Positions 1 through 64,000 of a stretch of DNA of 64,000 bases are shown here, piece after piece; positions within the stretch are counted from its first letter, which is position 1; each line of letters opens with the position of its first letter. The position numbers were made by a program, and so were the translations under genes. The notes under the pieces are model-generated. The model saw nothing but the letters and a program-made list of their open reading frames with translations. It searched no databases and was not told where the DNA came from. The stretch comes from Schmidtea polychroa. Its lineage: Eukaryota. The stretch is from positions 68,386,001 to 68,450,000 of the forward strand of contig CM097888.1 in the NCBI GenBank assembly GCA_044892525.1, written 5' to 3'.

Positions 1-1473
1 CATGTAAAATAGTTTTATTTCCTCGTGAGGGTTGGTCAAAATATTCAGAAATGCTGACGCGGTTGTCAATTGTAAAATGCATTAGGTCTCATTATGCTGG
101 ACAATTGTATATATCACGAGGAAAAAGGCGGATTTGAATCCTTGTGTACCAAAGTGCAGATTTTTTAACGTTGATCTACAGTTAAGTTCAAAAGATTTTT
201 AGAACCAGCTGAACAAATAGCCTAATCCACTGGTTTCTCTGGCATATTTCAAGTAAATTCATCTGATGTGACTGGGGTCTCATCTCAAAATCAGACTAGA
301 TCATTAATTTTCTTGTGGACTTTAGTTCTTGCTTGTCTGTGTTACACCTTAATTTATTTAAAAGTTTTTTAGTCATTCAGATCGAGTTATCTGAGGAATA
401 TGGCTCATCAGTCCGCATATATAGCCAACTACGAAGTCGCGTAAACAACCACCAATTTCAAATGATTTTGTTTGGAGCTTTTCTATAGCGTAAGTTACGC
501 ATTCAATAATTGTGTTGGGGTTTGATGAGATGGGCACAAAGACAATGTAAAAATTAATAAAAACGTTAAATTCACAATAATAATGTTTAATATTATAAGA
601 ACTTTTTTTTCCAATTTCACACTGATTATTTTTTCCATTGAATTTATTAAAAAGAGAGCTTGAAGAATATAAATCAGTAATAGATTGTTGTATTTTAGTC
701 GTCATTGCGGTTTTCAACGATATTTCATCTACGCTTTGTTTTCTTTTGGGTCATCGTCGTCCCCGCAACTCCGGACGAAGAATATTTTAAAAAATTATAT
801 AGCAAAAAAAAATTAAAAAAATCATTAAAAAAATAATTATTAATAAATTTGTAAATTATCTAAAATCAGAGATTTTTTTTCTGACTGGCATTTTTTTTCC
901 GGCACCTTTTTTCGCTGAATGATTTTAAAAATTTGACATATGTTTTGGTGTTTTGTCATATTTCTATTTCTGACATTTCAAATAGTCAATTACAATAAAA
1001 TTACAAGTAGTAGTTGTACGCCAAAGCGAGTGAATCATAACTCAGTGCTTCCTATGTGTTATTACTATTATCTAAAACACGATCACGGTAAATATACGCC
1101 AAATCTTCCTAACAAAAATTGGTAACTGAAAATAGTAATCAACATAATATAGTATATATATTTATAAAATATAAATAGGGTAAACAAATAAATAGGGTAA
1201 AACAATCAGATAACGCATAACAGTCTTCAAGCTCTCTTTTTTAATATATAATGTTTGACTTTGAAGAAAGAGAATTTATATTAGAATAAATCATAATTAA
1301 TTCTTTCATTTTCAAATAACATTACATCTAGTAATCATGATATAAATTGAACCTTTTATTTTCAATTTGTTTAAATATTCAATAAATAATTAGTATTGAA
1401 ATCTTTTGAATTATTATTATTTTATTATTTAAAATTTAGATATTAAATTTAAATTATCTCTTATATATTCCTA

Positions 1474-4400
1474 ATGATTGAAATTCCAGCACCACTTTCT
1501 CCGCTTGATGCCAAGTATGATTTCAAATTTTTAATTTTACTTAACATATATTTAGTTCATTTGCTTATTTTACATTTAAAGATAGACTTCCAGTCATTTT
1601 AGCAAGAATTGTCGATTCTCTTTATCGAAATAAAAAATTAATAACAGACGAATTAGGAGAAGTAAAAATTTTCTTTTATATACATTTAATCAACTTATGC
1701 ATAGGATAAAATTGATTGTTTAAAATATATTACGGCTGAAATGTCTCGACTGAGACACGAATTAACAACCGACAAAGCTCTAACTTTTTTTGATGGCAAC
1801 ATTTTTGGAGATGAGCAAAACTGGAATGATGCTATTATTGAAGAAAGAACTAGGTTGATCAAATCCAGAATTTCTGATAACGAAATTACTTGGTACAAAT
1901 GCTCATTTTTATTCGCTGAATGCTACATGTACCGTCGAATTTATGATTCGGTTTTAAAAAGGTAAATACTCAGTTGATTATTATTAAACCCATAAATGCA
2001 TTTTTAAGTTTATCATTAAAATTTTAATATGAAAATGATCCATTATTTTTTAATTTATATTTCTCATTTATTTATAATGATGAAAGTGTAGATAAATATT
2101 ATTGTTAGTGTTTTAATGCCAAATCCTATTTGAAACTCTTAAAAACAACTTCAGATTATATAGCATCACAAATGATGTGTTCGAAACATTGACAAATTTT
2201 AATTTAATATGATTTTTTTCTTTAATTAAATTTATATTTTTTTATTATTCCACTAGATTCCAATTATTTTTAGAATGAGTAATAATAATAATAATAACAA
2301 TAAAATAATAATGAATAATAACATTTAATATTAATAAACATTAAATTATCAGTATTATATTTTATTTATAAAACATTTACGTGGAATATAATTGGTGTTA
2401 TTAGATTATTTAGATTAATTATTCGTTATATTTTAACTTTGTTATAATTGACTATTTATGTTGACGATTTCATTTTGTAATTCAAAAAATATTGATAGTT
2501 TAATTATTTTGTGGTTAATGCGTATATTGTTAAATATGAGCCATATGCTGCATGGAAATCCTAATATTTATAATAATCTAATATATAAAGATGAAAGTTT
2601 GTTTGTTTGTTTGTTACCCATAAAATTCCCCACCGCTGGACCTAGGCTGCTGAAATTTTGTATGTGATCCTCATTTGACTCAGGATAAGTCATAGGCTAT
2701 GTTTCAACCCCAGGTGACCACCCACCCCTAGGGTACCCTAACCCTACTCAGGGCAACCTTGATTTCCTACAGTAGATATCCCCAGTAGATACGCATTAAC
2801 ATTTTTCAAATTTTTAAGGTGCTATTATAATTAGTTTTAAATTCCACCTATACATTGCACTACTGAAAATGGCATCAGAAGTAGGCTTCCCATCGTAAAA
2901 TTTGGTCCCCAAAAGCAAATTCCGAAATTTTTTAATTAAATTTTAATGTATTTTTTAAATGAATTAATTAAAATAAATTTCTTTATTTTGAATCTGTGTA
3001 CAATTTTTTTAATTGTGCAACGCCGGGTACCCCAGCTAGTTAATAATATTGGATCCATGGGGCTCATTAATGTACCTATATAAAAATAGATAAAAATTTA
3101 TTATTTGCAAAAGTTAACTAATTAAATAATAATTTTCATAGTACAAGAAAACAGTTTTTACCCTGAAAAAGAATAACAAAGTTATGCCGTTTTATTTGGG
3201 TTCAATTAATATAAAATTCTCCTTTTCTTTCAATCATTTTTACAATTGTACTGATCAGAATTATGAAGTATAAATAAGCGAAACAATCCGCTGTAATAGA
3301 AGCCAGAATCCACTTCAATCAAATTTTGGGACTTTGGAAAGACATAAATTTTATTATGATATTAATGATGTGCATATTCTATGATGAACTTTTTTTTATC
3401 GAAAACACTTATTTCATTAGAGTAAATATGGTAGGAATTTTCAAATGTTTCCAAATGTATCCAACTCATAATAAATGAAGTTTGAGTTTTTAATGACTGT
3501 CTTGTAGGAAAATACTGATACAAAAGGGTGTACGTTTGCTAAAGTATGTAAAAATAGAACACATAAAAGAAATGATTGAACTACGTTTTAATTAAAAACT
3601 TCAACTATAATATATAGTCTTATATTATAGAAACATTCAAACTTACATTGCTATTTTAATGAACAAAATACTTTATTATAAAAATAGAAAGGGGATGGGA
3701 AAATGTTATAATTTTATTCACGAAAATTATTAAACAAAAAGATGACGGATACAAATTTTGAATATAATTCTCAGTTTTTTGGAAAAGGATATTATCATTT
3801 AATCTTAATTAACAAAAATGAAAAATAATAAATTTTATTGATAAGTTTTAAAAATATGATTTCATGATAGAATTTCAGAAAGTGTTAAAATCAGATTAAT
3901 AAAAGTCATGGAGACGAGTTATCGAAAAACTCTGAATTCTATAATTTATAAATATAAAAATTTTGACGATATCCATAAGACAGGACAATTGGCAGAAAAC
4001 AATAATTTCACCAATAATCAAATAAATTATTGTACTATGTCAAGAAAAATTTTCACGCAAGAAAATATTGCAAAAAATAGATTAATGGTGGCTAATTTGT
4101 TATATAAAATATAATAATAGTTTACAATTATTTATTTTTATCTCCCATCGATAAATTGATTGTTTTCACTATTAATTGCAAAATCAGTAGACATCTGATT
4201 TTTTAAAAAAAAATAATTAATTATTTTCTTATTTCTAAAATATTCCTTCAGTGGAATTCCTGGAATCGATCAATTTTCGTTTGAGAAGGAAGAACTCTTA
4301 CAAAAAGCAATGAAAAATCAACAATTTTTGACAAAATATTTAATCAATATTTGGTCAACTCTTCCTAATTGTAACAGAGCTCTTCTGCTATCTTATTTCG

Positions 4401-7400
4401 AAGTTATTGTGAAGGTTTGCGAATTTTTTATTTAGATAAATTCAATTTAATTATAGGCTTTTTAATTTTTATCAAATTTTTTTTTACATTTTTCTTATAT
4501 TTAAAAAAAATATATAATTGAATCAGAGAAAAAATATTTAGGCCTATTTTAAAATTCTTTAGTTTATTTGATATTATATAAATCCTACTTTATAGCCTGA
4601 AAAGAAATGAAGATAAAAATAATTGAAAATGAAAATATGTTATCGATGACAAAAAGTCAAAGATTTTTAAAAATATAACTTAATAAACTCAATTTTTTAC
4701 AGAACTAAATAAAAATAAATTAACTCTGTCATCTAAAATAAATTATTAATTTCTTAAATATATTTTTTCAAGAAATATAATTATAAAAAAATTTGGAGTT
4801 ATTGAGCAATTATTGATTTTTATTGATAGGTGATTGCACACACTCCATATCAGTTATTCTAATAAAAACTTTACAATATATTGATTTTCTTTCTTAACAT
4901 TTAATTTATATTGCTACCAAGAAACTATCATTTTCTATATTGAATTATTGTTGCAAAAAGTTAAAAAAATTTAATGATTTTGAATTATAATTATACCACA
5001 AAATTAATATGCTACAATAATATTACAAAGTATATAGCAACCCAAAAGTTAGAACAGCAGTTCTATAATTGAATTTTTTGATTAATTATTTGATGAAATA
5101 TCGGTCCTATAATCTTTACTTTACTTTACACTTATTTTGATTCACTAATGTAATTTCTCGTTTAATTACTTGAAAATCTTTAGTTTTGATAATTCCAATC
5201 ACAATTTATCGGCTTCTTAATTCTCTCATTAATTTGTTCAAATATTTTCTGAAATGTTCTCCAATTTCTCTTTTGCAAATAAACGAAATGTTCGCCTCAA
5301 ATTACTTCTAGTTCTATATATTTATTTTTGTCACTAACTTTGCAATATATATTATCTTATATTTCTCCTTATCGTTGGAATTTATCTATTTTTATCGCAA
5401 CTCCATAATTTCAGTTATTTCTTCCGTATCTTTTCGTTATGTTTGGTTAATTTATCATTTTTTTCCGTTTAACCTGGGAAATTTTTTTACTAGGAGATTA
5501 TTAAATTAGTAAATTGATTATTAAATTAATAAAACATTACGGTAAATTATAAAAATAGAAAAATAGAAATTAATATAGAAATTTGTTATTTATTCGTATT
5601 AACAGACAACAATTAGCAAAATGGCTTTTTAATGTACTTAAAGAATGTATTTGTCAAGTCTAATAGGTGTGTTTCAGATATCGGTAATATACAAAAATAA
5701 TCAAAAATAAAAACACTTAGCATATAAAAACTTCATAAGTTCTTTCATCCATAGTGGATTTAGATATTTTATCATCTGCTAAACATTTTGCTTTGACTTC
5801 GTTGATTAATTTACACTTAAAATTTAGAATAACTTTTTGAAAGCCAGTTCAAAGTAACTAAATAGAAATATTCATTTTTATGTGAATGTCAATCTTTCAG
5901 ATTCTTGATGCAAAATATTTTTAAATTTTCACGAGACCCACTCAATATTGGCCTTTGAGATCCCCAGCTTTATAAGAAGCTTTACTTATAATCTTTGGAC
6001 TTCACATAGTTCTCTTTTAGAATAATTGGTTATTTAACGAGAAACCGAATAAGAAACTGATGAAAATAAAACTTGTAATTCATTATCTGATATTATTGTT
6101 GTAAGAAATTTGTACGTGCTCGAGGTATTATCACCTAGTTTCTTTAGACAGCAATACTTCTGAATAATGTTAATTGAAATCTCATTTGTGAATGGTGAAA
6201 TGAAAATAAACTGTTATTCTTGTTTGACCTTTTCTTTACAAAATTGTTTCTTATCTCTTTTTTTTGTTTTTCAACTCAATTTTAATAATTCTGCTTTTAA
6301 TTTATTCTTCAGATTTCTATCGATTTTTTTGATTTTTCTCTCGTTTGTTGAAAAATTTGATGGTTTCTTGATAGTAGCATAAATTAAATGATAAACCTTT
6401 ACTTCAAAATATTTACATGACCTGGATATAAAGTCCTTAGACTATTACATAAACGGTACTGGAAAAAAACTTTTATTTATATTTGTTTAAACGCAAAGAT
6501 TCATTTTTTTCTAAGCATCCGCCTGCTAAGCATCCGCCTGCTAAGCATCCGCCAGCTCATAGATTTACCATTAAAATAAAACATTTTCAAAATAAAAGCC
6601 ATCCTTTTCATTGAAGAAATTTTGCACTAGTCTATACTCATTGGACTGAATTCATTGCCCTCGTAAATTTTTCTTCAGGTAATTAAATAAGAAAAAATCG
6701 GTATAATATGCAAATTGGTGCGTTGTCATGCAAGAGATATCTTAATTCCTCGGTTTTCCTCATAACTTTTTCACATCACTAACCAGTGTACAATAGTGGT
6801 GAAAGTCGATGATTCTTAGAGTAAAGTCGATTTTTGATCATTCCAAGCATAGACACACTAATAGTGAGACATTTTAGATGAGATGTCCCCGAAGGAAGAA
6901 TTTTTGGTGGCTTTATTCCTGGAAACACAAATTCACTAGATTCACGATTACTGTATAGAACAGTGGTTCTCAAACTTTTTTTATCACGACCCAAATTTTT
7001 GACATTTCATGCCAAAAATTTTATTGCGACCCACATGACAAAGATTAAATAAATTTAAAAGGCTTAAACTTCCAAAATTTATATTTGTAGATCTTTCCAT
7101 AAGTCATCGCGACCCACCAAAAATTCTTTCGCGACCCATAGTTTGAGAAACACTGGTATAGAACAACGGTGGGCAAATGCGGCTCTTAGATATAAATATA
7201 AATATAAATATAAAATGCGGCTCTATACTATAGAACATAAAGACTCAATGGCGTCTCGTCCGTTATAATATCCTTCAAAAAATTCGGTCCAAGAGGGTCA
7301 ACTTTTCTTGATATACTTGCATTCACTTTTCTCGCATCTTTGCTGTCAAGAAAATTGGGATGAATCGGCTGGTTTCGATGACTTCTAGCAGGTTCTGCAC

Positions 7401-9160
7401 AGGTTTCTGCCTTGCTTACATTAAGTGTAGTTGAGAGTTTCACAATAATATTCAATTTTTCGAATTTCTTCAATCTATTGTGGTCGTTCACTACTTTTTT
7501 CAAAAAAACACATTGTTCCTACCAGGGGAAAACTCTAACCCATTTATAAATAGTGGCTTGCATGGTGCTTCATTTACATATTCTTCGTGCAGCTGATAAA
7601 TTATGACCTTATTTTCTGTCTTTCTCAAAAGAAATAAAATCTGATAACGCTGCAAAATTCAACTTGCTAGTACATTTTTTAACAACACACCGTAAACAAT
7701 GTCAATAGACATACACTAACTTAAACAAATTTAATAATGTTCATTGTTTTGTATCTGAAATTTTATAGATTTATTAATTTCATTTCTGTACGAATCTAAG
7801 GACTTTTATCCATACCGTCTATCACAGTGATTCTCAATTAATATAAAAGCGCCAAACACCATTCACATGATTTTTTTTGCGGGAACACTAAAATAAATAC
7901 TTTCCCACAATGAGTAACCAATTACAAATTACTATAAATCTGTCGTAAACTTAAACAATGCCTTCTTATAAGCAAAGAAAATACCACGCGCAGCAATAAC
8001 AAGTAATAAAAACACTTTTATATTTATATATCTGTGTAACAGCTTTCTTATTAAATCATCTTATAAAAAAATTAATTTAGGTTTTTGATGATATGTATTT
8101 TAAATGCAAATTTAAAGATAAAATGTCATTTTTTTCGCAGAACACGGGTTGAGAATCACTGGTCTATCATATGAAAATTATTTTTATGATTTATTATTTT
8201 ATAATCGAAAAATGTCCATATAATAAAAATTTTACAACAAAGGCTTTTTTATCATTTACTTGTTTATAGTTTGTTATACTATTAGCCATAGTATTAGCGT
8301 AACAGTCACTTGTTCCATATAAGGACAAAAAACTATAAAAGATTTTACATACTACATAAATATTACACTGTACTCTCTAGATGTCTCTATGGGCTAATGA
8401 GGTTGATTTATCCCTATCCATCAACGATGAGGAATCAAAATTAAAATTGGACAATCCTGAGAAAATTATTGAAGACAATAATAATAAATTACTAATTGAT
8501 GATTATAGGGATGTATTTGGGTTGCTTTTTGACAAGTCTACTACCAAACAGGAAGAGGTTATTGTCAGTATCTTTGTTGACAATAGTGGCAGTGAATTGC
8601 TGGCTGATTTACATTTTGTTGAATTTCTTCTTGCTTCTCGTCTGGCTAATAAAGTTATTATTTACACTAAATCGATGCCATGGTACATTTCTGATGTAAC
8701 AGAGCGGGATTTTCAATCGACATTGAACAGTTTGTGTAACTCAAATGAAACCTCTTGTCAATGGCTCGGCAAACAGATATATTCGAGAATTTTCGAAGAT
8801 TGCAATTTATCGGTTCGATCACATCACTTTCTCACTCTTCCTTGCCCGTTCCATAAATTGAAGATCTTATATCCCGATTTTTATCACGAGCTTTCAAATA
8901 CGACTCTTGCCGTTTTTAAAGGAGATTTGAATTATCGGAAACTAGTTAGTGATCTTCATTGGCCGGTTGTTAATACCTCATTTTATGACAGTCTTCAAGG
9001 ATTTAATCCTACTACAATTGTAGCATTGCGGGTTTTGAAATGCAATGTCCAAGTTGGTTTGTCAAATGAGATTTTATCCAGAGTTGAAAAAGAACATCCC
9101 GATGATTGGATGACATCATCGAGATATGGTGTCATACAGTCATGCTTTGTCAAAGAATGA
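1474..9160 (+). CDS. ARMT1: Damage-control phosphatase / acidic-residue methyltransferase ARMT1 (DUF89), spliced host gene
   Basis: Exons 1474-1514, 1556-1661, 1705-1961, 4252-4414 and 8381-9160, all with GT-AG introns and consistent phases, total 1347 nt = 448 aa + stop. ARMT1-family motifs: SFAYFTFKDRLP, LRHELTTDK, FAECYMYRRI, SLWANEVDLSL, DNSGSEL, PWYISDV, FKGDLNYRKL. Confidence 0.9.
2577..3039 (+). mobile_element. Non-autonomous Helitron-like element in ARMT1 intron 3
   Basis: Starts TC after an A (a|tctaatatataaagatgaaagtttgtttg) and ends CTAG before a T (gcaacgccgggtaccccagctag|t). GC-rich palindromic subterminus, no TSD: the Helitron signature. Confidence 0.65.
6511..6553. repeat. 15-bp tandem repeat, ~3 copies
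   Basis: ctaagcatccgcctg at 6511 and 6526, partial copy at 6541. Confidence 0.85.
6961..7155. mobile_element. hAT (Charlie-type) MITE
   Basis: TIRs cagtggttctcaaac / gtttgagaaacactg (14/15 match); 8-bp TSD GTATAGAA at 6953-6960 and 7156-7163. Confidence 0.9.
7228..7503 (-). pseudogene. Degenerate mariner/Tc1-like transposase fragment
   Basis: NFLKDIITDETPLSLY resembles the mariner FL.RIVTGDETW..Y motif; the fragment is short and internally deleted. Confidence 0.4.
7825..8161. mobile_element. hAT MITE
   Basis: Perfect 13-bp TIRs cagtgattctcaa / ttgagaatcactg; 8-bp TSD GTCTATCA at 7817-7824 and 8162-8169. Confidence 0.9.
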
Positions 9161-10665
9161 ATATTTTGTTTTATGCTCCATTTGTTAATTTATAATTTTG
9201 TTAAATAAATTTTCATATTTTTTATTATTTTTTATTGATTATACACATTTTTAATTAAAATTATATTATTGTTGTTATTAATTTTCAATAAAAATATGTT
9301 GAGCTAGAGCTAGAAATTTTATTGAAATTGTTTTAATGCGTCCACGAAACTACTGAACTAAATTGAAAAAAAAACCCTGACAACACATCAATTTAAACAA
9401 AGTAAAGTTGAAAAATTATCAACATGTATAACTAAAATAACCAACTACCTGCTGTATTAAATACGATGGACAACCAAAACATAGCAAAAAAGTCTAATCT
9501 TTGAAATATTAAATCAACATATATCGGTTTTTTAGTTAAATCAAACTTGAACAGAACAATAATGAAACAGTTATCTACGGGACAAAAACCACAACAACAT
9601 AAAACGAAGTACGCTTCAGTAACTCGTCGTTTTGGAAATTTGGTTAAGGCTTAAGTTCCTGGCACATAGATTAGGTTTTCTACGTGGGATTTATCATAAC
9701 ATTGACCATGATAAAAATGTATTTGTGACATTGCAGATTTAATTATATTAGTCTTATTACTTATTACGTCATTAAAAGGGACAAAACATTGATACCCAAT
9801 TACCTGGGACCAATTAGATAGGGGTGTAGGTGCCTGTCCCTGAATTTCCTGTTACCAAATTACATGTTACCGAACAGACTGGTATTCAATACATTGAAAA
9901 ATAGTTATTAGAAAACCTGAGATGTCGACAAAAATCGTGTTGGCGTTTCAGGGGTGTGTTATTTAATTGTTCTAGGGTTTCAGATAGATTTGTCATCAAC
10001 TCTTCCCTAAACACTTTCATAATTATTTTGCTTTCTACTATCCGTATATAATCTTAATAATGACCATCCAAAACTTTGATTATGACTCGAATCCAGCATT
10101 CGTTTCAGGCAAAATACAAATGTTGAATTTTTGATTTTATGAATACCTTTGAAGTAATTTATATTTGTTGAAATGATCCCAAAAGTCAGAAAGACAAACT
10201 TTATGATAGGGATATTATCAATCAGATACCCTTCCAGACTCTTCTTGGGTAGTCTTCTTTTACTCCTTTTCTATTTTGTAGCCGTTATTATTGAGAATTT
10301 AACATTATTATTTTCACGACATTTTTAAAAATAATTAATTTTCTTCAAATTGTCTTCATTGTATCATTTTCTTTATGATAAAATTGATGTAGGGAAATGA
10401 AATCTGTGTTTATAATATCTATACTCTTCAGCACAAATTTATGTTTTATTTGAAAAAAATGGAAAAATTCTTTTTGAAAGAATGATGTAAATGTAGCCGT
10501 AGTTATCGGCATCACCAATGTGTAAAACTATATTTCTCGAAATAATTTCAATGCAAAAGTCAAAAAAATCAAATAAATATATATATTCTCATTCAAAAGA
10601 ATACATTTTTGTCAAATAATAAATTAGTGAATCTTTAAAAAAATGAATAAAAAAAATTTAGAATT

Positions 10666-11048
10666 TTATAAATTTTTGTTTTCTAGTTGATCTTCACGAT
10701 CATTTGTTGATGGATCTAATGTTAAATGTTCTGGCGGGTCACTTTCGGTAATTGAAGTTTCGTTAATTTCAATGGCACTAATGTTATTAGTAGAATTGAG
10801 ATTTTGTTCATTTGGAAGCGATTCTGAGTTTGTAATATCGGTTTTCTCTTTAACTGGTGGCGGTTTTCGCAAGTCTGACACTGTTGTTATTAACAGTTCT
10901 TTACTCTTACTGATATCCAGCTTGTCTTCGAGTAATAGGGAACTATTAGTAATTAAGGCTAGTATTGAAGAAACTTCATTTTTGGGGTAAATCTCATGTA
11001 ATAAGGCATTAATTTGACTGTCAATAAAGGATTCATCAATGACCATTT
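10666..11048 (-). CDS. Possible exon of an unidentified host gene next to the retroelement insertion
   Basis: 126-codon S/T/E/N-rich open frame preceded on the minus strand by an acceptor-like attttattttag. No recognisable family, and flanking exons were not resolved. Confidence 0.3.
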
Positions 11049-11599
11049 CTAAAATAAAATATAAAGTTTTATGATAAAAATTCCCTAATTCAATTTTAAA
11101 ATATTGCTAGTTGAATTACTATAGGTGTTGATCTTAAGCATCAAAAAAAAAGATATTCCACCTATTAGTATTACCTTTGCATTAAATAAGATTAATATAT
11201 CCTTTAATATTAATTTTTTAATCAATAGTGTTTTTTCATTTAATTTCATATAATTTTTTTTTAATTCTAATGTTGGGCTGAGTCGAAAATTTAATCGTTG
11301 AAAAATAAGAAAGTAGGGAAGTAGAACATTAAGAAAAATAAAAATAAAATAAATAAAATCAGAAATAAAATAGAATAAGATATAAGGAAAATAATAATTA
11401 AGACATAAGAATTAAAACAAAAAAATAAAATTAAGAAAAGATTAAAATAGAACAAGTTGACAAATAAATAAAGAGGAATTCAAGAAATAATAAGGAAATT
11501 AAGGAAATAAATAGAAAAACATATTAAAAATAAAGAAAATAAGGAAAAAACAACCTAAAAACAAGAAAATTATATTAAATTAATAGAAATAAGCGGTAC

Positions 11600-11741
11600 T
11601 CAACTCTGATTGGTCCGCACAAATAAGAATTTGATATATATACAACTACCAAAAACATTAAATTTACTGTTAACCCCGAGCATTTCATAGGTAAGAAAGA
11701 ATGTTTACTGTTTTGACTGTTAACCCCGAGCATTTCATAGG
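11600..11741 (+). promoter_or_regulatory. Candidate LTR promoter region with 26-bp direct repeat
   Basis: Reverse CCAAT (gattgg) near 11610, TATA-like gatatatatac near 11633, repeat actgttaaccccgagcatttcatagg at 11666-11691 and 11716-11741, donor-like ag|gtaaga at 11691. Function is inferred. Confidence 0.4.
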
Positions 11742-13789
11742 ATCGACACTACTAGCCAAGCAACCGTCATTCAGAAAACTCCACAACTATTCAAAACCAG
11801 TTCAGAGACCGAAATACCATTCATCACAATAATCGACATCCAACGGACCACCATTAGAACTATTTGGAACGAACAACATTGAATTTTGACTCAGCCTAAC
11901 AATAGTAAGGGGTATTTCATTTGTTTATAGATTTATTTAAGTATTTGCAAAGCTAATAATAATGTTAAATATTAACGATTAAACATTTTAGTTAACTCTC
12001 TTCATTTGATTCTCCATTTTAATAACTTTAACGTATTGATGGAATTTGTATTATTTAAGTATTTCAGAATCAATAAAATATTTTTATCCAGATGTCCGTA
12101 TTTTATTTGAATTAAAGATTTTATGAATTTTCATTTAACGAGTAACGTGGAGTTGAGATACTCCATGTCATGGTATGAGGTGCCTTCGGGAGCTCAGCCG
12201 GTGGACATGGAGTATTTCAATCGCGCAGCTAGATTGGGCCGAAATGTGAAGGCTTCTTCACGGGTCCTATCGCTGAAGATGCGACTAAATTATCACAATG
12301 GGGTATGGATAAAAAATAACCGGTAGACAATGATTTCACAAAGATAGTCATACGAATGAAGGGATTTTCAAGGATTTGCACAGTGATTGAGGGCGTCGCA
12401 TTCTTCTTTCGTCAAGTCGTTTTCGTAAGTCTTACCCCTATTGAAAAAAGAGATCCAGACCACGATTTAGTGAACTTCGTCAAAAATAACAACATCTCAT
12501 AGTACGCTTCATCTGGAAACATGGTTTTATCAAATTAATTGCGACAACGTCTATTTGCCGGACTCAGTAGAACTAAATTCGTATGAAATTCCATTATCAT
12601 AGACCCAATGTCATCTAACCTGTCCAGATTGTATGTCAGGTTACGAAAGTATTCTAAAAACTTTAACTAACTCGAAACTATAAAATGCGAGATTCTACGA
12701 AAACCTCTCTAGTATTATAATCAGAAAGTTTTTATAGACTTAGTTATTTCAAAAATTATAACCAGGTAAAATATCACCAAATTTAATTAATAACATTTAT
12801 TTCTACAATAAGAGCCAGGTCATCACTGTATATATCCAAATTATTGAACCTGAGAGAAAAGGACAGGTTTCATCGAGACGGCATTACATCTGAATAGGAA
12901 AATCCGAGTAGAATGACGAGAGTAGTAATATGCTTCAGTATTTGGTAGAATTATTCCCTCGACGATCACTGAAAAGATCCAATAAATTTCCAAACGATGG
13001 TGATCATTCACACAAGTTGATAAGGGTAAAATTCCGCGATGAGAACTGGCGGTAGCATAAATCATAACTCAAATAAATCACTGTGCAGAGAAAATCATAC
13101 GACAGCAGGATCGATAAAATCACCGTGAAAATGGCATACACCAAGTGAGTGAGATAAGATAGTAGCCATACACGAATCCATGTGGTGAGAGCACAGAATA
13201 TCAGACTAGCATACATAGTAGTCGCGACACGTGACATTCACAATAGGTCGATAATGTAATCAACCAGTCGACAGCAGTATCCGTAAATTTGGATATGTTA
13301 TGACCGATGGGATTTTCCATGAGGGTGTTAAAGTAATGGCTGATGTAAACTCATCACATATTTTCAGACCAATGGTAGACAACATTGATAATCACATTCA
13401 CTACCGAATTAAAAGTGCACTTCCAATAACAAATTTCGAATCAAAAATACGTTGAGAGCGATAGTAATTTGTTTTTAATAAATTAAAATAGATAACATAT
13501 AGCAAGGTTTGGTCGCATACTATAATGTCCCTCTACTAAAGCATTATTATATTATTTCACCAATATTATATTTACACCCTATCAATTATTACGTCCCTCA
13601 TGCATACAGTTAGATCAATAGATAGTCAAAGTTAATAACATGCGTCAAGCCGATGGCATTTGGTTAAATAAACCGTTTTAACAACTAAGATCCGTAGTAA
13701 AACCGGATTGTAGAATAAGTTTTCCTTCTTTTCGACGGTCAAGTATCCACGAATGGACGCGGGTCGTATCTAATTTATTCTAAAATCGT

Positions 13790-14578
13790 ATGTTCTCCAT
13801 TTCATTAGTATTATTTATAGCAAGCATGCTACCAACCACTAAATCAGCATTACGGCCGTGCTTCTCGTGCGCGGATAAAAATACGGTGATAAAGGACCTA
13901 CAAACTCAGATTGGACGTTACAAGAGGAAGATAGACGAGCTGGAAGGGACATGGTTTAGTCCCGCTCGGATGAAAGAGATCCAAAAGAAGCTCGATCGTA
14001 GCGAGCATTGCCGGGACGCGCTAATATCTGAGAGCCGTGCCCAAAGAAGTCTAATCAGAGAACAATCCGAGGCACTGCATAAGGTTTACGTGCAGGCGGC
14101 TACAACCCGAAAAATCGTGCAGATTCCCATCCGAGAGGCCGATGACATCTTTCCGCCTCATCACAACCTTTCCTCGAATCCATCTCCACCGTTCAAGAGA
14201 CCGTGCCGAGACTGCGTCGAAACCGAATGGTCCCCCAAGCGTCCAGATGTTGTCATCACGGGTACCAGTAAGCCCCCCACTGCTAGTCCATCTGTATCAG
14301 TCACCCTTCTGCAAGTGGCATCTTCAAGCAAACCCAAGCGCAAACAACTCTCTCGTGCAGAGCGCAAGAAGAGACAGCGCGAGCGCGCTACTGCAAAGCC
14401 AAACATCCCATCAATAGAGGACTCAACCAACGGTGGCAACTCTCACGTGTCCATCGACCTAACAACGGGACCCTCAGCGCGAATCATATCAGCCGCTGGC
14501 GTAAGGTGGGAAGAGAACGCTTCCGAGTTTTTCAACCTCGACGAATTATTCGCCGACACTGAATGGGAGAAACAATAA
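13790..14578 (+). CDS. LTR-encoded 262-aa protein of unknown function (coiled coil, two CxxC, basic NLS-like tract, acidic-aromatic tail)
   Basis: Long ORF in an otherwise AT-rich LTR, identical in both LTRs. Alternative start ATG 13826 follows tttatag; AATAAA overlaps the stop and recurs at 14702. Confidence 0.65.
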   Translation: MFSISLVLFIASMLPTTKSALRPCFSCADKNTVIKDLQTQIGRYKRKIDELEGTWFSPARMKEIQKKLDRSEHCRDALISESRAQRSLIREQSEALHKVYVQAATTRKIVQIPIREADDIFPPHHNLSSNPSPPFKRPCRDCVETEWSPKRPDVVITGTSKPPTASPSVSVTLLQVASSSKPKRKQLSRAERKKRQRERATAKPNIPSIEDSTNGGNSHVSIDLTTGPSARIISAAGVRWEENASEFFNLDELFADTEWEKQ

Positions 14579-15119
14579 AACCCCAGTGGCGGTCAGGATG
14601 AGGAACAAGGATCCGATCTATGTTGATTATGATGTTTTCTCTTCTTTCGACAAACATTAGTAAAATGTACAGCTGAATCCTTGTGTCATAACGTTGAAAT
14701 TAATAAATCTTGTTGTCTTACACGTTTTCGTTCATGAATAATTAGACTTTAATTAAGTGGGTTGAGTAGAGAACCCGCAAGATCTAGTGAGAATTTCCCA
14801 ATTTGCATTCAGCGAATCCTGATAGGTGGTTGTGTAAGGAAATGGACGTAAGCCCTTCTATCGGCAGTCGTGAATGGGAAGTCGAGGCCTCAGCAAGGAG
14901 TAGTTTTAAGGCAGAAGCTCACCTGCTTGCTGGCGTCTCGCCTGCATAGTGCAGTACCAACGTGAAGTGATTCACGGGCACTATGTTGGAAGAAAGTTAT
15001 GTGGGGTTTCACTCCAGGTTGACAAATCGGTGGCACCTTTTATTCGAGATGGACAATCAACCCTTAGACCCGCCAACATGGTAGAATGGTCAGCCGAGGT
15101 GTAACCCCAACATGATTTT

Positions 15120-15137
15120 TGGGGGCTCAGCCGGGAT
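15120..15137 (+). promoter_or_regulatory. Primer-binding site, tRNA-Pro-like
   Basis: TGGGGGCTCAGCCGGGAT matches the known tRNA-Pro PBS TGGGGGCTCGTCCGGGAT at 16/18; it starts 7 nt after the LTR end. Confidence 0.75.
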
Positions 15138-15454
15138 CTACAGTCGATCGAAACTTCTATTAACGAATGCGAAATTCACCGGGATTTTCATACAAAATTA
15201 AAGGGATTTATCACATCGATTTTCTATTTTCAACCGACCATTGCTTGACGAATGCAAAGTGACTATTGATTATTAAATTATATTAGGAACTAAGTAGAGA
15301 AAATCAAAATGTAGATAATAGAAAAATTAAGGATATATATAAATAAATGAGATAAAGTAGTCAAATTAAATAATTAACAATGGTTAAAGAAACCAATTAA
15401 CGAATTAACTATTAATTTACTACATATTATTAAAACATTACTTTTCCAACAGCT

Positions 15455-15940
15455 ATGACAGAATTCGCGAACCAAATGCAACAACTGCTCAAGTTTATCG
15501 ATATAGAAAACGACTCCCTAACAACACTGACGCATAAAAGAGAAAAAATCAACGCGATATTACTGCAAGCAATCGGACAAACACCAGTCGTACCTAATCA
15601 TATGATATTAGCCACAGGCCTAAGTCGCCCAGATGGAAAAATAAACCCCGAAACCGTATATCAGTGGTATCAAGAGAGATTGAACCACCCAACATTAAAT
15701 CTAGATTATCAGCGTCTAAAAGACTCACTAAATACAATACCAGATGCAATCGAACAAAAAATACAGGAAAAAGTTAACCAATTACGAACTTGTATAGCCT
15801 GCAAACTCCGTCCTATTCGCGTATTACTCTTGCCGTGTGGACACCTCAGTCACTGTGAAGAGTGTGTAAAAGACCTAAAAAGATGCACGATGTGCAAATA
15901 TGAAATAAAAGAGACCCATATGGTCTATTACGGCGAATGA
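15455..15940 (+). CDS. IAP-type C-terminal RING-finger protein (putative E3 ligase), no BIR domain seen
   Basis: CIAC-x9-LPCGH-x3-CEEC-x6-CTMC followed by IKETHMVYY at the C-terminus, the IAP/XIAP-like RING-HC pattern. Acceptor-like ttttccaacag ends 2 nt before the ATG. Confidence 0.85.
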   Translation: MTEFANQMQQLLKFIDIENDSLTTLTHKREKINAILLQAIGQTPVVPNHMILATGLSRPDGKINPETVYQWYQERLNHPTLNLDYQRLKDSLNTIPDAIEQKIQEKVNQLRTCIACKLRPIRVLLLPCGHLSHCEECVKDLKRCTMCKYEIKETHMVYYGE

Positions 15941-16517
15941 AACGGCCGGCGATGTAACAGCAAGTATACGAGGTTTGAACAAGAATGCATGAAATTGTTG
16001 AAGTAACACGTACTGTTAATGATTCAATCTTTATGTTTATGATAAATAAATTCGTCTTTAAAAAGTTTTGATGATTAGGACTAATAAAATTTGCATGCCG
16101 AATGAATATTTGCGTGTTTGTTTTGTTTTATTCCTTTTTTTTTTGGAATCAAATGAAGAGAGGGTTGAATAACGTGGAATTAGTCCCAATATAGACTGCA
16201 GGGGTACAAACCGAGCCACCTTCGGGCGGTACGTCTTATTGCAAGAACCCGTTGGGAGGGGATAACTGATCAACCCAAGTAAGAAGCGTAGGGCGGGGTA
16301 CCATCGCATATGATGAGAAGTTTTTGCGACATGACTGATCACCATGCCAAGGTAGAAATGGATCATCGCGATCGTCGTGCGTTTTGAGCAAGGGGGGAAA
16401 GGGGAAACACTCCCAAGCGGTAAAGATTAAGTCGACAAATTAAAAGTAGACAGAGAAAATGGTAAACTAGAGTAAAAGAAGAAAAGAGAAATAGAAGCAT
16501 GCAGAGCGAGGAATATT

Positions 16518-17071
16518 GAAGATTGAGCTGTTGAATAGTGCCAGCCAGTCGTAAGATCGAGTTGTTGAATAGTCCAACCGATCAGAAGGAAGAAGATTGA
16601 GCTGTTGAATAGTGCCAGCCAGTCGTAAGGTCGAGTTGTGAAAAGTCCAACCGATCAGGAAGGAGGAAGATTGAGCTGTTGAATAGTGCCAGCCAGTCGT
16701 AAGGTCGAGTTGTGAAAAGTCCAACCGATCAGGAAGGAGGAAGATTGAGCTGTTGAATAATGCCAGCCAGTCGTAAGGTCGAGTTGTGAAAAATCCAACC
16801 GATCAGAAAGAAGAAGATTGAGCTGTTGAATAGTGCCAGCCAGTCGTAAGGTCGAGTTGTGAAAAGTCCAACCGATCAGGAAGGAGGAAGATTGAGCTGT
16901 TGAATAGTGCCAGCCAGTCGTAAGGTCGAGTTGTTGAATAGTCCAACCGATCAGAAGGAAGAAGATTGAGCTGTTGAATAGTGCTAGCCAGTCGTAAGAT
17001 CGAGTTGTTGAATAGTCTAACCGATCAGAAGGAAGAAGATTGAGCTGTTGAATAGTGCCAGCCAGTCGTAA
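16518..17071 (+). repeat. Tandem array of ~7.5 x 74-bp units in the retroelement leader
   Basis: Units begin gaagattgagctgttgaatagt at 16518, 16592, 16666, 16740, 16813, 16887, 16961 and 17035 (partial). Each unit contains two related sub-repeats sharing G(C/T)TGTTGAATAGT. Confidence 0.95.
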
Positions 17072-18380
17072 AGGCCTAGAAAAGCGAGAGATAGCAGTTA
17101 AGCTACAATGAGATAATATTTAAATTACTAGTGATATGGAATATTAAAGCTAGCTAGAACAAATTGAATGTAATTTTGAAAATTCGAGTTTAGAGAGGAA
17201 ATAAACGAGCTCGTGGAAAAGAAAATAAGATTATAATGAAAAAGGAAAGGGAAGAAGGAAACGAATTAAAGAGATAATAGAAAATAAAGAATAGATGAAA
17301 TGATGATAATGAGTAAAGAGGAAAGTAACTAACTAATTAAAGGGATCCCAGTGAAGTAGAGAAACTCTACGGAATTTTTTTTTTTGGGTAAACCGGGAAA
17401 ATGTATTTTTACCGGTTCCAGAGTAGAACCGAGTGGGATAATAGTAAACACGAAAAGTAAAACAGCGACAACAGCGCAAAGGAATAAGAAAACGAAGGGG
17501 GGTAATAAGCAGAGACTGACAACGACCTATTTTTACTATAATTGATAACGAATAGATAATTATTACGACTTTATAGATAATTGTTACTACCCCATATAGA
17601 TAATTTAAAATCGACGGAAAATACGGGCTGATGGGATATTATAACCCGCAGAAAGGATTTCACAAAAAGATAGGGGAAGCACAAACAGAAACCTAAAAGG
17701 CGTCTGTTTTTGAATGTTGTAGAAAGAATGATGAAGTCGTGTAAGCAAATGCAACACGAGATCATTTTTTCATTTTAGATATCAAGCCAATCCAGCCAAC
17801 CAAGACAATCCAGAACCTGCACAAAAGGAATTCGAAGAAATCGACAATCAACCAAGGATAAATCCATTCAGAACCCGCACCGAGAGACACAGCAACCGGA
17901 AGACTCCAGAACGGAAGAAGTATTAGCAGCCATCTGCCAAGGATTAGTAAATCTCCTCAGGATCTCAGTAGCAGATTCATACAGAATATTTATCGAAGGA
18001 AACACAATCAGAACCGAACGCGTCCAATTCAATAGCCGCTAATTACCAAGAAGCGTAAGAAAGGAATCACGGATAAACCCAATCTTAGATCTTCTAGTAA
18101 GCCAGGAGACGTATTATTTTCAGGAGACGAATTACAACAACTCAAAAGAGGACGATCCATTAAACATCAAAGAGGAATATCACAAGGATCCAGAAGAACC
18201 AATCAAGTACCCATATTTGACCAAGAAAATCTCGGATATACCCCTAGTCGATCTCGAAGTAGAGAAAGTCTGTCCGATATCACTAATAGTTTAGCAACGT
18301 CAACCGAGGAGTTATCAGCCCAAAGTTTAGTCACATCGTTAGACAATTTAAAAGAAACAGACGAACCTAGAACACCAATC

Positions 18381-19286
18381 ATGACGAATGTCGTAAAAAC
18401 CGACGAGTATAAAGAGAAGTTCAGAGGAGAACCGTTCAACGGAAACGCAAACAAGCTAGCATCGTTCATAACTAATTTTGAAGTTTATATCACTGTGTGT
18501 GGATGGACACCCGAAGCAATTAGTAAAAGGATGCCGTTGTTTTTGTGCGATAGTGCATTAGAGGTATATTTAGAAGCTAAAGAGAGAGACACGAAATTAG
18601 AAAAGTGGGAAGATATTAAAACATTCCTGAAGAAAACCTTCGGAGCCAGTAAGCCAATCAACCAGGCGTTGGGCGAACTAGCAAATAGGAAACAAAGAGC
18701 AAACGAATCGATAACATTATATGCCAGTGAATTGCGGAGATTAGCGAAGAAAGCAATGAATGGAAAATTACCCGAAGAAAATCTGATCGGTTATTTCATA
18801 GAGGGATTACGCCGAGAAGAAGTAAGAGCCTCAGTAGGTTGTCAAATGTGCAAAACATTAGAGGAAGCCATAGATTGGGCTACAAGATGCGAGCTCCACC
18901 TTCCAGCTCAAATGAATATTATGCAAGAGGAGGGAAGGATAGCGACAGCAATAGCGAAAGCGGATAACGGAGATAACAACAATCAAGAACCGAAAATGAA
19001 TCAATTTATACCAGGAGCGCACCAAATTTTCAAACCACCACAAGGACGATCAAACGGGAATAATGGTAATCGTAACAACCCGAATAATGAGAACAATTTC
19101 AATAATCGGCGAAATATGAACGATAACAAGCAGTGCCGAACATGCGGTAAACCAGGACACTGGGACAGAGATTGTTATAGAAATTCAAATTGTAATCGTT
19201 GCGGACGGCGTGGACATACCGAAAATGTATGCCAATTGCGAGGCTGTTTTAACTGTGGTCAGCCAGGTCACATCTCCAGAGATTGC
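18381..19286 (+). other. Gag capsid-like domain and three CCHC zinc knuckles
   Basis: Retrotransposon-gag pattern (WEDIKTFLKKTF, RKQRANESITLYASELRRLA, FIEGL); knuckles CRTCGKPGHWDRDC, CNRCGRRGHTENVC and CFNCGQPGHISRDC at 19134-19286. Confidence 0.92.
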
Positions 19287-22200
19287 CGAGAAAGGGGCCA
19301 ACAACAACGACCACCACAGCGAAATAATAATTATATAGCGAATCCGCAACGACAAAGTAACCCTAACGAAGGAAAACAAATGAACGTTATGCAGGAAATT
19401 TCGCAGATGAAACAGATGATGCAACAAATGATGAGACCAAGACAAGAATCAGCACCACAACAAACCCAGAATATACGTATGATGAGGAGTACCGAAAATC
19501 TCAACAATTATGAAGTGCATCAACATGTACAAGAATGGCAAAGGCTACAGGCCGAGGAAGAGAGGATAAAACAAGAACGCAACCAACAACGACAAGAACA
19601 ACCATTGCGAATAAATATGATGAAGTTAGTAAAAGACATGAAGAGCCAGTATTGCTACAATTACGGGAAAAGCCCAAGGGTAGTACCCATGACTGAACCA
19701 GAAAAGGTAAAAGAAATAACAACGGAAATGAAAACAGAGAATTCAACCACGATTTTAAAAGGAAACCAGAGAATTCAGAAAATATTCTGGAAAAAGATAA
19801 AAGATAAAATCGAAAAAGAACATAATAAAGCGAAAGCCGAGACAGAAGATGAAAATAACAAGAGCAAGGAACAAACCAGTCAACTAAACCACCAAATGCT
19901 ACAGGAATTAGAATCAGAAGAAACAACGATATTCGAAAGAAAGAAACTAAAGAGAGTACCAAGGATGAGAAACTTGCAAATCAATATGATGAAAAGGACA
20001 AAAGATGTAGCATCGTCAGACGAGGAAGAAGACTATGTAAGTAGTTTGGGTGGAGAAATACTACAGCTGAATGAAATAAGCGAACCTCCAAAAGGGGAAA
20101 TCAAAGAGGAAGAAGGCGAAAGCGAGATAACCAGCGAAAGTGAAGACGAGGATATCGAAATAAAGTTGAGAAAAGGGAAGGAGGAAGCGATAAAACAAGT
20201 AGCGGAAATACTCCCAGTAGTAGTGAGGAACCAAGAGTTCATTGACGTAATACCATTCAGGCGATTCGTGCAAAAAGTGATGAAATTGGAAAGAAACGAG
20301 AAAGATTTAATACCAAACGAGGAAAAATCAATTATAAAAAATTATATGGAAAAAATGAAGCAGGCCGATACCACGCGGTATGTAATAAAAATCGGAACGA
20401 GTAGAGGACTTGAAAGAATGTGGATAAAAAATACAGTCACCGACGAACTTTTCGATTGGATACGAGAGCATTTGGGAAGTTCGAGAAAGAAAGAATATCT
20501 GTATCAATACCAAGGAGAACAGATCAAACCAGATATGCACTTAGTAGATGCACTAATATGGCCAGGAGAAACGCAAATACTGAAGTTGCATAAAGAAAAA
20601 CAACCAGCCAACCTTTACGATTGGGCTAAAGATGCCAAGGCAGAATATGATTTTAATATCAAATTGAAATTAGAACAAATAAAACAATGTACTCTGAGAC
20701 GAAACCTGGATAAGCTGATCAAACAAATTCAAGAACAAGTAGAAGACAACTGGGATTTACTCATCACCAGACGAGCCCCAGCCATGTACGAACTAATGAG
20801 CCGGTTGCGAGATACAGAAATGCTCCGAATGAGTGATTGGAGAACCATAAATTTGATCCACAAATATGGAAGGTTAAAAGAAACCCAGCCACAGAGGTTG
20901 GAAATAACCATATGGTTACCGAACGAAGAAAAACGACGAATAAAAATGAGCAATCAGAGTACAGTAGATGACTTGGTATCAAAAATAAACCAAGAGATAA
21001 CGGAAAAGGTACGTAGCGAAAGTAGTGATGGTATGGTGGATGATGTAGTCATGATGTACGATAAGATAATATTACGAGCGGAGGACGACACCTCGTTAAG
21101 CGAAATGGGTATGTGGGACAATCACCAGATAATCAGGATAGTACCAATGGATGAATTTCGAACAAGAGATGTAACCTATCAAAAAGAAATACGAGACCGG
21201 ATGAAAACGTTATATCAAAAATCTACGGAAATAATTAAAATCCACCAACAATGGTTAAAAGAAAAAGAACTACAAGGAAAAATCACGAAATTAAGCACCA
21301 GATCCTGCAGACGAACCCCATGGGAAAGAGTGTGGAATGCAGAAAGTAAGGAATGGGAAATCCGGAAAGGAACCTTCGTGGAAACAGACATTGGTGAGAC
21401 AGAAAGTGAATCGGAGGAAGAAGAAGAGGAACCTCCAAAATATGAAGAGGAAGCAAGGGAACAGACATCAGATGACGAAGGCGAGACGGATGTCACATCA
21501 GAAAGCGAAAATGAAGCGAGACATATTCATGCAATGAGGAAAAAGGAACGTGAATATGCTGATATGGACGGCGAGGAAGCGACGGAAGCAAGAGAACGAG
21601 AAGAGAAAGAAAGATATAAACAATTAGGCGATATCTTAGCAATGGGAGCGAAAAATCAAAGACGCCAAGTAGTAGCGTTGGCTAACATCATCTTAAAGAC
21701 ATCAGAGGACATCCACAATCTGAGAGGAATGGCAAAGGCAATAGAGGAATACCGGCAATATAATGAATGGTATCCAGAACAGCTAGAACAAATTATTCGA
21801 AAATGGAGAAATCAGGAATGGGCACAAGACACCCAGGAGAGGTATCACATCCGAATCAAGTATCCAGACAAGAGCATCGAGGAACTAGAGGTGCATCCAA
21901 CAACAAAAATTAGAGAATTAAAAAAGAAATTAGCATATGAAACTCCATTCCATCTGCAACTGTTCGGAAAATCACTAGACGATAATGCAGACGTCGGGAT
22001 AACCCCCATGAGATTGGAAGAGACAAATGTATTAACAATGGCAGAAACGTTGGGAAAACCGTTAAAAAGGAAAAGTAAAATTATTAAACCAACACAAGGC
22101 AGTTTGAGTACTCCAAGTCCGAACAAAGCACCAAGTAAATCTAATGAAACTGAAGAAGTTGAAGAGATAATCCTGGAAGATAGTGACGATGAACCAGGAG

Positions 22201-25200
22201 AAAGATCACCGCTATTAGTGAGATGGCCGACAGGAGCCGAAATGTGGACTAATAACCAGCCATCAACGAGTTATCAACAACCAACGAAACTGAACATCGA
22301 AGAAATCATCGACAATACTACGGAAACCGAAACGGATGAACAATTCCAGAAGCAAAGAGAACCAACGAAAGTAACACCAGAAAGTCAAACCGACAAAATA
22401 ATAGACGAATGGAATGAGTGGCTAAGAAATAACGATAGCTCATTACCCAGAACGGATAACGAAAGAAATCCGAATTACGAAAATACCAGAGAAGCAGGAA
22501 CGATGATGGAAAAACGGGCAAAAGGAAGACCCAAGAAACAAGGAGAAAAGTCTGAGTTCAAAACCAAAGAACAATTAAAGCAAGAACAAGGGCAAGTTCG
22601 ATTAGAAAAATTGGATAAAATAGTATGGGATCTAAAGGAAGCCCAACCAACGATCGAAAGAGGAGAAAAATGGATACGAGAATTGTTAAAAGATATGTTA
22701 ATAATAACAAACCCACAACTTAGACGTTTGTGGCAACGGAAAGTAGCCAGTACGGAAGCTAGACAATTATGGCACACCATTTCGGGGATAATCCCAAAGT
22801 TAATCAAAGAGAAAACGAAAACCACCAAAACGGATTGGGACGAAACAAAGAGAGTGATTGAGCAGCTCACGACAAATGCAAATGATGACGAGCATCACCT
22901 AGTGGTAATCACTTATTTGATGTATAATTTGATGGGACTAGCTGCGAGGAAAATACCAAATAAACAGTTTGCAAATCATGTAGAAATGACCGTTTCAATC
23001 ATAGAGAATACTATTGAACCACACATTATTCGTGCAGGAGGATGGAAAAGACTGATACAAGCGCCACGGAAAAATGAGCAAGAAAGGTCGATGCAAGTTA
23101 GATTGAAAAAACTATTAAATGAACTAGAATGGGAACTACCGATGAAAGATCCCGCAAGCAGAAAAGCATCAATAAATTCGTTAATGATGACTATGATGAT
23201 ATGGATGTTGTGCACAAGTGGAGCAACAGGTTTCACCATCTACGATTGTGATAACATGATAATGAGAGATAAATACTCATTGAGAGACATAGAAGAATGC
23301 AGACAAGCCTCACCCAACAAATTGGACATCGTGAGAACAAAAGTTACTTACCATGTATATCAAGAATCAGATTTCATCAGAACGCAAGCAAGGGAATGCG
23401 TAGTATCAAAAAAGGTACTCGCATATTACTGTGGACAATATTCGTATTCGACTCTTATACTACCCGGTCTGGATAAAGAAATCGTATCAATACAACGAGA
23501 GGATTGTAAAGAGCTATTTAGAACCGGAGCGCTAAAAATGCATAACGGAGTGACAATTCACGGACAAACTGGAATGATTAAAACCGAAAGTGTTTACGTA
23601 TCCGGAAAAGTAAAATCATCAGATGGGTCATGTAACGGAGGTACGTATACGATCCGAGGCGAGGTAATATCGGGAGTTGTAGTGATCGAGTCTTACACGG
23701 TCGAATTAAAAGAATACGAAGCGCAATTTGACGCAAATAATTACCAAATGAAGACCAACCCAACGTGTAGAGCTACAGAAAACGTATGCAGGACAGGAGT
23801 ATCAACTATAATCTATGAAGCTAATACCCAAAAATGCCGACTCCAACTGTTAAAAAGTGCTTTGTTCAATGAAGTAAAAGGAGAAATATATGAGAACGAG
23901 AACGACGAGGATGGAAACGACAGAGTGAGAATGCGAAATGGAAAACCAATGCCACCATCTCCCAGAGAAAAGAGACTTTCAACGCAGAAGACACCAACAG
24001 CATTAATCACAGACGATCCAGATCTAGGTATGAGATTTATCAAAGAGAAAGAAACCACCAAATGTGACAGTATAGTATATAAAACCAATTACGCAGGTAT
24101 CTATATGTCGAGACAAATAATCGATAGAGCAGTGGGAAAGATAGCAACGGAGGACGTAAAACTATACTTATATGCAAATAATAAAATGGATTTTCTATTT
24201 CATCGCGGACAAACGACCTTGCAAAAAGTATATTACGATCTAATACAAAACGATTGTTCATTGAATAAAGAAATATTGAAAACAAAGCTAGCTATTGCGA
24301 TAACGCACCCAGATAACACGATGCCATCACTCCCATTTCCAGATGGACACTTTGGTAGAATGGTAGGAGAAGTGATGTACACATACCAGTGTACCAAGAC
24401 GTATGCACGAATGCCAGAAAAATCCATACTACCCGAAAAGAGATGTGCAAATGAATTAGAAATCCGTTATAAAGGACAAAATCGATTCGTCCAACCAGTC
24501 ACTAGAATTATGAATCCAGTGGGTTTCTACCCAAATCTCTTTAACTGTTCTAATGCATACGGACCTTTATATGAAAGGCCCGATGGGAAATGGATGATGT
24601 TACCGGGAAAAACCATATCCGAGGAGCCCAAGAAATTTGGATTAATAGAACTCGCCACAGAGCTGGATTTCAAACCTATAGACGTGTCAAACGGTGGTAT
24701 GTATTCCCCAGAAGATCTAGAAACAGCACGACTTAACGTACTCTTCCCAGCCAGACGAGAATCCATTTTGTCTAATATGGTAACAATAACTGGGGGCACA
24801 AACTATCAATCAGGCCCGAATTACGAGCTGCTATTATCGCCAGACCATTTTCAACAAGCTACGTCAAACATGATGAAAGCAATGTGGGGAAGATTCTTAG
24901 TTTTTGGAAAAATGATGGCCGGGATATTAGGGATCATACTCATAATTCAGATAGTCAGAGTAATACTAACACAAATGTTAGCTTGTTTCGATATATACAA
25001 GCGGGAAAAGAAAGTTAATTGGAAAATGATAGTAGGCTTCTTACCATTTTTAGCTAAGACCATGGTATTACATGGCCACTCAAAAGACATTCATCGGATA
25101 AAGCGATTGATTAAAATATTAACAAAGATTAAAGGAACCGACGAGGAAGTAGGCAGACGATTCCGGAAAGTAATGTACGATGAAGCAACAAGACGACAAT

Positions 25201-28200
25201 TGAAAAAGAATAAGCCAAAATTCTTGGACCGATTTAGAAGCCAATCATCTAACAGCGATAGTGACGACGATGATAACGGGAACGATAAATGTCTTTATCC
25301 AAACAGAAACCCAAACGAAAAACCAATGGAAACGGCACCATATTGGGAAAAGGAAAAGACAAACACCTGGATCGCCAATGGAAGCTATATACCACCGGAT
25401 ATCGTGGGACCACAAACAGCTTTGACCATGACACAAAATATGTATCCGCAATTACCGAGTCAACCCGGTATGCATTATATGCCAACACGACGTACCAAAA
25501 GTGTAGATCAAGCAGAGGACGTAAGAACAATAGCAGCGATGAGTTTACCTGGAGGTCCAGCAGTAACAGTTATGATTCAAATCAATGGTAAAGAAACCAA
25601 TGCTATGATAGACACCGGAGCTAATGTATCAGCGATAGCGATTAATCAAATCCCCAGTAAACACTGGAAGGATATCGAATCAACAACAATTCACATCATA
25701 GCATGTAGTAAAGAAACAGTGGACGTGGTCGGAAGATGGTGGACTACATTGAGATACCAGGACAACGAAATTGAAACGTATTTGGCAGTAATACCAAAAC
25801 TTAGCGTACCATGCATAATCGGAACGGATTTGATGCCAGAATTGTTAAAAGAAATCGTAATTGACTTAACAACCATGTGTTTAAAAGACAAAACCGGTAG
25901 AATATGCAAAATGAATGCAGTCATCAGATGTCCAGAAAAAATAATAGTACCAGCAAAATCACAGATGATTTGTCAGATAAAAGTGGATACGGGTATGGAA
26001 GGAGAAGTTATCTTTGAACCAAGCAAGTCATTTGAAAAGCGACGAGAATTACCACTCGCAAGAGAAATAATCACAATAAACCAAGAAGGAGTGATACCGC
26101 TCAACATCACGAATTTCGAAGAGGAAGACAAAATCATTTATGAGAACGAAAAATTGGGAAGATTGACCCCAATGATGGACATAGAATTACCGAAAGTGAC
26201 CAACGAGATGATCAAAGATGATGAATTATGGACAATAGATAGTATGTTGTTGACGAATGACGAAAAGAAAAAATTGCACCGATTGTTGGTAGAATATAAA
26301 GATATATTCGCCATCTCAGATTTAGACTTGGGTACATGTGATGTTACCTTACATGCAATACCACTCATAGACGAAACCCCAATTGCATTGAGACCATACA
26401 AGCTAGCAGAAATGCAGAAAGAAATAGCCGAAACAGAAGTACAAAAGATGCTAGACGCAAAAGTAATCGAACCAAGTTGCTCACCCTGGCAATTCCCAGT
26501 GGTCATGGTAAAAAAGAAAGATGGCACCCAACGATTCTGTATCGATTATCGGAAGTTAAACGCAGTGACCAAGAGAGATACCTACCCATTGCCGGACATC
26601 AATGAGATGTTATTGATGTTGCAAGGGGCAGCATATTTTACTTCTTTAGATCTAAAAAGTGGATACTGGCAGATTAAAGTCAAAGATGAGGACAAAGAGA
26701 AAACAGCTTTTACGTTGGGACGAGATCTATATCAATTCAGGAAAATGCCATTTGGACTGACTAACGCACCAGCATCATTTCAACGGTGTATGAACTTTGT
26801 CACCCATGGAATCAAACAATGTATGGTATATATTGATGATTTACTAATCTATTCAGCGACATTTGAACAACATCTAGAAGATATCCGAAACGTATTTATT
26901 AGATTAAGACAGTGGAAACTCAAACTCAAACCATCAAAATGCGATTGGGCAAAGGAAAAAGTCACGTTTTTAGGACACATAGTGTCAGCTAAAGGAAAGG
27001 AGCCAGATCCAAGAAACATTGAGAAAATAAAAACATGTCCAGCACCGAAAACTGTCACCCAAGTTCAGGAATTTCTAGGATTATGCGGATACTATCGCAA
27101 ATTTATCAAAAATTATGCAGGAATTGCAAAACCAATCCAGGAATTAGTAAAGAAGGACATTTCGTTCTTATGGGGGAAGGAACAACAAGAGGCGTTTGAA
27201 ACGCTGAGAGACAAACTAATCGAAGCACCTATCCTCGTACACCCAGATTTTAAGAAGCCATTTCTATTGGCAACGGATGCAAGCGGGTACGCGGCAGGCG
27301 CGATTCTGGGACAATTGGACGATGAGGGAAAAGAGAGAGTAATCGGGTATTACAGTCGAACATTCAAAAAGCACGAAAAGAACTATTCGGTAACAGAACG
27401 AGAAGCATTGGCTATAATACAAGCTATCAAACACTTCCGATATTTACTATGGGGACATGAGATATGCATAACCACAGACCATCAACCATTAGTGTGGTTA
27501 GGGCAACATAAAGAAGCGTCCAGTAGACTGATGAGATGGGCCATGCAATTGCAAGAATACTCCCCATTTATAAAATTTAAAGCGGGAAGAGCAAATGCCA
27601 ACGCCGATTGTATGTCAAGATTTATTTTCCCAGATTTGGTGGATTCAGAAATGCAACGCATATGCTTAATAGTAGCGGAAGATTTGGATTTCTGTCAATT
27701 GCGAAAGGACCAACAAGAGGACGCGGAATTAAAACAAATTATCGATTATATAAAAACCGGACAGACAGATGTATATGCGAAAGACCAAAAATTAAAAGAA
27801 CATATGGATAAACACCGACACCGATATATTATAGAGAAAGATTGGTTGCTGATAATGGATGGGGAAAAACGATTAATGTGTATACCGGAAAACCGACGAA
27901 AAGAGTTACTAACGCAATATCACGATGGGAGATTGGGAGGACATATGTCATCAAAAAAGACGTTAGCAAGAATGAAACAGAAATATTTTTGGCCTACGTT
28001 AACGGAAGATGTAACCGAATGGGTAAAAAATTGTCTAACTTGTGCAACCAGGAAGAATACGGGATCGAAATGGAAAGCACCTTTAACGCCAATGCCAGTA
28101 CCAATAGAACCAATGACAATGATATCCATGGACGTAGTTGGTCCACTACCAGAGTCAGATAAAGGAAACGTTTACATTCTGGTGATCACAGACTTTCTTA

Positions 28201-31200
28201 CGAAATTCCCAGAAGCATTCGCGATGCCAGACCAAAAAGCTAAAACAATCGCAAAAATTTTGGTAGAAGAGATATGTTGCCGATATGGAACACCAAAACA
28301 AATCTTAACCGATCAGGGAACAAATTTTATGAGTGAGATAATGAGCGAAGTAACAAATTACTTCAAAATAGCAAAACTAAGAACATCTCCATACCACCCT
28401 CAAACCAATGGGATGACGGAAAGATTTAATGGAACACTTATACAAATGTTATCAAACTACGTTGACCGTCACCAACGAGATTGGGACGAATATATAAACC
28501 TATGTCTTATGGCGTACAGAATGTCGATTCACGCATCAACGAAAATGAGCCCATTCAAATTAATGTACGGAAGAGAATGTAATATGCCAATGGACCTGGA
28601 ATACCAACCACCGATATCGCAGTATATGGAGATCGATGATTATGTTACGAAATTCAAGGAAAGAATGCAAGAAATTTGGGAAACTGCGGGATTAAATATC
28701 AAGTTCTACCAGGAAAGTTATAAAGATTTACACGATCGAAAGAAAAACGTGAAGCAACATACGTTCCAAACAGGTGATTGGGTAATGATAGAAACCCCGG
28801 AATTAATTCCAGGAACCACAAAAAAGTTACAACGCAACGGAAAAGGACCATATGAGATCTTATTCGTAGGCGAAACTAATGTAAGAGTGAAATTGGTAAA
28901 TAACCCCTTTACCAGACCAATATACGTAAACGTGGCACGATGCAAATCAATTCCAAAAACAGCCACTAGTCAACCAGAAGGCCGTACATTAACCACACGT
29001 TCGCAAACCTACCGAATGAACATGATGCAACAACTCGCAGAACCGATCACTGGACGATTAGGTATCCAACCTTCAGAAGCGGAAAAGATTGTAAAAGAGG
29101 TAAAAATTAAAATACCTGGATGGGCAAAAGATCGATTAGATTTCGAAATATTAGGAGGATTATTGACGATGATCGAGAACTATGCAAATAGAGAAAGGAC
29201 ACACCCATTATTGCGAGTAGTCAAAAGCCAATGGCCAATATTATTTACAATAACAGATCATTACGGAGACACACCATTACACAAACTCATGAAAGTAGGT
29301 AACAACGAGCAAATACTAGAAACAATAGAAGCATTTCACGACTGCAAGCGATCAACAGAACAAACAAACAACCAAGGTTACACACCATTAATGATAGCCG
29401 CAAACAGAGGCAAAACAAAAGACATTATAACCGCATTACTCGATACCGGATCGAAAATAACTACACAAGACCACGAGCGGAAAAACGCTCTACATCATGC
29501 TATCAGAGGGAGAAGTACCGAGGCGTTCACGTCATTGATGGAACTACTATCATATGAGGACAATCGGGAAGTCGGAAACATGTATGATGGATTGCTAACA
29601 GCGATCAAAGAAAAACTGACGACAATTACCGGAATATTAATTACATGGAGAAATCCGATTCGAAACGATTATATGATCAACGTAAACGAAGCGTTCACGA
29701 GAGGAGAGAACACGCTGATGAGAGAAGCTATGAAAGGACATCATTTATTCGAAATCCCGAATCAATTACTAGAACGAGGGATAAAATTCACAAATCACAA
29801 AGACGAACAGTTAACAAAAAAGCGAATCGACACATTCGAAAAATCACTATTCCAATTTACTAACCAAGTACGACATAAATATTGGGAAACAGTAAGTGTG
29901 TCATATATGATGGACACGATGAATAACATCCGCGAGAATTACATGGATATTATCCAAATACTTACAGCAGAGGAACGAATCAATAATCCAAACGGAAAGA
30001 AAACGAAAATAAGGTATGAGAAATCCAGGGAATCAAAGTCAACAACGAACCAAACGGTCACAAACAACGTCATCGAAACCAAATCAATGAGTATAGATCA
30101 AGAGGCAATAATACGCAAAGCAAAAGAAGTGTTCTTTGAGGAAATGCTAGAGCTGCCAGACGAAATAATATTGTCCAAAATAATAAAAGCCGTACACACA
30201 TACGCAAGAGATCAAACCACGGGTTTAGATATCGGGAAAATCAAAACCTTCTTGCCTCGAGCATTTACGATGGTAACGAAGGATTCCCGAACACCCCTAC
30301 AACAAGCAATACTAGCTGCAAAAGAGAATAGAGCAATAACGATCATGAGAATCCTTGGGGAGATGGGCGAGGAAACCAACACGAAAAATGAACAAGGTGA
30401 AACCGCCATGATGTATGCAGCTATAACGAAAATACACCCAAAAACACTCCACATCCTACATCAATCAGGATCGAAACTAGACGAAAGGTCCAATGAAGGA
30501 AATTCCACCTTGGACTGGGCAACCATACAGCCAAACTTAGAAATGATCAGATTTATTTGCAAAAATGCGACAGAAGAAGAAGTTGAAAATATGTGCAAAA
30601 ACACATCTCAGTTTCAATGGAATACGGTACGGAAAAATCTAGAAGCAATGAAATTATTATTAACCTGGAGAGTACCACCAAATAATAAATATGCGATAAA
30701 TGTAAACGAATTCTACGAAAACGGAGAAAATGCGATGGTAAAGAATACCCTAACTAAGGGGGGGACGCCTAAAATTATTTTAATAGTATTAAATAGAGAA
30801 GACCTAAAATTCACGCAAAATCAGAACGAGCAACAACGAATTGGGAAACATCGTCGTATGCAATTGAGAGAGTTAGTTAAAGAATGGAATAGAAAGAGAC
30901 ATGCTGCAACGGGTAGAAAAGAGTTTGAATTCGAAGCAAAATTAGCAAGAAACAGAGTGCTAACAGCATATCGCAGATTATTGAACGATATAAATGTCGA
31001 GGACGACATTTTAAATGACAGCGAGGGAGATAAACACGATGACAATAACGGAAAAGACCGAAAGGAGGATAAAGAGAAAAGAGAACCGGAGGAGGGTAAA
31101 CCAGAAAACAAGGATTCGGATACGAAAAGAGAGGGAAACAGCCCGAGAACCAAGACCAAAGAGGAGGAAAAATCGAATAATGGAAAACAGAGGGTATGCC

Positions 31201-32234
31201 TACCTTTCACTAACAAAGAAATAGAGACAAATATGATATTAATGATAATTATGCTTACCATGATAGAGTTAGTAACAGCTCAGGGAGGGACGAGAACGAT
31301 AAAAGAAACCAAAGAAGCGGAGAATCAAGATAGCAAAGAGGATGAACTAAAACAAGAAAAGAGAAAGCAAGCACAAGAGCAGCAGTGGGATTTAAAGGAA
31401 GAATGGGACTTAAAGGAAAAGTGCATACTAGGAAGATGCATGTCTAGAGCGTATCAGAAATTAGTACTGATAAATGAGGACACAGAACCAATAACAGAAG
31501 TAAGAATACAAGAAGCATACCGAAATCGAGACGGGAAGAGAATAACGAACGTCAAAGGAAAAGAGGTACACCTAGGAAAAGGTGGTGAAGTAGTAATAAC
31601 GCAGATCCAACCTAGAAAAGAGCACAAAGTCTGTATTTCAAGATTAGGACCAGGTGAGAGATGCCATCAATATGTGACGCAGCAGCAGCCGCCGAAAGAA
31701 TACACGGTTTGTATCTGGAGGAATGAATCAAAAAGAGAATGCCGACGATACCCGGGGAAAAGAGGAAAGAAAAGAAAAAACCACGACGAAAAGAACGAAG
31801 GAGGAAAGCACAAGAAAACTGGTGAGGAAGCTCAGGACAACTATGTTTCGGAGGAAGAGATGGAAAAAATACAAAAGATGGCAAAGGAGGGTATGAACGA
31901 GGAAATAGCAAGAATACGGGAAATGATGAAAGGAAATGGCAAAAGAGGAAACGAGAAAAGTACAGAAGCGATATCAACATTAACAAACAAGGAAAAACCA
32001 GAGAGTATAAGCGTGAAGCAGATGATGTGGATCAGTGGGATAATAATAACAGGGGCATTCCTAATCATAACGGGGGGAACAATAAAAATAATTAAAGATA
32101 AACGACATCGCGGAGAACTAGAGATGACTCGAATCAGAAATTTCCAACATCGAGTGAAACGACCAAGTGATATCAAACAAGAACAGTGGGTGGAGGCCTG
32201 GAACGCTCAGCGCCCTCCAAACTCACGTATATAG
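18381..32234 (+). CDS. 4,617-aa single-frame polyprotein: Gag-ZnK3-Ubl3-Bcl2-like-Env-PR-RT-RH-IN-ANK-membrane protein
   Basis: Uninterrupted ORF with all catalytic motifs intact: DTG (25611), YIDD (26829), RNase H TDAS, and integrase zinc-binding plus DVVGP/DQG/ERFN. Confidence 0.97.
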   Translation: MTNVVKTDEYKEKFRGEPFNGNANKLASFITNFEVYITVCGWTPEAISKRMPLFLCDSALEVYLEAKERDTKLEKWEDIKTFLKKTFGASKPINQALGELANRKQRANESITLYASELRRLAKKAMNGKLPEENLIGYFIEGLRREEVRASVGCQMCKTLEEAIDWATRCELHLPAQMNIMQEEGRIATAIAKADNGDNNNQEPKMNQFIPGAHQIFKPPQGRSNGNNGNRNNPNNENNFNNRRNMNDNKQCRTCGKPGHWDRDCYRNSNCNRCGRRGHTENVCQLRGCFNCGQPGHISRDCRERGQQQRPPQRNNNYIANPQRQSNPNEGKQMNVMQEISQMKQMMQQMMRPRQESAPQQTQNIRMMRSTENLNNYEVHQHVQEWQRLQAEEERIKQERNQQRQEQPLRINMMKLVKDMKSQYCYNYGKSPRVVPMTEPEKVKEITTEMKTENSTTILKGNQRIQKIFWKKIKDKIEKEHNKAKAETEDENNKSKEQTSQLNHQMLQELESEETTIFERKKLKRVPRMRNLQINMMKRTKDVASSDEEEDYVSSLGGEILQLNEISEPPKGEIKEEEGESEITSESEDEDIEIKLRKGKEEAIKQVAEILPVVVRNQEFIDVIPFRRFVQKVMKLERNEKDLIPNEEKSIIKNYMEKMKQADTTRYVIKIGTSRGLERMWIKNTVTDELFDWIREHLGSSRKKEYLYQYQGEQIKPDMHLVDALIWPGETQILKLHKEKQPANLYDWAKDAKAEYDFNIKLKLEQIKQCTLRRNLDKLIKQIQEQVEDNWDLLITRRAPAMYELMSRLRDTEMLRMSDWRTINLIHKYGRLKETQPQRLEITIWLPNEEKRRIKMSNQSTVDDLVSKINQEITEKVRSESSDGMVDDVVMMYDKIILRAEDDTSLSEMGMWDNHQIIRIVPMDEFRTRDVTYQKEIRDRMKTLYQKSTEIIKIHQQWLKEKELQGKITKLSTRSCRRTPWERVWNAESKEWEIRKGTFVETDIGETESESEEEEEEPPKYEEEAREQTSDDEGETDVTSESENEARHIHAMRKKEREYADMDGEEATEAREREEKERYKQLGDILAMGAKNQRRQVVALANIILKTSEDIHNLRGMAKAIEEYRQYNEWYPEQLEQIIRKWRNQEWAQDTQERYHIRIKYPDKSIEELEVHPTTKIRELKKKLAYETPFHLQLFGKSLDDNADVGITPMRLEETNVLTMAETLGKPLKRKSKIIKPTQGSLSTPSPNKAPSKSNETEEVEEIILEDSDDEPGERSPLLVRWPTGAEMWTNNQPSTSYQQPTKLNIEEIIDNTTETETDEQFQKQREPTKVTPESQTDKIIDEWNEWLRNNDSSLPRTDNERNPNYENTREAGTMMEKRAKGRPKKQGEKSEFKTKEQLKQEQGQVRLEKLDKIVWDLKEAQPTIERGEKWIRELLKDMLIITNPQLRRLWQRKVASTEARQLWHTISGIIPKLIKEKTKTTKTDWDETKRVIEQLTTNANDDEHHLVVITYLMYNLMGLAARKIPNKQFANHVEMTVSIIENTIEPHIIRAGGWKRLIQAPRKNEQERSMQVRLKKLLNELEWELPMKDPASRKASINSLMMTMMIWMLCTSGATGFTIYDCDNMIMRDKYSLRDIEECRQASPNKLDIVRTKVTYHVYQESDFIRTQARECVVSKKVLAYYCGQYSYSTLILPGLDKEIVSIQREDCKELFRTGALKMHNGVTIHGQTGMIKTESVYVSGKVKSSDGSCNGGTYTIRGEVISGVVVIESYTVELKEYEAQFDANNYQMKTNPTCRATENVCRTGVSTIIYEANTQKCRLQLLKSALFNEVKGEIYENENDEDGNDRVRMRNGKPMPPSPREKRLSTQKTPTALITDDPDLGMRFIKEKETTKCDSIVYKTNYAGIYMSRQIIDRAVGKIATEDVKLYLYANNKMDFLFHRGQTTLQKVYYDLIQNDCSLNKEILKTKLAIAITHPDNTMPSLPFPDGHFGRMVGEVMYTYQCTKTYARMPEKSILPEKRCANELEIRYKGQNRFVQPVTRIMNPVGFYPNLFNCSNAYGPLYERPDGKWMMLPGKTISEEPKKFGLIELATELDFKPIDVSNGGMYSPEDLETARLNVLFPARRESILSNMVTITGGTNYQSGPNYELLLSPDHFQQATSNMMKAMWGRFLVFGKMMAGILGIILIIQIVRVILTQMLACFDIYKREKKVNWKMIVGFLPFLAKTMVLHGHSKDIHRIKRLIKILTKIKGTDEEVGRRFRKVMYDEATRRQLKKNKPKFLDRFRSQSSNSDSDDDDNGNDKCLYPNRNPNEKPMETAPYWEKEKTNTWIANGSYIPPDIVGPQTALTMTQNMYPQLPSQPGMHYMPTRRTKSVDQAEDVRTIAAMSLPGGPAVTVMIQINGKETNAMIDTGANVSAIAINQIPSKHWKDIESTTIHIIACSKETVDVVGRWWTTLRYQDNEIETYLAVIPKLSVPCIIGTDLMPELLKEIVIDLTTMCLKDKTGRICKMNAVIRCPEKIIVPAKSQMICQIKVDTGMEGEVIFEPSKSFEKRRELPLAREIITINQEGVIPLNITNFEEEDKIIYENEKLGRLTPMMDIELPKVTNEMIKDDELWTIDSMLLTNDEKKKLHRLLVEYKDIFAISDLDLGTCDVTLHAIPLIDETPIALRPYKLAEMQKEIAETEVQKMLDAKVIEPSCSPWQFPVVMVKKKDGTQRFCIDYRKLNAVTKRDTYPLPDINEMLLMLQGAAYFTSLDLKSGYWQIKVKDEDKEKTAFTLGRDLYQFRKMPFGLTNAPASFQRCMNFVTHGIKQCMVYIDDLLIYSATFEQHLEDIRNVFIRLRQWKLKLKPSKCDWAKEKVTFLGHIVSAKGKEPDPRNIEKIKTCPAPKTVTQVQEFLGLCGYYRKFIKNYAGIAKPIQELVKKDISFLWGKEQQEAFETLRDKLIEAPILVHPDFKKPFLLATDASGYAAGAILGQLDDEGKERVIGYYSRTFKKHEKNYSVTEREALAIIQAIKHFRYLLWGHEICITTDHQPLVWLGQHKEASSRLMRWAMQLQEYSPFIKFKAGRANANADCMSRFIFPDLVDSEMQRICLIVAEDLDFCQLRKDQQEDAELKQIIDYIKTGQTDVYAKDQKLKEHMDKHRHRYIIEKDWLLIMDGEKRLMCIPENRRKELLTQYHDGRLGGHMSSKKTLARMKQKYFWPTLTEDVTEWVKNCLTCATRKNTGSKWKAPLTPMPVPIEPMTMISMDVVGPLPESDKGNVYILVITDFLTKFPEAFAMPDQKAKTIAKILVEEICCRYGTPKQILTDQGTNFMSEIMSEVTNYFKIAKLRTSPYHPQTNGMTERFNGTLIQMLSNYVDRHQRDWDEYINLCLMAYRMSIHASTKMSPFKLMYGRECNMPMDLEYQPPISQYMEIDDYVTKFKERMQEIWETAGLNIKFYQESYKDLHDRKKNVKQHTFQTGDWVMIETPELIPGTTKKLQRNGKGPYEILFVGETNVRVKLVNNPFTRPIYVNVARCKSIPKTATSQPEGRTLTTRSQTYRMNMMQQLAEPITGRLGIQPSEAEKIVKEVKIKIPGWAKDRLDFEILGGLLTMIENYANRERTHPLLRVVKSQWPILFTITDHYGDTPLHKLMKVGNNEQILETIEAFHDCKRSTEQTNNQGYTPLMIAANRGKTKDIITALLDTGSKITTQDHERKNALHHAIRGRSTEAFTSLMELLSYEDNREVGNMYDGLLTAIKEKLTTITGILITWRNPIRNDYMINVNEAFTRGENTLMREAMKGHHLFEIPNQLLERGIKFTNHKDEQLTKKRIDTFEKSLFQFTNQVRHKYWETVSVSYMMDTMNNIRENYMDIIQILTAEERINNPNGKKTKIRYEKSRESKSTTNQTVTNNVIETKSMSIDQEAIIRKAKEVFFEEMLELPDEIILSKIIKAVHTYARDQTTGLDIGKIKTFLPRAFTMVTKDSRTPLQQAILAAKENRAITIMRILGEMGEETNTKNEQGETAMMYAAITKIHPKTLHILHQSGSKLDERSNEGNSTLDWATIQPNLEMIRFICKNATEEEVENMCKNTSQFQWNTVRKNLEAMKLLLTWRVPPNNKYAINVNEFYENGENAMVKNTLTKGGTPKIILIVLNREDLKFTQNQNEQQRIGKHRRMQLRELVKEWNRKRHAATGRKEFEFEAKLARNRVLTAYRRLLNDINVEDDILNDSEGDKHDDNNGKDRKEDKEKREPEEGKPENKDSDTKREGNSPRTKTKEEEKSNNGKQRVCLPFTNKEIETNMILMIIMLTMIELVTAQGGTRTIKETKEAENQDSKEDELKQEKRKQAQEQQWDLKEEWDLKEKCILGRCMSRAYQKLVLINEDTEPITEVRIQEAYRNRDGKRITNVKGKEVHLGKGGEVVITQIQPRKEHKVCISRLGPGERCHQYVTQQQPPKEYTVCIWRNESKRECRRYPGKRGKKRKNHDEKNEGGKHKKTGEEAQDNYVSEEEMEKIQKMAKEGMNEEIARIREMMKGNGKRGNEKSTEAISTLTNKEKPESISVKQMMWISGIIITGAFLIITGGTIKIIKDKRHRGELEMTRIRNFQHRVKRPSDIKQEQWVEAWNAQRPPNSRI
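23181..25080 (+). other. Envelope glycoprotein (chuvirus/Monjiviricetes-like class III fusogen) embedded in the polyprotein
   Basis: Hydrophobic signal LMMTMMIWMLCTSGATG, then FTIYDC...YSLRDIEEC...YQESD...ECVV...YCGQYS. Cysteine-rich ~560-aa ectodomain, furin-type REKR (23964-23975), TM MMAGILGIILIIQIVRVIL from 24912. Confidence 0.72.
25560..28960 (+). other. Pol: aspartic protease, reverse transcriptase, RNase H, integrase (Ty3/Gypsy)
   Basis: AMIDTGA; SPWQFPVVMVKKKDGTQRFCIDYRKLN; LDLKSGYWQI; MPFGLTNAPASFQR; YIDD; LATDASG; TDHQPL; H-x6-H...CLTC; DVVGP; TDQGTNF; ERFN; GKGPYEI (GPY/F). Confidence 0.97.
29256..30760 (+). other. Two ankyrin-repeat blocks fused downstream of integrase
   Basis: GDTPLHKL, GYTPLMIAA, KNALHHAI; then RTPLQQAI, GETAMMYAA, GNSTLDWA. 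Both blocks end in a related motif (LITWRNP..Y.INVNE...GEN vs LLTWRVP..YAINVNE...GEN). Confidence 0.85.
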
Positions 32235-32394
32235 AAAGGAATATGACTGTATATAATTGTAAAAAGTAAGTATATCTTATGTATATAACAGTACTATATC
32301 TTTATATAAGCGCGGTATCAATATTATACAATAACGGGAATCATAAAATAAAATTAAATTTACATAAGAGTTGAAAAGTGTATATAAATTAGGA

Positions 32395-32754
32395 ATGGAT
32401 CAAGGAAATAACGAAATGAACCACAATACAGTAACTGAAGAATTATGGAAGCAACAATGTGCCGTATTAGCACAATTAGTGTCCAATTTGCAAGAACAAG
32501 GACTGACGATGCACAGAAACCTGATCGAGAGTATGAACAGAGGATTTAGTTATTTGAAGATAATTGAAGACCAGAGGTTAAAAATCGAACAAATGCAAAG
32601 AGAGATAGAGAGGATAACCCAATATAGCCGTCGACAGGAAATTGAAATAGACCGAATGAGGGAGGAAGCAGAACAGACAGAAATAGAAGACTGGTCGGAA
32701 TGGCTAATGAATAGAGAGGAGAGCGGGCACGAAGCCGACTCTTCCGAACCCTAA
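32395..32754 (+). CDS. Small coiled-coil accessory protein (~119 aa)
   Basis: First ATG at 32395 within the listed ORF; heptad-rich E/Q/R sequence with the same codon style as the rest of the element. Confidence 0.6.
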   Translation: MDQGNNEMNHNTVTEELWKQQCAVLAQLVSNLQEQGLTMHRNLIESMNRGFSYLKIIEDQRLKIEQMQREIERITQYSRRQEIEIDRMREEAEQTEIEDWSEWLMNREESGHEADSSEP

Positions 32755-32839
32755 ACCAAACCTAGCTTAAAATGTAAATAATTGTAAATAAAATATCGAA
32801 CCTGTATCGATAAGAACTATTTGTACATATAATTATAGA

Positions 32840-34228
32840 ATGGATAAACGACAAAGAGAAGAGTTCAGAGAGATTGTCGAGCAAGTCCGAAAATCTACAA
32901 CGATCAGAATACACAAACATGTTATGTGCGGAATATGTGAAAAGTTGTTAAAGGAACCTCACCAAACGCAATGTGGATGCAGAGTATGTAAAGAATGTAT
33001 CAGTGAAGCAATAAAGAATAGACCACAGAGGTGCCCGGTGTGTAAAGAGACACTAATATCGAGTTTAGAAGACACTAACGAGGATAAAGCCGCAGTGAAA
33101 GACATGTTAAACACCAACCTGGGATGCAAAAATGCCCCATGCGAATGGAAAGGAGTAATATGGAAGGTAGTACAACATATGGGAGAATGTATGTACAGAA
33201 TTGGCCAGTGTGAAAGGTGCCATAAAACCATTCGAGCAAGCGAAGAAAAAGAGCATCAAAGGCAGTGTGAAGAGAGATTGGAAAGATGTGAACACTGTGG
33301 AGAAATAGATACGTGGATAAATCTCACCCTCAAACATCACAATGTCCAAGAGGAGAGAGTATGTGCAGAGTTCAGTGGGGAATGCCCAAACGGATGTAAC
33401 CAAGGGGAAATAATGAAGGTGGCACAGCATCTAAGGGAATGCGCAAAGAAAAGAATGACATGTGTACTAGGTAGATGGGGTTGTCAGAAACTACTACACC
33501 GAGGTGAGTTACCACATCATTTAGTAGAAAATGCTTCAACTCACGCAGAAATGTGGTCGACTGCGCTACAAGAAAGCGAAGAGAAAGTAAAACAAATGGA
33601 GATAGAGATAACATCGTTGAAAGTGTTAGTCAAAGAACTACTAGAAGAAAGGGAAGCGTTCGAAGAAGCCCGAGCAAACATAAAGATGCAAATAAACCGA
33701 ACAGAAATCAGTAATAATCAGGCCAAGGAGCTACATCAGAAAATACGGGAAATAAATCTAAATGAGATAACCCCAACAGCACCCTACATATGGAAAATAA
33801 CGGGAGTAAAAGAAAGAATACGAAAAGCAAAAACCGGAGAAGAGACAAGAATAACAAGTCCTACATTCCATTCTTGGAAAAATGGGTACAAAATGAAAAT
33901 GAAGGTATATCCCAACGGGGACGGAACCGGATTGGATACGCACTTTTCGATTTTCTTTCTGTTATGTAAAGGAGAATACGACGAAATATTAGAATGGCCG
34001 TTCCAGGCAAAAATCGATATTACTCTGATGAACAACCAAAGTATACATGAGCAAAGCTTCAAAACAACGGGGAATCAAATAGCTTACCAGAGGCCCCTCA
34101 ACGAAGAAGGATCAGCAACAGGAGCACCTACGTTCATCTCACAACAAAGAGTAGAAGATATGGCGAGAAATGATACCATATATATCAAGATGACCGTGAG
34201 GAAAGAGGAGAAGGGTAGAACGGAGTAA
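32840..34228 (+). CDS. Full-length intronless TRAF-family protein (RING, TRAF zinc fingers, coiled coil, MATH), TRAF2/3/5-like
   Basis: RING CGIC..LLKEPHQTQCGCRVCKEC..CPVC; zinc fingers CKNAPCEWKG...H..EC, CEHC, CPNGC; MATH YIWKI...SPTF...GYKMKMKVYPNGDGTGLDTHFSIFF..KGEYDEILEWPF...NDTIYIK. Confidence 0.95.
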   Translation: MDKRQREEFREIVEQVRKSTTIRIHKHVMCGICEKLLKEPHQTQCGCRVCKECISEAIKNRPQRCPVCKETLISSLEDTNEDKAAVKDMLNTNLGCKNAPCEWKGVIWKVVQHMGECMYRIGQCERCHKTIRASEEKEHQRQCEERLERCEHCGEIDTWINLTLKHHNVQEERVCAEFSGECPNGCNQGEIMKVAQHLRECAKKRMTCVLGRWGCQKLLHRGELPHHLVENASTHAEMWSTALQESEEKVKQMEIEITSLKVLVKELLEEREAFEEARANIKMQINRTEISNNQAKELHQKIREINLNEITPTAPYIWKITGVKERIRKAKTGEETRITSPTFHSWKNGYKMKMKVYPNGDGTGLDTHFSIFFLLCKGEYDEILEWPFQAKIDITLMNNQSIHEQSFKTTGNQIAYQRPLNEEGSATGAPTFISQQRVEDMARNDTIYIKMTVRKEEKGRTE

Positions 34229-34366
34229 CCAATCGAATAATGTTGTATATAATAATCTGTATATATCGGTGTATATAACCAATAAAATATTATATAATAA
34301 TAGTATGAAAACCCTAAATACGAAAACCCAAAAATGATGCGAAAATTTCCCAAGAAACAGTAAATA

Positions 34367-35476
34367 ATGAATAAATTCCTTTTCATAATAAAAAGATTAA
34401 TCGATGTCTATGATTTAGAGATGACACAAGAGAAAATAACCGAAACTGCGATAGCCCCAACCAATGTCAACAAGACACAAATTCCCCGAGAACATAATAA
34501 AAAATGGAACAAAGTAATGTTCCAACTAACTAATCTCACCCGAAATCACATCGAAGAAACTAGAGAAGATGAGAATAGTCAATACCAATGGTTAATACAC
34601 AACTTAAGAGCGGAAGCAGAAGCATGCAAAAGAGCATCAAAATGGGCGTCACTAGAAAATACCCGCCAAGAAGCACACAGCCACTACTTAAAGCAGCTAG
34701 TGCAGGAAGCGAGAAAAAGACTTACCGATGAGAACACCAAGCGCGAAGCGGAAAAACAAATAGAAGACAGGAAAATGATGCACTTAGTGGCAGAAGCGAG
34801 AAAATGGAAAAGACAAAACAGAGAAATGAAAAAAGAGATGAAAGAATTGCCCATGAGACTCGGATATGAAAGCGAACAAGGTAAATGGGAGGAGAATTTA
34901 ATAATAAAGGAAGAATTGAAAAGGTTGAGAAAGGTCGCCGCCCGAAGCCAAACCTGGCAAACAAAGGCTATGGAGTTTGAGCGACATTTGGCAATGAAGT
35001 GCGACATAAGAGAGCACGAGAATGCCGCAATGGAAGAGATGATAACCCAACAAGCGGGACGGGTTGTGGAATTAGTAAATCAGGTAGAAGAGATGAAAAG
35101 AGACCTTAATGGATTACAAGGATCGCTGGAACAAAGAAACATGGTCCTAGCGGGAAAAAACAGAAAATTAGAAAACGAAAGGAAAATGTACACCGAAAAT
35201 ATTAAAAACTTAGAAATAGAAATTGAAAAATGGAAGGGCGACGAGAAAATCAAGGCCCTAGACAAACAGATAGAGGCGAAAGACGAAGAGACAAGGTATC
35301 TCACCTATCTGCTCGACGAGGAATTGAACATCACTCGAGCTCTAAGAGACGAAATTAATGAATTGAGAGCTCAAATCCCCCAATATTACCTACCATACGA
35401 CCCTATTGCGATACAGTTACATCCCGCGGTCGATAGTGATGAAGGTTATGTAGGCCAGGAGGAAACCTTCGTATAA
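34367..35476 (+). CDS. 369-aa coiled-coil accessory protein
   Basis: Long intact ORF with extensive heptad E/K/R/L content and no recognised family; an alternative start lies at 34421. Confidence 0.75.
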   Translation: MNKFLFIIKRLIDVYDLEMTQEKITETAIAPTNVNKTQIPREHNKKWNKVMFQLTNLTRNHIEETREDENSQYQWLIHNLRAEAEACKRASKWASLENTRQEAHSHYLKQLVQEARKRLTDENTKREAEKQIEDRKMMHLVAEARKWKRQNREMKKEMKELPMRLGYESEQGKWEENLIIKEELKRLRKVAARSQTWQTKAMEFERHLAMKCDIREHENAAMEEMITQQAGRVVELVNQVEEMKRDLNGLQGSLEQRNMVLAGKNRKLENERKMYTENIKNLEIEIEKWKGDEKIKALDKQIEAKDEETRYLTYLLDEELNITRALRDEINELRAQIPQYYLPYDPIAIQLHPAVDSDEGYVGQEETFV

Positions 35477-35524
35477 GGGTGGATGAAAAGATGAAAAACT
35501 AAAAACCGGGACGTATATCCCAAA

Positions 35525-35525
<1 letters not shown>

Positions 35526-35555
<30 letters not shown>
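35526..35555 (+). repeat. A30 tract inside the element
   Basis: 30 consecutive A, 49 nt after the stop of ORF 34367-35476. Confidence 0.9.
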
Positions 35556-35557
<2 letters not shown>

Positions 35558-35613
35558 AAAGTATTGTAAAAGTATTCAAGGGACTGTAACCCAAACTATT
35601 AAATTTTATATCA

Positions 35614-36366
35614 ATGTATACGTATAAGTCGCACTATAGCGCACCATTAACTGTACATATTATAGATATGAAAATCGAGGAAATGATAGAAATTATGAGC
35701 GACGTAGAAGAGGGAGAGATTGAGGCAGAAACAACAGAAACACAAACGCTAAAGGCCGAGTTACGGGAAGAGAAATACGAAAACGGGAGATTAATAAACA
35801 AATACCTAGAGGACCGGAAAATGATAAAGGTGTTAAAGAAAGAGTGCGAAGCGTTGGGGGAAATAAAAAGAGAAACGGAAGAGGAAAATGAATGGCTACA
35901 CGAACAAAGGAAGCGAGGGAAAAACTGGGAAAAGATAGCGGAAGAACTATGGAAAGAGAGGGCAAGCTTCAAAGCAAAGGAGGTAATCCAAGACTACTGG
36001 AAAACTGAAGCGAAGGAGCGCCAAACAGCTATAAATAAATTAAAACGACAACTAGAAGAAAACCAACGGGAAAGTAAAGAAATGAGGAAGTGGGTCCGCA
36101 AATATAGAGAAATAGAAAGAAAACATCAACAACAAAATTACCTGCAAGAAAACGAACAAGATCTCCTACAAATCGAGCTAAAAAGAAACCTTGAAAAGAA
36201 AAGGGAAGAAATTAGACGCTTGGAAAAAGAAATTAGACATCTAAAGAGAGAAGCCCGTGAAAAAGACCGACAATTGGAAATGCTGCCCGAGTTAAGACAC
36301 AGGGTAATTAAAGCAGAGTCCACCTTGATGAGAATCGGCGAAAATAATCCAAATCAGAACCATTAA
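35614..36366 (+). CDS. ~232-250-aa coiled-coil accessory protein
   Basis: Intact ORF rich in E/K/R heptads. The likely start is ATG 35668, whose context (tgtacatattatagatATG) resembles that of the TRAF start (tgtacatataattatagaATG). Confidence 0.75.
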   Translation: MYTYKSHYSAPLTVHIIDMKIEEMIEIMSDVEEGEIEAETTETQTLKAELREEKYENGRLINKYLEDRKMIKVLKKECEALGEIKRETEEENEWLHEQRKRGKNWEKIAEELWKERASFKAKEVIQDYWKTEAKERQTAINKLKRQLEENQRESKEMRKWVRKYREIERKHQQQNYLQENEQDLLQIELKRNLEKKREEIRRLEKEIRHLKREAREKDRQLEMLPELRHRVIKAESTLMRIGENNPNQNH

Positions 36367-36406
36367 ATTAAGGGTCATTAAAACCAATTGTAAATAAACA
36401 TAATGA

Positions 36407-37075
36407 ATGTATAATAGTATCATGCGAGGCGAGATGATGATAACAATGATGGTATTGATGATTCTGATGGAGAGCAAACAAATAGACGCCCAACCGAAAA
36501 TCGTACGAGATTACCGAAATCAAAATCAAGAACCTAAACAAGAATCCAGTCAATGCACATACCCGATGACCGTAAAAACCCATATCATCCAAACCATTCA
36601 ATCAACCCGATCACACATCAACAACATCCAAACAATGTGTAAAAAGAATCCCATTTGTAAAATGATAAACAAACAAATCCTCGAACAAATTCAACAATTC
36701 GACCAGTTGGAACAACAAATGCAACAAGAGAATTTTGGAAATCTGGTAGAAAAGCCAAAAATACCTCCCGAAATCAATAACGCCCATTATCTCATATATG
36801 TGGTGATCGCAGAAACCCTCCTCCTATGTCTACCAATATTCATGAAAATTTACGAAGTTCGAAATAGATGTAGAATCTCGACATCAATAAGAGTAACCTC
36901 GAACCAAAATCCTCAAGAAGTGCCCCTGACAAATCTTAACCCAACCCCATTCCGACCTCGAACCCCGAGTAATCAACCAATCCAGCCGAAATCTAATAGT
37001 CAGACCTATCTCAACATCAATACCCAAACCAACCAACAGCCGCCAGCAGAAGCATCAATGGTTAACAATTCATAA
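36407..37075 (+). CDS. Small type I membrane protein (signal peptide, Q-rich ectodomain, TM, P/N/Q-rich tail)
   Basis: MMITMMVLMILMESKQIDA signal-like segment; YLIYVVIAETLLLCLPIFM TM-like segment. Confidence 0.7.
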   Translation: MYNSIMRGEMMITMMVLMILMESKQIDAQPKIVRDYRNQNQEPKQESSQCTYPMTVKTHIIQTIQSTRSHINNIQTMCKKNPICKMINKQILEQIQQFDQLEQQMQQENFGNLVEKPKIPPEINNAHYLIYVVIAETLLLCLPIFMKIYEVRNRCRISTSIRVTSNQNPQEVPLTNLNPTPFRPRTPSNQPIQPKSNSQTYLNINTQTNQQPPAEASMVNNS

Positions 37076-37301
37076 ACTCTAATTCAAACATTTGTGTTAT
37101 TATATGTGGAAACTTTTATTGTATGTACCAACTATCACCTTAAGTGATACTTGCTTGGTCTTGCTTTGACCTTGATCTTACAATAAAATTTTTATCATTG
37201 TTGTATAATTTTCCGTGTTCGTGTTATATTTTTTTTTGAATGAATGAATTAAGTTAATTATGCAATTGCGGGACGCAATTTTGATGGGTCCCCGAGTGAT
37301 T

Positions 37302-40300
37302 TGTTGGGCTGAGTCGAAAATTTAATCGTTGAAAAATAAGAAAGTAGGGAAGTAGAACATTAAGAAAAATAAAAATAAAATAAATAAAATCAGAAATAAA
37401 ATAGAATAAGATATAAGGAAAATAATAATTAAGACATAAGAATTAAAACAAAAAAATAAAATTAAGAAAAGATTAAAATAGAACAAGTTGACAAATAAAT
37501 AAAGAGGAATTCAAGAAATAATAAGGAAATTAAGGAAATAAATAGAAAAACATATTAAAAATAAAGAAAATAAGGAAAAAACAACCTAAAAACAAGAAAA
37601 TTATATTAAATTAATAGAAATAAGCGGTACTCAACTCTGATTGGTCCGCACAAATAAGAATTTGATATATATACAACTACCAAAAACATTAAATTTACTG
37701 TTAACCCCGAGCATTTCATAGGTAAGAAAGAATGTTTACTGTTTTGACTGTTAACCCCGAGCATTTCATAGGATCGACACTACTAGCCAAGCAACCGTCA
37801 TTCAGAAAACTCCACAACTATTCAAAACCAGTTCAGAGACCGAAATACCATTCATCACAATAATCGACATCCAACGGACCACCATTAGAACTATTTGGAA
37901 CGAACAACATTGAATTTTGACTCAGCCTAACAATAGTAAGGGGTATTTCATTTGTTTATAGATTTATTTAAGTATTTGCAAAGCTAATAATAATGTTAAA
38001 TATTAACGATTAAACATTTTAGTTAACTCTCTTCATTTGATTCTCCATTTTAATAACTTTAACGTATTGATGGAATTTGTATTATTTAAGTATTTCAGAA
38101 TCAATAAAATATTTTTATCCAGATGTCCGTATTTTATTTGAATTAAAGATTTTATGAATTTTCATTTAACGAGTAACGTGGAGTTGAGATACTCCATGTC
38201 ATGGTATGAGGTGCCTTCGGGAGCTCAGCCGGTGGACATGGAGTATTTCAATCGCGCAGCTAGATTGGGCCGAAATGTGAAGGCTTCTTCACGGGTCCTA
38301 TCGCTGAAGATGCGACTAAATTATCACAATGGGGTATGGATAAAAAATAACCGGTAGACAATGATTTCACAAAGATAGTCATACGAATGAAGGGATTTTC
38401 AAGGATTTGCACAGTGATTGAGGGCGTCGCATTCTTCTTTCGTCAAGTCGTTTTCGTAAGTCTTACCCCTATTGAAAAAAGAGATCCAGACCACGATTTA
38501 GTGAACTTCGTCAAAAATAACAACATCTCATAGTACGCTTCATCTGGAAACATGGTTTTATCAAATTAATTGCGACAACGTCTATTTGCCGGACTCAGTA
38601 GAACTAAATTCGTATGAAATTCCATTATCATAGACCCAATGTCATCTAACCTGTCCAGATTGTATGTCAGGTTACGAAAGTATTCTAAAAACTTTAACTA
38701 ACTCGAAACTATAAAATGCGAGATTCTACGAAAACCTCTCTAGTATTATAATCAGAAAGTTTTTATAGACTTAGTTATTTCAAAAATTATAACCAGGTAA
38801 AATATCACCAAATTTAATTAATAACATTTATTTCTACAATAAGAGCCAGGTCATCACTGTATATATCCAAATTATTGAACCTGAGAGAAAAGGACAGGTT
38901 TCATCGAGACGGCATTACATCTGAATAGGAAAATCCGAGTAGAATGACGAGAGTAGTAATATGCTTCAGTATTTGGTAGAATTATTCCCTCGACGATCAC
39001 TGAAAAGATCCAATAAATTTCCAAACGATGGTGATCATTCACACAAGTTGATAAGGGTAAAATTCCGCGATGAGAACTGGCGGTAGCATAAATCATAACT
39101 CAAATAAATCACTGTGCAGAGAAAATCATACGACAGCAGGATCGATAAAATCACCGTGAAAATGGCATACACCAAGTGAGTGAGATAAGATAGTAGCCAT
39201 ACACGAATCCATGTGGTGAGAGCACAGAATATCAGACTAGCATACATAGTAGTCGCGACACGTGACATTCACAATAGGTCGATAATGTAATCAACCAGTC
39301 GACAGCAGTATCCGTAAATTTGGATATGTTATGACCGATGGGATTTTCCATGAGGGTGTTAAAGTAATGGCTGATGTAAACTCATCACATATTTTCAGAC
39401 CAATGGTAGACAACATTGATAATCACATTCACTACCGAATTAAAAGTGCACTTCCAATAACAAATTTCGAATCAAAAATATGTTGAGAGCGATAGTAATT
39501 TGTTTTTAATAAATTAAAATAGATAACATATAGCAAGGTTTGGTCGCATACTATAATGTCCCTCTACTAAAGCATTATTATATTATTTCACCAATATTAT
39601 ATTTACACCCTATCAATTATTACGTCCCTCATGCATACAGTTAGATCAATAGATAGTCAAAGTTAATAACATGCGTCAAGCCGATGGCATTTGGTTAAAT
39701 AAACCGTTTTAACAACTAAGATCCGTAGTAAAACCGGATTGTAGAATAAGTTTTCCTTCTTTTCGACGGTCAAGTATCCACGAATGGACGCGGGTCGTAT
39801 CTAATTTATTCTAAAATCGTATGTTCTCCATTTCATTAGTATTATTTATAGCAAGCATGCTACCAACCACTAAATCAGCATTACGGCCGTGCTTCTCGTG
39901 CGCGGATAAAAATACGGTGATAAAGGACCTACAAACTCAGATTGGACGTTACAAGAGGAAGATAGACGAGCTGGAAGGGACATGGTTTAGTCCCGCTCGG
40001 ATGAAAGAGATCCAAAAGAAGCTCGATCGTAGCGAGCATTGCCGGGACGCGCTAATATCTGAGAGCCGTGCCCAAAGAAGTCTAATCAGAGAACAATCCG
40101 AGGCACTGCATAAGGTTTACGTGCAGGCGGCTACAACCCGAAAAATCGTGCAGATTCCCATCCGAGAGGCCGATGACATCTTTCCGCCTCATCACAACCT
40201 TTCCTCGAATCCATCTCCACCGTTCAAGAGACCGTGCCGAGACTGCGTCGAAACCGAATGGTCCCCCAAGCGTCCAGATGTTGTCATCACGGGTACCAGT

Positions 40301-41143
40301 AAGCCCCCCACTGCTAGTCCATCTGTATCAGTCACCCTTCTGCAAGTGGCATCTTCAAGCAAACCCAAGCGCAAACAACTCTCTCGTGCAGAGCGCAAGA
40401 AGAGACAGCGCGAGCGCGCTACTGCAAAGCCAAACATCCCATCAATAGAGGACTCAACCAACGGTGGCAACTCTCACGTGTCCATCGACCTAACAACGGG
40501 ACCCTCAGCGCGAATCATATCAGCCGCTGGCGTAAGGTGGGAAGAGAACGCTTCCGAGTTTTTCAACCTCGACGAATTATTCGCCGACACTGAATGGGAG
40601 AAACAATAAAACCCCAGTGGCGGTCAGGATGAGGAACAAGGATCCGATCTATGTTGATTATGATGTTTTCTCTTCTTTCGACAAACATTAGTAAAATGTA
40701 CAGCTGAATCCTTGTGTCATAACGTTGAAATTAATAAATCTTGTTGTCTTACACGTTTTCGTTCATGAATAATTAGACTTTAATTAAGTGGGTTGAGTAG
40801 AGAACCCGCAAGATCTAGTGAGAATTTCCCAATTTGCATTCAGCGAATCCTGATAGGTGGTTGTGTAAGGAAATGGACGTAAGCCCTTCTATCGGCAGTC
40901 GTGAATGGGAAGTCGAGGCCTCAGCAAGGAGTAGTTTTAAGGCAGAAGCTCACCTGCTTGCTGGCGTCTCGCCTGCATAGTGCAGTACCAACGTGAAGTG
41001 ATTCACGGGCACTATGTTGGAAGAAAGTTATGTGGGGTTTCACTCCAGGTTGACAAATCGGTGGCACCTTTTATTCGAGATGGACAATCAACCCTTAGAC
41101 CCGCCAACATGGTAGAATGGTCAGCCGAGGTGTAACCCCAACA
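37302..41143 (+). repeat. 3' LTR (3,842 bp)
   Basis: Direct repeat of 11271-15112, followed by TSD CTAA. Confidence 0.97.
39821..40609 (+). CDS. 3' LTR copy of the 262-aa LTR-encoded protein
   Basis: Translation identical to 13790-14578. Confidence 0.65.
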   Translation: MFSISLVLFIASMLPTTKSALRPCFSCADKNTVIKDLQTQIGRYKRKIDELEGTWFSPARMKEIQKKLDRSEHCRDALISESRAQRSLIREQSEALHKVYVQAATTRKIVQIPIREADDIFPPHHNLSSNPSPPFKRPCRDCVETEWSPKRPDVVITGTSKPPTASPSVSVTLLQVASSSKPKRKQLSRAERKKRQRERATAKPNIPSIEDSTNGGNSHVSIDLTTGPSARIISAAGVRWEENASEFFNLDELFADTEWEKQ

Positions 41144-42772
41144 CTAATTTTAATGAATACAAAATGATTGCAGTGAAAGTTTAAATGGCTAAAACTATTG
41201 AGAATGCGGAAAACAGTTTTTGTATTACATTATTTGTTTCTGAAAAGCTAATTAGTTATGTATTTAAATGCAAATATTGATAAATATAAAAATAATATTT
41301 GACTTATTTTATATCTAATCAACCTTTCAGAAATAATTAATATAAAGATTTGCCTTATTCTCCCTCGATTAACCATTTATACTTTCAATGTAGTCATTTT
41401 GTTTTCTAATTTAAATATAAAACTAAATGAATAAACCTTAATTATTGAAAAATTAATATTAATAAATGAAATATTGACACTATTAAATGTAAAGTTCATA
41501 CTTAATAAATGAGAAATCCATAAATTCTAATAATAAATATTTAATTTATAAAAAAGCAATTATTTCATACTAAAATTGACGTGGAAGTTATACAAGGCAA
41601 TTTTAATGAATAATATATTCATTTTTTACTAATATAAATATTATTTACCAAATGTTTTTAAATATTATTTTTGTTTAAATTTAGTTTCGAATGTGCAGTA
41701 TTTGCAATTTTTGTAAATTTTTAAAATTGGTTTCATTTTAAAATATATATGTTAATTGTACTAAATGAATATTGTCTTAAATAATAATTATTTTTTGGTT
41801 GTATATTATATATTAAATATATTATATTAAATATATTATATTCAATATGTTATATTATCACCGTGATTCCATGCTAAAAATTTGGATTTTTTAAACTATA
41901 TATGTTAATAAGTTTATCAAGTTTTACTTAAGTGTTTCAGTAATTTATTAAAAATATTGGAAGAAAAAATATTTTAAGAGCACTTTGTTTTCTTGTGACC
42001 GCTTACGCCGCGCGTACAACTTAGATGGAAACTAGCTTGGGTAGAATATATTGAAAATGAAAAATGAAGAGATGAAATGTCATTTAAAAAGTAAACATGG
42101 TATTGATTGCTACTCAATTCCACATGATGAAATTGAACGTCCAGCCATTGAAAAAAGACTAAGATTATAGTGGGTTTTTTTCATCGAAAAATTCTTAAGA
42201 AAACCATCTCAGATATGGCAACAGACGGGATTTCAATTAGAGTCATTACGAGAAATAAGTACATTCTTGACTCAATCAAAACAGATGGATTCGTGTAATC
42301 AAGTTCCTCCACGAAGACTTAGAGGAAAAGAAACTCAAATTGATTCAGGTGATCAAGTCAAAAACTGAAAAGGCAGAAATCTAAGCATGACAATATACGA
42401 ATATACAAAAGTTCGACGTAGAAGATACTTTAGCATAAATTTACATTATGGCGTGGATAAGAAAACTTATAAAACAGGTATAGTTTGCGTTTTTGAATCG
42501 TGTAATGCAGAAACAATAGCGTCAAAAGTTCAAAAAAGTAGCTTTAGTGATTATGATATAATATGTATAAAATGATGAATTAATAGTTGATTTTAAAAAA
42601 ATATATGAACAATTTAAAAAATTTATTGTTTAAAATTATTAAATAGATTTTAGAAAGAATGTAGCGGGTCATAGAACTTAACAGTCGAAATATATTTTAA
42701 AAAAACAGAAAACAGCATTTCTTGACTTGTTAATTAAACGTAAAGAAAACAGCTGTTGTTTTTAAAATCTAA

Positions 42773-43119
42773 GGTACTTCCGTGTTATCTTACCCCCAAA
42801 AATTAAATTAAAAAAGAACACATATAATTATTATATTTATTTTCTAAATCACAGTTACAAACTCAGCAAATGTTTGTAAAGAGTTTGTAAATGGTCATCC
42901 AGGTGCCCAGAAAACCAAAATGTCGTTGAGAATAATGTCGAACACATCGGCACTGTTGCTTAGAACACGTTTGCGCCACATAATCACATAAATCACAGAT
43001 AGGCTTAATAAATGCATGTTCAATAACGTCATCAATAATGTATTCTCTCATTTTTTATATTGTTATTTTAATTGTATTTTATTATTTAATTTTTGGGGGT
43101 AAGATAACACGGAAGTACC
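42773..43119 (-). mobile_element. Non-autonomous Merlin (IS1595-like) DNA transposon
   Basis: Perfect 36-bp TIRs starting GGTAC (42773-42808 / 43084-43119), 8-bp TSD AAATCTAA, and minus-strand remnants AYL..MWRKR and ADVFDIILNDILVFW resembling the Merlin transposase C-terminus. Confidence 0.78.
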
Positions 43120-43894
43120 AAATCTAAAACCGAAAACAACTGCTTTTTTATTTTCTATAATAACTTCGCGATTGATTGATTGATTGTGCCACGCAAATAT
43201 TGTGAGGCCAAATTAACCTACTTTCCGTGGTCGGGTTGAGCTAAAATTTGGCAAGTATATTCGTTGTTGAGAACATCGCATGTAATCAAAATTTTAGATC
43301 GATTGTGGGAAATTTTAAAAATATTGATATGTCAAATCTAGTGTTTTTTCAATATAAATTCTTATCTATTCATTAACTTCGGATTAAAGAGATAACGTAA
43401 TTATATTTTAAATATGTTGAAATTAAGAAAGTGAAATATAGAGAGTTTCAAAAACCATGTTTTTATGGTTGATTTTTTTTTAATCTAAAACCGAAAACAA
43501 CTTTTTTTGAAACACCTACTTTTTGACAAACCCAGTTAATGGCCACAGATGAAAAAAATTCCAATAAGGATTAAGAAATAATAAATTGGGTGGCAGAAAA
43601 CAGCAACTTGTTAGAAAAAATATACAATTTTTCAAAGTTATCATTAAAATAATGATGTTTCAACATTTTAACTGGTAATAATAAGTGGTAATTATTATAA
43701 GTTAATAAAAATCAAGAACTCAAATGTTTTTGGTATGGATATTATCAATCAGATACCCTTCCAGAAATGTTTGGAAAAAAATTAAGTTCCAGTTCGACAT
43801 AGTCAATAAACATTGTCAATCAGTTTAATTTTGAAAAACTCCCAAAAGTAATTTTTATTTGAATGGTTCAAGATTATTATACTAAATAGACTTA

Positions 43895-44105
43895 CCGTAT
43901 ATACTCGCGTATAAATCGAGAAATTTACGTCAAATTTTCAAGTCAAAATAGCCTTATACACTTATACACGGGTCAAAAAACATACAAATTAATTTTTAAT
44001 GAAATCATTAAACCTTTTTTTATTTAAGTTACTTCGACTTATACACGGGTTTCCAATTTAGGACCTAAAAACCTCTTAAAATTTACTCGACTATTATACG
44101 CGAGT
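43895..44105. mobile_element. pogo/Tigger-like MITE with truncated right TIR
   Basis: ta|ccgtatatactcgcgtataa at left; ttatacgcgagta at right. Confidence 0.45.
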
Positions 44106-45707
44106 AAGTCAATTTAAATTAAGTCAATTTATGATAGAAATAGAGGAAATTCTGTTTTTTTATTTACAAGTTTTTCAATAGAGAATTTACATTTTTAAAA
44201 GAAAAAACTAAAGCCGTACCTGATTGATTGCTGTTATTCATCCACGGATAAATGATTCTAGTTTTGTCAGTTAAGTCCTTAAAAAAGAAATATTTTATAT
44301 TATGCTTCTATGTAATTCATAATTTTTACATAAAATATTGTTATCTACTGCAAAAATAAATTTATTATCTTTTAGATCATAAATATTTACCACAAACATT
44401 AATAATAAGTAAGGCGGTTGGAAGACATTCTAAGAATTTTTCCAAGTTATATCATTTATTTGTGTTACTCAAAAATCATTTTATCGTCTTTTTTTCAATT
44501 TATATATTGTTGATTGTCATATTATCTATATTTATGTAATACTTCTAACTTCTAGCTTCCGAGCAAGACATTTGTTATTTTAGCATGAATCACATCATGT
44601 CCAGGCGTCAGATAATCTATGTAAATTTGTACTATTCTTTAAAAACGTACTAAAAATATCATGGAGATAAGAGAAAATATAATCGACCAACAACTTATTG
44701 TAAAATTATTTATACTTACAAATTAATCACTAATTTTACTTTGACCCTTGGATGATATTAGCTCTAACTAGTTGTTTCATATTTGCAATCTGCATCTTAC
44801 TAATGTTCTACATTATAATCTATTCAATTCTAAAACTTCGTAAACATTAAAAAAATATTTGTAATCAAATGCTTTCACAGTTTGTCTATGTTCCAAAACT
44901 TCTTAAGAATATTATTGCTTCTAAAGTGTAAAAACGTCTATCTGATTAATGAGTAAATATCAAAAATTAAAAATCTAATTAATAATATTTTTATTTTAAA
45001 TGATATAATTATGTTGGGGTTTTTCAAATTAAAATTATTTTAAAATAAATTGAATGAAAACCAAATTAAATAGAAATATTTAAATATGTAATGAAATTTA
45101 ATGGAAACATAGTTAAAGGGAAACTGCATAATTAGATATAAAAAGTACAGAAATGCAAATTTTTATAAAATTAATAAATGATTAAATATTAGATTTTGAA
45201 GCTGAAAAGTGGGTTCTAGGTAGAAGAGGTTATTGTGAACAACATAATGTGAATGATTTTGTCAGAAAGTACATAAAAAGTATAAAATGAAAAATATTAA
45301 TTAATTAATTGTAAGAAAAGTTCGTTATGAACAACCTAGAAAATCTACAATTTGGATTTTCGAGGCCAATTATCATGATAACATGATCAATGGTAATTGG
45401 AAAGCCAACTATGCAAACTTCGAAAGATCATTTTTTTCAGATGGCAGCCGAGGAAATTTTCGGACAATGATTGTCAAGAAAAAATTGTTGGATATCATTT
45501 GTCAAACACATTAATTATAGGAATATTTCAGATATATAAAGAGAGGCAAAATCAGAAATTGCAATTTTTGGTAAAGGCGGGGAAGAAGAAACTGAAAGTA
45601 GAAAAGGGGAAAACAATAATTATAAAATTAATCAAAGATTGAAGATATTTTGTAGATTTTTGTAAAAAGGAGATTTTTATCATAAACGGATATTTTATTT
45701 ATTATTT

Positions 45708-45708
<1 letters not shown>

Positions 45709-45756
<48 letters not shown>

Positions 45757-45760
45757 TAAT
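45709..45760. repeat. (TAA)n microsatellite
   Basis: Direct reading of about 17 TAA units. Confidence 0.95.
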
Positions 45761-46718
45761 ATACGTTGGAAGAGTTGATATTTATTAATTGAACACTAGA
45801 AGTCAGAAAATAATTAAAAGGCATTTAAAATTTCAAAAATTATTATGCAGAATTCCTAGAAGAAAATAGATTGAATATCATCAAATTAGCTAATTTTTAA
45901 ATTACAAAAATTTGTTATTAAAATAAATATTTGATTAAAATGGATGTTCTTACTCAATCTAATATCTGCAACAATTTTTATTGGATTGTCGAGACTATAG
46001 CTTCCAGGGTCAACTTAAATATGATCACATCACTAGAGTATAAAGGATACGCTAACTTTTACTAACTATATTACAATAATAATTAATTCTGGTTCATCTT
46101 CCAACTTTTCACCTTCATAATCAGTTAATATAAACAGATGTTTATTCTAGTTCAATACTTTACATACATTCAAAACATTTAAAGACAAAATACCACATGC
46201 ACTAGATTCACTCGAAAATAATAGTTATCATATAAAAGCAGTAAAAAATATAAATTTCCCTAGAATTTCATTCAATAGCCTAAAGAAGGAATAGAGAAAT
46301 GTTGCAAGCTGAATGTTGATGGAAGGATTGTGCTTTTTGATAAACAAGGTTTTGGAAGCAAGTCTTGTAACATTTGGTATTTTGTTTCGTCAATGAATTT
46401 TTCCCCAATGATCATGGTAAATAGTGGTTCTGTTCTTGGTGTATTCATTAGGTTGAATACGGTATGCTCTATATGACACACTCATGTGGGTAGCTTCACA
46501 TTTTAGATGAGTTAGTTTAGTAGATCATCGGTAAAGACAGCCACGATGAAAAATATTGGAGATTTGTGAAGTTGTGATTTCATAGAGGCATAAGTAATGA
46601 AAGTTGACTTGATTTTATTAAAAGTAGCGTTATTTTGTAAAGGCAAACAAATATATATCATTTGTGTTTGAAAAGTGCGTGTGGTATTTTGTCTTTAAAT
46701 GTTTTGCATGAATACATA

Positions 46719-46924
46719 CAGTATTAGCCCGAATATAACGCAACCCCGAATTTTGACATGTATGGTCAAGTTAAAAGTTGTTCTGAAGCTTATTCGCATT
46801 TTGATCTCCGTAGGAGAATGTCGTTATTTAAATTATATTACTTAAACCCCGAATTAAGCGCGAGTCGATTATTTAATAAAAATAAAATGTTAAAAAATGT
46901 CGCGTTATATTCGGGCTAATACAG
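46719..46924. mobile_element. Tc1/mariner-superfamily (pogo/Tigger-like) MITE
   Basis: 23-bp TIRs cagtattagcccgaatataacgc / gcgttatattcgggctaatacag (1 mismatch) flanked by TA. Confidence 0.8.
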
Positions 46925-47137
46925 TAATTATAGTTAAATATAAAGATTATTAAATGTCAGAAATATTTTTAAATTTTCAATTGTTTATTTATTTATTTAC
47001 GAAAGAAGTTCTCTTAATATAATTTTTTGTTTAGAAATAAAGTTTTGTTTTAAGCTAATAATTTCAACTGAGAATTTTCGACTAGGAAATAATTACCTTC
47101 AATAATAATAGTTATATTAATAATAACAATAAGAAAC

Positions 47138-48613
47138 CTGGATGCATTCATTTATACTTTTGAATTGCATTTCTGACAATTCAATATCTTGAACCACGGT
47201 CCAATAACCTTGAGGATTAAGCGTGACAGGCATTGAGAAAGTCATTCCATCGGGCACTCCATACCAGCCTTCCGATGCAATGACAAGTGAATGAATGTAA
47301 CCATTTTCATCTCCATTAATCCATTGCCCGAGGAAAGTAGTAATAGCGGATGCAAGAGCCAGTGGAGTTCCTAAGCCATTGTTTAAATCGGAAATCTCTT
47401 GAAACCGATTCAAAGTCAATGATTTCATTTCATTTTTCAGCCACTTTTTATCCCAAATCGTTTTCATTACGGACAGCGAGAATGGCTCGGGTCCCATGAC
47501 CGAACCATCAAACCTATGTACCCGACTGTTGTTGATATCAATGAATATCTTGCCACCGATATTGCCCCACACGATATTGTTGTGGACATTCGACGGGTTG
47601 ACATTGAGTTTCTTAGCGACAACCGAGCGCACCTGCTGCTCAACAGTTCTCGACAATCCGACGACATTGAATTTCGGGATCCGTTGCAGCATTCGATGAA
47701 TGGAAATCAGATTGATATTGAGGTAGCTGATGGATTTGGTCGGTACGAGTAACACTTTAACGTCGAGCATGCAATATTTCTCGATGAAATTGCCGATATA
47801 TTCATAATACTCCTGGTTGGTTTTCATCCACTGAATATATTCATCGGGATCTGCTGGCGGATCGTTTCGATCATCGAATATCACAACCAATGAACTGTCG
47901 GCAAAGGCGGCCTCGGAATTGTCGGTGATCGAGATCGATCTCACCAATCGATAGGCTAAATCGAATGTTCCCATTTGCAGGCTCTTCAGAATCGGTAGGT
48001 GTTCGGTTTTATCGACAAATACGATGGCCAATTCTGTGTTTGCGTTGATGACATCACCGCGAGACAAAGAGAGAACGAAATGCGGAACGGCTTCATTCAC
48101 TGCGCCGACAATTACGACTTTAGTCGGCGTTGACAGTGCTTTGAATTCTCGGATTTCTTTATCTTCATTTTCTTTAAAACGAATATTATCTAAAGCAATA
48201 TCTTGCATATGAGATGATGTGAAATCTGATATGACATTATAGTAGCATTTGATGTACTCTTGAAATTCATTGGCACCACCAATCAAGTGTCCTTTGCCAC
48301 CTCGATCAACAAGTTCCCGCCATATTATTGGTGAGTCTTTTATATTCCAATTGTTTGCTTTGCACAATTCACTTGACCAAGCCTACATTTTATTCAATTG
48401 ATCTTTATTAACAAATATTTAGTATATAAATTACACTCCATTCTTTTCTTGTTTTCACTATTTTGTGCACGTGAAAATTCGGAACATTTATTTTTAAATT
48501 GTCAGCTAATAATTCTACTTTAGCAAAATATGGACAATCAGAGCAACCTTTAAATAAAACTGAATCAAAAATAATTAATTTGTTTTATAACCTGCTACTA
48601 CAATTTTGGCCAT
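47138..48613 (-). CDS. MDH1B: Malate dehydrogenase 1B-like protein, spliced host gene (last exon not resolved)
   Basis: Exons 48613-48592, 48547-48435 and 48382-47138 (GT-AG, phases consistent) give MAKIVVAGCSDCPYFAKVELLAD...SPIIWRELVDRGGKGHLIGGANEF, the MDH1B N-terminus, followed by an MDH-like fold (WGNIGG, GWYGVPDGMTFSMPV). Candidate tiny last exon 46279-46268. Confidence 0.9.
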
Positions 48614-49924
48614 TTAAATAAATTATATTATAGTTACTAAGTTAGATAATATTTAATATTACAAAACAAATGATTTATTTAACATACTTTCAATTTATTA
48701 AATAATATGATCGAAAAGCTACTTGAAATTTCATTTTTAAATATTATTTTATTAACTTTTTCTAATGTATTATGTGGTTAAAAATAATAATTTTTATTCA
48801 TTTAATAAAGTTTAAATTAATATAATAAAGTGACTTTAAAATTTGTCTTTGTGTATTTGTAGGTAAATGAATTTCATTTGGGTAAAGCAGTGCCATAGGA
48901 AGGTCTTTTTGCGCCCAGGACAGGGGTTAAATTTAGCGCCTTCTAAGACCTCACAAAACTAATAAATACGTAATACCTGGGGTTCTAATGTGTTGTGATA
49001 GGTTAATTTGTAAAAGTCTAAGTGCTGGACTTTCGTCGTCAATTAGAATTTATCCGCTTTTGTGTGGTGGTGGCTAATATACAAACCAACATCAAACGTT
49101 ACAAATCCAAAAAAACTTTCGCCACTTATTGAATAAGTCAAAATGACGACGAAATAGTAGTTTTTTATATATTTACAGCTATATGGTGAACGATTTTTCT
49201 CAAAATTATAGCATCATTTTGGCGCTCATGGAAACAGCTTTGAGCTAAAGGTAAGTTAAACTGAATTTATTTCATTAATTAATTTGTTATTTAAAGTTTA
49301 TTCAACTTTATAAAATATCCTATAAATTAAGAATATTTCAAGTCATATATTATGGGAAATAGACGAAATACAAAAAAGAAGTTATGTTGTTATTTAATAG
49401 AATTTACCGATGGAAATAGTCTGCAAATATTTGGCAGTTTAATAGCATGTTTAAGTGTTGCCATAGCCAGTAAAACAAGTTTTATGAAACTCATACAAAC
49501 TGTTGTGAATATTTTGTCCATTAAAGATCAGTTTAAAGTTCCAGTTTTGGAATACCTCAATTTGTTGAATAAAATTTACTAACGAAATAATTTCAATGCC
49601 ATGATCTAATTTCAAAGCCAATTCAAATATTTTATGGAAATGATTAAATTTCATCAATAAAAATTTCATCTGCATAAAGTGAAAGCTAAAAAATTATATT
49701 TAAAACAACAAAAATTACATTAAAATAATTCAAATAATTATGACCTTAAAGGCGATAAGTTCAGGTAACCCTCGAAAAACGCGGGACTTGAATTTCGTTT
49801 TTATCAAACTTCTTTTTAAAATAAAATGGAACCAATCGAAAGTAAATTTAGATTTGTTGCAACGAAACTGGTTCGAAGGAAAATTTAAAGTATTCTTACA
49901 ATTCGATGAAGTTTTCATGTAAGC

Positions 49925-52735
49925 CAGGCATGAGCAACTTGTTTTTGTTAGGGGCCAGTTCAGTCTTTGAAAATGTTTCGGGGGCCGGATGTATTTAGCA
50001 CGAATTTATTAATATATATTCCAATAATATATCTTTTTAATAGCAAAGATCATTTAAATTTACATGATTAGGCATATATTATATATTATACATTATATAT
50101 TATATACTATATACTAGTTGTTATTGGAAGGCAAAATATACAAACTATGAAAATACCCAAATTTAACTTTAATAATCCCATATTTATAGTTTATTTACTC
50201 GCACAAACTCTGGATTGTTCGAATTTATATTTTTTATATTTTTTATTTACTTGCATATACCCAACATATCAATATCAATCTTGACATTTGACACTTCTTA
50301 TCACGACATAAATCTGAAATATTTGCCTTGATAGTTGATGTTGCTACTCGTAATTCGTTTGACAAGTTATCATCAGTGAGCCGACATCTGTTTTTGCACT
50401 TTGTTTGTTTCATCTTAGAAAAGAATTGTTCACAGATGTAAGTGCTGGGGAAAAGTGAGACCATTTTCAGCGCATGATATCGGATTGATGGAAACGCTTT
50501 CTGAGAAATGTAGAGTTTGTAGAATTGAATCAAAGAGACGTCACGAAACTTTCTTTCCAGATCGCCATTACATTGCAATTCAATGAGCTCCATTTGCATT
50601 GATTCTGGTGCTGTCTCAACATTAACACTGAATGGTTCAGAAAATAGTTTGAAATCATTTTCATGTTCGGCGAAATCAGCAAATCTTGAAGAAAACTGTG
50701 TTTTCAATGCAATTATGTGTTCATTAAATTTCTTCGTGTTAGCTAAATTTGCAACATTTTTGCAATCAGTTAGATTTGGAAAATGCACCGTAATGTCCTT
50801 TGATAATTGATTCTCCCATAGTTTTAGCTTTGTCAGAAATCCTTTGATATGATCGTAAAGATTATTTATCAGTTGATCCCGGCCTTGTAACTTCGTGTTT
50901 AGATCATTCAGATGCGTTGTGATGTCAACCAAAAAGGCCAAGTCAAGTAGCCAATTTGCATCGGATAACTCTGGAATTGGTTTCGACTTCATCTCCATAA
51001 AAAGTTTAATTTCTTCACGAAGGAAATAAAAGCGATGCAATACTTTTCCTCTGCTCAGCCAGCGAACTTCGCTAAAGTAAATTACATCCGAGTATTCTGT
51101 CTCAATGCTAGTGAGAAACTCTTTGAATTGTCGATGATTCAATCCACGTGATCTTATGAAATTCACGGTTTTCACAACAACTGTCATCACATGGTCCATC
51201 TTTAGTTCTTTTACACATAAAGTCTCTTGGTGGATTATGCAATGTGATGCAATTAATTGCTCACTTCCTTTCATTTTAACTAGCTCCGCCTTTAATAAAC
51301 CAACTACTCCATTTTTTATTCCAACCATTGCCGGAGCTCCGTCTATCGTTATTCCTGTTAGTTTTGGAAGAAAAAGCCCGTTTTCTGCCAATGCAGTTTT
51401 GATTTCATCAAAAACATCTTCTCCAGTTGTAGTCCCTTTCATGCTCGCTAATTTCAACAGTTCTTCCGTAACGTGGAAGTCCTCATCAACCCCACGCACA
51501 AAAATTGCTAACTGCGCGGTGTCTGTCATATCCGTGCTTTCATCAAGGCATATTGAATATGCTTGAAATAGTTCAGCTTTTTCTTTCAAGATTGTTTCAA
51601 TGTTTTTTGCAATATCATCAATTCGTCTTACGATTGTAAATCGAGAAAGGCTGATATTCGAGAAAAGTTGATTTTTTTCGGGACAGATACAATCCACAGC
51701 AGCATCAATGCATTCTTTGACAAACTCCCCATCAGAAAACGGTTTCAGTTTCTTGGCAATTATCTCACTTATCATTAAACTCGCCTTCACAACACACTCA
51801 ACATCTTTATTAACTTTGATAAAGAATGTCTGTTGCCCTAGAAGTGCTTTTCGGAGAGATTCGATCCTATCTTTCCTTAATTGTCCCTGTATCTGATCGA
51901 ACTTTTCTGCATGCTGAGTCTGGTAATGCCGTCTTACATTAAATTCCTTTATAACGGAAATTGATTGCGAGCAAACAAGACAAACGAGCATATTGTTTGA
52001 TTCTACAAACAGATAATCCGATGTCCACTTATCATTAAATACTCGGTGTTCACTGTCAACTTTTCGTTTTTTTGTAATAGTGCTCATCCTCAACTGTGGC
52101 TCATCAGAATTATTGGAAATATCAGTGGAATGTTGCCCATGCCTGATTTATATGAACACAATGAAAAATAAATAAATATTCAACTTACATTTTTATTTAA
52201 AAATTGTAAATTTCAAATGAAAATAATTTGATAAAATAAACAAATCTTTTAAAAGTAATTATTAAAACGAGAAGGAATAATATTAAATTAGATAAACCAA
52301 AAACAAATACTGAAATCCTTAATTAGCTTATTTCATCTATTACTACATTTATAAACCTATATCATTTTTGATAAATGATGAGAATTACAAACTTTATCGA
52401 TAGAAAATTTCTTTTACGATTTATAGTTTAAGATTTATAAATATTTTGCAATAAAATTCGGTCTTCGCTTATGAGATTTTATATTACTGAATCTTGTTCA
52501 TAGACAAAAGATGTTTTCATGTTTATGCTAATCTATAATGAGAATGTCATAATTAAAAAGTTTACTGCTGCACCACCACGCTTATATTAAATGCGTATTT
52601 GTACTAATGGTGTAGCTCTAACGTCAAATGCATACATTCCTGAAAGCTTATCAAGGGCCTGGTTATATGGTGTGGATCAATGAACACTGGGGGCCAGTCA
52701 AAAGAGGCTCGCGGGCCGTATGTTGCTCATGCCTG
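49925..52735 (-). mobile_element. Intact autonomous hAT DNA transposon (Charlie/SPIN/GTF2IRD2-like)
   Basis: 14-bp TIRs caggcatgagcaac / gttgctcatgcctg; 8-bp TSD ATGTAAGC (49917-49924 and 52736-52743); full transposase ORF. Confidence 0.95.
50243..52093 (-). CDS. hAT transposase
   Basis: KKRKVDSEHRVF, zinc finger CLVC...RRHY..QH, LDESTD, IDGAPAM, CIIHQ, VRWLS, STYICEQFFS. First ATG at 52087. Confidence 0.93.
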   Translation of the reverse strand: MRMSTITKKRKVDSEHRVFNDKWTSDYLFVESNNMLVCLVCSQSISVIKEFNVRRHYQTQHAEKFDQIQGQLRKDRIESLRKALLGQQTFFIKVNKDVECVVKASLMISEIIAKKLKPFSDGEFVKECIDAAVDCICPEKNQLFSNISLSRFTIVRRIDDIAKNIETILKEKAELFQAYSICLDESTDMTDTAQLAIFVRGVDEDFHVTEELLKLASMKGTTTGEDVFDEIKTALAENGLFLPKLTGITIDGAPAMVGIKNGVVGLLKAELVKMKGSEQLIASHCIIHQETLCVKELKMDHVMTVVVKTVNFIRSRGLNHRQFKEFLTSIETEYSDVIYFSEVRWLSRGKVLHRFYFLREEIKLFMEMKSKPIPELSDANWLLDLAFLVDITTHLNDLNTKLQGRDQLINNLYDHIKGFLTKLKLWENQLSKDITVHFPNLTDCKNVANLANTKKFNEHIIALKTQFSSRFADFAEHENDFKLFSEPFSVNVETAPESMQMELIELQCNGDLERKFRDVSLIQFYKLYISQKAFPSIRYHALKMVSLFPSTYICEQFFSKMKQTKCKNRCRLTDDNLSNELRVATSTIKANISDLCRDKKCQMSRLILICWVYASK

Positions 52736-53695
52736 ATGTAAGCAGATATAAATTGGCAAGATACAAAATTTATCTATTAACTGAAAAATTTAGTAGAACC
52801 CTCCCAATTTTTAGTTTCAACGTCTGATAATATTTGCGAAAATTGGAAAATTTAATTAACTAGGAAATTCCTAGAAATTATTTTCAGTTCACAAATCCTA
52901 ATTAATATTTTTTTACAATTAAAATTTATAAATTGTTAATAAAATATTTTATTTTCCTAAAAATATGCCTAATATATTATTTATTATAAACAATTTCTGA
53001 ATTATACGGATACATTAAGAGATTCAATTTTATGAATATTACATCTGAATTACAATCTTTTTATTATTATCATTTGTTATTCATTTACTGTATTGAGTGC
53101 AAATATGTTTATGTCATTTCATTTGGACTTCCATTAAAACAAAATAATTGCAAGAATATTAATAAAAATAATTACTATTATTTGGTTTGATAATTTAGAA
53201 TAATGATTAGAAAAAAGATAAAAATTAAATTTTTCATTTATAAATAAATCTGATGTATTGTAATTAAAATAAATGTTAATATTTCAATGAGAAAAAATTA
53301 TTTTTTTAAAAAATTTATCAGTAGAGTTGAGTTTAAATATATTGATGTCTTCAATAAAAATTTAATTTAACGAAATCATTCAGAGTAATTTCTTTCTGAG
53401 AGAAATTTTTTTTCTCACTTTTTGGTTAAATGTTTTTTATGCTTTCGTGTTTGGTCAATCTTAACAATGTCTTTCAGAAAAAAAATTAATGTCAGTAACC
53501 ATAATAGACTATAAATATTTTTGACTAATTTTTAATTAATTTTTCTTAAAAGTTTTCAGATGTTGTTTTGATAACACAATGTATTGATGTATTGATAACA
53601 CAATTTAGAGATCCGTTAATGTGAAAACAAAATATGGATGAGTAAAAAAAATTAGTGGAATAATTCTTTATGACTTTTTCCAAAGATGTGATATA

Positions 53696-54604
53696 TTTTG
53701 AGGAAACCTAAATGACAAATTATAAATAAATATATAAAATTACTTGGGGGAAGATCGTCACGACAAACGGGACGATCCATGAGAACTCAAAAAAGAAAAC
53801 AGTAGTAAAAAGAAATGAGAAAGAGGAATGAAACAAAAGAAATCAGACATGAAAGCAAAACAAAGGTCAGAGTTAATTTTTTAAATCGAATTTTTTGAAT
53901 TTTGAAATCGGAAAAATAGAAAAACAACAATATTCGTATCTCGATAGCTTGTCAGAGATAAGGGAAACAAAACAAAAACATGTCGGAGCCGCAAAAGAAA
54001 AATTAGAAAGAATTGCGACATCTGTCAGAGATTACTCGGTCGCACAAAAAACTGAGAAATCAGGTTGGAGAAAAAAATCTGGAATTGAAGATAAACTGAA
54101 GTGCCACAAATTGACAAGGTATAAAAGGAGGTGGCACAGCAGAAGCAAGCAGAAAAACTATAGAGAGGACAATTTAGAAAATTAAGAGAACGTTGGAGAA
54201 TTGTATTAGCAAACAGGTTGGAGAAACCGTTGAGAGTACAATTTGGAAGAAAAATTTGAATAAAACTGAAGTAGAGAAACTAAAGAAAAGCAGCCAGAGT
54301 TATTTAGTTGATAATATAGTAAAGTTAGGCAAGTAAGCCAAGTCAAAAAGAAAAAACAACCAGTTAAAATTACCAATTATTATACTCCTCAGTTGTGATT
54401 AGTCAGATCAAGGTTATACAAGTGTGCTATTATAGTGTTGTAATAAGCACGGTATAATAGTTAGCTTGTTGAGTCAATTGTATCATTGTGAAAATATTTT
54501 TGACATTCAAAAAAGTTTCCAGTGTTAATTGTTATTTGTGGGTCAGTCAAAGACACGCTTGGAGTCAGAGTAAGAATTTTAATTTTATCACCAACTCAAT
54601 AACA
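53696..54604 (+). repeat. Solo-LTR-like dispersed repeat (an inverted partial copy lies at ~57110-57555)
   Basis: 53700-54000 aligns by eye with the reverse complement of 57200-57555 (e.g. aattacttgggggaagatcgtcacgacaaacggg vs aattactttggggaaaatcgtcatgacaaacagg). Ends in aaca; TSD not found. Confidence 0.35.
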
Positions 54605-56087
54605 TATTAAACGAATTATTTAAACGTACAAAAGACGAACAATTAAATTGGTAGACATCTAACAATCAAATAAAAGATGAACAAATATGCAAATATTGCA
54701 GCAGTCGAATATTGTTGAAGAAGCAGGACATAGATATCGATGGTTATGAATAGTTACATGTATTCATTATCAGACAACAAAATCAATATTTCTCTCTTAT
54801 TATATCTTAAATTTGTGTATTTAATAATATTTTCTTTTTGTTCTCTATGGATTTTTTTAATTAAATTAAATTTCTTCTAGGGGTTGAATATACTTGTTCT
54901 CGGTCAGGGATCGGAATATACACAATCCGCATGATTTAACAAAATTCAAAAAAACTAATAATTGAAGTAAACAAATGAATATTTTACGTGAGAAACGGAC
55001 ATAAGCAGACTACACAAAACAGTCGAAAATAAATGAAGGGAGAAAATAATAGGTTAAATTGAGAGAAAAAAATTAAAAAAAGAGAAAAAAGTTTTCATGA
55101 GAGAAATCAGATTCAGACAAAGATTAAAAAAAGAATTTGTCAAACATTTGAAAAATGACGAGTGTAATTCACAATAATAATAATAAAGGTTGAGTTATTA
55201 TTTGATCAAGAACAAGTGGAGTTTGATTAACCGAAATATCCTACCGAGTTTTAATCACAGCACAACACTTAACAAAATCAATATTTTATTATTGAAATTT
55301 TTTTTAATAGTTTTTTTTTCAATATAATTTTTAAGCCAAATTTTCATAAGAAAATAGCTCGAAAATTAAATCATTTATTTAAACAATTTATTTTTTGGCA
55401 ATTTCATTTATTTTCTTACATTGGTTTATCATAATTAAATTTTATTTCATTGAAATATTTTTTTAAAGAATTATCAAGAAAGAAAATAATAATTAAAATT
55501 TATCAGAAATATTTTTCATTTGAAATCATTAACACCTGATTCACAGTCCAATTAAAACACAGTCCACAAGAAATAATTAATATAAAAATAATAATTGCAG
55601 TCCAATTAAAAGCTGCAAAAGAAATCAAATCAAAGAGAGAATTCCTCATATCCATGCGAAACAACAATTGATTTCGAAAAAAAACATTTTTTCTTTCTAA
55701 TGATCTATGACTAACAAATTGTTTTTATTTTGAGACTATTTGGAATTTGAAATTTTTAAAAATTTTAAAAATTTTTTTAAAGTTTACAAAATTTCGCGAA
55801 AACTTTGATTATGTTGGATTTTGAAATTTGTTAAAGATTGGAGATAAATTTAATTCTAAATAAAGATTTTACAGTTTTTTTAAATTAAATAGCTATTTTA
55901 GAAATAAAACCTAGGACATAGCTATTCTGGTAGCCATACTTTACTGAAACGGAGTAAGCACAGAAAATTTGCAAAAGAAAACTCGGATCAAATGCAGTTT
56001 TTCCACCCATTTGGACTCAACGGCAGCTCCCAACCCATAATTAAAATAAACAAAATTAAATAAAATCAATTATAAGTTTAATCCCTA

Positions 56088-56520
56088 ATGTTTAACGAAC
56101 CAGATTTAGAATCAATAATAATAAGAAAAAATGTCGATGAAATTATACAGTGGTGCCTGGAACAGAATTTGCTTAGAAAAGAATTCTTTTGCTTGGAATG
56201 ATTGTTTAGGTAGATGAGACTATGCTAAATTATAAGTGTAAGTCTCATCGTGGACGACGCGCCGAAAATAGAACCGATTCACTATGTATTGTTGACGTTG
56301 GAGATCATATAACAAGAATCTGTGCAAGAGTAATACCAGATAAAACAGTTGCAACAATTGTTGTAATAATTCTAGATCAAGTAGCGGCAAACAATGTTAT
56401 TCATGCTGATGACCATATGTCTTATTGGAATTCATATATCATCAAAATAATGTAAACACTCAAGCCATTGAATCTTTCCATAATGAAATGAAATTGGAAA
56501 TTAAAAGACGAAAGGTGTGA
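56088..56520 (+). pseudogene. Degenerate Merlin/IS1595-like transposase
   Basis: WCLEQNLL..F.C N-terminus, IPDKTVATI...IHADD..SY, and NTQAIESF..K..IKRRK, broken by stops and deletions. Confidence 0.55.
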
Positions 56521-56839
56521 ATAATGATTTAGGGCCGTTGTTTTTAATTGAATTTTGTTATTATTTTAACAATAAGTCTCATTATGTATAAGCATTAATA
56601 AATTTAATTAAAATAAATTAATTCAAATCTAAATTATTTTATTTTTAAATTTTTCATTTTTTATTTTTTAATTATTGAATTAATTTTATTTATTTTCCTC
56701 AACTGCAGTTGATCCTTTTGTCTCATTCCTTATAAAATTGTATGTTACATTTCTAATCTAAATAAAATAAGATTTATGCATTTATTTATTTTTTTTATAA
56801 TGATTAATTCAACTTTAACTCAACTTTGACTCACTTATC

Positions 56840-57097
56840 AAAAAGATTCGTCATTACTGGCCTGTAATAAAGTTTTCGGATCAACTGCAGATTGTAAGAC
56901 CACGTCATCCTTTTTTATCTCTTGACTTACCGTCAGGCCTAAACTTTGCAGACACTTTGCACTCCGGGCAGAACAATTCTTTTTTCAGCAAATTCTGTTC
57001 TAGACACCACTGTATAATTCCATCGACATTTTTTCTTATTATTATTGATTCTAAATCTGGTTCGTTAAACATTAGGGATTAAACTTATAATTGATTT
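56840..57097 (-). pseudogene. Second, inverted Merlin-like transposase 5' fragment
   Basis: Reverse complement of 56063-56190, continuing into WCLEQNLLKKELFCPECK (zinc ribbon). Confidence 0.5.
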
Positions 57098-57713
57098 AAT
57101 TTAACAGTTCTGTTTGCTTCTGCTGTGCTTCCTCCTTTTATACCTCGTCACTTTAATTTTCTATTTTTTCCAAAATAATTCCCTGATTTTTCCTGCAATA
57201 GTGTTATTTTTGACAACTGTCAAGATATTCTCTAGTTTTCCCTTTTTGCCGTTCCGGCCTATTTTATTTTCGTTCCCGTTATCTCTGAAAAGTTGTCGAG
57301 ATAATTACATTGTTGTTATTTTTGTCTTTCTCGATTTGAAATTCCTTTTCCTTTTGTACTAATTAATTAGTAATGACCTTTATTTTAATTCCTTGCTCGC
57401 TTTCTTTTGTTCGTATTATATTTTTCATTTCTCGATTAATTTTACTTACGTTTTCTTTTCCGAGTTCCCATAAATCGTCCTGTTTGTCATGACGATTTTC
57501 CCCAAAGTAATTTTATTTATTTATTCGTAAATTTGTTATTTAGGATTCCTCAACATTAATTATTTTTATATTTTCAAAAACATTTAAGAATTACATATAG
57601 TCATTTTGCTTATATTTTCAAGTGTATCATTATTGCATAATTTTTAAAAATTATCGAATTTTCATAAATCGTGCCAGATATGACCATAAAATCTTTTCTT
57701 TTCTTTAATTATA

Positions 57714-59717
57714 CAGGTTTGCAACCAAAAAATTGCACAGGATTTATATACTATTTATAGATTTTTACTAACTTAAAACCGGGGAAAATACTAGAAAAAT
57801 TGCATCTCGTCAGGTTTTCTTGAAAAGGTGGGTAATCTAACTAATTGGGTTTTTATACATATTCGTCAGGGTTTAAGGAATGAGTATAAACAAGCGTTTT
57901 GTCAGATCTGATCATATTTCAACATTATAAATAAGTTCATGTTCTTGGTCTCATTATAAGCCACACTCAGTACATTTTGCATTCAAACGTGACTGCTTGC
58001 GTTTTTAGTTATATATTATGGTTCCAAGAGGTTGTGTTATCTATCCCGACAAGTTTTGTTTTATTTGTGAGAAATACACTGATAAAGGTCAACAAAGAAA
58101 CATAAGTGATTTTTCAGGCGAGAGTTTTGGCATTCCTATGATGTGATGTGAACAGCAAAGCCTCACTATAGATTGCTATATTTTTCGGTATATGTGAAAA
58201 GTTTCAACGCAAAAAATAAAAAGATATCTTAACTAAACCTTAATTCAGCTATTCATTCAGTGCTTTGTTGCTTTGAAATACTAGTTCTTCACCAACCTTC
58301 TACTTTGGGTGGTATTCTGAGTGATTCTTAAGACGGAAACACATTACCTTCCCAGGACGAACCTTGTTCAGATTCTTTTATTGATGAGGTACCCCAACAT
58401 TTTTCTCAGAGGGAGCTCAATAGTTTGGTTAGAGATTTAGACTTATCAAAATATACTACCAAATTATAGGAGTCAAGACAAAAAAATAAAACCTACTGTA
58501 ACGAGGAACCTCATTTTTGTGGAACAGCCACCGTAAGAAAAAATTCACTACATTTTTCTGCAAAGAGGAAAATCTCGTTTTTTGTAATAATGTTTAAGAG
58601 TTAATGAGATGTTTTGAAATAGAATAAGATACATCTGAGTGGTAATAATTCCTTGATTTGTCAAAAATAATCCTCAAAACAGTTTTGCTGCAAAATGGGA
58701 ATAAATTTGCAATACTTCCCGTAGGACACTCGGTGCATTTGGAAGAAAAATAATACGATTTCCCAATGATTCTTGAGAAAATAAAATATTAAGAACATCG
58801 CTGGCTTGTTTGTAAAGACTTCAAAATATTAACCATGATGTTGGGCTAGCAGGCAAGTTATACAAAATATTCCTGCTTCCTGTTTGTGAGACAGTCGAGC
58901 AAGAAATTTCATTTAGACAAATACTTACTGACAATTTTGAGACACCTTAACCCCGGCAAAATAGCATCATTAATACTACATTAGTTACACCCGAAAAGGT
59001 TTTATTACCAGATCTTCATATTAAATTGGGTCTTAAAAATCAGTTCGTTAAAGATGAGGAATGTTTCAGATATTTGTGTTTCAAATTCTCAAAATTGTCT
59101 GAAATCAAGTTGAAAGAGGGAGCTTTTACTGACCCTGACATACGTACGATCCCCTCTTTTCAGAAATAATGTGAGAAAAGAAAAAGAAGCTTGAAACTTT
59201 CCCAGAGACCCAATGCACAAGATTTTGATTAATACTAAAGACCTTCATTACAATATCAAGGATCCAGGAAGAGGTTAAAAGCTCATTTCTTACACTCCAA
59301 TGTCGGCTATTTTCCCGAAAACTTGGGAGGTTTCAGTAAAGAGCAAGGTGATAGTTTTCATCAGGATGTTCATGATATCGAGAGACACTACCGAGTAAGA
59401 TAATGCGTAAATTAACTGACTACTGTTGGATGCTCAAGCGGGAAGCAGAAAACGGAAAGCGAAAGTGTGCTTCGTGAAGTATCAAAGAAAAAAGGAATGA
59501 ACACGGGATGTTAAGTTCATTTCTTGTAGAAATTGTTTGTTCATGGTTGTTTTTTTACGGGTGTTATGGTTTTTTATGAAAAACACCTTTATTTTCCAAA
59601 AAAACTGGTCGTTATTGAGAAATGGAGATAATGTCTGGATTCAACAGATTATAAAAAAACATCATATTTACTAAAAACATCCTATGCAGCTAGAAAAAAA
59701 TACTTTTTGCCGACCTG
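57714..59717 (+). pseudogene. Degenerate DNA transposon relic, Chapaev3/CMC-like
   Basis: Broken-frame remnants FSQRELNSLVRDLDLSK, PVGHSVHL, KIKY.EH.W, YTKYSCFL..DSRA, LHIKLGL and EQGDSFHQD..DYCW; weak terminal caggt...acctg. Family label is from memory. Confidence 0.55.
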
Positions 59718-59867
59718 TTTAATTATTTGTTTTAATGAATATTTCTTTGGCGTGAAAATTAATAGTAATAATTAAGCAATCTGGGAGGAATTAATTAATT
59801 AGTTATTATTTGAGTTGTTTATCTATTAAAATAATTAATTAAATTAATTCAAAATACAAATATATTA

Positions 59868-60260
59868 TCTCTCTATATATAAAAAAGCTAAGGGTCCCCT
59901 CCATCCGTATTTTAATTTTTTTTTAATTTTTTTATTTAATTTTTTTAATTTTTAATTTTTTTTTGAAGTATTTATTCTTTTGTACTTATTGTTCTATATT
60001 ACTTAGAAACGGTTTATACTATTATCTTTTATCATAGTTATGTAAACATATTAATAAACTGAATCTGTCCAAGAATACCCTGGGTATTAACTTTAATAAT
60101 GTTAAAGTTAATACCCAGGGTATTCTTGGACAGATTCAGTTTATTAATATGTTTACATAACTATGATAAAAGATAATAGTATGAACCGTTTCTAAGTAAT
60201 ATAGAACCCTACGTTCTAACGGGGTTGGTGAAGCGAAGTGAACAGGGGCAGAGCTCCTAG
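59868..60260 (+). mobile_element. Non-autonomous Helitron-like element containing a long palindrome
   Basis: a|TCtctctatatataaaaaag start; ggggcagagctcCTAG|t end; no TSD. Confidence 0.6.
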
Positions 60261-61684
60261 TATATTATAAATAAGATATTTAATATTTATTTAAAATATT
60301 TCAAAGACACAGATTTAGCCGCTTGGCGGATTCATTGACAAGTAAACGCCTGCAAGTATTCCTATGCTAGGCTAATTTACTTCGCCACAAACATCGGGAG
60401 TTTCACAATATGATGCCCTTTACAATATCATTTAATAATTTTTATCAAATAATAAATAATTAAACGCCCGCCCCCTAAAAAAATTTAACGACCAGTCATA
60501 TATTGCGTGACATCAAATCAACACGTGACAAAGAAAATGCTTCAGAGAATATTATTCATTTATTTTGCAGGAAATTAATTTCTCTAAAATAAATGAATTG
60601 AGAGAGGTAGAAAACTTTCAAAAGGATTACAGATTAAAAGAATTTATGACAGATGGACAGATGATGTTGATGCAGAATGGCATTTAAACAAATAAGCAAA
60701 ATTTTTTCATTTAAACATTTGAAATTGTCCGTCTTTATAGACATTTCTCTTTATATTAGTAAAAATAATCTTATAATAGTAAACATATCTTTAATCAAAG
60801 CAAATTGGCTATTTGGTCACTGGGCAACTACGCAAAAGATAAGTGGGCTGTTAAATCTCGTTAAGATTTCATAATAATATGTACTAAGTCTTTGCAAGAT
60901 TCGAAAGGACTCCCATTTAGCTTATGGTGTTACCAGAGCTCTTTTGCTCATTCTCTAACTGATTATTCTTTCTTTGCTTGACCCATTTGGAAACCGTATT
61001 AATTCCAAGTGCTTTTTAATATTGCTAATTAAACACGATAAGAACAAAAATATATATTATGACTTCATGTCGTTTTATTAGGTAACAAAGGAAAATTGAG
61101 AGAGATTTTTTTGAGAGGTGGCAAAAATGAATAAGTCAAATAAAACTCGAATAACCTAACAAGATAATCACAAACCTTCATGGCACCAGACAGTCAAATA
61201 TAAAATTTTCACATTTCAATGTCACTTCATAGATTCAAGGATCGTATGGTATTAAAAGTCTTTGATAGAAAGTTAATACATGATACTAGTGATACCATTT
61301 TCCACGTTCTGCTTCTGTTATTTGCATAATTTTTTGAATATATTACTGTATAAGTGGAATCTGAATTTGATGAAGCCAACAACTGTACGAGATTTCTGAA
61401 CTTACCATTATGAAACCTAAATCCACGTTTCGAGATCATCAAGTTTCATTAATCGTTTTTCTTCAGTTTATGCTTTTGGATTTCATGTTTTTATGTTAAA
61501 ATTTATCTACTTTTATCAGAGCCTATGATAATAATTTTTTTGGGTTGGCTGTCTAAAGATTTTCCCCAAATTTAACATTCATTTGAACGACTTTGAGAAA
61601 TGTATAAAATAAATGAACACAAGAAGCAATAAATAAACTCTTATATATCTAAGCAATATTCTTATTGGTATCAAGATATAATGT

Positions 61685-62127
61685 NNNNNNNNNNNNNNNN
61701 NNNNNNNNNNNNNNNNNNNNNNNNNNNNNNNNNNNNNNNNNNNNNNNNNNNNNNNNNNNNNNNNNNNNNNNNNNNNNNNNNNNNNNNNNNNNNNNNNNNN
61801 NNNNNNNNNNNNNNNNNNNNNNNNNNNNNNNNNNNNNNNNNNNNNNNNNNNNNNNNNNNNNNNNNNNNNNNNNNNNNNNNNNNNNNNNNNNNNNNNNNNN
61901 NNNNNNNNNNNNNNNNNNNNNNNNNNNNNNNNNNNNNNNNNNNNNNNNNNNNNNNNNNNNNNNNNNNNNNNNNNNNNNNNNNNNNNNNNNNNNNNNNNNN
62001 NNNNNNNNNNNNNNNNNNNNNNNNNNNNNNNNNNNNNNNNNNNNNNNNNNNNNNNNNNNNNNNNNNNNNNNNNNNNNNNNNNNNNNNNNNNNNNNNNNNN
62101 NNNNNNNNNNNNNNNNNNNNNNNNNNN
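61685..62127. other. Assembly gap (443 N)
   Basis: Run of N. Confidence 1.
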
Positions 62128-63275
62128 GTGAAAGTTAATATTTATAGCATCAATTTTAATGCTTGTCAATTTTGCTAATTATTGTTTTAAATTTACATCT
62201 CACAAATAATAAATCAGCTCCCCCAATTTAATAACGCATAACTTTCATTTCATTAATAGAAATCCTTTTCAATGTTTAATATCCAAAAATGATTAAATAC
62301 AATCATATAAATATAATTTTAACAAATTAATATAATTTCTTGACTAATTTGAAATTCAAACCAATTTTCTCCGAAAATTTTTCACTAGAAAAAGTTTTTA
62401 TAAAATACATCTGCTTATTATAGATTTCTCTATGAAAATTTTGTCTGACTCTATTTTTTGAAAAAAATAATTATTTAACTAAATTTTCAAAAAAATTATT
62501 TTGTATATTTTATATATTTCTTATTAGGTGATTGGACTAGAATTTTGTGCGTGATCGTATTTGCGTGATGAGCTAATCAAGAAATGTTTCAACGATCTCA
62601 ATGATTATATTATGTTAATTAATAATTTTAGCTAAAATATAACTTGATAAAAATATTTCCCAATTCTCAGTTGCATACCGAGATTAATTTAATAATAGTT
62701 TATTAACGATATTTATTTTATTCATCTAGATTTATATTGTTTTTCGTGACGTAAATTCGTGAACCAAAATAATCCCAAGCAAATTAATAATTCCCCCTAT
62801 TTGGAATCTCATGTAAAAAAAAATAAAAATTTTTTTAATAACAATAACAATTGCAAAAGTGCAAAATTTGATTTGTTTTTGATATGCCGGAATTTATGCG
62901 ACAGTTAAATAATAATATTCATTATTTTTACCCCTGGTCATAATTCTATTAAATTTTGTTTTAATTTCATTGAATAAAAAAATTAATTAAAATATAAAAA
63001 AGTTTAAATAATAATTCGAAACAGTTCAAATAATGGAATTTATAATGAAATATTTTTTTAATTTTTTAAAATTTACTATATCGATTTGAATGTTAAAAAG
63101 ATTTAAAAAACACATGAAAAAAATTTACGTAAAATAAGAAAATATTTTCATTGTATATTCGCAATTTGGTAATTTAAGAGTAAAAAAAATAACCGAAAGT
63201 AAGAATTTAAATATCTTTTATTTGTTTACGGAAGTAAAAAACCAAGCCATTATGGACCGTATTATAAAACAATAT

Positions 63276-63403
63276 NNNNNNNNNNNNNNNNNNNNNNNNN
63301 NNNNNNNNNNNNNNNNNNNNNNNNNNNNNNNNNNNNNNNNNNNNNNNNNNNNNNNNNNNNNNNNNNNNNNNNNNNNNNNNNNNNNNNNNNNNNNNNNNNN
63401 NNN
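63276..63403. other. Assembly gap (128 N)
   Basis: Run of N. Confidence 1.
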
Positions 63404-64000
63404 NTAACTGCTTTCCTTGTTTTATATATCCTTTCAAATGCGGATTTAATTTAACTATCAAATTCACAACCTACTTTTGACAGGCCGTAGAATGGTTGGA
63501 CATGTAGCATTAATTGAATTAGATTCCCCACCTTACAATAATCATTTCAGGGATAATTTCAAACAAAATCAGAAAATTCAAACAAAAAATAATTCAAAGA
63601 AATAATATTCAATTATTGTCAAAGTTGATTAGATTCAATGAGAATTTATCCCATCATATGAGTATGGCTATGCAAATGACGTGAAATTCAACTATTGACA
63701 ATTTATAACTTCATCCTAAAAATTATTTCTGTTATTTGATTATAACTATAAAATTTTCCACCATGAAAATTTTGTGTTAGTTTTTCCCAATAAGTGGAAT
63801 CGGAAATGTCTCTTTTGTTTCAATATCACCAGTTAAATCGAGCACTTGTCTTTTGAGATTCTCATTCAACGGCCTGGTAAGTTTTTCGTCAACTCCTATC
63901 AAACTCAATGGCAAATCTTCTTTCTCTTGAAAAGAAAACTAACCCATCAATGAAATGTCAATTAAAATTACATATTAATCGTTTCGAGCTTATTTATATC

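Follow-up and report, generated by a model that had tools for sequence, protein, structure and literature searches.

The window analysed here is a 64,000-nt stretch of contig CM097888.1 (GCA_044892525.1) of Schmidtea polychroa, read on the forward strand, and all coordinates are positions within it. An intact retroelement of ~30 kb spans 11271-41143 (+). Its features are the following.

11267-11270 and 41144-41147, +: target-site duplication CTAA
11271-15112, +: 5′ LTR, 3,842 nt, TG...CA
13826-14578, +: LTR-encoded ORF, 250 aa from a conserved Met; the 3′ LTR holds the identical frame at 39857-40609
15120-15137, +: primer-binding site for host tRNA-Pro(TGG), complementary to its 3′ end
15455-15940, +: RING ORF, 161 aa, with a helical N-terminus and a C-terminal cIAP/XIAP-class RING (supported also by a profile that took in one BIR-RING row)
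16518-17071, +: tandem array in the non-coding leader, 7.5 copies of a 74-bp unit
18381-32234, +: one polyprotein of 4,617 aa, counted from its first Met, in a 4,732-codon open frame starting at 18036
18381-19286, +: Gag, capsid and three CCHC zinc knuckles, by domain matches
20376-22055, +: region of three ubiquitin-like (Ubl) segments (~20376-20600, 20895-21146, 21843-22055), two probable and the first doubtful
22596-23135, +: predicted Bcl-2-fold domain (Pfam, profile, predicted structure), followed by the hydrophobic Env signal
23181-25070, +: Env, a Monjiviricetes/gB-type fusion glycoprotein with internal signal, 14-Cys ectodomain and TM at 24912-24968
25569-28400, +: Pol, with protease, RT, RNase H and integrase in Gypsy order, by domain matches
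29304-30560, +: two ankyrin blocks, Ank_2 E 7.4e-17
31233-32231, +: C-terminal predicted type I membrane protein, with signal-like segment, ectodomain and TM at 32037-32093
32395-32754, +: 119-aa coiled-coil-type ORF, 31% identical to its homolog in a Burro1-like family
32840-34228, +: full-length intronless TRAF, 462 aa, with RING, zinc fingers, coiled coil and TRAF1/2/3-like MATH
34367-35476, +: 369-aa coiled-coil-type ORF, 33% identical to its homolog in the Burro1-like family
35614-36366, +: 250-aa coiled-coil-type ORF
36407-37075, +: 222-aa predicted surface protein, signal and TM by hydropathy
37302-41143, +: 3′ LTR, 3,842 nt

The ends of the element are exact, with TG...CA LTRs, inverted ends TGTTGGG/CCCCAACA and the CTAA duplication, and the 29.9-kb intact element with 3.8-kb LTRs that a first-pass annotation had placed at 11271..41143 is confirmed. 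The ORF within each LTR, the three coiled-coil-type ORFs and the 74-bp tandem array had been overlooked there. TG...CA LTRs, target duplication, tRNA primer site and PR-RT-RH-IN order with a Gypsy-type RT are those of Ty3/Gypsy (Metaviridae) elements. The nearest solved structure to the RT-RH region is Ty3 (E 1e-93), and none of the 18 Pfam families matched is specific to BEL/Pao. There is no purine-rich tract ahead of the 3′ LTR, where Ty3/Gypsy elements carry their polypurine tract; the site just before this LTR holds a motif common to the window element and the Burro1-like family. A single substitution separates the two LTRs across 3,842 nt, dozens of near-identical copies of the element are present, and the LTR pairs of all nine sisters for which both LTRs were fetched are 99.5-99.98% identical. 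The window element is an intact, very young, multi-copy Burro-type Gypsy retroelement of a planarian, and its integration is recent.

The polyprotein is laid out as gag-Ubl-Bcl2-env-pol-ankyrin-membrane, and the same 4,732-codon frame is found in 47 of the 78 copies scored. Env matches the Monjiviricetes fusion glycoprotein (E 8.5e-70), in agreement with the first-pass call, and its ectodomain has a single NxS/T sequon. Pfam detected no dUTPase-like segment between PR and RT, a point of difference from the published Burros. As to the Ubl-like segments called earlier, two are fairly supported: the low-confidence model of one ~85-residue segment gave 88 structure matches at E≤0.001, with ubiquitin/SUMO folds leading among the matches listed, and the third segment matches Pfam ubiquitin (E 0.004). 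The first segment, by contrast, is called solely from a predicted strand-helix pattern. For the Bcl-2-like segment, a helical-bundle Bcl-2 fold is predicted with moderate confidence. Bcl-xL ranked top with a 5-row profile (E 0.006), and all 42 matches listed for the model (pLDDT 64) were Bcl-2-family structures (best E 0.07, TM up to 0.64, none at E≤0.001), whereas the Pfam match is weak and below the cut-off (E 0.041). The domain retains a BH2-like GGW but has lost the BH1 NWGR groove motif; both the fold and GGW are present in three families.

The ankyrin blocks proved real, but the NF-kB modulation that had been read into the element is unsupported: the blocks resemble generic ankyrin/DARPin repeats, and IkB is absent among the best 60 of 159 matches. 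The RHD genes of planarians have diverged strongly and include no clear homolog of NF-kB (PMC13563047); an RHD search was blank, and its control also gave no match. The two additional membrane proteins of the earlier annotation agree with signal and TM segments predicted from hydropathy alone, and the topology of the C-terminal one is identical in both other families.

Among the separate ORFs, the full TRAF was upheld with all its parts, namely RING, zinc fingers, coiled coil and MATH (E 2.3e-27), and is stop-free in 91 of 92 scored copies. The RING ORF had been described as IAP-type. Its RING is indeed IAP-class (E 8.3e-11), but an IAP has at least one BIR and the domain search found none in the 8 element ORFs scanned. 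This ORF is stop-free in 144/150 scored copies and missing from 2 of 10 sisters within the stretches fetched. The scored copies were drawn from 2005 (TRAF), 3583 (RING) and 2775 (polyprotein) candidates; these counts are skewed toward intact copies, and the 10 sisters were chosen from TRAF matches.

Burro1/GYPSM1 and Burro-2 to -4 are elements of Schmidtea mediterranea (Jurka 2007, Grohme 2018, via PMC6431247). As described in PMC6431247, the S. mediterranea Burros share with the window element a length of ~30 kb, multi-kb LTRs, a single polyprotein of ~4,800 aa (~4,700-4,900 aa), a gag with three CCHC knuckles, leader tandem repeats, Ubl and BCL2-like domains and an in-frame env between gag and pol, PR-RT-RH-IN, ankyrins after IN, and TRAF/MATH. 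The novelty of the cargo set is largely lost: nearly the same list (TRAF/MATH, BIR, ankyrin, BCL2, Ubl), the env placement and the hypothesis of a provirus that meddles with apoptosis are already published in that paper. By the same descriptions, the window element differs in having neither the MATH inside the polyprotein nor the BIR (B-IAP) ORF of Burro1 proper, nor any other BIR. Its TRAF stands alone as a full-length ORF that follows pol, whereas the MATH of D. tigrina is described as lying on an ORF upstream.

A family in the same genome that fits the Burro1 description and carries a BIR (loci L041-L068) served as a proxy for direct comparison with the Burro consensus sequences. Its identity to the window element is 85% in RT, 76% in IN, 57-58% in env and 50% in gag, against 28% in the upstream RING ORF, 28% in the LTR ORF and 29% in the downstream full TRAF. 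Both families have coiled-coil ORFs and a tRNA-Pro primer site; only the Burro1-like family has MATH in its 4,791-codon polyprotein, a 392-aa BIR-RING ORF and ~5-kb LTRs. Judged by its sequence, the window element appears to be a further Burro family and not a new kind of element. It may be the ortholog of one of Burro-2 to -4.

Planarian GAG-ENV-POL elements of the gB type have also been published (PMC13524379), and the window element, with its gB/chuvirus-like env bearing signal and TM between gag and pol, has their organization. Smed_errantivirus_1-6 (HSV/gB-type) have the same gene order and env class. Comparison by eye places the window env nearest to no. 5, with YTVELKEYEAQFD and the cysteine pattern in common, and equates it with none of the six env rows. 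The main text of PMC13524379 does not mention Burro, Bcl or TRAF. In a 17-kb gag-Bcl2-env-pol family, env is 34% identical to that of the window element.

Selection was measured as pN/pS pooled over 10 diverged sisters. Values were 0.05 for RT, 0.04 for IN, 0.07 for env, 0.10 for Bcl-2, 0.07-0.17 for the Ubls, 0.13-0.15 for the ankyrins, 0.16 for TRAF and 0.12-0.19 for the coiled-coil ORFs. The RING ORF gave 0.25 (pairwise 0.09-0.20) and the 222-aa TM ORF, the fastest-evolving of all with allele identities of 40-92% among sisters, 0.48 (pairwise 0.25-0.48). Every cargo ORF is below the neutral value. The cargo is present in the sister copies, and all cargo genes are under purifying selection. 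This bears out a giant Burro-type Gypsy element whose env and death/ubiquitin cargo are functional for the element. Env shows no difference from RT+IN (Fisher p 0.34; 631 env codons) and is more constrained than the polyprotein linkers (0.20; p 2e-6), which argues that env residues, and not the frame alone, are kept. For Bcl-2 and Ubl, constraint is just marginally tighter than for the linkers (p 0.045 and 0.050).

We consider it likely, with a probability of about 0.6, that enveloped particles of the element bud from the cell and pass to other cells of the worm, and that its TRAF, its BIR-less RING and its Bcl-2-fold protein dampen stress and death signals in the cell that produces them. The polyprotein would enter the ER via the hydrophobic segment after the Bcl-2 domain, so that Env would come to lie in the lumen, with Gag-Ubl-Bcl2 and Pol-ankyrin on the cytosolic side. 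Signal peptidase and the element protease would then release these parts, and Env would mediate fusion. In the TRAF/TAK1/TBK1 pathways of the host, the element's TRAF may compete as an adaptor or serve as a ubiquitin ligase; its RING may target host IAPs or other substrates without caspase binding. Infectivity and the survival of host cells, as proposed in the first-pass annotation, stay at the level of inference.

An unlikely alternative is a purely intracellular retrotransposon that stays in its cell and uses Env and the two other membrane proteins for ER-anchored assembly or trafficking. Because Env is made in one frame with Gag and Pol, at a ratio of 1:1, its folding could be needed in cis, and the lone sequon points the same way; PMC13524379 states that transmission of non-Drosophila env elements is unshown. 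Such an element does not readily explain an Env that is a member of a fusion-glycoprotein family, shows as much constraint as RT and IN across 631 codons and is retained in three families, down to 34% identity. Constraint on Env as such is also expected if Env does no more than target its polyprotein to membranes or help it assemble.

According to Lee et al. (Dev Cell 2026, via PMC13465017), the B-IAP of Burro1 shields stem cells against apoptosis mediated by caspases. It combines BIR and RING where the window ORF has RING alone, both being element-borne IAP-class RINGs. By analogy, the window cargo could protect stem cells and the host could therefore tolerate the family, and the IAP-class RING, Bcl-2 fold and TRAF of this family are indeed under constraint. 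We regard such mutualism as improbable: the BIR-RING ORF is missing from the window family, BURRO1 is a PIWI-silenced target (PMC8532177), and constraint between element lineages reflects the element's own replication. Since the measured selection acts on the replicating element, selfish benefit is the default. The family thrives without the BIR-RING gene and so lends itself to comparison with the mutualism reported for Burro1.

For the budding, death-blunting element that we favour, the absence of a Burro1-type BIR-RING with its reported anti-death role and the degenerate BH1 count as contrary evidence. The loss of BH1 NWGR and the RING without a BIR would fit a very improbable reading in which the Bcl-2 fold, Ubls, ankyrins and RING are repurposed for structure and assembly, or for countering silencing or innate sensing, and not against apoptosis. 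The positions of TRAF that we take to be receptor-binding also look altered in alignment with TRAF3. Planarian TRAFs are induced downstream of TBK1 (PMC13563047). However, the Bcl-2 fold and GGW are maintained in three families, and the Burro1 precedent is anti-apoptotic (PMC13465017). The window element adds a well-preserved, recently active Burro family, with population evidence (selection on env and each cargo ORF) for the published provirus/apoptosis hypothesis.

The accessory ORFs would be translated from separately processed mRNAs, since poly(A)-type signals follow each ORF and an acceptor-like AG lies just 5′ of the ATG in several. In the inter-ORF spacers, the sense strand alone is enriched in TGTA (17 vs 7.9 expected, p 0.004), and the spacers of the other family show the same (31 vs 13.1, p 0.002). 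AATAAA/ATTAAA occurs in 6/6 spacers here and 6/7 there; AATAAA taken by itself shows no enrichment relative to base composition (p 0.66). No clear acceptor was found 5′ of the polyprotein Met, CC1, CC2 or TM ORF, and none of the 10 joints listed has GT..AG ends. Co-active subfamilies swap modules, and their LTRs are merely ~65-80% alike. The LTR ORF has a coiled coil, a basic NLS-like patch and an acidic-aromatic C-terminus, matches no known family and has a pN/pS of 0.15, from the only unsaturated pair. Within the parts of the literature consulted, we found no earlier description of these signals around accessory ORFs, of LTR/cargo swapping among co-active subfamilies or of a conserved LTR-encoded protein.

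More speculatively, and with considerable doubt, these features could belong to a living complex planarian retrovirus. It would pass between cells as enveloped particles, encode a transactivator in its LTR and express six accessory genes in an operon-like manner, with a separate poly(A) site and acceptor (cis- or spliced-leader trans-splicing) for each gene. Co-active subfamilies would exchange cassettes for LTR, RING and surface protein around a gag-env-pol core that is nearly identical among them, and cells would be kept alive without a BIR. Were the particles and the accessory-gene expression scheme demonstrated, complex retroviruses would have an invertebrate counterpart here, in a tractable model of regeneration. 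The 5′ LTR has a TATA-like box around 11635, and at 11691 it carries ag|GTAAG, a splice-donor-like site, with a counterpart in four of the five sister LTRs examined.

The element of the window is real and intact. The first-pass annotation had proposed an intact giant element with 3.8-kb LTRs, and this description held: the ends are exact, and the two LTRs, of 3,842 nt each, differ by a single base.

11271-41143 (+): the element, exact ends, with TG...CA termini and a CTAA target duplication
15120-15137 (+): primer-binding site, 18 nt, complementary to the 3′ end of host tRNA-Pro(TGG)

Coding is confined to the + strand. Each LTR contains one ORF. A 161-aa ORF with a RING lies upstream of a polyprotein of 4,617 aa, which is followed by five ORFs of 119, 462, 369, 250 and 222 aa, in that order; a 74-bp tandem array is also present. 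Pfam identified gag, zinc knuckles, PR, RT, RNase H and IN, and Ty3 was the nearest match of the RT-RNase H. No polypurine tract was found before the 3′ LTR (37270-37301); this position carries the motif CGCAATTTT...GGG.CCCCGAGTG, also found at the equivalent place in a related giant family of the same genome, the Burro1-like family. The tRNA-Pro(TGG) pattern has 2,164 matches genome-wide, and in L089, a stretch at ~130.9 Mb of genomic sequence G000:C1, tRNA-Pro(TGG) genes form a tandem array with a period of 475 bp.

The predicted fusion glycoprotein was confirmed within the polyprotein as of Monjiviricetes type (Pfam, E 8.5e-70). Pfam also detected ankyrins, of generic type by the matches listed, an IAP-class RING, and the RING and MATH of a TRAF, so that the ankyrin and full TRAF claims are upheld; the MATH scores ~100 bits against TRAF1/2/3 vs 44 against TRAF6. 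The IAP-type assignment stands for the RING of the 161-aa ORF, whose nearest matches are cIAP/XIAP RINGs, but the Pfam scan of the element's ORFs found no BIR. The Bcl-2 segment of the polyprotein scores under the Pfam cut-off. Its assignment as Bcl-2-like is nevertheless supported by a profile built from three families, which ranked Bcl-xL first (E 0.006), and by Foldseek, for which all 42 matches listed with the segment model (pLDDT 64) were Bcl-2 proteins, none at E<=0.001. The BH2-like GGW is retained and the BH1 NWGR lost. The Ubl claim holds in part: one segment within a low-confidence model, most likely the second by confidence, gave 88 structure matches at E<=0.001, and another segment matched Pfam ubiquitin at E 0.004.

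Hydropathy predicts a short signal ahead of Env and a TM within it. Two more signal-plus-TM proteins are predicted in the same way, one where the polyprotein ends and one encoded by the last ORF (222 aa), which supports the two extra membrane proteins annotated previously. In the topology that we infer, the hydrophobic segment 3′ of Bcl-2 would act both as Env signal and as Bcl-2 anchor, Env would lie on the lumenal side with Pol and the ankyrins back in the cytosol, and the last signal of the polyprotein would begin the second surface protein.

Selection was estimated from ten diverged sister copies in the same genome, fetched in separate stretches (one partial, one without the RING ORF); seven of them have pairwise values, and pooled pN/pS takes in all ten. 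Every ORF or segment was below neutral, and no cargo ORF, for which dN/dS had been suggested as a check, was neutral (0.07-0.48). Pooled values were 0.05 for RT, 0.04 for IN, 0.07 for env, 0.10 for Bcl-2, 0.07-0.17 for Ubl, 0.13-0.15 for ankyrins, 0.16 for TRAF, 0.12-0.19 for the coiled-coil ORFs, 0.25 for RING, 0.48 for the TM ORF and ~0.20 for the polyprotein linkers. The LTR ORF gave 0.32 with saturated synonymous sites, and 0.15 in the single usable pair. Env matched RT+IN (p 0.34) and was tighter than the linkers (p 2e-6); Bcl-2 and the Ubls were marginally tighter than the linkers (p 0.045 and 0.050). The element is thus functional for itself. Because Env is under constraint, cell-to-cell infection would be the likeliest reading of its role, ahead of the rival in which Env serves in cis in assembly.

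The suggested genome-wide copy search returned many stop-free copies among the best-scoring candidates: 91/92 for TRAF (95-100% identity; best 92 of 2005 candidates), 144/150 for RING (70 at >=98%; best 150 of 3583) and 77/78 for Env (99-100% identity; best 78 of 2775), counts that overstate intactness because only best-scoring candidates were included. The 4,732-codon frame of the window is shared by 47 of these 78 Env copies.

Searching the genome for BIR gave at least 150 scored matches, most within a ~392-aa ORF, and the Burro1-like family was described from four BIR-bearing elements. Its LTRs measure ~5 kb, a RING ORF lies upstream, and the polyprotein, of 4,791 codons where the copy is intact, includes a MATH. 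The region 3′ of the polyprotein encodes a complete TRAF, a BIR-RING protein, coiled-coil ORFs and membrane ORFs.

G000:C1 ~10.229-10.265 Mb (among L041-L068, the stretches fetched for this family): Burro1-like example with a second full-length TRAF, BIR-RING and upstream RING

This family fits Burro1 as described in print. Its sister is the family of the window's element (RT identity 85%), without BIR and without MATH in the polyprotein, and the TRAFs of both group at 89/89, unstarred. The giant Burro-type identity was correct; the element adds a new member to a known kind, Burro, and is distinct from Burro1. A smaller, 17-kb family (L070-L072, L075-L077; RT 50%) has identical LTRs of 1.07 kb, a polyprotein of 3,053 aa and only the gag-Bcl2-env-pol-membrane protein set plus one ORF of ~700 aa with no Pfam match; this core is thus more widespread than the giant cargo. 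Bcl-2-like matches also occur in multi-copy elements (L088:4761-5216, L079, L081, L087) near Polinton-like genes (A32-type ATPase, integrase, weak PolB, endonuclease VII-like match), and in many of these copies the match runs across one TAG. Host-type TRAFs (L092-L111) include several long single-frame full-length ORFs and, on sequence C2, a large cluster of split genes.

As to whether the cargo set was already described, the accessible text of PMC6431247 lists for Burro MATH_TRAF_C, BIR, ankyrins, BCL2-like and Ubi2/SUMO-like domains, and an env that has mononegavirus matches and sits in frame between gag and pol; most of the set is therefore known, but the listed BIR is absent here. The same text proposes that Burro are proviruses meddling with apoptosis and ubiquitination. 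Excerpts of PMC13524379 report six S. mediterranea elements of GAG-ENV-POL gB-type, of which no. 5 is nearest to the window's env, judged by eye, and in those of PMC13465017 the BIR-RING of Burro1 is reported to protect stem cells. From such homologies the host would be a planarian of dugesiid type. The Burro literature found, in its accessible portions, mentions no LTR ORF, RING-only ORF or extra membrane proteins, nor module swapping, spacer signals or dN/dS values; primary descriptions may cover them.

Among sisters, 94-98% of the core is common and the alignable LTR is ~65-80%, yet LTR pairs within an element are 99.5-99.98% identical in 9/9 sisters. dS is 0.02-0.32 for RT and IN and 0.7-1.0 for RING, and it rises as high as 1.3-1.8 for the TM ORF and the second coiled-coil ORF. 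Near-identical LTR pairs despite diverged LTRs, together with the uneven dS, indicate that several co-existing subfamilies were recently active, exchanging modules. In the window's TRAF, the MATH part (33779-34225) is 9-11% from the sisters vs 1-5% in the RING-zinc part, which suggests a swapped segment.

Scanning of genomic RNA could presumably not yield the accessory ORFs. TGTA is enriched in spacers of both giant families, on the sense strand only, and AATAAA/ATTAAA occurs in 6/6 and 6/7 spacers; AATAAA alone shows no excess over composition in spacers. An ag|GTAAG early in the LTR recurs in 4/5 sister LTRs examined. Acceptor-like ends precede the LTR ORF, RING and TRAF starts, as sequence signals, and the element's other ORF starts have no clear one. 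At 11670-11740 a ~24-nt sequence occurs twice, 50 nt apart, with GTAAG after the first copy; sister LTRs have the same duplicate arrangement with a different sequence. The LTR ORF, which combines a basic patch with an acidic tail, is kept from subfamily to subfamily and, in part, in the Burro1-like family; it could, as a guess, be a transactivator.

The cargo would most likely damp stress and death signalling of TRAF/TAK1/TBK1 type, host pathways treated in parts of PMC4993586 and PMC13563047. The proposed NF-kB modulation found no support: planarians have no clear NF-kB homolog according to the available text of PMC13563047, and the ankyrins are generic.

Outside the element, the window holds the following features.

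8381-9160 (+): host-type frame, ARMT1-like phosphatase, 2.1 kb upstream of the element
47117-48382 (-): host-type frame, malate/lactate dehydrogenase-like
50243-52147 (-): 634-codon open frame, Spin-doc zinc finger and DUF4371, hAT/SPIN-transposase-like
42773-43119: inverted-repeat pair, 43-nt arms, MITE- or palindrome-like
56056-57104: inverted-repeat pair, 145-nt arms, MITE- or palindrome-like
59979-60219: inverted-repeat pair, 118-nt arms, MITE- or palindrome-like

Follow-up and report, generated by a model that had tools for sequence, protein, structure and literature searches.

The LTR gene and the element that carries it

The window, which is the whole stretch of 64,000 nucleotides of Schmidtea polychroa DNA analysed here, contains a single young copy of a giant retroelement of 29.9 kb (11271-41143; this and all features below lie on the plus strand). 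The element has two LTRs of 3842 bp (5' LTR at 11271-15112, 3' LTR at 37302-41143) with TG..CA ends and a 4-bp target duplication (CTAA), and the LTRs differ from each other by a single base, at 13450. Inside each LTR lies a gene for a protein of 250 aa, at 13826-14578 and, as a second copy, at 39857-40609, which is supported by its open frame, by selection and by homologues. The initial annotation had placed a 262-aa ORF in both LTRs. The open frames are there (13784-14578 and 39815-40609), but the true start is the ATG at 13826, as conservation among 41 copies (40 fetched and the window copy) begins at this codon and the sequence upstream of it differs between subfamilies. In other subfamilies the LTR alignment breaks between about 12278 and 13825 and resumes at the same ATG, and the start at 13790 was rejected because the extension is not shared among the 41 copies.

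The primer-binding site (15120-15137), which we take to be of the tRNA-Pro type, follows 7 nt beyond the LTR end, and bases 11275-11283 near the LTR start are complementary to part of it (15123-15131). Next come a RING-finger accessory ORF (15455-15940) with its own splice acceptor ahead and, between the RING gene and gag, a tandem array of repeats of about 74 bp (16492-17082). Ahead of the gag start, behind an acceptor at 17780, 600 nt (17781-18380) are free of ATG where 7.9 would be expected, and a 52-nt GT-AG skip was seen at 17947-17998 in X2, a read set of unspecified kind. The polyprotein (18381-32234, frame open from 18036, 4732 codons) contains gag, a BCL2-like region, a fusion glycoprotein, PR, RT, RH, IN and ankyrin. 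Its Pfam domains come in the order gag, PF24664, RVP, RVT_1, RNase H and integrase, with env in frame between gag and PR-RT-RH-IN; the BCL2 match is weak (E 0.04) and a BIR domain is absent from the Pfam matches listed. Five 3' accessory ORFs (32395-37075), including a RING-TRAF-MATH ORF (32840-34228), each have an acceptor-like AG just ahead of an ATG. A YAG within 12 nt of an ATG was found for the accessory ORFs at 15455, 32395, 32840, 34421, 35668 and 36422, several of them with an AATAAA about 25-55 nt upstream, and 50 nt past one accessory ORF there is a 30-nt poly(A) run (35526-35555), perhaps the remnant of a captured processed mRNA. The ORFs flanking the element are ARMT1-like (8381-9160), lactate/malate dehydrogenase-like (47117-48382) and a Spin-doc zinc finger/DUF4371 frame (50243-52147). 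Elsewhere in the genome, at G000:C2:177680106-177733279 and G000:C4:12790027-12813056, the LTR gene occurs three times at even spacing, as tandem elements sharing LTRs.

By its architecture the element matches the Burro-type Ty3/gypsy elements as they are described in the Burro section of PMC6431247, where Burro, or GYPSM1, are giant gypsy-like LTR retrotransposons of planarians. The assignment is made because the element is about 30 kb with long LTRs and has a single polyprotein with in-frame env and ankyrin, BCL2-like, TRAF-MATH and RING cargo. The description in that section agrees with the window element in the length of about 30 kb, in one polyprotein of about 4700 aa with gag, BCL2-like region, in-frame env, PR-RT-RH-IN and ankyrin, and in TRAF/MATH and RING cargo, accessory ORFs and tandem repeats; it differs in that TRAF lies here in a downstream accessory ORF. 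In a passage of PMC8532177, BURRO1 is described as highly abundant and active in planarians. The text of the Burro section of PMC6431247 names no LTR-internal gene, no leader and no splice map; an ORF in the LTR may be drawn in its Figure 2A or in Grohme et al. 2018. No description of a gene in the Burro LTR was among the listings of the open-access literature surveyed. The element class was already known, and the LTR gene is not described in the texts surveyed.

The protein begins with a CxxC (C12, C15), followed by helices at residues 15-40 and 46-98 with a GTWFSP hinge between them and by a disordered linker, and its C-terminal half has a basic helix at about 169-189 and an acidic tail with LDELF at 238-242. 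The PCFSC and PCRDC motifs, the basic tract and the acidic end were all present as first described. Both CxxC motifs are in the window protein, but the second (C127/C130) keeps only its first cysteine in the distant family of homologues, and it was rejected as a conserved zinc site due to this loss. The heptad count was unimpressive, with no more than 0.50 hydrophobic residues at the a and d positions. An AlphaFold2 model on 17 alignment rows gave the long helices and a basic helix at 177-189, with disorder elsewhere (mean pLDDT 61, pTM 0.26).

We found no homologue in a 5.8-billion set, either with the single protein or with the 17-row alignment at near and longer lengths; the single protein likewise had none in a set of 1.84 billion representatives. 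Pfam gave only matches below the cut-off, the best E against PDB sequences was 0.32, metagenome contigs held no homologue and no similarity to any host protein was found. Foldseek gave 0 matches in PDB and a best E of 0.25 among viral structures, both with low-confidence models (pLDDT 53 and 61), and the VIA fold comparison found generic long helices only (Z at most 6.0). In the searches made, the LTR-gene protein has no relative or fold beyond this genome.

Conservation and purifying selection

The LTR gene is under strong purifying selection. Over 66 pairs among 12 copies dN/dS was 0.06-0.32, and 0.06-0.17 where dS exceeded 0.3; it stayed at about 0.1 at dS up to 1.3, and the bootstrap upper bound was at most 0.20 in all four pairs tested. 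Four other frames gave 1.1-2.7. The antisense frame that shares third positions gave 0.14-0.22, but it has no ORF of 100 aa. The start, length and motifs of the gene persist even where synonymous sites are saturated. A disrupted ORF lacking a selection signal in related LTR families, which would have spoken against the gene, is the opposite of what was observed.

The genome search gave no internal stop in 148 of the best 150 matches, these being the best-scoring of 6971 candidates with 85-100% identity, and the intact fraction is therefore biased. A less biased sample was obtained through a primer-site pattern with 628 matches, from which 40 of the first 47 listed were taken and 7 already-known ones skipped. 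It consisted of 25 loci of short-LTR types with no ORF and 15 of long-LTR types. Among the latter 13 matched the ORF and 11 were open in full length (one with an altered tail), the others being shortened by a frameshift (two), carrying a deletion in the gene (one) or aligning only at the LTR end (one).

Homologues fall by tblastn at 82%, at 63-66% (middle group) and at 32-37% identity (distant family). The homologue ATG lies 1270-1317 nt before the LTR end, in the same place in the 32-38% and the 63-66% families, and the homologues in other LTR families are each behind a splice acceptor, the AG of which abuts the ATG in the most distant family. The basic tract is 97% identical in the near group and 88% in the middle group; the linker reaches 78% and 43% there. 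Conservation in the distant family is highest in the first CxxC region (98%, residues 10-19) and the hinge (72%), and the basic tract and tail, at 37% and 25% identity to the window protein, are below the N-terminal half. As patterns, the basic tract was matched in 17/17 aligned copies, as was a C-terminal hydrophobic-[DE]-x-hydrophobic-hydrophobic motif, and the tail has a net charge of -4 to -10 in 16/17. An older, decayed third lineage has a shorter, broken LTR homologue (HMM 33 bits, search space set to 1000), which retains the GTWFSP hinge and the basic tract just inside the LTR end, with the primer site following in one copy; no acidic tail was found in it. In this old lineage (L147, about 4100-5650; L130-L149) a small ORF ending in RKRGRPRK, a motif that we assume to be AT-hook-like, precedes the short homologue.

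A mosaic element (L075, L127-L129) was also observed. Of its 10 other regions tested, 8 have a dS of 0.10-0.58 to the window copy; one gene is at 1.19, while the LTR gene is far (dS saturated) and RING likewise (1.12), which points to an LTR from another lineage.

The initial annotation had proposed that even solo LTRs could express the gene. Eight of the fetched LTRs have a 4-bp duplication and lack a primer site, and are thus solo LTRs (L037 had been automatically labelled a 3' LTR, yet has the duplication). All eight TSD-flanked solo LTRs, a set chosen through the intact ORF, keep the ORF open together with the CCAAT box, donor, acceptor and AATAAA, and five fit the strict TATA/exon-1 pattern. 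Across the genome, exact LTR ends number 166 and those with a primer site 64, which gives an estimate of about 38 unpaired ends. Judged from sequence, the LTR holds a real and old orphan gene, under strong selection and placed downstream of a likely promoter.

A predicted transcription unit within the LTR

A likely promoter, with a reverse CCAAT box (11606-11613) and a TATA box (11635-11642), recurs in distant families and in short LTRs that have no ORF. The predicted exon 1 of 25 nt (11666-11690) begins 31 nt past the TATA box, at the putative transcription start, and is followed by a predicted GT-AG mini-intron of 50 nt (11691-11740), the last 25 nt of which (11716-11740) are a copy of exon 1. 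In eight of nine long-LTR copies such a unit, with its start 28-31 nt past TATA and AG-GT at its end, occurs again as the last part of a GT-AG intron of 45-50 nt; the repeat is exact over 25-28 nt in seven of them and interrupted by one indel in L079. The unit, which was duplicated in all long-LTR families seen, differs in sequence between families and matches within each, and from this we infer that the duplicated unit is exon 1. The ninth copy (L093) has a single unit, with the mini-intron absent exactly. Reverse transcription of an RNA spliced at the mini-intron, with strand transfer onto the second copy, would possibly equalise the repeats and rebuild the intron, and recombination between the repeats could alternatively account for the single unit in L093.

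The predicted leader exon 2 (11741-11904) is free of ATG and ends at a donor (11905) that is conserved also in the short LTRs. No ATG occurs in the leader, once spliced, of any of nine LTR types, where shuffling gives 2.0-3.2 expected in each (P 0.03-0.11 each), the types being related and the boundaries placed by eye. The predicted acceptor (13805-13820) is a T-rich tract with TAG, 5 nt ahead of the ATG. The donor-like sites at 11691 and 11905 and the acceptor before the ATG (13819-13820), as named at the outset, are present. There are four sequence types upstream of the ATG, each with a T-rich tract and YAG 5-10 nt before it; across the families tested the acceptor stays 0-10 nt from the ATG, while the flanking intron cannot be aligned between the four types.

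Two AATAAA signals had been suggested for the end of the RNA. The one at 14702-14707, about 876 nt past the ATG, has a GT/T-rich stretch after it; the near and middle families keep this signal at 860-886 nt past the ATG, and the distant family has only variant hexamers. The one at the stop codon (14574) is incidental and was rejected as a poly(A) signal since other copies end in TAG or TGA. A further AATAAA at 12072-12077, 167 nt past the donor, is a candidate end of R, a signal that is weak alone in AT-rich DNA; it equals the sole AATAAA after TATA in the short LTRs, which lies there 50-65 nt past the donor (19/19 matched). A donor upstream of the LTR poly(A) signal is also a feature of foamy viruses, according to PMC3694450, and both the window LTR and the short LTRs resemble them in having the donor ahead of a candidate LTR poly(A) signal. 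By homology with the short LTRs, the end of R would be near 12095, which would place the gene in a U5 of 3 kb; alternatively, a long R may end near 14720, with the gene in a 3-kb R. The LTR gene is likely to be in R/U5 either way, because the CCAAT-TATA pair, the duplicated exon 1, the ATG-free leader and the conserved donor are all upstream of it. A position in U3 was rejected, as CCAAT-TATA and the duplicated exon 1, with the start that they imply, lie 2.2 kb upstream of the ATG.

It is quite probable that transcription begins near 11666, that exons 11666-11690 and 11741-11904 form an ATG-free leader with donor 11905 joined to acceptor 13820, and that the RNA ends near 14720. Any LTR, whether 5', 3' or solo, would then by default make the product of the LTR gene early, because the acceptor of this gene is the first one and nothing beyond the LTR is needed. 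The earlier proposal of a self-contained LTR transcription unit agrees with this at the sequence level, as divergent families share the promoter, leader, donor, acceptor and poly(A) signal.

No spliced transcript or splice joint over the LTR gene was seen in the contigs of the read sets searched. In X6, which was only guessed to be RNA, one contig of 879 nt, from a diverged relative, starts at 13826 and rejoins at 14479, with 12646-13609 uncovered; it was rejected as evidence of splicing because the region also differs between subfamilies and another contig crosses the poly(A) region. X5 had one contig over 13650-14900, and X7 and X8 had none there. No genomic copy had exon 2 within 20 nt of the ORF start, as a spliced retro-copy would.

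Possible functions of the LTR gene

Our preferred explanation, which as a whole we hold tentatively and at somewhat less than even probability, is that the LTR gene is a selected gene of a Burro-type element, likely expressed from a short spliced RNA, the product of which is likely a nuclear trans-activator of the element. If the gene is expressed as described above, there is about an even chance that the protein works as follows. The CxxC and long helices are candidates for dimerisation, and the basic helix would bring the protein into the nucleus and bind nucleic acid. The tail, acidic and hydrophobic, is predicted to attract a co-activator and so to increase transcription or elongation along the 26-kb unit with its many genes, as Tas and Tat do in complex retroviruses. 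Foamy virus Tas and HIV-1 Tat are trans-activators, small accessory proteins with a basic tract and an acidic or hydrophobic region. The window protein is like them in its basic tract and acidic hydrophobic motif, which were found in 17/17 copies by pattern match only, but it has no homology to them and is encoded in the LTR instead of the internal 3' region. The initial annotation had read the protein as a nuclear trans-activator. These two motifs make the reading plausible; the searches made gave no supporting homologue, family or fold.

MMTV sag and HIV nef are U3 genes; they precede the main start site, and their expression comes chiefly from the 3' LTR. They are similar to the window gene in being accessory ORFs duplicated with the LTR. 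In contrast, the window gene is downstream of the putative start, in R/U5; its predicted leader, acceptor and poly(A) signal are contained in the LTR as well, and it has no sequence similarity to either.

Short-LTR elements may be informative about an action in trans. They are abundant elements of about 12 kb (L072, L076, L078 and others; internal parts L111-L123) with LTRs of 1.55-1.7 kb and an identical primer site, and in the stretches read from the four examined gag was present and pol was not found, so that they are likely non-autonomous partners. They keep the promoter and donor and lack the LTR gene, as expected for a trans-acting factor. However, the lack of this gene counts for little since these gag-only elements lack most other genes too. 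In addition, promoter type and ORF type are not co-inherited (L035, L046 group), and types that do not travel together give no sign of a matched activator-target pair.

A twin RNA hairpin (12146-12275, z -5.3) lies in the predicted intron and is kept in the short LTRs with no ORF. In 17 distinct copies 99.5% of cells pair and 7/47 pairs are changed on both sides, a two-sided count that was reached by 53/500 shuffles, and the covariation score was reached by 0/500, the structure being derived from the same alignment that was used for the test. In the distant family this position is taken by a long stem that is unrelated to the hairpin (z -3.0 to -6.2). Rfam gave no match over 11000-18100, and a hammerhead identity was dropped after this. 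The hairpin may be a target of the protein or a packaging signal. This raises the alternative, unlikely but deserving to be taken seriously, of a post-transcriptional factor like Rev, Rex or Rem, which would bind the intronic hairpin and let unspliced or read-through genomic RNA persist and exit the nucleus. The window gene is like these factors (PMC11569226) in its predicted arginine-rich helix, its predicted fully spliced mRNA and its structured intronic RNA element. The covarying hairpin is within the intron and would hence be on unspliced RNA only, the ORF-less elements keep it, and the distant family pairs a different basic tract with a different long stem at the same place, a pairing that is known from two classes only. 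A unit with many acceptors and poly(A) signals would also need such control. On the other hand, a leucine-rich export pattern conserved as in these factors is absent: in a scan by regular expressions for six NES classes, with atypical signals outside it, no class recurs at one position across 17 copies, and 6/17 copies have no match at all. Furthermore, the place just past a major donor is equally expected for a packaging signal that is read by Gag.

Another unlikely alternative is that the protein is a host-manipulating adaptor, a coiled coil working with the RING, TRAF and BCL2-like cargo of the element on ubiquitin, apoptosis or silencing. The N-terminal CxxC-helix region is the most conserved part in the distant family, and the rest of the cargo is related to ubiquitin and apoptosis. 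In the mosaic element divergence is shared by the LTR gene and the RING gene, but this follows from physical linkage alone. The conserved basic tract and acidic tail fit a nuclear regulator, and the searches made gave no similarity to a host protein.

Concerning expression, a YAG lies no more than 12 nt from each of the seven accessory starts, compared with 61 of 238 internal ATGs, where four of the seven were picked as second ATGs on account of that YAG. It may be that a single leader is spliced to many acceptors, or that the unit is operon-like. It is improbable, in our view, that the acceptors beside the ATGs instead take a host spliced leader by trans-splicing from an operon-like precursor. 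The AATAAA signals ahead of several accessory starts would suit such a precursor, and SL trans-splicing and operons with about 100-bp spacing are described for the flatworm Macrostomum in a part of PMC8629364; yet a conserved donor and an ATG-free leader lie upstream in cis, and no loose end was seen at the acceptor among the matches listed.

That the gene is a passenger, a chance open frame or a decayed captured fragment doubled only via LTR duplication, is extremely improbable and already refuted by the selection reported above and the persistence of start, length and motifs, even though GC-richer DNA (0.49 in the frame, about 0.3 around it) holds long frames more readily and no transcript was seen in the read sets searched.

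Returning to the trans-activator, a broader scenario can be drawn that is conceivable but rather doubtful. An invertebrate Ty3/gypsy element would have independently evolved a circuit of the complex-retrovirus type, with a master regulator in R/U5, so that every LTR, including dozens of solo ones, would be an early gene switching on the 26-kb unit and gag-only parasites in trans, and with the exon-1 copy rebuilding the intron at each reverse transcription. The duplicated exon 1 offers a testable prediction for the transcription start. It is usual to regard LTRs as non-coding, and a solo LTR as a dead promoter. In this element the LTR carries a strongly selected gene, and solo LTRs would be dispersed gene copies able to be expressed, each with a predicted leader and poly(A) signal. 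In case the product is an activator or an export factor, retrovirus-style trans-regulation would be present in a Ty3/gypsy element, and this would offer a way to study how nine genes are expressed from a 30-kb element in planarians.

Follow-up and report, generated by a model that had tools for sequence, protein, structure and literature searches.

The window, a stretch of 64,000 nucleotides of Schmidtea polychroa DNA, contains on its plus strand a reading frame from 18381 to 32234 which comprises 13,854 nt, i.e., 4,617 codons plus the stop codon, and has no internal stop. A sequence-only reading had proposed that this frame codes for a retroelement polyprotein threaded through a membrane. The locus raises the question whether such a frame is a functional gene and, if so, where its translation starts, how its product is placed at the membrane and how the parts are released. 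Based on sequence comparison we suggest, with a probability of about 0.75, that the product is one polyprotein which would pass four times through the ER membrane, with cleavage by the host signal peptidase in the lumen and by the element's own protease in the cytosol.

The element and its reading frame

The frame is the single main gene of a young, recently active, many-copy, Burro-like Ty3/Gypsy element. Besides the parts of the polyprotein, the following features were assigned:

11271–41143, plus strand: whole LTR element, 29,873 bp
11267–11270 and 41144–41147: target-site duplication CTAA, 4 bp, flanking the element
11271–15112, plus strand: 5′ LTR, 3,842 bp, TG...CA
15120–15137, plus strand: primer-binding site, complementary to the 3′ end of tRNA-Pro(TGG)
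15455–15940, plus strand: RING accessory ORF, 161 aa, C-terminal C3HC4 RING (PF13920, E=8e-11)
16518–17071, no strand assigned: tandem array in the leader, 7.5 copies of 74 nt
18381–32234, plus strand: main ORF, 4,617 aa when counted from the first AUG and 4,721 aa with the ACG discussed below as start
32395–37075, plus strand: five 3′ accessory ORFs (32395, 32840, 34367, 35668, 36422), each with a YAG 1–6 nt before its AUG
32840–34228, plus strand: TRAF-like accessory ORF, 462 aa, with RING, coiled coil and MATH (PF21355, E=2e-27)
37302–41143, plus strand: 3′ LTR, 3,842 bp

Several traits of the Metaviridae are present, namely the order PR-RT-RNase H-IN, TG...CA LTRs, a target-site duplication, a tRNA primer site and a Ty3-type capsid. 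Both LTRs differ by one mismatch in 3,842 bases, and tRNA-Pro(TGG) genes matching the primer-binding site are present in the same genome. A tandem array of tRNA-Pro(TGG) with 475-bp spacing is located at G000:C1, about 130.90–130.95 Mb, and genome-wide there are 2,164 pattern matches. Seven bases (15113–15119) separate the 5′ LTR from the primer site, and a similar TGATT precedes the 3′ LTR (37296–37301); no clear polypurine tract was seen before the 3′ LTR.

The separate accessory ORFs code for one RING protein, one TRAF-like protein and four others. The TRAF-like gene is complete and intronless and is kept in a second subfamily of the element described below (462 aa in both); a 250-codon ORF inside each LTR (13826–14578 and 39857–40609) has a counterpart of 254 aa in the same subfamily. 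The search for a BIR domain covered seven element ORFs and one small ORF and gave no match. Outside the element the window contains an ARMT1-like exon (8381–9160, plus strand), a lactate/malate dehydrogenase exon (47117–48382, minus strand) and a DUF4371/zf-C2H2_12 transposase-like ORF (50243–52147, minus strand).

The main ORF can be divided into the following parts, all on the plus strand:

18432–19289: Gag, Ty3-type capsid and three CCHC knuckles
21849–21953: ubiquitin-like (Ubl) unit, weak (PF00240, E=0.0047, below cut-off)
22830–23045: Bcl-2-like segment, weak (Pfam E=0.04 and E=0.024, below cut-off)
23166–23231: internal signal peptide 1, predicted cleavage after ...SGATG
23232–24884: Env ectodomain, predicted class III fusogen (PF24664, E=8e-70)
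24912–24968: Env transmembrane anchor TM1, KD 2.53
25014–25070: kinked hydrophobic segment after TM1, conserved, probably on the cytosolic membrane surface
25569–28940: Pol, with aspartic protease (DTG), RT (YIDD), RNase H and integrase
29304–30752: two ankyrin-repeat modules (Pfam)
31233–31280: internal signal peptide 2, KD 1.78, predicted cleavage after ...ELVTA
31281–32018: second predicted luminal domain, beta-rich core and charged stalk
32019–32084: TM2, with a segment at 32037 of KD 1.94 and a basic 49-residue tail after it

The order is Gag, Ubl/Bcl-2-like cargo, signal, predicted class III fusogen, transmembrane segment, PR-RT-RH-IN, ankyrins, signal, predicted luminal domain and transmembrane segment, and the Pfam matches, which run from Gag to the ankyrins, agree with the earlier claim of Gag, Env and Pol with ankyrins in this order. 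The capsid is matched by PF03732 (E=1e-11, above cut-off) and PF19259 (E=4e-6, just below cut-off). Two additional units are Ubl-like by eye only, the Bcl-2-like segment had no real match among PDB sequences, and the region 25890–26300 between PR and RT, scanned for a dUTPase-like insert, gave no Pfam match at E≤1. Distant relatives vary in this layout: P0002, P0003, P0005 and P0006 have two to three aspartic-protease copies, the extra ones before the usual PR and/or after the integrase, and in P0004 the ankyrins are placed before PR.

Translation of 18381–32234 bears out that there are 4,617 codons without stop or frameshift, and counted from stop to stop the frame is longer than the AUG-started ORF (18036–32234, 4,732 codons). 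With a stop probability of 0.068 per codon, as given by the base composition, the chance of such a frame corresponds to a log10 P of about −142, and the remaining two plus-strand frames contain 459 and 240 stops, so that a chance origin is excluded. A DNA search of the genome yielded 611 candidates, the best 40 of which are 99–100% identical. Ten copies were picked across the best 40 Env matches: seven are open over the whole ORF without stop or frameshift, and the remaining three are one without the aligned 3.8-kb pol part, one with a stop and one with a stop and a frameshift. Among the 150 matches scored (the best 150 of 1,878 protein candidates, window included), 59 have exactly 4,732 codons and 67 have at least 4,700. 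Since these other copies are open too, an assembly accident is excluded as well. The second subfamily has ~80% DNA identity and frames of about 4,810 codons (4,808–4,817). That the ORF is a chance or assembly product of a single copy has practically no probability and is refuted, as the frame is kept in dozens of independent insertions and in the second subfamily, and as four full-length relatives from other data sets (Env 37–39% identical, among 2,800 candidates) are single proteins of 3,700–4,057 aa.

The whole frame from Gag to the last transmembrane segment is conserved and under selection. Compared with one copy of the second subfamily, pN/pS (uncorrected proportions) amounts to 0.01–0.35 in 22 of 22 ORF regions; among the regions thus under purifying selection are the two signals, the ankyrins and also the luminal domain at the end (pN/pS 0.13). 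The 5′ motif is found by pattern match in at least 218 genome copies. A search of the same genome for a further diverged family with the relative P0029 as query gave 131 scored matches, all from the same two subfamilies.

Start of translation and messages

The N-terminus had been placed at the first AUG at 18381. This is too short, as coding begins at least 86 and probably 104 codons upstream:

18069–18380, plus strand: coding extension, 104 codons, likely start ACG 18069, with A at −3 and G at +4

Judging from the comparison of copies, we consider ACG 18069 to be the probable start codon, with fair confidence. In the second subfamily the protein sequence of the 104 codons upstream of AUG 18381 is conserved. 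In a comparison of the window with 12 loci, the 312 nt that begin with ACG 18069 had third-position bias and only in-frame gaps but for one decayed copy; the 290 nt before the ACG had no third-position bias, and frameshifting gaps in diverged loci. Third-position changes account for 63 of 110 downstream of the ACG versus 59 of 187 upstream (seven-sequence alignment). An in-frame stop is present three codons before the ACG in 4 of the 12 loci, and the codon before the ACG varies, the ACG does not. Start-codon pattern searches gave ACG in 217 of 218 copies, ACC in one, and ATG, AAG or AGG in none; because the copies are related, this corresponds to far fewer independent events. In addition, the LRS motif after the ACG recalls the N-termini of P0002 and P0022. 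The AUG-free leader was rejected as support for the ACG: there is no ATG in 601 nt, yet 44 of 500 dinucleotide shuffles equal this. No RNA structure was found downstream of the ACG (z=+1.0).

It is a serious possibility, at somewhat below even odds, that the N-terminus does not come from the ACG and is either supplied by an upstream AUG exon spliced to an acceptor at 18123 or begins at AUG 18381 alone. All 10 sequences compared have an acceptor-like TTTTCAG at 18123, and 9 of the 10 have a GT 13–14 nt before the ACG; the lowest synonymous variation of the ORF is at 18096–18186 (nominal p=1e-4), codon bias is weaker over the 60 nt that follow the ACG (5/3/8) than beyond, and every intact lineage retains an in-frame AUG at +312 to +321. 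However, the in-frame stops before the ACG and the invariant ACG after a variable codon argue against both variants. The spliced exon, the main rival, is doubtful, as joining the nearby GT to 18123 gives no consistently open, AUG-bearing frame across lineages, while a distant donor to 18123 is possible. A start at AUG 18381 alone is quite unlikely because of the excess of third-position changes downstream of the ACG.

The leader also contains an AUG-less frame of ~60 codons with conserved residues (about 17900–18042 in the window, and loci L037–L044), which is possibly an upstream ORF. It stops 27–48 nt before the ACG in all lineages compared, the lineage of the window is without 57 nt of it, and several lineages have, near its start, an ACG flanked by A at −3 and G at +4.

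Viral starts at non-AUG codons include AAV VP2 and Sendai C′ (ACG) and MLV glyco-Gag (CUG). As in these cases, the putative start ACG 18069 is a near-cognate codon upstream of an in-frame AUG which would give an N-terminally extended form; unlike in these cases, an entire polyprotein of 4,721 aa would begin with it. No report of a near-cognate start for a retrotransposon gag was found in the literature searched. If the ACG start is true, annotations based on the first AUG miss ~100 residues of Gag.

Contigs of four runs of uncertain type span the whole ORF (all 30 bins in 4 of 4 runs). Among 15 of the 23 contig joints there is no GT..AG joint inside the ORF, bearing in mind that such contigs indicate neither level nor strand and cannot prove absence. 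The window has 18 candidate −1 slippery sites; six were checked over seven lineages and none is kept in all, the candidate at 22052 being kept in five of the six lineages covered. Since the six slippery sites checked include none kept in all lineages and the 15 joints none of GT..AG type within the ORF, equimolar synthesis of Gag, Env and Pol is the default reading, and particle ratios could be set by turnover. The 1:1 stoichiometry proposed earlier concerns synthesis, not particles.

Alternatively, spliced or prematurely ended messages might yield unequal Gag, Env and Pol, with the full-length polyprotein as a minor product, which we regard as unlikely. The retrotransposon copia makes a spliced gag RNA, and the element described here seems to splice as well: a YAG is found 1–6 nt before the AUG in seven of seven accessory ORFs (13820, 15452, 32392, 32838, 34360, 35665, 36417), within AT-rich spacer, and the second subfamily also has an AG within 6 nt before the matching AUGs. 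This points to a polycistronic message that undergoes cis-splicing or spliced-leader trans-splicing; expression of the accessory ORFs probably relies on separate spliced messages. Contigs of two runs have a 52-nt GT..AG skip in the leader (17947–17998), 406 YAG sites occur within the ORF, some of them T-rich and conserved, and the ORF contains conserved AATAAA hexamers, the one at 19610 just after NC in six of seven lineages. On the other hand, the joints inspected include none of GT..AG type within the ORF, the AATAAA hexamers fall on conserved I-N/I-K codons, the strand being rich in A, and the module of AT-rich spacer, acceptor and AUG is absent before Env or Pol. Even if such messages were made, Env translated from the ORF would still need signal 1, and Pol would still follow TM1.

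Membrane segments and candidate proteolytic sites

The sequence-only reading had named five hydrophobic segments, and all five are present on our hydropathy scan; the topology calls rest on home-made, rough hydropathy scales. The scan and the retention of both signal–transmembrane pairs in distant relatives support the proposed arrangement of cytosolic Gag, luminal Env, cytosolic Pol and ankyrins, and luminal C-terminal part. Signal 1 contains a segment at 23184 of KD 1.27 with 26 uncharged residues. The best 28 relatives (P0002–P0029) were scanned for topology; 19 have the Env N-terminus in a longer or signal-bearing chain, eight are fragments and one is a free glycoprotein. A hydrophobic signal lies directly before Env in all 19 relatives with an Env N-terminus, and small residues are present at −1 and −3 of the first signal in 19 of 20 cases (relatives and window). 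Env runs in frame into PR or RT in 13 of the 28, the others being fragments or free glycoproteins.

The Pfam match of Env is the Monjiviricetes fusion glycoprotein (E=8e-70), and Env matches 1,051 proteins of a representative library, 150 of them listed. In 87 Env sequences 14 cysteines are conserved at ≥90%. Compared with the PDB, the structure model (pLDDT 84) resembles herpes gB (E=2e-13), and it also matches chuvirus/xinmovirus glycoproteins, with E=4e-39 for chuvirus G; because of these matches we predict that Env is a class III fusogen of the herpes gB / chuvirus G type.

The hydrophobic segment near 25020, counted earlier among the membrane segments, is likely no transmembrane segment. 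At 25014 it has KD 1.31 and only 10 uncharged residues in a row between lysines, and in the Env model it forms two helices broken at G-F-L-P, which we liken to the cytoplasmic helices of gB. The segment likely lies as a helix pair on the cytosolic face of the membrane, because as a span it would place RT and IN in the lumen, at odds with more than 200 young insertions. If it were nevertheless a true span, Env would be a multi-pass protein with a hidden span or mixed topology, and the four-crossing map would be wrong in detail. We consider this very unlikely, although the segment is conserved and is hydrophobic in relatives and free viral glycoproteins. Its rough dG is 1.6–3.6 in several relatives, in some near the scores of real spans (P0018 1.6, P0004 2.7, compared with 2.6 for TM1 of P0002), and according to the accessible text of PMC13524379 some gB-type ectodomains are flanked by two transmembrane domains. 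The short uncharged stretch between lysines and the broken helices, as well as the recent insertions, speak against a span; the parity of signal 2 also requires a cytosolic Pol. Further observations which count against four crossings are the modest signal 1 of the window (KD 1.27), the single clear N-glycosylation sequon in the Env ectodomain, and the two and three hydrophobic segments before Env in P0022 and P0018, respectively.

The second signal–anchor pair of the favored four-crossing map is kept as well: in seven of the seven relatives that reach past the integrase (of the 28 scanned), another signal is followed by a luminal part and a transmembrane segment. These sequence features support the C-terminal part being a second type I membrane protein. 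Its description as FN3-like holds weakly for the relatives and stays unproven for the protein of the window. Six units of relatives, selected by an FN3-like motif, gave a profile that matches mostly FN3 proteins in the PDB (best E=0.0016). The window's own domain has a loose E-F loop-like motif only; it was not matched by a nine-unit relative profile, and hhalign gave a probability of 0.1 to the relatives. Its structure model, of poor quality (pLDDT 42), gave no fold match at E≤0.001, no homologs of the C-terminal 344 aa were found at E≤0.1 among 3,746 candidates of 189–602 aa, and an Atlas search with the domain returned no usable match.

The claim that both signal peptidase and the element's own protease are needed gains support from the −3/−1 pattern in 19 of 20 first signals and from a candidate protease-site motif that occurs in predicted cytosolic parts only. 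The motif [MI][NR][MIV]M is found six times versus 0.4 times in shuffles, five times in the Gag region and once after the integrase. With broader versions, further sites appear on either side of PR and ahead of IN, and 0 of 28 broad-motif matches fall within the 797 predicted luminal residues. The sites are located at the CA/NC, PR, RH/IN and IN/ANK borders, persist across seven lineages with conservative changes and resemble Ty3/gypsy cleavage sites. As the motif was defined after inspection of the sequence, its p-values are inflated; the pattern is supporting evidence for cytosolic cleavage by the element's protease, not proof.

Proposed maturation and related elements

We suggest the following course of polyprotein synthesis and processing. 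Translation would start at ACG 18069 and possibly, by leaky scanning, at AUG 18381 too. Gag and the cargo would be made in the cytosol until signal 1 opens translocation and is cleaved on the luminal side. Like the capsid anchor of flaviviruses, a cleaved signal that stays behind as an anchor, signal 1 would remain as the anchor of the Ubl/Bcl-2-like piece. The predicted gB-like ectodomain would fold in the lumen and TM1 would stop the transfer; the 25020 helices are predicted on the cytosolic face, with PR-RT-IN-ANK hanging from the Env tail. If the motif sites are right, Pol would be held there until it is cut at IAAM. Signal 2 and TM2 would give rise to the second type I membrane protein, and the protease would free CA, NC, cargo, PR, RT, IN and ANK at Met-rich sites (MNIM, INMM, IAAM). 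More speculatively, assembly may take place at the ER membrane and yield enveloped particles with two surface proteins, and an excess of Gag, if any, may arise post-translationally by turnover or selective packaging.

Single-ORF strategies of this kind have precedents. In flaviviruses and alphaviruses, one ORF with internal signal peptides gives a polyprotein on which host signal peptidase acts from the luminal side and a viral protease from the cytosolic side, and the products are synthesized in equimolar amounts. The likeness to the element, with its single ORF, predicted internal signals and two predicted compartments of proteolysis, is one of analogy only: unlike these viruses, the element reverse-transcribes and integrates, its protease is of the aspartic type and its predicted fusogen belongs to class III. 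The fission-yeast element Tf1 also has a single-ORF gag-pol with equimolar synthesis, and its Gag excess is brought about by degradation. Unlike Tf1, the element described here has an envelope and, as predicted, membrane crossings.

The element is a real, intact, Burro-like GAG-ENV-POL element, and the in-frame gag-env-pol layout as such is already published for planarian Burro elements (accessible parts of PMC6431247 and PMC13524379). According to section 7 of PMC6431247 (Arkhipova and Yushenova 2019), Burro elements are >30 kb long, have ORFs of 4,873 and 5,140 aa with env in frame between gag and pol, and carry the same cargo as the element here. The TRAF part is described there as lying inside ORF1 in S. 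mediterranea and upstream in D. tigrina, and a dUTPase-like insert between PR and RT as found with HHpred (PMC6431247). The element of the window is similar in size (29,873 bp, ~30 kb), in its one ORF of 4,617–4,721 aa (near 5,000), in its copy number (at least 218 copies of the 5′ motif) and, going by the published description, in its ankyrin repeats and MATH/TRAF cargo. Burro has Ubl and BCL2-like motifs before env; here weak matches below the Pfam cut-offs are found at the expected place. Unlike in Burro, TRAF is a separate downstream ORF; the Pfam scan at 25890–26300 matched no dUTPase. The element is not filed as Burro1 / GYPSM1, because the BIR (B-IAP) was not found in the ORFs scanned. 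Section 7 of PMC6431247 makes no mention of signal peptides, topology, a second membrane protein, cleavage sites or the start codon.

Errantiviruses of the gB type with the order GAG-ENV-POL are reported from Nematoda, Bryozoa and Platyhelminthes, including Smed_errantivirus_1-6 (Chary and Hayashi 2026, PMC13524379, accessible text), and the cysteine-bridge class of the S. mediterranea elements is given as C1a. With these the element shares the Ty3/gypsy pol, a class III gB-like Env (here from the predicted model) before pol and an ectodomain flanked by a signal peptide or transmembrane segment; judged by eye, its Env is nearest to Smed_errantivirus_5. The accessible text of PMC13524379 contains 'polyprotein', 'fibronectin' and 'single ORF' zero times each, has no treatment of a membrane-threaded polyprotein and does not describe a post-integrase membrane protein. 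In the literature covered, neither the two-signal topology nor the second membrane protein nor the ACG start was found to be described; Grohme 2018, Sacco 2022 and Lee 2026 may contain them. Of ten clusters of distant relatives, one carries the label of a bacterial MAG protein and was taken for a mis-binned contig.

According to the accessible parts of the literature, Burro1 is expressed in planarians (PMC8532177) and has been reported to aid stem-cell survival (cited in PMC13465017). Only tentatively, and with the odds against it, do we extend the proposed scheme to Burro-type elements in general. These would then be enveloped retroviruses with an ACG-started, ER-woven polyprotein of 4,721 residues that gives rise to the capsid, membrane-anchored Bcl-2-like and ankyrin cargo, an Env-tethered Pol and two separate surface proteins, one the class III fusogen and the other serving attachment; neither frameshifting nor splicing would set Gag:Pol. 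In retroviruses and the known errantiviruses, Env has a message of its own, and Pol is kept low through frameshift or readthrough. A retroelement made as one membrane-crossing chain must solve the site of assembly, the timing of the protease and the stoichiometry differently. The predicted map with its two signals, two anchors, protease sites and ACG start turns the published gene order into specific tests in planarians.

Follow-up and report, generated by a model that had tools for sequence, protein, structure and literature searches.

A known feature of a known retroelement is refined here: the polyprotein of a Burro-like giant LTR element, found in the 64,000-nt stretch of Schmidtea polychroa DNA that was analysed (the window), carries three ubiquitin-like domains (Ubls) and not one, with two of them appearing as a conserved pair and the third as an optional addition. 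The fold was assigned firmly for the second domain, with good support for the third and as probable for the first.

The element and its polyprotein

The element spanned 29,873 nt (11271-41143) and was flanked by a 4-nt target duplication, CTAA; the GC content of its flanks was 27.5%. The features outside the Ubl region were as follows.

11271..15112, + strand: 5' LTR, 3842 nt, TG...CA, one mismatch to the 3' LTR
15455..15940, + strand: accessory RING-finger ORF, zf-C3HC4_3 (Pfam, E 7.7e-11)
18381..32234, + strand: polyprotein of 4617 aa, single ORF, Gag–Env–Pol
18534-18815, + strand: Gag domain of the polyprotein (Retrotrans_gag, Pfam)
19134-19289, + strand: three CCHC knuckles of the polyprotein, aa 252-303 (Pfam)
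22830..23045, + strand: aa 1484-1555, Bcl-2-like by a weak Pfam match (PF00452, E 0.028-0.04) that falls short of the cut-off
~23178-25001, + strand: Monjiviricetes-type fusion protein, Env (Pfam Monjiviricetes_fusion, E 8e-70)
32840..34228, + strand: accessory TRAF-like ORF with RING, zinc fingers, coiled coil and MATH (Pfam)
37302..41143, + strand: 3' LTR, 3842 nt, forming a repeat pair with the 5' LTR

With a single mismatch in 3842 nt between the LTRs and a 4617-aa ORF open throughout, the element is a young and very recent insertion. The order of the polyprotein domains, given by Pfam except for the Ubl region, was Gag, CCHC, Ubl region, Bcl-2-like, fusion protein, PR, RT, RH, IN and ankyrin repeats, with no Pfam match between PR and RT; the Bcl-2-like region (aa 1484-1555) gave no Bcl-2 match in the PDB search. 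The RING E3 cargo that the original prediction had associated with the Ubls was present on the same element, in the RING-finger ORF as well as in the TRAF-like ORF, which combines RING with MATH.

Each LTR encoded a 262-aa ORF (13790-14578 and 39821-40609) with no meaningful Pfam match, and the TRAF-like ORF was followed, at 34367-37075, by three more accessory ORFs with no significant family match, two of them coiled-coil-looking (369 and 250 aa) and one with hydrophobic stretches (222 aa). The 5' leader contained a tandem array with a period of ~74 nt (16492-17082). A stretch starting with TGG, ~7 nt past the 5' LTR (15113-15140), resembles a tRNA primer-binding site, and no obvious purine-rich tract was seen before the 3' LTR (37250-37301). 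Outside the element were ORFs for an ARMT1-like phosphatase (8381-9160), for a protein with a lactate/malate dehydrogenase C-terminal match (47117-48367, - strand) and for a zinc-finger/DUF4371 protein that probably represents a DNA transposase (50243-52093, - strand).

The element was compared with Burro by published description. As far as the available text of PMC6431247 goes, it resembles planarian Burro/GYPSM1 in a length of ~30 kb, LTRs, one ORF of 4.6-5.1 thousand aa and an AT-rich host, in Gag with CCHC, a Ubl and an in-frame Env between gag and pol, in PR-RT-RH-IN, ankyrin repeats and MATH/TRAF cargo, and possibly in a BCL2-like motif. In that text, half of the Burro polyprotein is described as unannotated, BCL2-like and dUTPase-like motifs are reported from HHpred, and one Ubi2/SUMO-like motif is named, between MATH and BCL-2. 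MATH/TRAF is encoded by a separate downstream ORF here, whereas in Burro1 it lies in frame and in the D. tigrina element an ORF upstream encodes it, according to the same text (PMC6431247). Neither MATH nor BIR was among the 19 Pfam families of the polyprotein, and BIR was also absent from 14 other proteins scanned. Since the polyprotein itself lacked MATH and BIR was not detected, the element was classified, by its sequence, as a Burro-like giant Ty3/gypsy LTR retroelement and not as Burro1. It also shares gene order and a chuvirus-type/class III fusogen-related Env with the GAG-ENV-POL errantiviruses of nematodes, bryozoans and flatworms, in the main text of whose description (PMC13524379) the words Burro and ubiquitin are absent.

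Three ubiquitin-like segments

Three stretches with beta-grasp-like patterns had been predicted between nucleocapsid and envelope. All were found in one frame of the polyprotein ORF (aa 666-736, 839-921 and 1155-1220), past the CCHC knuckles and ahead of the fusion-glycoprotein match near aa 1600, in agreement with that prediction, and were delimited as domains as follows.

20376..20594, + strand, aa 666-738: Ubl-1, probable integral ubiquitin-like domain with a conserved core
20895..21146, + strand, aa 839-922: Ubl-2, integral domain of the ubiquitin fold, with conserved core, longer helix and acidic loop
21840..22046, + strand, aa 1154-1222: Ubl-3, the most ubiquitin-like of the three in sequence, in an optional cassette

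Segments 1 and 2 were modelled with AlphaFold from a 4-sequence alignment; the model from a single sequence had a pLDDT of 37 and was therefore left out of the fold search. In the model from the alignment, segment 2 adopted a beta-grasp (E244-250, E256-262, H267-285, E294-298, E321-327) at pLDDT 62-87. In the VIA fold search against 48,161 chains, all 50 matches listed covered segment 2, the best having a Z of 9.5 and an rmsd of 2.4 with 76 aligned, and FAF1 UBX, USP11 UBL and FAT10 being the leading ones (Z 9.4-9.5). A second fold search aligned segment 2 with the Ddi1 UBL (Z 10.4, rmsd 3.5, 82 aligned), and Foldseek matched it in the PDB to ISG15, the Dsk2 UBL and Hub1 (best E 2.8e-3, probability 1.00), with nothing at E<=0.001. 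Among six weak Pfam matches of segment 2, four belong to ubiquitin-fold families, whereas a PDB search with segment 2 as a single sequence returned no ubiquitin-fold match. The structure prediction proposed as a check of the beta-grasp claim thus bears it out for segment 2, which is firmly identified, on its model, as a ubiquitin-fold domain.

No functional subclass could be assigned to this domain from the model. Ubiquitin, SUMO, ISG15 and UBX structures were tied within 1 Z unit, so that the structural matches of segment 2 favour no functional type of Ubl (UBX, SUMO or shuttle-type). Segment 2 resembles the cellular integral UBL, UBX and SUMO-like domains (FAF1 UBX, USP11 UBL, Ddi1, Dsk2, Rad60 SLD2), at Z 8.5-10.4, in having a beta-grasp and no conjugatable tail, but differs from them in its identity of only 6-21% to solved ubiquitin-fold chains, in having no standout subclass and no UBX FP motif, and in its context, a retroelement polyprotein. 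The FP dipeptide of UBX type, sought as the F-cisP touch-turn motif, occurred in none of the three segments, the alignments near the ubiquitin-type hydrophobic-patch turn were gapped or variable, and a scan of aa 531-1420 for a SIM-like pattern found none. The leads to p97, the proteasome and SIM binders that accompanied the original prediction therefore gained no positive support, with no FP motif found and the structural matches so close together. A PxQxS motif at aa 1237, occurring once in aa 531-1600, was treated as a probable chance match.

Segment 3 is, as judged from its sequence, ubiquitin-like with good support. It matched Pfam ubiquitin with 17.7 bits (E 0.003), short of the cut-off of 25.4, keeps the GK turn, and had a designed ubiquitin variant as two of its three PDB sequence matches (best E 0.033). 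In the ESM Atlas it fell among ubiquitin-like clusters (0.90-0.92), and the 10 best family-bearing matches all share one clan. When a profile of segment 2 was run over the polyprotein in 379 windows, segment 3 scored 13.9-14.5 bits and the next non-self part 6.3, a score for segment 3 that none of 500 shuffles matched. A search of the six frames of the window revealed no further Ubl copy. A tandem duplication giving rise to all three Ubls was unsupported; similarity was detected just between segments 2 and 3 (hhalign probability 39).

Segment 1 is probably ubiquitin-like and is the weakest of the three. With a profile of three sequences, a redesigned ubiquitin (2mlb) topped six PDB matches (E 0.011), ungapped over 54 residues, and with a wider profile it was the sole non-TRAF match among 18. 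All three named ESM Atlas rows were ubiquitin/Rad60-SLD, with scores of 0.85-0.86 that amount to a lead, and the AlphaFold model showed the expected order of elements at low confidence (pLDDT 37-59). The Rad60-SLD/SUMO-like family PF11976, which Atlas neighbours carry both for segment 1 and for segment 3, was not matched in the Pfam scans, in which weak matches were filtered. Segment 1 might instead be an unrelated alpha/beta domain, leaving only two Ubls. For this speak the low pLDDT, the lack of a Ubl match in Pfam for three versions of the segment and of any PDB match at E<=10 for the segment alone, a similarity to segment 2 that was undetectable (hhalign probability 0.09) and a score against segment 3 that was equalled by 40 of 500 shuffles. 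Given the ungapped top match to redesigned ubiquitin, the Atlas rows and the fitting order of predicted elements, we consider a two-Ubl polyprotein improbable. No row of the fold-search listings covered segment 1, which is no evidence against its fold, since one domain filled the listings.

Conjugation, like cleavage by hydrolases of the pestivirus type, requires a C-terminal di-Gly after the last strand. Within aa 401-1620, GG was found only at 557 and 1553, following none of the segments, as had been predicted. The three segments are thus, on the evidence of their sequences, neither conjugatable nor pestivirus-type cleavage signals, and the view that they are integral domains is upheld.

Conserved pair and variable slot

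When the whole polyprotein was the query, no homologue emerged from 4219 candidates, and a query with the Ubl-3/Bcl-2 region likewise gave none from 8000, which leaves Ubl-3 without a relative for comparison. Only three relatives, P0001, P0002 and P0003, were found and compared; all are partial predicted proteins, in which junctions could be gene-model artefacts. P0003 was 45% identical over aa 7-1035, possessed segments 1 and 2, lacked the stretch bearing segment 3 and resumed at aa 1261. P0001 possessed segments 1 and 2 (32% over 471 aa), followed by MATH and then by a match to a small domain, and ended ahead of where segment 3 would start. P0002 covered only the region past segment 2 and ran into TRAF-type zinc fingers. 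The TRAF/MATH parts of P0001 and P0002 shared 36-37% identity with the separate TRAF-like ORF of the element. The features defined by this comparison, together with two candidate cleavage sites, were as follows.

19980..19991, + strand, ~aa 534: candidate retroviral-protease site INMM, ahead of the module that holds Ubl-1/2; motif matched in P0003 and P0001
20166..21383, + strand, aa 596-1001: conserved module (AlphaFold pLDDT 69, pTM 0.53), conserved in P0001 and P0003
21486..22160, + strand, aa ~1036-1260: variable cassette of ~225 aa, with acidic linker, small domain and Ubl-3
21525..21536, + strand, ~aa 1049: candidate retroviral-protease site IHAM, where cleavage would separate the Ubl-1/2 module from the Ubl-3 part
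21603-21815, + strand: small domain before Ubl-3, helical by inspection, 42% identical to P0001 over 69 aa

The conserved module consisted of a helical segment, Ubl-1, a second helical segment, Ubl-2, a long helix and a beta-hairpin. Ubl-1 was 52% identical to its counterpart in P0003 and 42% to that in P0001, the values for Ubl-2 being 48% and 35%, respectively, and columns identical in all three sequences made up 48 of 157 in Ubl-1/2 versus 42 of 239 in the flanks (Fisher p 0.003). An invariant Trp stood right before the last strand of both Ubl-1 and Ubl-2 in all three sequences and was absent from Ubl-3. No di-Gly followed Ubl-1 or Ubl-2 in P0001 or P0003. The helical flanks and the small domain before Ubl-3 gave no meaningful Pfam or PDB match. 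At the site of the cassette, the relatives carried nothing (P0003), MATH (P0001) or TRAF zinc fingers (P0002), in frame. As the pair was kept in both informative relatives while the cargo behind it changed, the sequences indicate a layout of a conserved Ubl-1/Ubl-2 pair followed by a variable slot with an optional Ubl-3.

The in-frame MATH of P0001 agrees with the published layout of Burro1. By the layout of P0001, the published position of the SUMO-like motif of Burro, past MATH, fits that of segment 3. Compared with the single Ubl motif of the Burro text, three are present here, two of them upstream of the MATH site of P0001, and Ubl-1 and Ubl-2 are absent from the available text of PMC6431247. 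No report of the upstream pair and no second paper dealing with the domains of Burro were found in the literature searched, although several Ubls may already be shown in the Repbase report, in the original paper on the genome, or in Fig. 2A and supplements of PMC6431247; the available texts of PMC8532177 (on how Burro1 is expressed and controlled by piRNA), PMC11410931, PMC13238120, PMC13524379 and PMC5408684 yielded nothing on Ubls. The two added conserved Ubls and the site of cargo exchange turn a vague 'tinkerer' hypothesis into defined, testable constructs of 70-400 residues, although the gain is a refinement of annotation unless a binding partner is found.

A recurring motif, [IVM][NH][MVA][ML], may represent the site of the element's protease. 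Its strict form, a pattern drawn up post hoc from its matches, occurred five times (aa 334, 411, 534, 1049 and 3546) versus a shuffle mean of 0.81, with two of 1000 shuffles reaching five, and it was found at four aligned sites in P0003 and at one in P0001. A looser form flanked PR, occurring a short way ahead of it and again behind it, and also separated RH from IN; its numbers were not significant (12 versus 6.9; 53 of 1000 shuffles reached 12), and three of these 12 matches were located within Ubl-1, where the helical segment between Ubl-1 and Ubl-2 ends, and within the membrane segment of Env. No protease-site consensus for elements of this kind was found in the literature.

Possible roles of the ubiquitin-like domains

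The reading that we favour, with a probability of about 0.45, is that these integral, non-conjugatable Ubls would serve as docking surfaces on accessory proteins that act alongside the RING, TRAF and Bcl-2-like cargo. The Ubls would face the cytosol, since they lie upstream of the signal-like hydrophobic stretch of Env, located near aa 1600 at the beginning of the fusion-protein model. The element's protease would cut near aa 534 and 1049, producing one protein with Ubl-1/Ubl-2 and another with Ubl-3 and the Bcl-2-like region. The released proteins might then engage proteins of the ubiquitin pathway (E2/E3 or ubiquitin readers) together with the RING and TRAF-like ORFs, whereby host death or immune signalling would be damped. 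A docking role is considered most likely because of the RING, TRAF, Bcl-2-like and ankyrin cargo and because TRAF parts are fused behind Ubl-2 in relatives. Interference with host apoptosis and ubiquitination has been proposed for Burro in the available text of PMC6431247.

A function that is structural and nothing more would likewise be compatible with the better conservation of the folded domains relative to the helical stretches around them. In the main competing explanation, Gag/nucleocapsid of the same element would be the binding partner of the Ubl-1/Ubl-2 module, or the module would self-assemble, with host ubiquitin uninvolved. The pair comes immediately after Gag and persists in both covering relatives while the cargo behind it changes, and its invariant residues include the Trp before the last strand that Ubl-3 lacks. 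A precedent is found in the available text of PMC12911879: coronavirus nsp3 Ubl1 binds N, and nsp3 Ubl1/Ubl2 are likewise integral Ubls by acidic stretches in a viral polyprotein, although of an unrelated virus class, so that this is an analogy with homology not established. As no sequence link to nsp3 was seen among the 50 viral matches listed, and relatives fuse TRAF parts at this very site, a role in assembly is regarded as rather unlikely. In a further explanation, the Ubls would act as units for folding or spacing, or would be neutral passengers from captured host sequence, which could account for P0003 dispensing with Ubl-3. It is nevertheless quite improbable: Ubl-1/2 exceed their flanks in conservation across sequences that are 32-45% identical, and the copy analysed, with one LTR difference in 3842 nt, has an intact ORF.

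Other explanations would have the Ubls imitate or replace ubiquitin itself. As decoys, they would mimic ubiquitin or SUMO and soak up host receptors or deubiquitinases, a role that would suit Ubl-3, which is nearest to ubiquitin in sequence, retains the GK turn and is placed in a swappable cassette beside the Bcl-2-like cargo. Faithful mimicry should, however, retain far more of the surface of ubiquitin than the 6-21% identity of Ubl-2 to solved chains would allow, and decoys are therefore held to be unlikely, at nearly the same level as spacers or passengers. By far the least probable is that the segments are processing signals of the pestivirus type, cut by host ubiquitin C-terminal hydrolases (UCHs), or true conjugatable modifiers, since no di-Gly follows any of them, nor Ubl-1/2 of P0001 and P0003. 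BVDV polyproteins were among the fold matches listed, and ubiquitin inserts in a viral polyprotein are a precedent for ubiquitin-family sequence in such a setting, but those described in the available text of PMC8310069 are cellular ubiquitin cut by UCHs, whereas the Ubls here are divergent.

An extension of the docking reading, offered as a speculation that is more likely wrong than right by a wide measure, is that Burro-like elements possess a two-tier ubiquitin toolkit, composed of an old, undescribed Ubl-1/Ubl-2 scaffold released from Gag by the protease and a plug-in slot that accepts TRAF zinc fingers, MATH or a third Ubl. If true, such a toolkit together with the RING, TRAF and Bcl-2-like cargo would mean that a retrotransposon assembles its own E3 platform and rewires the death signalling of the host cell. 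The signal-like hydrophobic stretch of Env is located at 23181-23231, ~45 aa past the Bcl-2-like match, which it might additionally serve as a membrane tail anchor.

Follow-up and report, generated by a model that had tools for sequence, protein, structure and literature searches.

A window of 64,000 nucleotides from the genome of Schmidtea polychroa (GCA_044892525.1, contig CM097888.1, positions 68,386,001 to 68,450,000) carries a young, giant Ty3/gypsy element of the Burro layout, the env of which is intact and selectively maintained. From homology and structure prediction, this env is expected to be a class III fusogen of the herpesvirus gB and chuvirus G type that likely lets particles of the element enter other cells, a reading given a probability of about 0.8.

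The element is intact and spans 29,873 bp of the forward strand (window positions 11271-41143). It is bounded by a 5' LTR (11271-15112, +) and a 3' LTR (37302-41143, +), each of 3,842 bp with TG...CA ends, which differ at a single position, and it is flanked by a target-site duplication of 4 bp (11267-11270 before the 5' LTR and 41144-41147 after the 3' LTR). Since the LTRs are one base apart and the target-site duplication is present, the insertion is very recent. A primer-binding-site-like stretch read by eye (15120-15137, +) starts 7 nt past the 5' LTR and is assumed here to resemble a tRNA-Pro primer site; no clear polypurine tract was seen directly ahead of the 3' LTR (37270-37301), and no tRNA genes were found within the window. 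Each LTR contains an open frame of 264 codons (13784-14578 and 39815-40609, +) with no significant Pfam match, and in the 5' leader of the element a 74-bp unit is repeated about eight times in tandem (16492-17082). Two accessory ORFs were recognized by Pfam, one with a C-terminal RING finger (zf-C3HC4_3; 15434-15940, +; E 8e-11), in which no BIR was matched, and one TRAF-like, combining RING and MATH domains (32792-34228, +; E 2e-27). They are accompanied by two coiled-coil-like ORFs (34364-35476 and 35590-36366) and by a 222-aa ORF (36407-37075, +) in which an N-terminal signal-like segment and a TM-like segment were recognized by eye. Outside the element, Pfam matches point to an ARMT1-like ORF (8381-9160, +), a lactate/malate dehydrogenase-type ORF (47117-48382, -) and a transposase-like ORF with a Spin-doc zinc finger/DUF4371 (50243-52147, -).

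The main ORF (18381-32234, +) is free of stops and encodes a polyprotein of 4,617 aa, ordered as gag, three CCHC knuckles, a Ubl-like and a Bcl-2-like region, Env, protease (PR), reverse transcriptase (RT), RNase H (RH), integrase (IN), ankyrin repeats and a C-terminal membrane module. This single frame and its Pfam domain order bear out the proposal of the earlier note that a Gypsy element carries env in frame, with gag ahead of it and the protease after it. The Gag capsid domain (Retrotrans_gag, aa 52-145; Pfam E 3e-9) and the CCHC knuckles (aa about 252-305; E 8e-10) occupy 18534-19295 (+), and Pfam located the protease at 25569-25844, the RT at 26508-26984, the RNase H at 27171-27560, the integrase at 27882-28580 and the ankyrin repeats at 29304-30554 (Ank_2, E 7e-17), all on the + strand. 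The PR-RT-RH-IN order, together with the Retrotrans_gag, RT_RNaseH_2 and Integrase_H2C2 families, places pol in Ty3/gypsy, and a BEL/Pao identity of the element was rejected on this domain order and these Pfam families. At the end of the ORF, hydropathy revealed a second signal-like stretch and a TM (31218-32096, +) enclosing a Cys-containing segment; this module had no significant Pfam match and is possibly a second type I membrane (surface) protein, a putative assignment.

Upstream of env, the Ubl-like region (Pfam ubiquitin, E 0.004) and the Bcl-2-like region (22830-23090, +; Pfam E 0.036), which lies directly before the env signal stretch and bears a BH2-like GGW motif, both fall below the Pfam cut-off. 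The Bcl-2 assignment is weak; one relative matches Bcl-xL at E 0.01, a single-sequence PDB search with the stretch gave no match, and a model of the region (pLDDT 53) aligned to Bcl-2 chains at Z 6.2-6.5, level with unrelated rows. Neither a BIR nor a dUTPase-like domain was matched by Pfam in the element, the published dUTPase-like call being HHpred-based. After env, two protease-like stretches are seen in the relatives P0001, P0002, P0003, P0004, P0008 and P0015 and one in the window element.

Env corresponds to aa 1596-2203 of the polyprotein and, as the earlier note had described, is composed of an internal signal-like stretch, a Cys-rich ectodomain and a TM helix, all upstream of the DTG motif of the protease (in IDTGA, aa 2410). 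The signal and TM were assigned by hydropathy and alignment. The signal-peptide-like stretch (aa 1596-1617; 23166-23231, +) has a modest h-region and ranks as the fourth most hydrophobic 11-mer of the ORF (2.05), with a cut predicted after G1617. In 12/12 retroelement relatives the conserved xDC start has an equivalent hydrophobic segment ahead of it, which in the stand-alone glycoproteins forms the N-terminus. The ectodomain (23232-24890, +), with a predicted class III/gB-type fold, opens with FTIYDC at aa 1618 (nt 23232), followed by YSLRDIEEC at aa 1632, and contains 14 Cys and one N-glycosylation sequon (N2055); all 14 Cys are kept in the 12 retroelement relatives, and 13 of them in 8/8 stand-alone glycoproteins. 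No part of the ORF is more hydrophobic than the TM helix (aa 2176-2203; 24906-24989, +; 2.53 for a 19-mer on the Kyte-Doolittle scale), which is followed by a predicted cytoplasmic tail and a linker to the protease (24990-25550, +), in which a conserved, moderately hydrophobic helix occupies 25014-25070. No joints skipping or splicing env were seen in four contig runs of uncertain type, such contigs being unable to show absence, strand or level.

The identification of this segment as a chuvirus-like glycoprotein, also put forward in the earlier note, is upheld by a match to Pfam PF24664 (Monjiviricetes_fusion) at E 8e-70, far beyond chance. Against 1.84 billion representatives, HMMER returned 983 env matches at E<=0.001, the best of which are polyproteins that share the env-protease(-RT) order, at 27-41% identity over the full length, followed by stand-alone glycoproteins of 620-880 aa at 21-28% identity, among them that of Tacheng tick virus 4 (E 4e-35). 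Word-indexed homolog searches with env gave no match, against the 983 found by HMMER, which reflects their limit of sensitivity. One polyprotein of the same clade (P0007, env-PR-RT-IN) is filed at NCBI as a protein of a Flavobacteriaceae MAG, probably because host sequence contaminated the bin.

The class III reading is supported by an AlphaFold2 model and by Foldseek, solved-chain and PDB-profile matches, which together point to gB and chuvirus G. The ectodomain, modelled as a monomer from a 124-row alignment, reached a mean pLDDT of 87.4 and shows long beta-hairpins and a central helix of 48 residues; judged by position in the model, aa 1685-1689 are a candidate hairpin tip of domain I. Foldseek against predicted viral structures placed chuvirus-like glycoproteins at the top, with TMq up to 0.68 and a best E of 1.7e-35, while herpes gB followed further down at E 3e-13. 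When the model was compared with 48,161 solved PDB chains by VIA-align, the top five were all herpes gB (Z 8.2-10.5; next row Z 6.1), the best being HSV-1 gB with Z 10.5 and 388 aligned positions over model residues 1-480 at an rmsd of 7.4; the rmsd of these gB matches is high, at 6.5-7.4 A for full-length rows. Profile searching against PDB sequences gave 38 rows, of which the first 34 are gB, though at weak scores (best E 0.007), and a single-sequence PDB search with env gave no match.

The earlier note had further read a canonical furin site in the ectodomain; the motif is present, but it is not conserved as a canonical site. REKR is found at aa 1862 (23964-23975, +) in a variable loop modelled at pLDDT 44-58 and missing from the stand-alone glycoproteins. 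It is a feature of a subfamily: among 43 in-family loci, 14 have REKR and 24 have KEKR, with one locus cut and four without env, a ratio that does not reflect genome frequency because the loci were hand-picked. R-X-K/R-R occurs in the ectodomain of none of 12 more distant relatives, and in 17.8% of 2,000 shuffled ectodomains, so that the motif by itself does not exceed chance. Obligatory canonical furin cleavage was therefore rejected, the site being unconserved in the family and in relatives. A convertase may still cleave there, since the dibasic KR is retained in all 38 complete in-family loci. In PMC13524379, the furin site of gB-type envs is likewise described as not always conserved.

Copies in the S. 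polychroa genome were collected with the N-terminal part of env (150 scored of 2,089 candidates) and, in a separate search, with RT, from which 20 of 150 matches were taken, chosen as missing from the env list. Among the scored env matches, 60/150 lie in the same stop-to-stop frame of 4,732 codons and 65/150 in frames of at least 4,700 codons. Even the RT-picked copies mostly retain env, in line with the expectation that the segment would be present in most copies of the family: it is full in 15, partial in one and missing from four, and these four have large deletions that also take gag and/or protease sequence. A second, shorter gag-env-pol family (L011-L040) is abundant in the same genome; its frames reach about 3,330 codons and its env is about 36% identical.

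Env is under purifying selection. The dN/dS of the ectodomain is 0.04-0.07 in 13/13 in-family copies at dS of 0.08-1.4, where values above 1.3 are near saturation; these pairs are non-independent, the window copy being in all of them and 10/13 coming from one sister subfamily. Values were saturated for two further loci in the set, which are members of another family. The tail and linker (aa 2232-2390) gave 0.02-0.08, and RT 0.00-0.02, so that env is less constrained than RT. These values are clean evidence that strong purifying selection continues to act on env in a family that is currently multiplying.

Flavivirus and alphavirus polyproteins provide an established model of processing to which the polyprotein of the window element may be likened. 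In such a scheme, the Gag, Ubl-like and Bcl-2-like portions would be made in the cytosol and stay there, and the internal signal at aa 1596-1617 would start translocation of Env into the ER, where signal peptidase would cut after G1617 and create the same mature start as in the stand-alone glycoproteins, which have it behind an ordinary N-terminal signal. The TM would then stop transfer and leave the tail (about 190 aa) and Pol back in the cytosol, and the protease of the element would release Gag and Pol. Cleavage by furin would probably be optional, and, barring splicing or turnover, Gag, Env and Pol would be expected at equal levels. Beyond this scheme, the GGW motif occurs in 6/15 sequences examined, 48-83 residues upstream of the point where the inspected region ends (approximately the first env Cys), and for this reason the cut signal peptide could be a Bcl-2-type tail anchor. 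A speculative and rather unlikely extension is that these elements are infectious planarian retroviruses built from one polyprotein, in which the cleaved env signal peptide would stay in the membrane, anchor the Bcl-2-like domain and tether the Gag precursor to the budding membrane, and in which the signal and TM module at the end of the ORF would be the receptor-binding partner of the gB-like fusogen. None of the papers listed by a literature search, judged by title or start of abstract, dealt with the signal-peptide/Bcl-2 anchor idea.

Purifying selection shows use, not the kind of use, and env might instead owe its retention to a role unrelated to particle entry, for example direct fusion between cells, attachment of Gag to membranes or a block to superinfection, in an element that copies itself inside the cell. 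The unconserved canonical furin site and the single sequon of env would fit such a role, and PMC13524379 calls the entry mechanism of gB-type errantiviruses unknown. The role is nevertheless considered improbable, given that the full ectodomain, with its 14 Cys, and the TM are kept across envs about 27-41% identical, and that no clean env-only deletion with intact gag-pol was found among the 20 RT-picked copies.

The origin of env was addressed with a quick IQ-TREE analysis of 45 rows, rooted at the midpoint and run without bootstrap, which included 31 of about 120 stand-alone matches and in which P0010 is labelled a retroelement without a gag or pol Pfam match. All 14 polyprotein-embedded envs form one long-stemmed group (SH-aLRT 100) apart from the 31 stand-alone proteins, the G of Tacheng tick virus 4 and one other row adjoining the retroelement group (SH-aLRT 94). 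Because the 14 embedded envs group on a long branch, a single old acquisition fits and a recent capture by the window family is disfavoured; the likely recipient was an ancestor of the polyprotein-env clade, which gained env in one ancient event. One stand-alone chuvirus-like protein carries DUF5641, which is presumably a BEL/Pao-linked domain; captures of chuvirus glycoproteins in mosquito BEL/Pao elements were reportedly described by Dezordi in 2020.

The earlier note had instead pictured a Gypsy lineage that captured a chuvirus glycoprotein independently and has an unusual gene order. The quick tree sustains the first idea in so far as the embedded envs look separate from the stand-alone chuvirus-like proteins; a capture specific to the window family was rejected, the env group being common to the 14 polyprotein-embedded envs. 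A recent, independent capture by this family with an unreported gene order is accordingly very unlikely: the nearest stand-alone proteins are indeed chuvirus-like and the Tacheng tick virus 4 pair adjoins the group, but env is 21-28% identical to stand-alone G against 27-47% to polyprotein envs, and both 'recent' and 'unreported' are contradicted, the order having already been published for Burro (PMC6431247) and for the Smed errantiviruses (PMC13524379). A passenger insertion or assembly chimera without function, in favour of which nothing was found, is refuted by the 60/150 copies that share the open frame, which also show that the env layout is not an assembly artefact, by a dN/dS of about 0.05 and by a contig of another run that crosses the Bcl-2-like/env junction (21834-23762).

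If the predicted fusion activity is true, the element would represent an endogenous retrovirus of planarians that is produced from one gag-env-pol polyprotein and equipped with a class III fusogen, and would bear on the spread of retroelements between somatic stem cells and on cell entry by gB-type errantiviruses.

Among known systems, the G of chuviruses (Jingchuvirales), e.g. Tacheng tick virus 4, has PF24664, 13 Cys, the predicted fold and the TM position in common with the window env. It is, however, a stand-alone gene with an N-terminal signal peptide, outside the polyprotein-env group, and stand-alone G proteins of the chuvirus type lack Cys1819 and the long loop that bears REKR. Herpesvirus gB provides the best solved-structure match and a profile match over the long central helix at 8-11% identity. 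According to PMC13524379, gB requires partner glycoproteins for entry; unlike gB, the window env has no such partner known.

The closest likeness in overall layout is to Burro/GYPSM1 of Schmidtea mediterranea and a Burro-like element from Dugesia tigrina, as described in 2019 in PMC6431247 with reference to Jurka 2007 and Grohme 2018. These elements are also about 30 kb with long LTRs, and combine one giant ORF1, gag with three CCHC knuckles, PR-RT-RH-IN, ankyrin repeats, MATH/TRAF cargo and Ubl-like and Bcl-2-like regions (weak in the window element), with env in frame between the Bcl-2-like region and the protease. ORF1 of the window element is 4,617 aa long, compared with 4,873 and 5,140 for Burro, and the element differs from the Burro descriptions in having MATH/TRAF in a separate downstream ORF and in lacking a BIR match by Pfam. 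For env itself, PMC6431247 reports an HHpred link to gypsy Env and mononegaviral fusion proteins, whereas a class III fold is predicted here. For a relative, BURRO1, transcription and repression by PIWI have been shown in S. mediterranea (PMC8532177).

In PMC13524379, HSV/gB-type GAG-ENV-POL errantiviruses are described from Nematoda, Bryozoa and Platyhelminthes, their env being linked to chuvirus glycoproteins, and six of them, Smed_errantivirus_1-6, come from S. mediterranea. The window element displays the features that define this type, namely a Ty3/gypsy pol, a gB-like, Cys-conserved ectodomain (predicted as a monomer), signal and TM flanks, and intact, multi-copy LTR elements. As portrayed there, Smed_errantivirus_1-6 have the same gene order, gB-type env and many intact copies as the window family, and their env is clearly homologous, its domain I-II being collinear with the window env, with the same Cys pattern by eye. 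On the sequences given in that paper, the window env is identical to none of the six; Smed_errantivirus_5, judged closest by eye, has no canonical furin motif in the loop matching the REKR loop, and the second S. polychroa family (L028) nearly matches Smed_errantivirus_2, again by eye. Judged from layout and these published descriptions, the window element is a new family with the published Burro layout, and the finding adds one more family to a layout already known.

Follow-up and report, generated by a model that had tools for sequence, protein, structure and literature searches.

We analyzed a 64-kb stretch of Schmidtea polychroa DNA (the window) and found that positions 11271-41143 form one complete LTR element of 29,873 bp. 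Its LTRs, 3.84 kb in length, are 99.92% identical over 3,850 columns, and a 4-bp target-site duplication, CTAA, is present at 11267-11270 and 41144-41147. The main open frame spans 18036-32234 and encodes, from its first Met at 18381, a polyprotein (ORF1) of 4,617 aa comprising, in order, Gag, CCHC knuckles, a ubiquitin-like domain, a Bcl-2-like domain, a signal peptide, Env, protease, RT, RNase H, integrase and ankyrin repeats. With a size of about 30 kb, long LTRs, one giant ORF1 and the published domain order, the element is, by layout, a Burro-type enveloped giant LTR retrotransposon. In a search of its own genome, all 150 copies scored (of 929 candidates) were 94-100% identical across a 217-aa region, and thus the family is young and high-copy. 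The same genome encodes four further lineages (B, C, D and E) with the same Bcl-2-then-Env order. The principal features of the window element are:

11271-15112, + strand: 5' LTR with TG...CA ends (LTR pair alignment, inspection of ends and flanks)
18381-32234, + strand: ORF1 polyprotein, 4,617 aa (ORF translation, Pfam)
18534-18815, + strand: Retrotrans_gag domain, aa 52-145 (PF03732, E 3e-9)
21522-21536, + strand: last candidate site for the element protease before the Bcl-2-like domain, aa 1048-1052 (repeated motif, post hoc)
21828-22076, + strand: putative ubiquitin-like domain, bounds approximate (PF00240, E 0.004, below cut-off; Burro is reported with one at the same position)
22512-22538, + strand: basic GRP(K/R) motif, presumably AT-hook-like (common to lineage B and the relatives P0001, P0002, P0004 and P0008)
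22662-23060, + strand: Bcl-2-like domain, aa 1428-1560 (Pfam, profiles, fold model, selection)
22851-22919, + strand: BH1-equivalent stretch (alignment with sister elements, and of these to Bcl-xL)
22998-23060, + strand: BH2-equivalent stretch (element alignment, translation)
23061-23168, + strand: 36-aa linker with basic residues at its end (94% identity in the sister subfamily)
23169-23231, + strand: internal Env signal peptide, aa 1597-1617, with signal peptidase predicted to cut after 23231 (same location as the signal peptides with which stand-alone glycoproteins begin; (-3,-1) rule)
23232-24968, + strand: Env ectodomain, a Monjiviricetes-type fusion glycoprotein (PF24664, E 8e-70), and transmembrane helix (24918-24968, aa 2180-2196; hydropathy)
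25569-28400, + strand: protease, RT, RNase H and integrase (PF00077, PF00078, PF17917, PF17921, PF00665)
37302-41143, + strand: 3' LTR (LTR pair alignment, inspection of ends and flanks)

Following the 5' LTR is a primer-binding-site-like stretch (15120-15137), which we take to resemble a tRNA-Pro primer site. The leader also contains a tandem array with a 74-nt period (16492-17082) and a GT..AG stretch (17387-17498), possibly a leader intron, that is skipped by one contig of run X1 (presumed to be RNA). A second signal-peptide-like segment with a transmembrane helix is found at the end of ORF1 (31230-32072, aa 4284-4564) and also in lineage C; this end likely encodes a second membrane protein. 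Several accessory ORFs accompany ORF1. One (32792-34228, +) combines RING, zinc fingers, a coiled coil and MATH, and is thus TRAF-like, and that at 36407-37075 encodes a small protein with a signal peptide and a transmembrane segment; the accessory ORFs at 36407-37075, 34364-36366 and 13784-14578 (all +) further comprise two proteins with coiled coils and, lying within the LTR, an ORF of 264 aa. Another ORF (15434-15940, +) has a C-terminal C3HC4_3 RING (E 8e-11), with no BIR found, and may have a connection with the IAP region that has been reported in Burro1. More generally, no Pfam match to a BIR domain was detected in 11 scanned proteins and no BIR-like pattern in six frames. Outside the element, the window encodes a host ARMT1-like exon (8381-9160, +; E 1e-48).

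The original prediction recognized a Bcl-2-like segment at 22671-23060, corresponding on the + strand to aa 1431-1560 of the frame starting at Met 18381. The translation matches the residues it quoted, and the homology it proposed holds by element profile, hhalign and decoy comparisons over 22848-23057 (helices 4-8) only, N-terminal helices excluded. The proposed loss of the NWGR signature is also confirmed: the position reads DDEH (22884-22895), and NWGR is absent from all 16 rows that cover it in the 17-row element alignment. A basic residue at the position of the NWGR Arg is kept in most sister lineages and lost in that of the window. The BH2 pattern L..WI...GGW had been reported as matched; GGW is indeed retained (23037-23045), but the window has His in place of the first Trp, which every other row of the element alignment (10 of 11) retains, and the Trp pair is kept in most sister lineages. 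Similarly, the domain precedes the Env signal peptide in the same frame, as described, but not directly, as 36 residues separate it from the hydrophobic stretch. The sequence and length of this linker differ from lineage to lineage, and the subfamilies of lineage B share 48% identity across it.

Taken singly, the window domain gives a weak signal. Its match to PF00452 (aa 1484-1555; E 0.014) reaches 16.4 bits, short of the curated cut-off of 31.4; lineage B reaches 29.1 bits, and one of its copies (L066, a 619-aa frame) exceeds the cut-off with 32.2 bits. A PDB sequence search with the window segment alone had no match at E 10, and word-index protein searches yielded 0 of 779 candidates for polyprotein region 1400-1760 and 0 of 7,452 for a multiple alignment (A3). 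Profiles were more sensitive, although their outside rows were partly chosen by a BH2-like motif, so that the results are inflated and lean favourable: the best 60 of 132 PDB rows (E<=10) found with the 17-row element-only profile were all Bcl-xL/Bcl-2 (best E 1.3e-5), and, after removal of the four lineage B rows (since PF00452 had found that lineage), all nine non-Burro Bcl-2-like proteins of the same genome scored above 1,264 decoys. With the BH2 columns removed, two of the nine (L042 and L053, the top scorers with the element profile) still ranked first and second, above all decoys, whereas helices 1-3 alone placed none of the nine above the decoys and had no sequence similarity to Bcl-2. 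When 11 element rows were aligned by hhalign to these nine sequences, the match had a probability of 95.9% (E 5.5e-9, 68 columns). On these comparisons, we consider the window domain to be a real, much-diverged Bcl-2-family homologue over helices 4-8.

The AlphaFold/Foldseek check that the original prediction had proposed neither refuted nor cleanly confirmed a Bcl-2 bundle. The AlphaFold2 model, built from 17 sequences, has a mean pLDDT of 50.6 and is confident only for residues 72-147 (pLDDT 68-80 across residues 71-140, under 50 for residues 1-60); a single-sequence prediction had a pLDDT of 47.4. With this model, all 41 Foldseek rows shown are of the Bcl-2 family, with a best E of 0.086 and none at E 0.001. 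VIA-align superposed residues 50-151 on Bcl-xL (Z 8.2, 96-97 residues, rmsd 2.8-2.9), a Z tied with unrelated chains, two of which rank above Bcl-xL (ranks 3-4); such values can reflect common arrangements, and helical bundles reach them by chance. Bcl-2 family members make up 11 of the 50 rows and have the longest alignments among them. In a viral fold library, no match was found at E<=0.001, an adintovirus Bcl2 being sixth (E 0.99). The predicted fold is therefore compatible with Bcl-2, without significance.

A search with the domain and the start of Env against 1.84 billion representatives returned 135 matches. Among 31 inspected relatives, there are seven (P0003, P0006, P0008, P0014, P0023, P0030 and P0032) in which the signal peptide is preceded by a BH2-like motif; in a Pfam scan of 24 proteins, five of the seven matched Bcl-2 below the cut-off (E 8e-5 to 0.06). 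The Bcl-2-before-Env arrangement thus occurs in five lineages of this genome and in seven outside proteins. Nine relatives with Env in the polyprotein lack the Bcl-2-like domain, which indicates that it is dispensable. Another relative (P0129) carries immunoglobulin domains followed by a Monjiviricetes-type glycoprotein in a single 1,000-aa protein.

Relative to an intact sister subfamily, the domain is 93.4% identical, with 67 synonymous and 14 non-synonymous differences over 136 codons, a comparison in which synonymous sites are saturated. Its dN (0.044) is close to those of Gag (0.035) and protease (0.040), with Env at 0.064. Strong selection extends over the whole frame (omega is 0.034 even in the upstream linker), and we conclude from these substitution patterns that the domain is, like the frame as a whole, under purifying selection. 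Its evolution is more rapid than that of Env in lineages B and D/E, where the omega values are 0.13 and 0.29-0.38, respectively, for the domain and 0.05-0.06 for Env.

In a tree of the domain, a single branch separates the 13 element domains from nine other sequences (support 91/92, 89% of bootstrap trees), although branches are long. A quick Env tree of 25 rows, which omits P0014, P0023, P0025 and P0039, intersperses elements with and without the domain and forces at least three changes. The simplest reading, as we infer it, is probably one early capture from a host gene, with later losses.

Other Bcl-2-like genes are present in this genome. Some are dispersed multi-copy genes (L046-L060 and L091-L093), among them one group that a short intron seems to interrupt. 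Their neighbors are ORFs resembling A32 ATPase, TBP and PolB, and these genes are probably Polinton/adintovirus cargo; Bcl2 homologues are among the genes reported for adintoviruses (PMC8502044). In addition, a Bcl-2 gene that has NWGR is present in seven nearly identical copies (L031-L037), all in a stretch of about 0.9 Mb on contig C4.

We then considered how the domain relates to the segment that follows it. The signal peptide has a short hydrophobic core (about 12-14 residues) and did not reach the threshold of the polyprotein hydropathy scan, which besides the Env helix picked out two further hydrophobic segments close to the C terminus. A (-3,-1) pattern at the same spacing occurs in 11 of 14 Bcl-2-bearing rows, 7 of 7 rows without Bcl-2 (two of nine having been dropped because the pattern was unmatched) and 13 of 15 stand-alone glycoproteins, against a background of 10%. 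The best 17-residue hydrophobicity values for these groups are 0.10, 0.06 and 0.17, respectively (lower is more hydrophobic), and the distance from GGW to the hydrophobic helix is 25-56 aa in all 14 Bcl-2-bearing rows. Because Bcl-2-less relatives and stand-alone glycoproteins keep the same cleavage pattern, aa 1597-1617 is Env's ancestral, ordinary signal peptide, not more hydrophobic where Bcl-2 precedes it. The possibility that it is a leftover Bcl-2 anchor was rejected, the same segment being present in both of those groups.

Two routes other than the polyprotein could produce Env. An internal start at a Met before the signal peptide was rejected as a general route, as the sister subfamily has Leu at this position and only 7 of 14 rows have a Met no more than 20 residues away. 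As for splicing, a crude scan of 15120-23300 gave nine acceptor-like candidates, none after 19262, and no joint within 19025-33000 was listed from the contigs of four runs (presumed to be RNA). Given the lack of an acceptor-like site in 19262-23300 and of a conserved upstream Met, Env is likely made from the polyprotein.

This has consequences for topology. With Gag and Pol cytosolic and Env necessarily luminal, the signal peptide should be oriented with its N terminus in the cytosol and its C terminus in the lumen. By established rules of membrane topology, signal peptidase would then leave the signal helix on the upstream piece. The original proposal that the signal sequence could act as the C-terminal membrane anchor of the domain therefore fits the polyprotein topology, but the segment involved is an ordinary Env signal peptide, common to Bcl-2-less relatives and without added hydrophobicity. 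We give lasting anchorage of the domain by this helix, with which the topology agrees, an even chance.

Cleavage by the element's own protease may also be involved. A repeated motif, recognized post hoc as a candidate site, occurs at aa 177, 333, 410, 533, 1048, 2510 and 3545, with an eighth match inside the protease, and is retained in the sister subfamily; it is absent between aa 1052 and 1597, and lineages B and C have none.

Taken together, these observations suggest a possible sequence of events. A host Bcl-2 gene was likely captured once by a Burro-type element. In the polyprotein, Gag and Bcl-2 would be cytosolic, Env luminal, and Pol cytosolic again after the Env helix. The signal-peptidase cut would leave the signal helix on the Bcl-2-side piece, likely tethering the domain at the cytosolic face of the ER. 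If the repeated motif marks protease sites, the element protease might free a piece of about aa 1051-1617 comprising the ubiquitin-like domain, the basic motif, Bcl-2 and the anchor, a step to which we attach little weight. The tethered domain would most likely dampen host cell death.

An anti-apoptotic action could about equally be present or absent. The complete loss of NWGR in the window lineage and the use of an ER signal peptide in place of a mitochondrial anchor argue against such a role. A predicted complex of the domain with a BH3-like exon (L096) of the host's Bak/Bax-like gene, made without use of the alignment, scored 0.01 and favors neither reading. As a whole, the proposal of a diverged Bcl-2 domain, acquired in one capture, tethered to the ER via the Env signal peptide and likely dampening cell death seems to us plausible at slightly less than an even chance. 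In its most specific form, the captured Bcl-2 would have lost its own anchor and borrowed the Env signal peptide, so that every Env made would leave one ER-tethered, NWGR-less Bcl-2 protecting the producing cell; this version we regard as doubtful.

The fold may instead have been kept without a role in apoptosis, as an interaction module, being either a block to innate signaling or an inner lining of the particle membrane within a long Env leader. There is precedent: some poxvirus Bcl-2-fold proteins block innate signaling, and foamy viruses have a long Env leader at the inner face of the particle membrane. The loss of NWGR and of the first BH2 Trp fits this reading, and the element also encodes the TRAF-like RING/coiled-coil/MATH ORF and ubiquitin-like modules, with a basic AT-hook-like motif just upstream of the domain that survives in domain-less relatives. 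On the other hand, in most sister lineages the residue in place of the NWGR Arg is still basic and both BH2 Trp residues remain, and the Env-in-polyprotein design is the same in domain-less relatives, so that a role in budding would not need the domain. We consider a purely non-apoptotic module unlikely, if a serious candidate.

It is less probable, in our view, that the domain acts off the membrane, released by the element protease or by host signal-peptide peptidase, with the signal peptide as a passing tether. The core is short, resembling that of any cleaved signal peptide, and the linker is variable in sequence and length across lineages, but the stretch from aa 1052 to 1597 contains no copy of the candidate protease motif, and within lineage A linker conservation is 94%. 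Finally, a chance likeness to Bcl-2, suggested by weak single-sequence scores and by the ease with which helical bundles reach such Z-scores, or a functionless spacer, is largely refuted and very improbable, given the element profile, hhalign and decoy results, the lineage B copy above the Pfam cut-off (32.2 bits) and a dN in the domain as low as that of Gag.

Compared with cellular Bcl-2 proteins (Bcl-xL and the L042-like gene of this genome), the window domain aligns through helix 4, BH1, helix 5, helix 6 and BH2 but is without NWGR, a detectable BH3 or BH4, an intron and a tail anchor of its own. Viral Bcl-2 proteins (F1L, DPV022, SPPV14 and KsBcl-2, PMC11209288; BHRF1 and A179L, both among the VIA-align rows) similarly have a Bcl-2-type core, in several members with degenerate BH motifs, and often a C-terminal hydrophobic helix, and DPV022 and F1L are described as lacking recognizable BH motifs while still binding Bak/Bax (PMC11209288). 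However, stand-alone genes encode these proteins, which carry an anchor of their own, in most cases a mitochondrial one, and have shown BH3 binding (PMC11209288), whereas the window domain sits in a retroelement polyprotein and its helix would be a borrowed ER signal peptide.

Placement of Env between Gag and Pol is shared with the GAG-ENV-POL HSV/gB-type errantiviruses of Platyhelminthes, Bryozoa and Nematoda, in which the ectodomain is flanked by a signal peptide or transmembrane helix (PMC13524379); neither "Bcl" nor "Burro" occurs in the main text of that paper. The closest likeness is to Burro/GYPSM1 of dugesiid planarians, elements of about 30 kb with one ORF1 of 4,600-5,100 aa (Jurka 2007 and Grohme 2018, cited in PMC6431247) that encodes CCHC Gag, ubiquitin-like and BCL2-like domains, a mononegavirus-like Env in frame, protease, RT, RNase H, integrase and ankyrin repeats (PMC6431247). 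The likeness is one of described layout; the window element differs in that MATH is encoded by an accessory ORF further downstream and that no BIR was found; a BIR domain is reported for Burro1. The same account mentions a BCL2-like motif for Burro-2, -3 and -4 and places Env between BCL2 and protease (PMC6431247), so the BCL2-then-Env layout in Burro is already published and the novelty implied by the original prediction does not hold. The section of that account on this layout tests neither fold nor selection and suggests no anchor, and our literature search found no proposal of a signal-peptide anchor or test of the domain, although Grohme 2018, the 2026 Burro1 paper and supplements may cover it. 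To the published layout we add support for true homology, evidence of selection, a probable single early capture with later losses, and a topological tie to Env.

Burro1 is transcribed once PIWI silencing is lost (PMC8532177) and is reported to encode a working captured IAP that protects stem cells (cited in PMC13465017). If the proposal outlined above is true, Burro-type elements would encode a functional Bcl-2 as a second anti-death arm beside this IAP. Were the domain to block cell death, planarian retroelements present in many copies would modulate apoptosis of the host at both the Bcl-2 and the caspase steps, with a bearing on stem-cell survival and regeneration.

Follow-up and report, generated by a model that had tools for sequence, protein, structure and literature searches.

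A complete, selectively maintained TRAF gene aboard a Burro-type giant Gypsy element of Schmidtea polychroa

The window analysed here, a stretch of 64,000 nucleotides of Schmidtea polychroa DNA, holds an LTR element of 29,873 nt, and between its two LTRs sits a complete open reading frame for a TRAF protein. The LTRs are 3842 nt each, have TG..CA ends and are bordered by a 4-bp target duplication; since they differ at only 1 of 3842 positions, the insertion is very young. The features of the locus, in window coordinates, are these:

11267-11270 and 41144-41147: target duplication, CTAA
11271..15112, + strand: 5' LTR, 3842 nt
13790-14578 (5' LTR) and 39821-40609 (3' LTR), + strand: LTR-internal ORF, 262 aa
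15455..15940, + strand: 161-aa ORF with a cIAP-like C-terminal RING (PF13920) and no BIR
18381..32234, + strand: polyprotein, 4617 aa, identified by its Pfam domains; no MATH
32395..32754, + strand: 119-aa ORF of no known family, with low pN/pS; a homolog precedes the TRAF in the sister family B too
32836..32838, + strand: YAG, predicted splice acceptor; it closes an AT-rich spacer and directly precedes the TRAF ATG
32840..34228, + strand: TRAF accessory ORF, 462 aa, no internal stop
32927..33043 (aa 30-68), + strand: RING, eight Cys ligands, C47 replacing the usual His
33125..33544 (aa 96-235), + strand: TRAF-type zinc fingers, four C-C-H-C fingers and a probable fifth
33533..33754 (aa 232-305), + strand: coiled coil, a predicted helix that aligns to the TRAF3 coiled coil
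33785..34198 (aa 316-453), + strand: MATH / TRAF-C domain (PF22486, PF21355; Foldseek)
34367..35476, + strand: Glu/Lys-rich ORF, 369 aa, with a homolog in family B
35614..37075, + strand: two accessory ORFs (250 aa; 222 aa with hydrophobic stretches)
37302..41143, + strand: 3' LTR, 3842 nt

The polyprotein runs in the order Gag, CCHC, viral fusion glycoprotein (PF24664), protease, RT, RNase H, integrase and ankyrin repeats. With its length of about 30 kb, long LTRs, target duplication and one giant ORF spanning gag-env-PR-RT-RH-IN plus ankyrin repeats, the element is a Burro-type giant Gypsy, matched to the description given in PMC6431247. It is not Burro1/GYPSM1 proper, an assignment we rejected because the polyprotein MATH and the BIR gene are both absent here and both present in a second family, called family B below. 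By its RT, which is 87% identical, the window element represents a sister family (family A) of this Burro1-like family B.

The best PDB matches of the 161-aa ORF are the RINGs of cIAP2 and cIAP1, and a homolog 28% identical to it occurs in family B. The Glu/Lys-rich ORF shows length differences in its first codons in 47 of 70 copies, and the ATG at 34421 is probably where the conserved frame begins. The 262-aa LTR ORF has a hydrophobic N-terminus and no Pfam match. A 74-nt tandem repeat of about seven copies (16518-17071) lies in the leader that separates the polyprotein from the RING ORF. The insertion is flanked by host coding stretches resembling ARMT1 (8381-9160, + strand) and malate dehydrogenase (47117-48208, - strand). 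Farther downstream lie a 614-aa open frame for a Spin/hAT-like transposase (50243-52087, - strand; PF18658, PF14291) and several long inverted repeats (53695-60219).

The 462-aa ORF has the whole architecture of TRAF2/3/5/6, with MATH, coiled coil, eight-ligand RING and zinc fingers all present, as had been read from the letters alone. MATH is recognized at a Pfam E-value of 2.9e-27 (PF21355, 2e-27) and the RING as C3HC4-type at 1.3e-4 (22.2 bits, the cut-off being 21). Among PDB sequences, the coiled coil and MATH match TRAF3/2/1 at about 1e-27 and the RING and zinc fingers match TRAF6/TRAF5 at 1e-14. An AlphaFold2 model (mean pLDDT 86.6, pTM 0.40) is elongated, with residues 232-305 forming an unbroken 74-residue helix before MATH, and its top Foldseek matches are TRAF3, TRAF1 and TRAF2 domains (E 1e-17). 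Zinc fingers were assigned from Cys/His conservation in copies and relatives and from alignment to TRAF5/6. The RING motif CGCRVC (C45-G-C47-R-V-C50), with Cys for the usual His as first noted, aligns to CGHRFC of TRAF5/6; the spacing of this RING is also like that of TRAF5/6, and most of the insertion that a fish TRAF2-like sequence has is missing from it.

Codon style in the TRAF is fully the element's own, as the initial annotation had observed: third-position A and T stand at 0.44 and 0.16, compared with 0.45 and 0.18 in the polyprotein, and third-position T is 0.30-0.44 in 12 scored host TRAF frames. Of the MATH groove residues, K/R355, Y357 and D361 are retained. The serine triad in the receptor groove of TRAF2 aligns to Q413-I414-A415, and two of these three positions vary between copies. 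Because the triad is replaced, the ligands of the window TRAF may differ from mammalian ones and may not be TNFR-type tails.

A single TRAF in a single young insertion would say little about the family, and the initial annotation had named presence in this copy only, or neutral decay, as grounds for abandoning its reading. A genome search with the window TRAF scored 92 matches, each spanning the full length with 95-100% identity and 91 of them free of stops, and all 70 fetched matches lay inside element DNA. TRAF-anchored sampling is biased towards intact frames; a second sample was therefore anchored on the integrase (150 matches, each at least 96% identical in that integrase stretch), which lessens the bias and does not abolish it. 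A positional TRAF match accompanied 85 of these 150 copies. Of the other 65 loci, 60 were fetched and 5 left out; the 60 comprised 37 open frames, 12 near-full frames that were broken or cut at the start, 4 partial ones and 7 loci without TRAF. TRAF sequence is thus present in 138 of the 145 integrase-anchored copies examined. At the seven TRAF-less loci, element similarity ends upstream of the TRAF slot or is missing from the stretch, and none of the seven shows a clean loss of TRAF with both flanks joined.

The copies also bear the mark of selection. Between the window TRAF and six diverged copies dN/dS is 0.09-0.16 at dS 0.17-1.03 (Fisher p at most 2e-13), and among the 413 of 600 random pairs with pS above 0.1 its median is 0.13 and its maximum 0.22. 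Variants shared between copies have a pN/pS of 0.18 and singletons 0.38; the greater constraint on shared variants is as expected with selection on replicating lineages, and shared-variant pN/pS in neighbouring ORFs is similar (0.13-0.17). The RING is the least variable part of the protein (8 of 43 positions vary across copies, against 54 of 141 in MATH), and C47 is invariant in 106 of 106 open frames. The TRAF is therefore a family-wide cargo under purifying selection, intact in more than 100 copies. A neutral passenger, that is, a host cDNA transduced so lately that decay has not yet begun, would explain why frames are open, and open frames by themselves carry little weight where many copies are so young (LTRs differing at 1 of 3842 positions). 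That reading does not account for a dN/dS near 0.1 at dS up to 1.0, for a nearest host gene only about 30% identical overall, for the lack of any nucleotide match to 20 host loci or for codon use that is wholly element-like; we regard it as virtually untenable, and neutral carriage is refuted by dN/dS and pN/pS across copies.

Two further observations concern the history of the copies. In five of them (L079, L081, L095, L109 and L114) the domains stand at very unequal synonymous distances from the window; in L079, pS is 0.07 in the coiled coil and 0.50 in MATH. Judged from such sequence contrasts, recombination between subfamilies within the TRAF gene is indicated. Same-strand TRAF copies 26.2-26.3 kb apart occur at C2:177699304/177725516, C4:46256274/46282455 and C4:69865757/69892041, and are probably tandem elements with one common LTR.

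To place this TRAF among other MATH-containing sequences, the genome was searched with a MATH profile, and the best 150 of 1551 candidates were scored and classed by match span and frame length. They comprised 80 matches to a second type of dispersed TRAF, 13 to giant polyproteins, 1 to the window's family and 56 non-element matches, of which 10, 1 (of the 13 polyprotein matches) and 24 (of the 56) respectively were viewed in genomic context. The second TRAF type belongs to the Burro1-like family B, where a polyprotein with MATH is followed by the homolog of the 119-aa ORF, a 474-aa TRAF, a BIR-RING gene and the homolog of the 369-aa ORF. This TRAF exists in at least 90 near-identical copies, with dN/dS of 0.11-0.24 in nine of nine pairs. 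It is 30% identical to the window TRAF, and the other shared accessory ORFs are 28-36% identical. The slot taken by the BIR-RING gene in family B holds no such gene in the window's family, in which nothing matched the family B BIR better than E 0.2. In one family B copy (L161:4850-7590) a 392-aa BIR-RING gene lies directly 3' of a full TRAF; in another (L168:237-4433) an internal deletion fuses env and TRAF in one 1399-aa open frame.

We next consider where the element TRAFs came from. The initial annotation saw a retro-captured gene, on the grounds that it was intronless, and treated the Cys-containing RING as unusual. Cargo status, host derivation, family-wide presence and selection all stand; absence of introns as a sign of processing does not, as at seven host loci nine TRAF frames likewise stay open all the way from RING to MATH. 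The RING motif CGC[R/K] is likewise common to host planarian TRAFs, occurring in all nine of these frames and in three Dendrocoelum TRAFs, so that neither an element-specific Cys RING nor intronlessness as evidence of retro-processing could be upheld. Fish and sea-slug TRAF sequences have CGH at this position, and one protein from outside the planarian clade (P0048) has CGCR too. Together, the absence of introns and the Cys RING point to descent from a planarian TRAF lineage rather than to processing or innovation by the element. A recent processed retrocopy was rejected as well: host relatives are single-frame, and none among those examined, that is, 24 of the 56 non-element MATH matches within the best 150 of 1551 candidates, exceeds about 30% identity.

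Similarity searches and trees agree with a planarian origin. A word-index protein search with the window TRAF gave no match at E 1e-10; in the full HMMER search that was used instead, the best-scoring named single-stretch relatives were Dendrocoelum and Dugesia TRAFs. One host gene in this genome is 71% identical to Dugesia japonica TRAF2-like A. In the full-length tree the TRAFs of families A and B are joined (97/86) within a clade (97/98) that includes the named planarian TRAFs, and they fall outside every host ortholog group; the phylogeny proposed at the outset thus places them among planarian TRAFs without joining them to any host ortholog group. The smaller full-length tree also joins A and B (96/96), in a wider clade (93/94) that has a coral TRAF as well. 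Both element branches are long and flagged for odd composition, and a MATH-only tree, with 8 rows left out, leaves their placement unresolved. With no close host parent among the genes examined, the capture looks old.

Whether it happened once is a separate matter. Families A and B could have captured different host TRAFs independently, or one TRAF could have replaced the other at the same slot. AU tests, on a tree of 24 of 39 rows, do not reject topologies that place the window TRAF with a host clade and without family B (p 0.122 and 0.112). The window MATH is closer to host MATHs (38-43% identical) than to the MATH of the family B TRAF (34%), and the polyprotein MATH of family B means that MATH entered or was duplicated in these elements more than once. 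Against this, the A and B TRAFs share their position and their upstream neighbour, have diverged to the same degree as the neighbouring ORFs and form a starred grouping in both full-length trees. From these sequence comparisons we consider a single capture likely, and separate captures or replacement clearly less probable. A planarian-lineage TRAF would then have been taken up once, long ago, and kept by selection as standing cargo.

Given the abundance of element copies, we also asked how they relate to the host's own TRAF repertoire. For S. mediterranea, 99 MATH transcripts have been reported (PMC6109357), and the initial annotation had supposed that part of such an expansion might be element-borne. 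Element copies do inflate the locus numbers here: 94 of the best 150 of 1551 MATH matches are element-type; these come from only three lineages, and the remaining 56 are non-element, 41 of those listed lying in two regions of contig C2. These regions (105-125 Mb and 1-6 Mb in genome G000) hold large host TRAF clusters with no long zinc-finger array, and at four fetched cluster loci RING and MATH are in separate frames. Eleven cluster MATH domains and one further host domain (L139) form a clade (100/99) apart from the element TRAFs, contrary to the supposed element origin of the expansion. Around the TRAFs at 20 of 20 host loci, Burro gag, env, ankyrin and 119-aa-ORF sequence is absent; at one of the 20, an LTR ORF of family A lies about 4 kb away. 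On these sequences, elements dominate the MATH locus count and diversity sits in host genes, and as far as the tree resolves, element copies did not seed the host clusters. Counts of planarian TRAF/MATH genes therefore mix element copies with host clusters. piRNAs are reported to degrade many traf, ankyrin and E3 mRNAs (PMC6824462), the same domain classes as Burro cargo. Direct piRNA cross-targeting between the window TRAF and host TRAFs was rejected, as blastn (word 7, E 1e-3) found no match between the window TRAF and 20 host and 20 family B loci.

How such a gene would be expressed is suggested by its surroundings. The TRAF lies 21 kb from the element's 5' end and behind two stops, and so needs a message of its own. 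A YAG stands 1-2 nt upstream of its ATG in 106 of 106 open-frame copies; as background, 22 of 182 internal polyprotein ATGs have a YAG within 1-4 nt. The RING ORF and the 119-aa ORF likewise have a YAG before the first ATG. In the three ORFs downstream of the TRAF it precedes a later ATG, chosen by eye, and in family B it precedes the first ATG in five of eight ORFs, the exceptions being the LTR ORF and the last two. In both families (L159 and L161 for family B) a T-rich stretch and YAG lie 0-4 nt before accessory-ORF ATGs, in the window at these sites:

15450-15454
32391-32394
32836-32839
34416-34420
35663-35667
36415-36421

This arrangement suggests that the accessory ORFs use a set of spliced subgenomic or trans-spliced messages. 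For the TRAF itself we hold expression by splicing to the AG before its ATG to be somewhat probable: an LTR leader would be cis-spliced, or a spliced leader trans-spliced, to this acceptor. Donor-like GTAAG motifs are present in the 5' LTR at 14501, 14834 and 14848. Spliced-leader trans-splicing is reported in flatworms. Among the sequencing runs listed as containing the sequence there was none of RNA. Runs X1-X4 contain it but are probably DNA, as their contigs have loose ends that resemble tagmentation adapter, and no joint or loose end falls at the predicted acceptors among the matches listed. Four further runs (X5, X7, X8 and X10), whose status as RNA is a guess, cover the TRAF region at 80% likeness, X10 barely, with no acceptor joint among the matches listed.

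As to function, knowledge of the TRAF family leads us to propose that the coiled coil and MATH would form a trimer and that the RING would ubiquitinate partner proteins. Such a trimeric adaptor and ubiquitin ligase might bias stress signalling in the host so that a cell with an active element survives. A pro-survival modulator is favoured by analogy, because host TRAFs are needed for survival, with RNAi of Smed-TRAF-1/2 as well as Smed-TRAF-2A/B raising cell death (PMC7586133; PMC8807557), and because the BIR-RING protein of Burro1 is reported to guard stem cells against apoptosis (Lee et al. 2026, via PMC13465017). We would put this direction of action at an even chance, and the same holds for the explanation as a whole, in which an old capture, retained as selected cargo and expressed by splicing, acts as a trimeric adaptor and E3 that favours host-cell survival. 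Against it stands the lack of a BIR in the window's family, where a TRAF-cIAP module of the mammalian kind is thus not encodable in cis.

Other functions are open to a protein of this kind. It could co-assemble with host TRAFs or occupy receptors and adaptors, blunting an anti-element response and sending no survival signal itself. Planarian TRAFs have been cited as immune regulators (PMC8807557). The lone MATH in the family B polyprotein would suit such a decoy or damper, as would groove residues that match neither TRAF2 nor the TRAF2-like genes of the host and are not constant from one subfamily to another. The usual dominant-negative TRAFs are RING-less; here the RING is kept, with all eight ligands, and is the least variable part of the protein (8/43 against 54/141 in MATH). 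We consider a decoy rather less probable than a pro-survival modulator.

The TRAF could instead serve the element directly, ubiquitinating or scaffolding Gag, Env and the coiled-coil ORFs for assembly, trafficking and release, with effects on host signalling being incidental. In both families it has stayed next to the same 119-aa ORF across an equally deep divergence, it is retained without a BIR partner, and an envelope protein and a second RING are also encoded in the element. Other Burro cargo (BIR, BCL2-like, MATH) points rather to control of host apoptosis (PMC6431247), and the whole TRAF architecture that is kept would presumably be unneeded in a simple ligase. Such housekeeping seems unlikely, more so than a decoy.

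An opposite outcome is exemplified by ISKNV, whose TRAF protein ORF111L is pro-apoptotic via TRADD and caspase 8 (PMC3352826). By that precedent, the element TRAF would be a death effector, bringing about caspase-8-type death and particle release, and the presence of env and absence of BIR in the window's family would agree with it. ORF111L, however, is a 296-aa protein of RING and TRAF domain rather than one of full architecture, sister family B pairs its TRAF with an IAP, and an integrated element inherited through host cells would gain little by killing them. We find a death effector very improbable, and favour the four functions in the order pro-survival modulator, decoy, element housekeeping, death effector.

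A bolder proposal brings in the element's second RING protein. Burro elements would harbour a TRAF lineage that is old and specific to them, and this TRAF and the cIAP-like RING (in Burro1 also B-IAP) would together form a ubiquitin-signalling module of the TRAF-IAP kind, mobile and self-contained, produced from spliced subgenomic RNAs and setting the apoptosis threshold of planarian stem cells. The proposal appears to us quite improbable. If true, a module at hundreds of copies per genome would make up a real share of the animal's TRAF activity, and its expression would resemble that of the accessory genes of a complex retrovirus.

Our results extend what is known of Burro elements. Burro1/GYPSM1 and Burro2-4 are giant Gypsy elements of Schmidtea mediterranea (PMC6431247, citing Jurka 2007 and Grohme 2018). 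They share with the window element a length of about 30 kb, multi-kb LTRs, accessory ORFs, a tandem repeat, ankyrin repeats, MATH_TRAF_C cargo and a single very long ORF that has env in frame, with gag before it and pol after it (PMC6431247). Burro1 has its MATH in the polyprotein and a Dugesia tigrina element has one in an upstream accessory ORF (PMC6431247), whereas the window element has none in the polyprotein and a full TRAF downstream of pol. MATH/TRAF-C cargo in Burro is thus already known, in print since Jurka 2007 (cited in PMC6431247), and the window TRAF is a fuller version of it. The text of section 7 of PMC6431247, figure aside, describes no full-length TRAF in Burro. In the literature searched, which does not include Grohme 2018 and Lee 2026, we found no LTR element described as carrying a full-length TRAF under selection, and term searches found no "TRAF" in PMC8532177, PMC11410931, PMC13524379 and bioRxiv 10.64898/2026.01.28.702291.

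Among cellular genes, the closest comparison is with the planarian TRAF2-like genes (Dendrocoelum TRAF-2/4/5, Dugesia TRAF2-like A, Smed-TRAF-2A/B), with the same architecture and CGC[R/K] RING, a single coding frame in this genome and the best scores among named full-length relatives. Their identity to the window TRAF is only 24-30%, and unlike them it stands outside the ortholog groups, uses A-rich codons and has an altered MATH groove. Among viral genes, ORF111L of ISKNV (Megalocytivirus) is similarly a TRAF gene on a viral genome; it belongs to a fish DNA virus, is closest to fish TRAFs and represents an unrelated capture (PMC3352826). Apart from it, we found no virus-encoded TRAF described in the sources consulted, PMC3352826 among them. 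The nearest parallel within Burro itself is B-IAP of Burro1, where an accessory gene of a still multiplying element likewise encodes a regulator of cell death that came from the host (PMC13465017); B-IAP has functional data (Lee et al. 2026, via PMC13465017), whereas the window TRAF is known from sequence. If functional, the TRAF would be the second host-derived cell-fate gene on Burro beside B-IAP, and its retention even in a family without an IAP makes a separate role testable.
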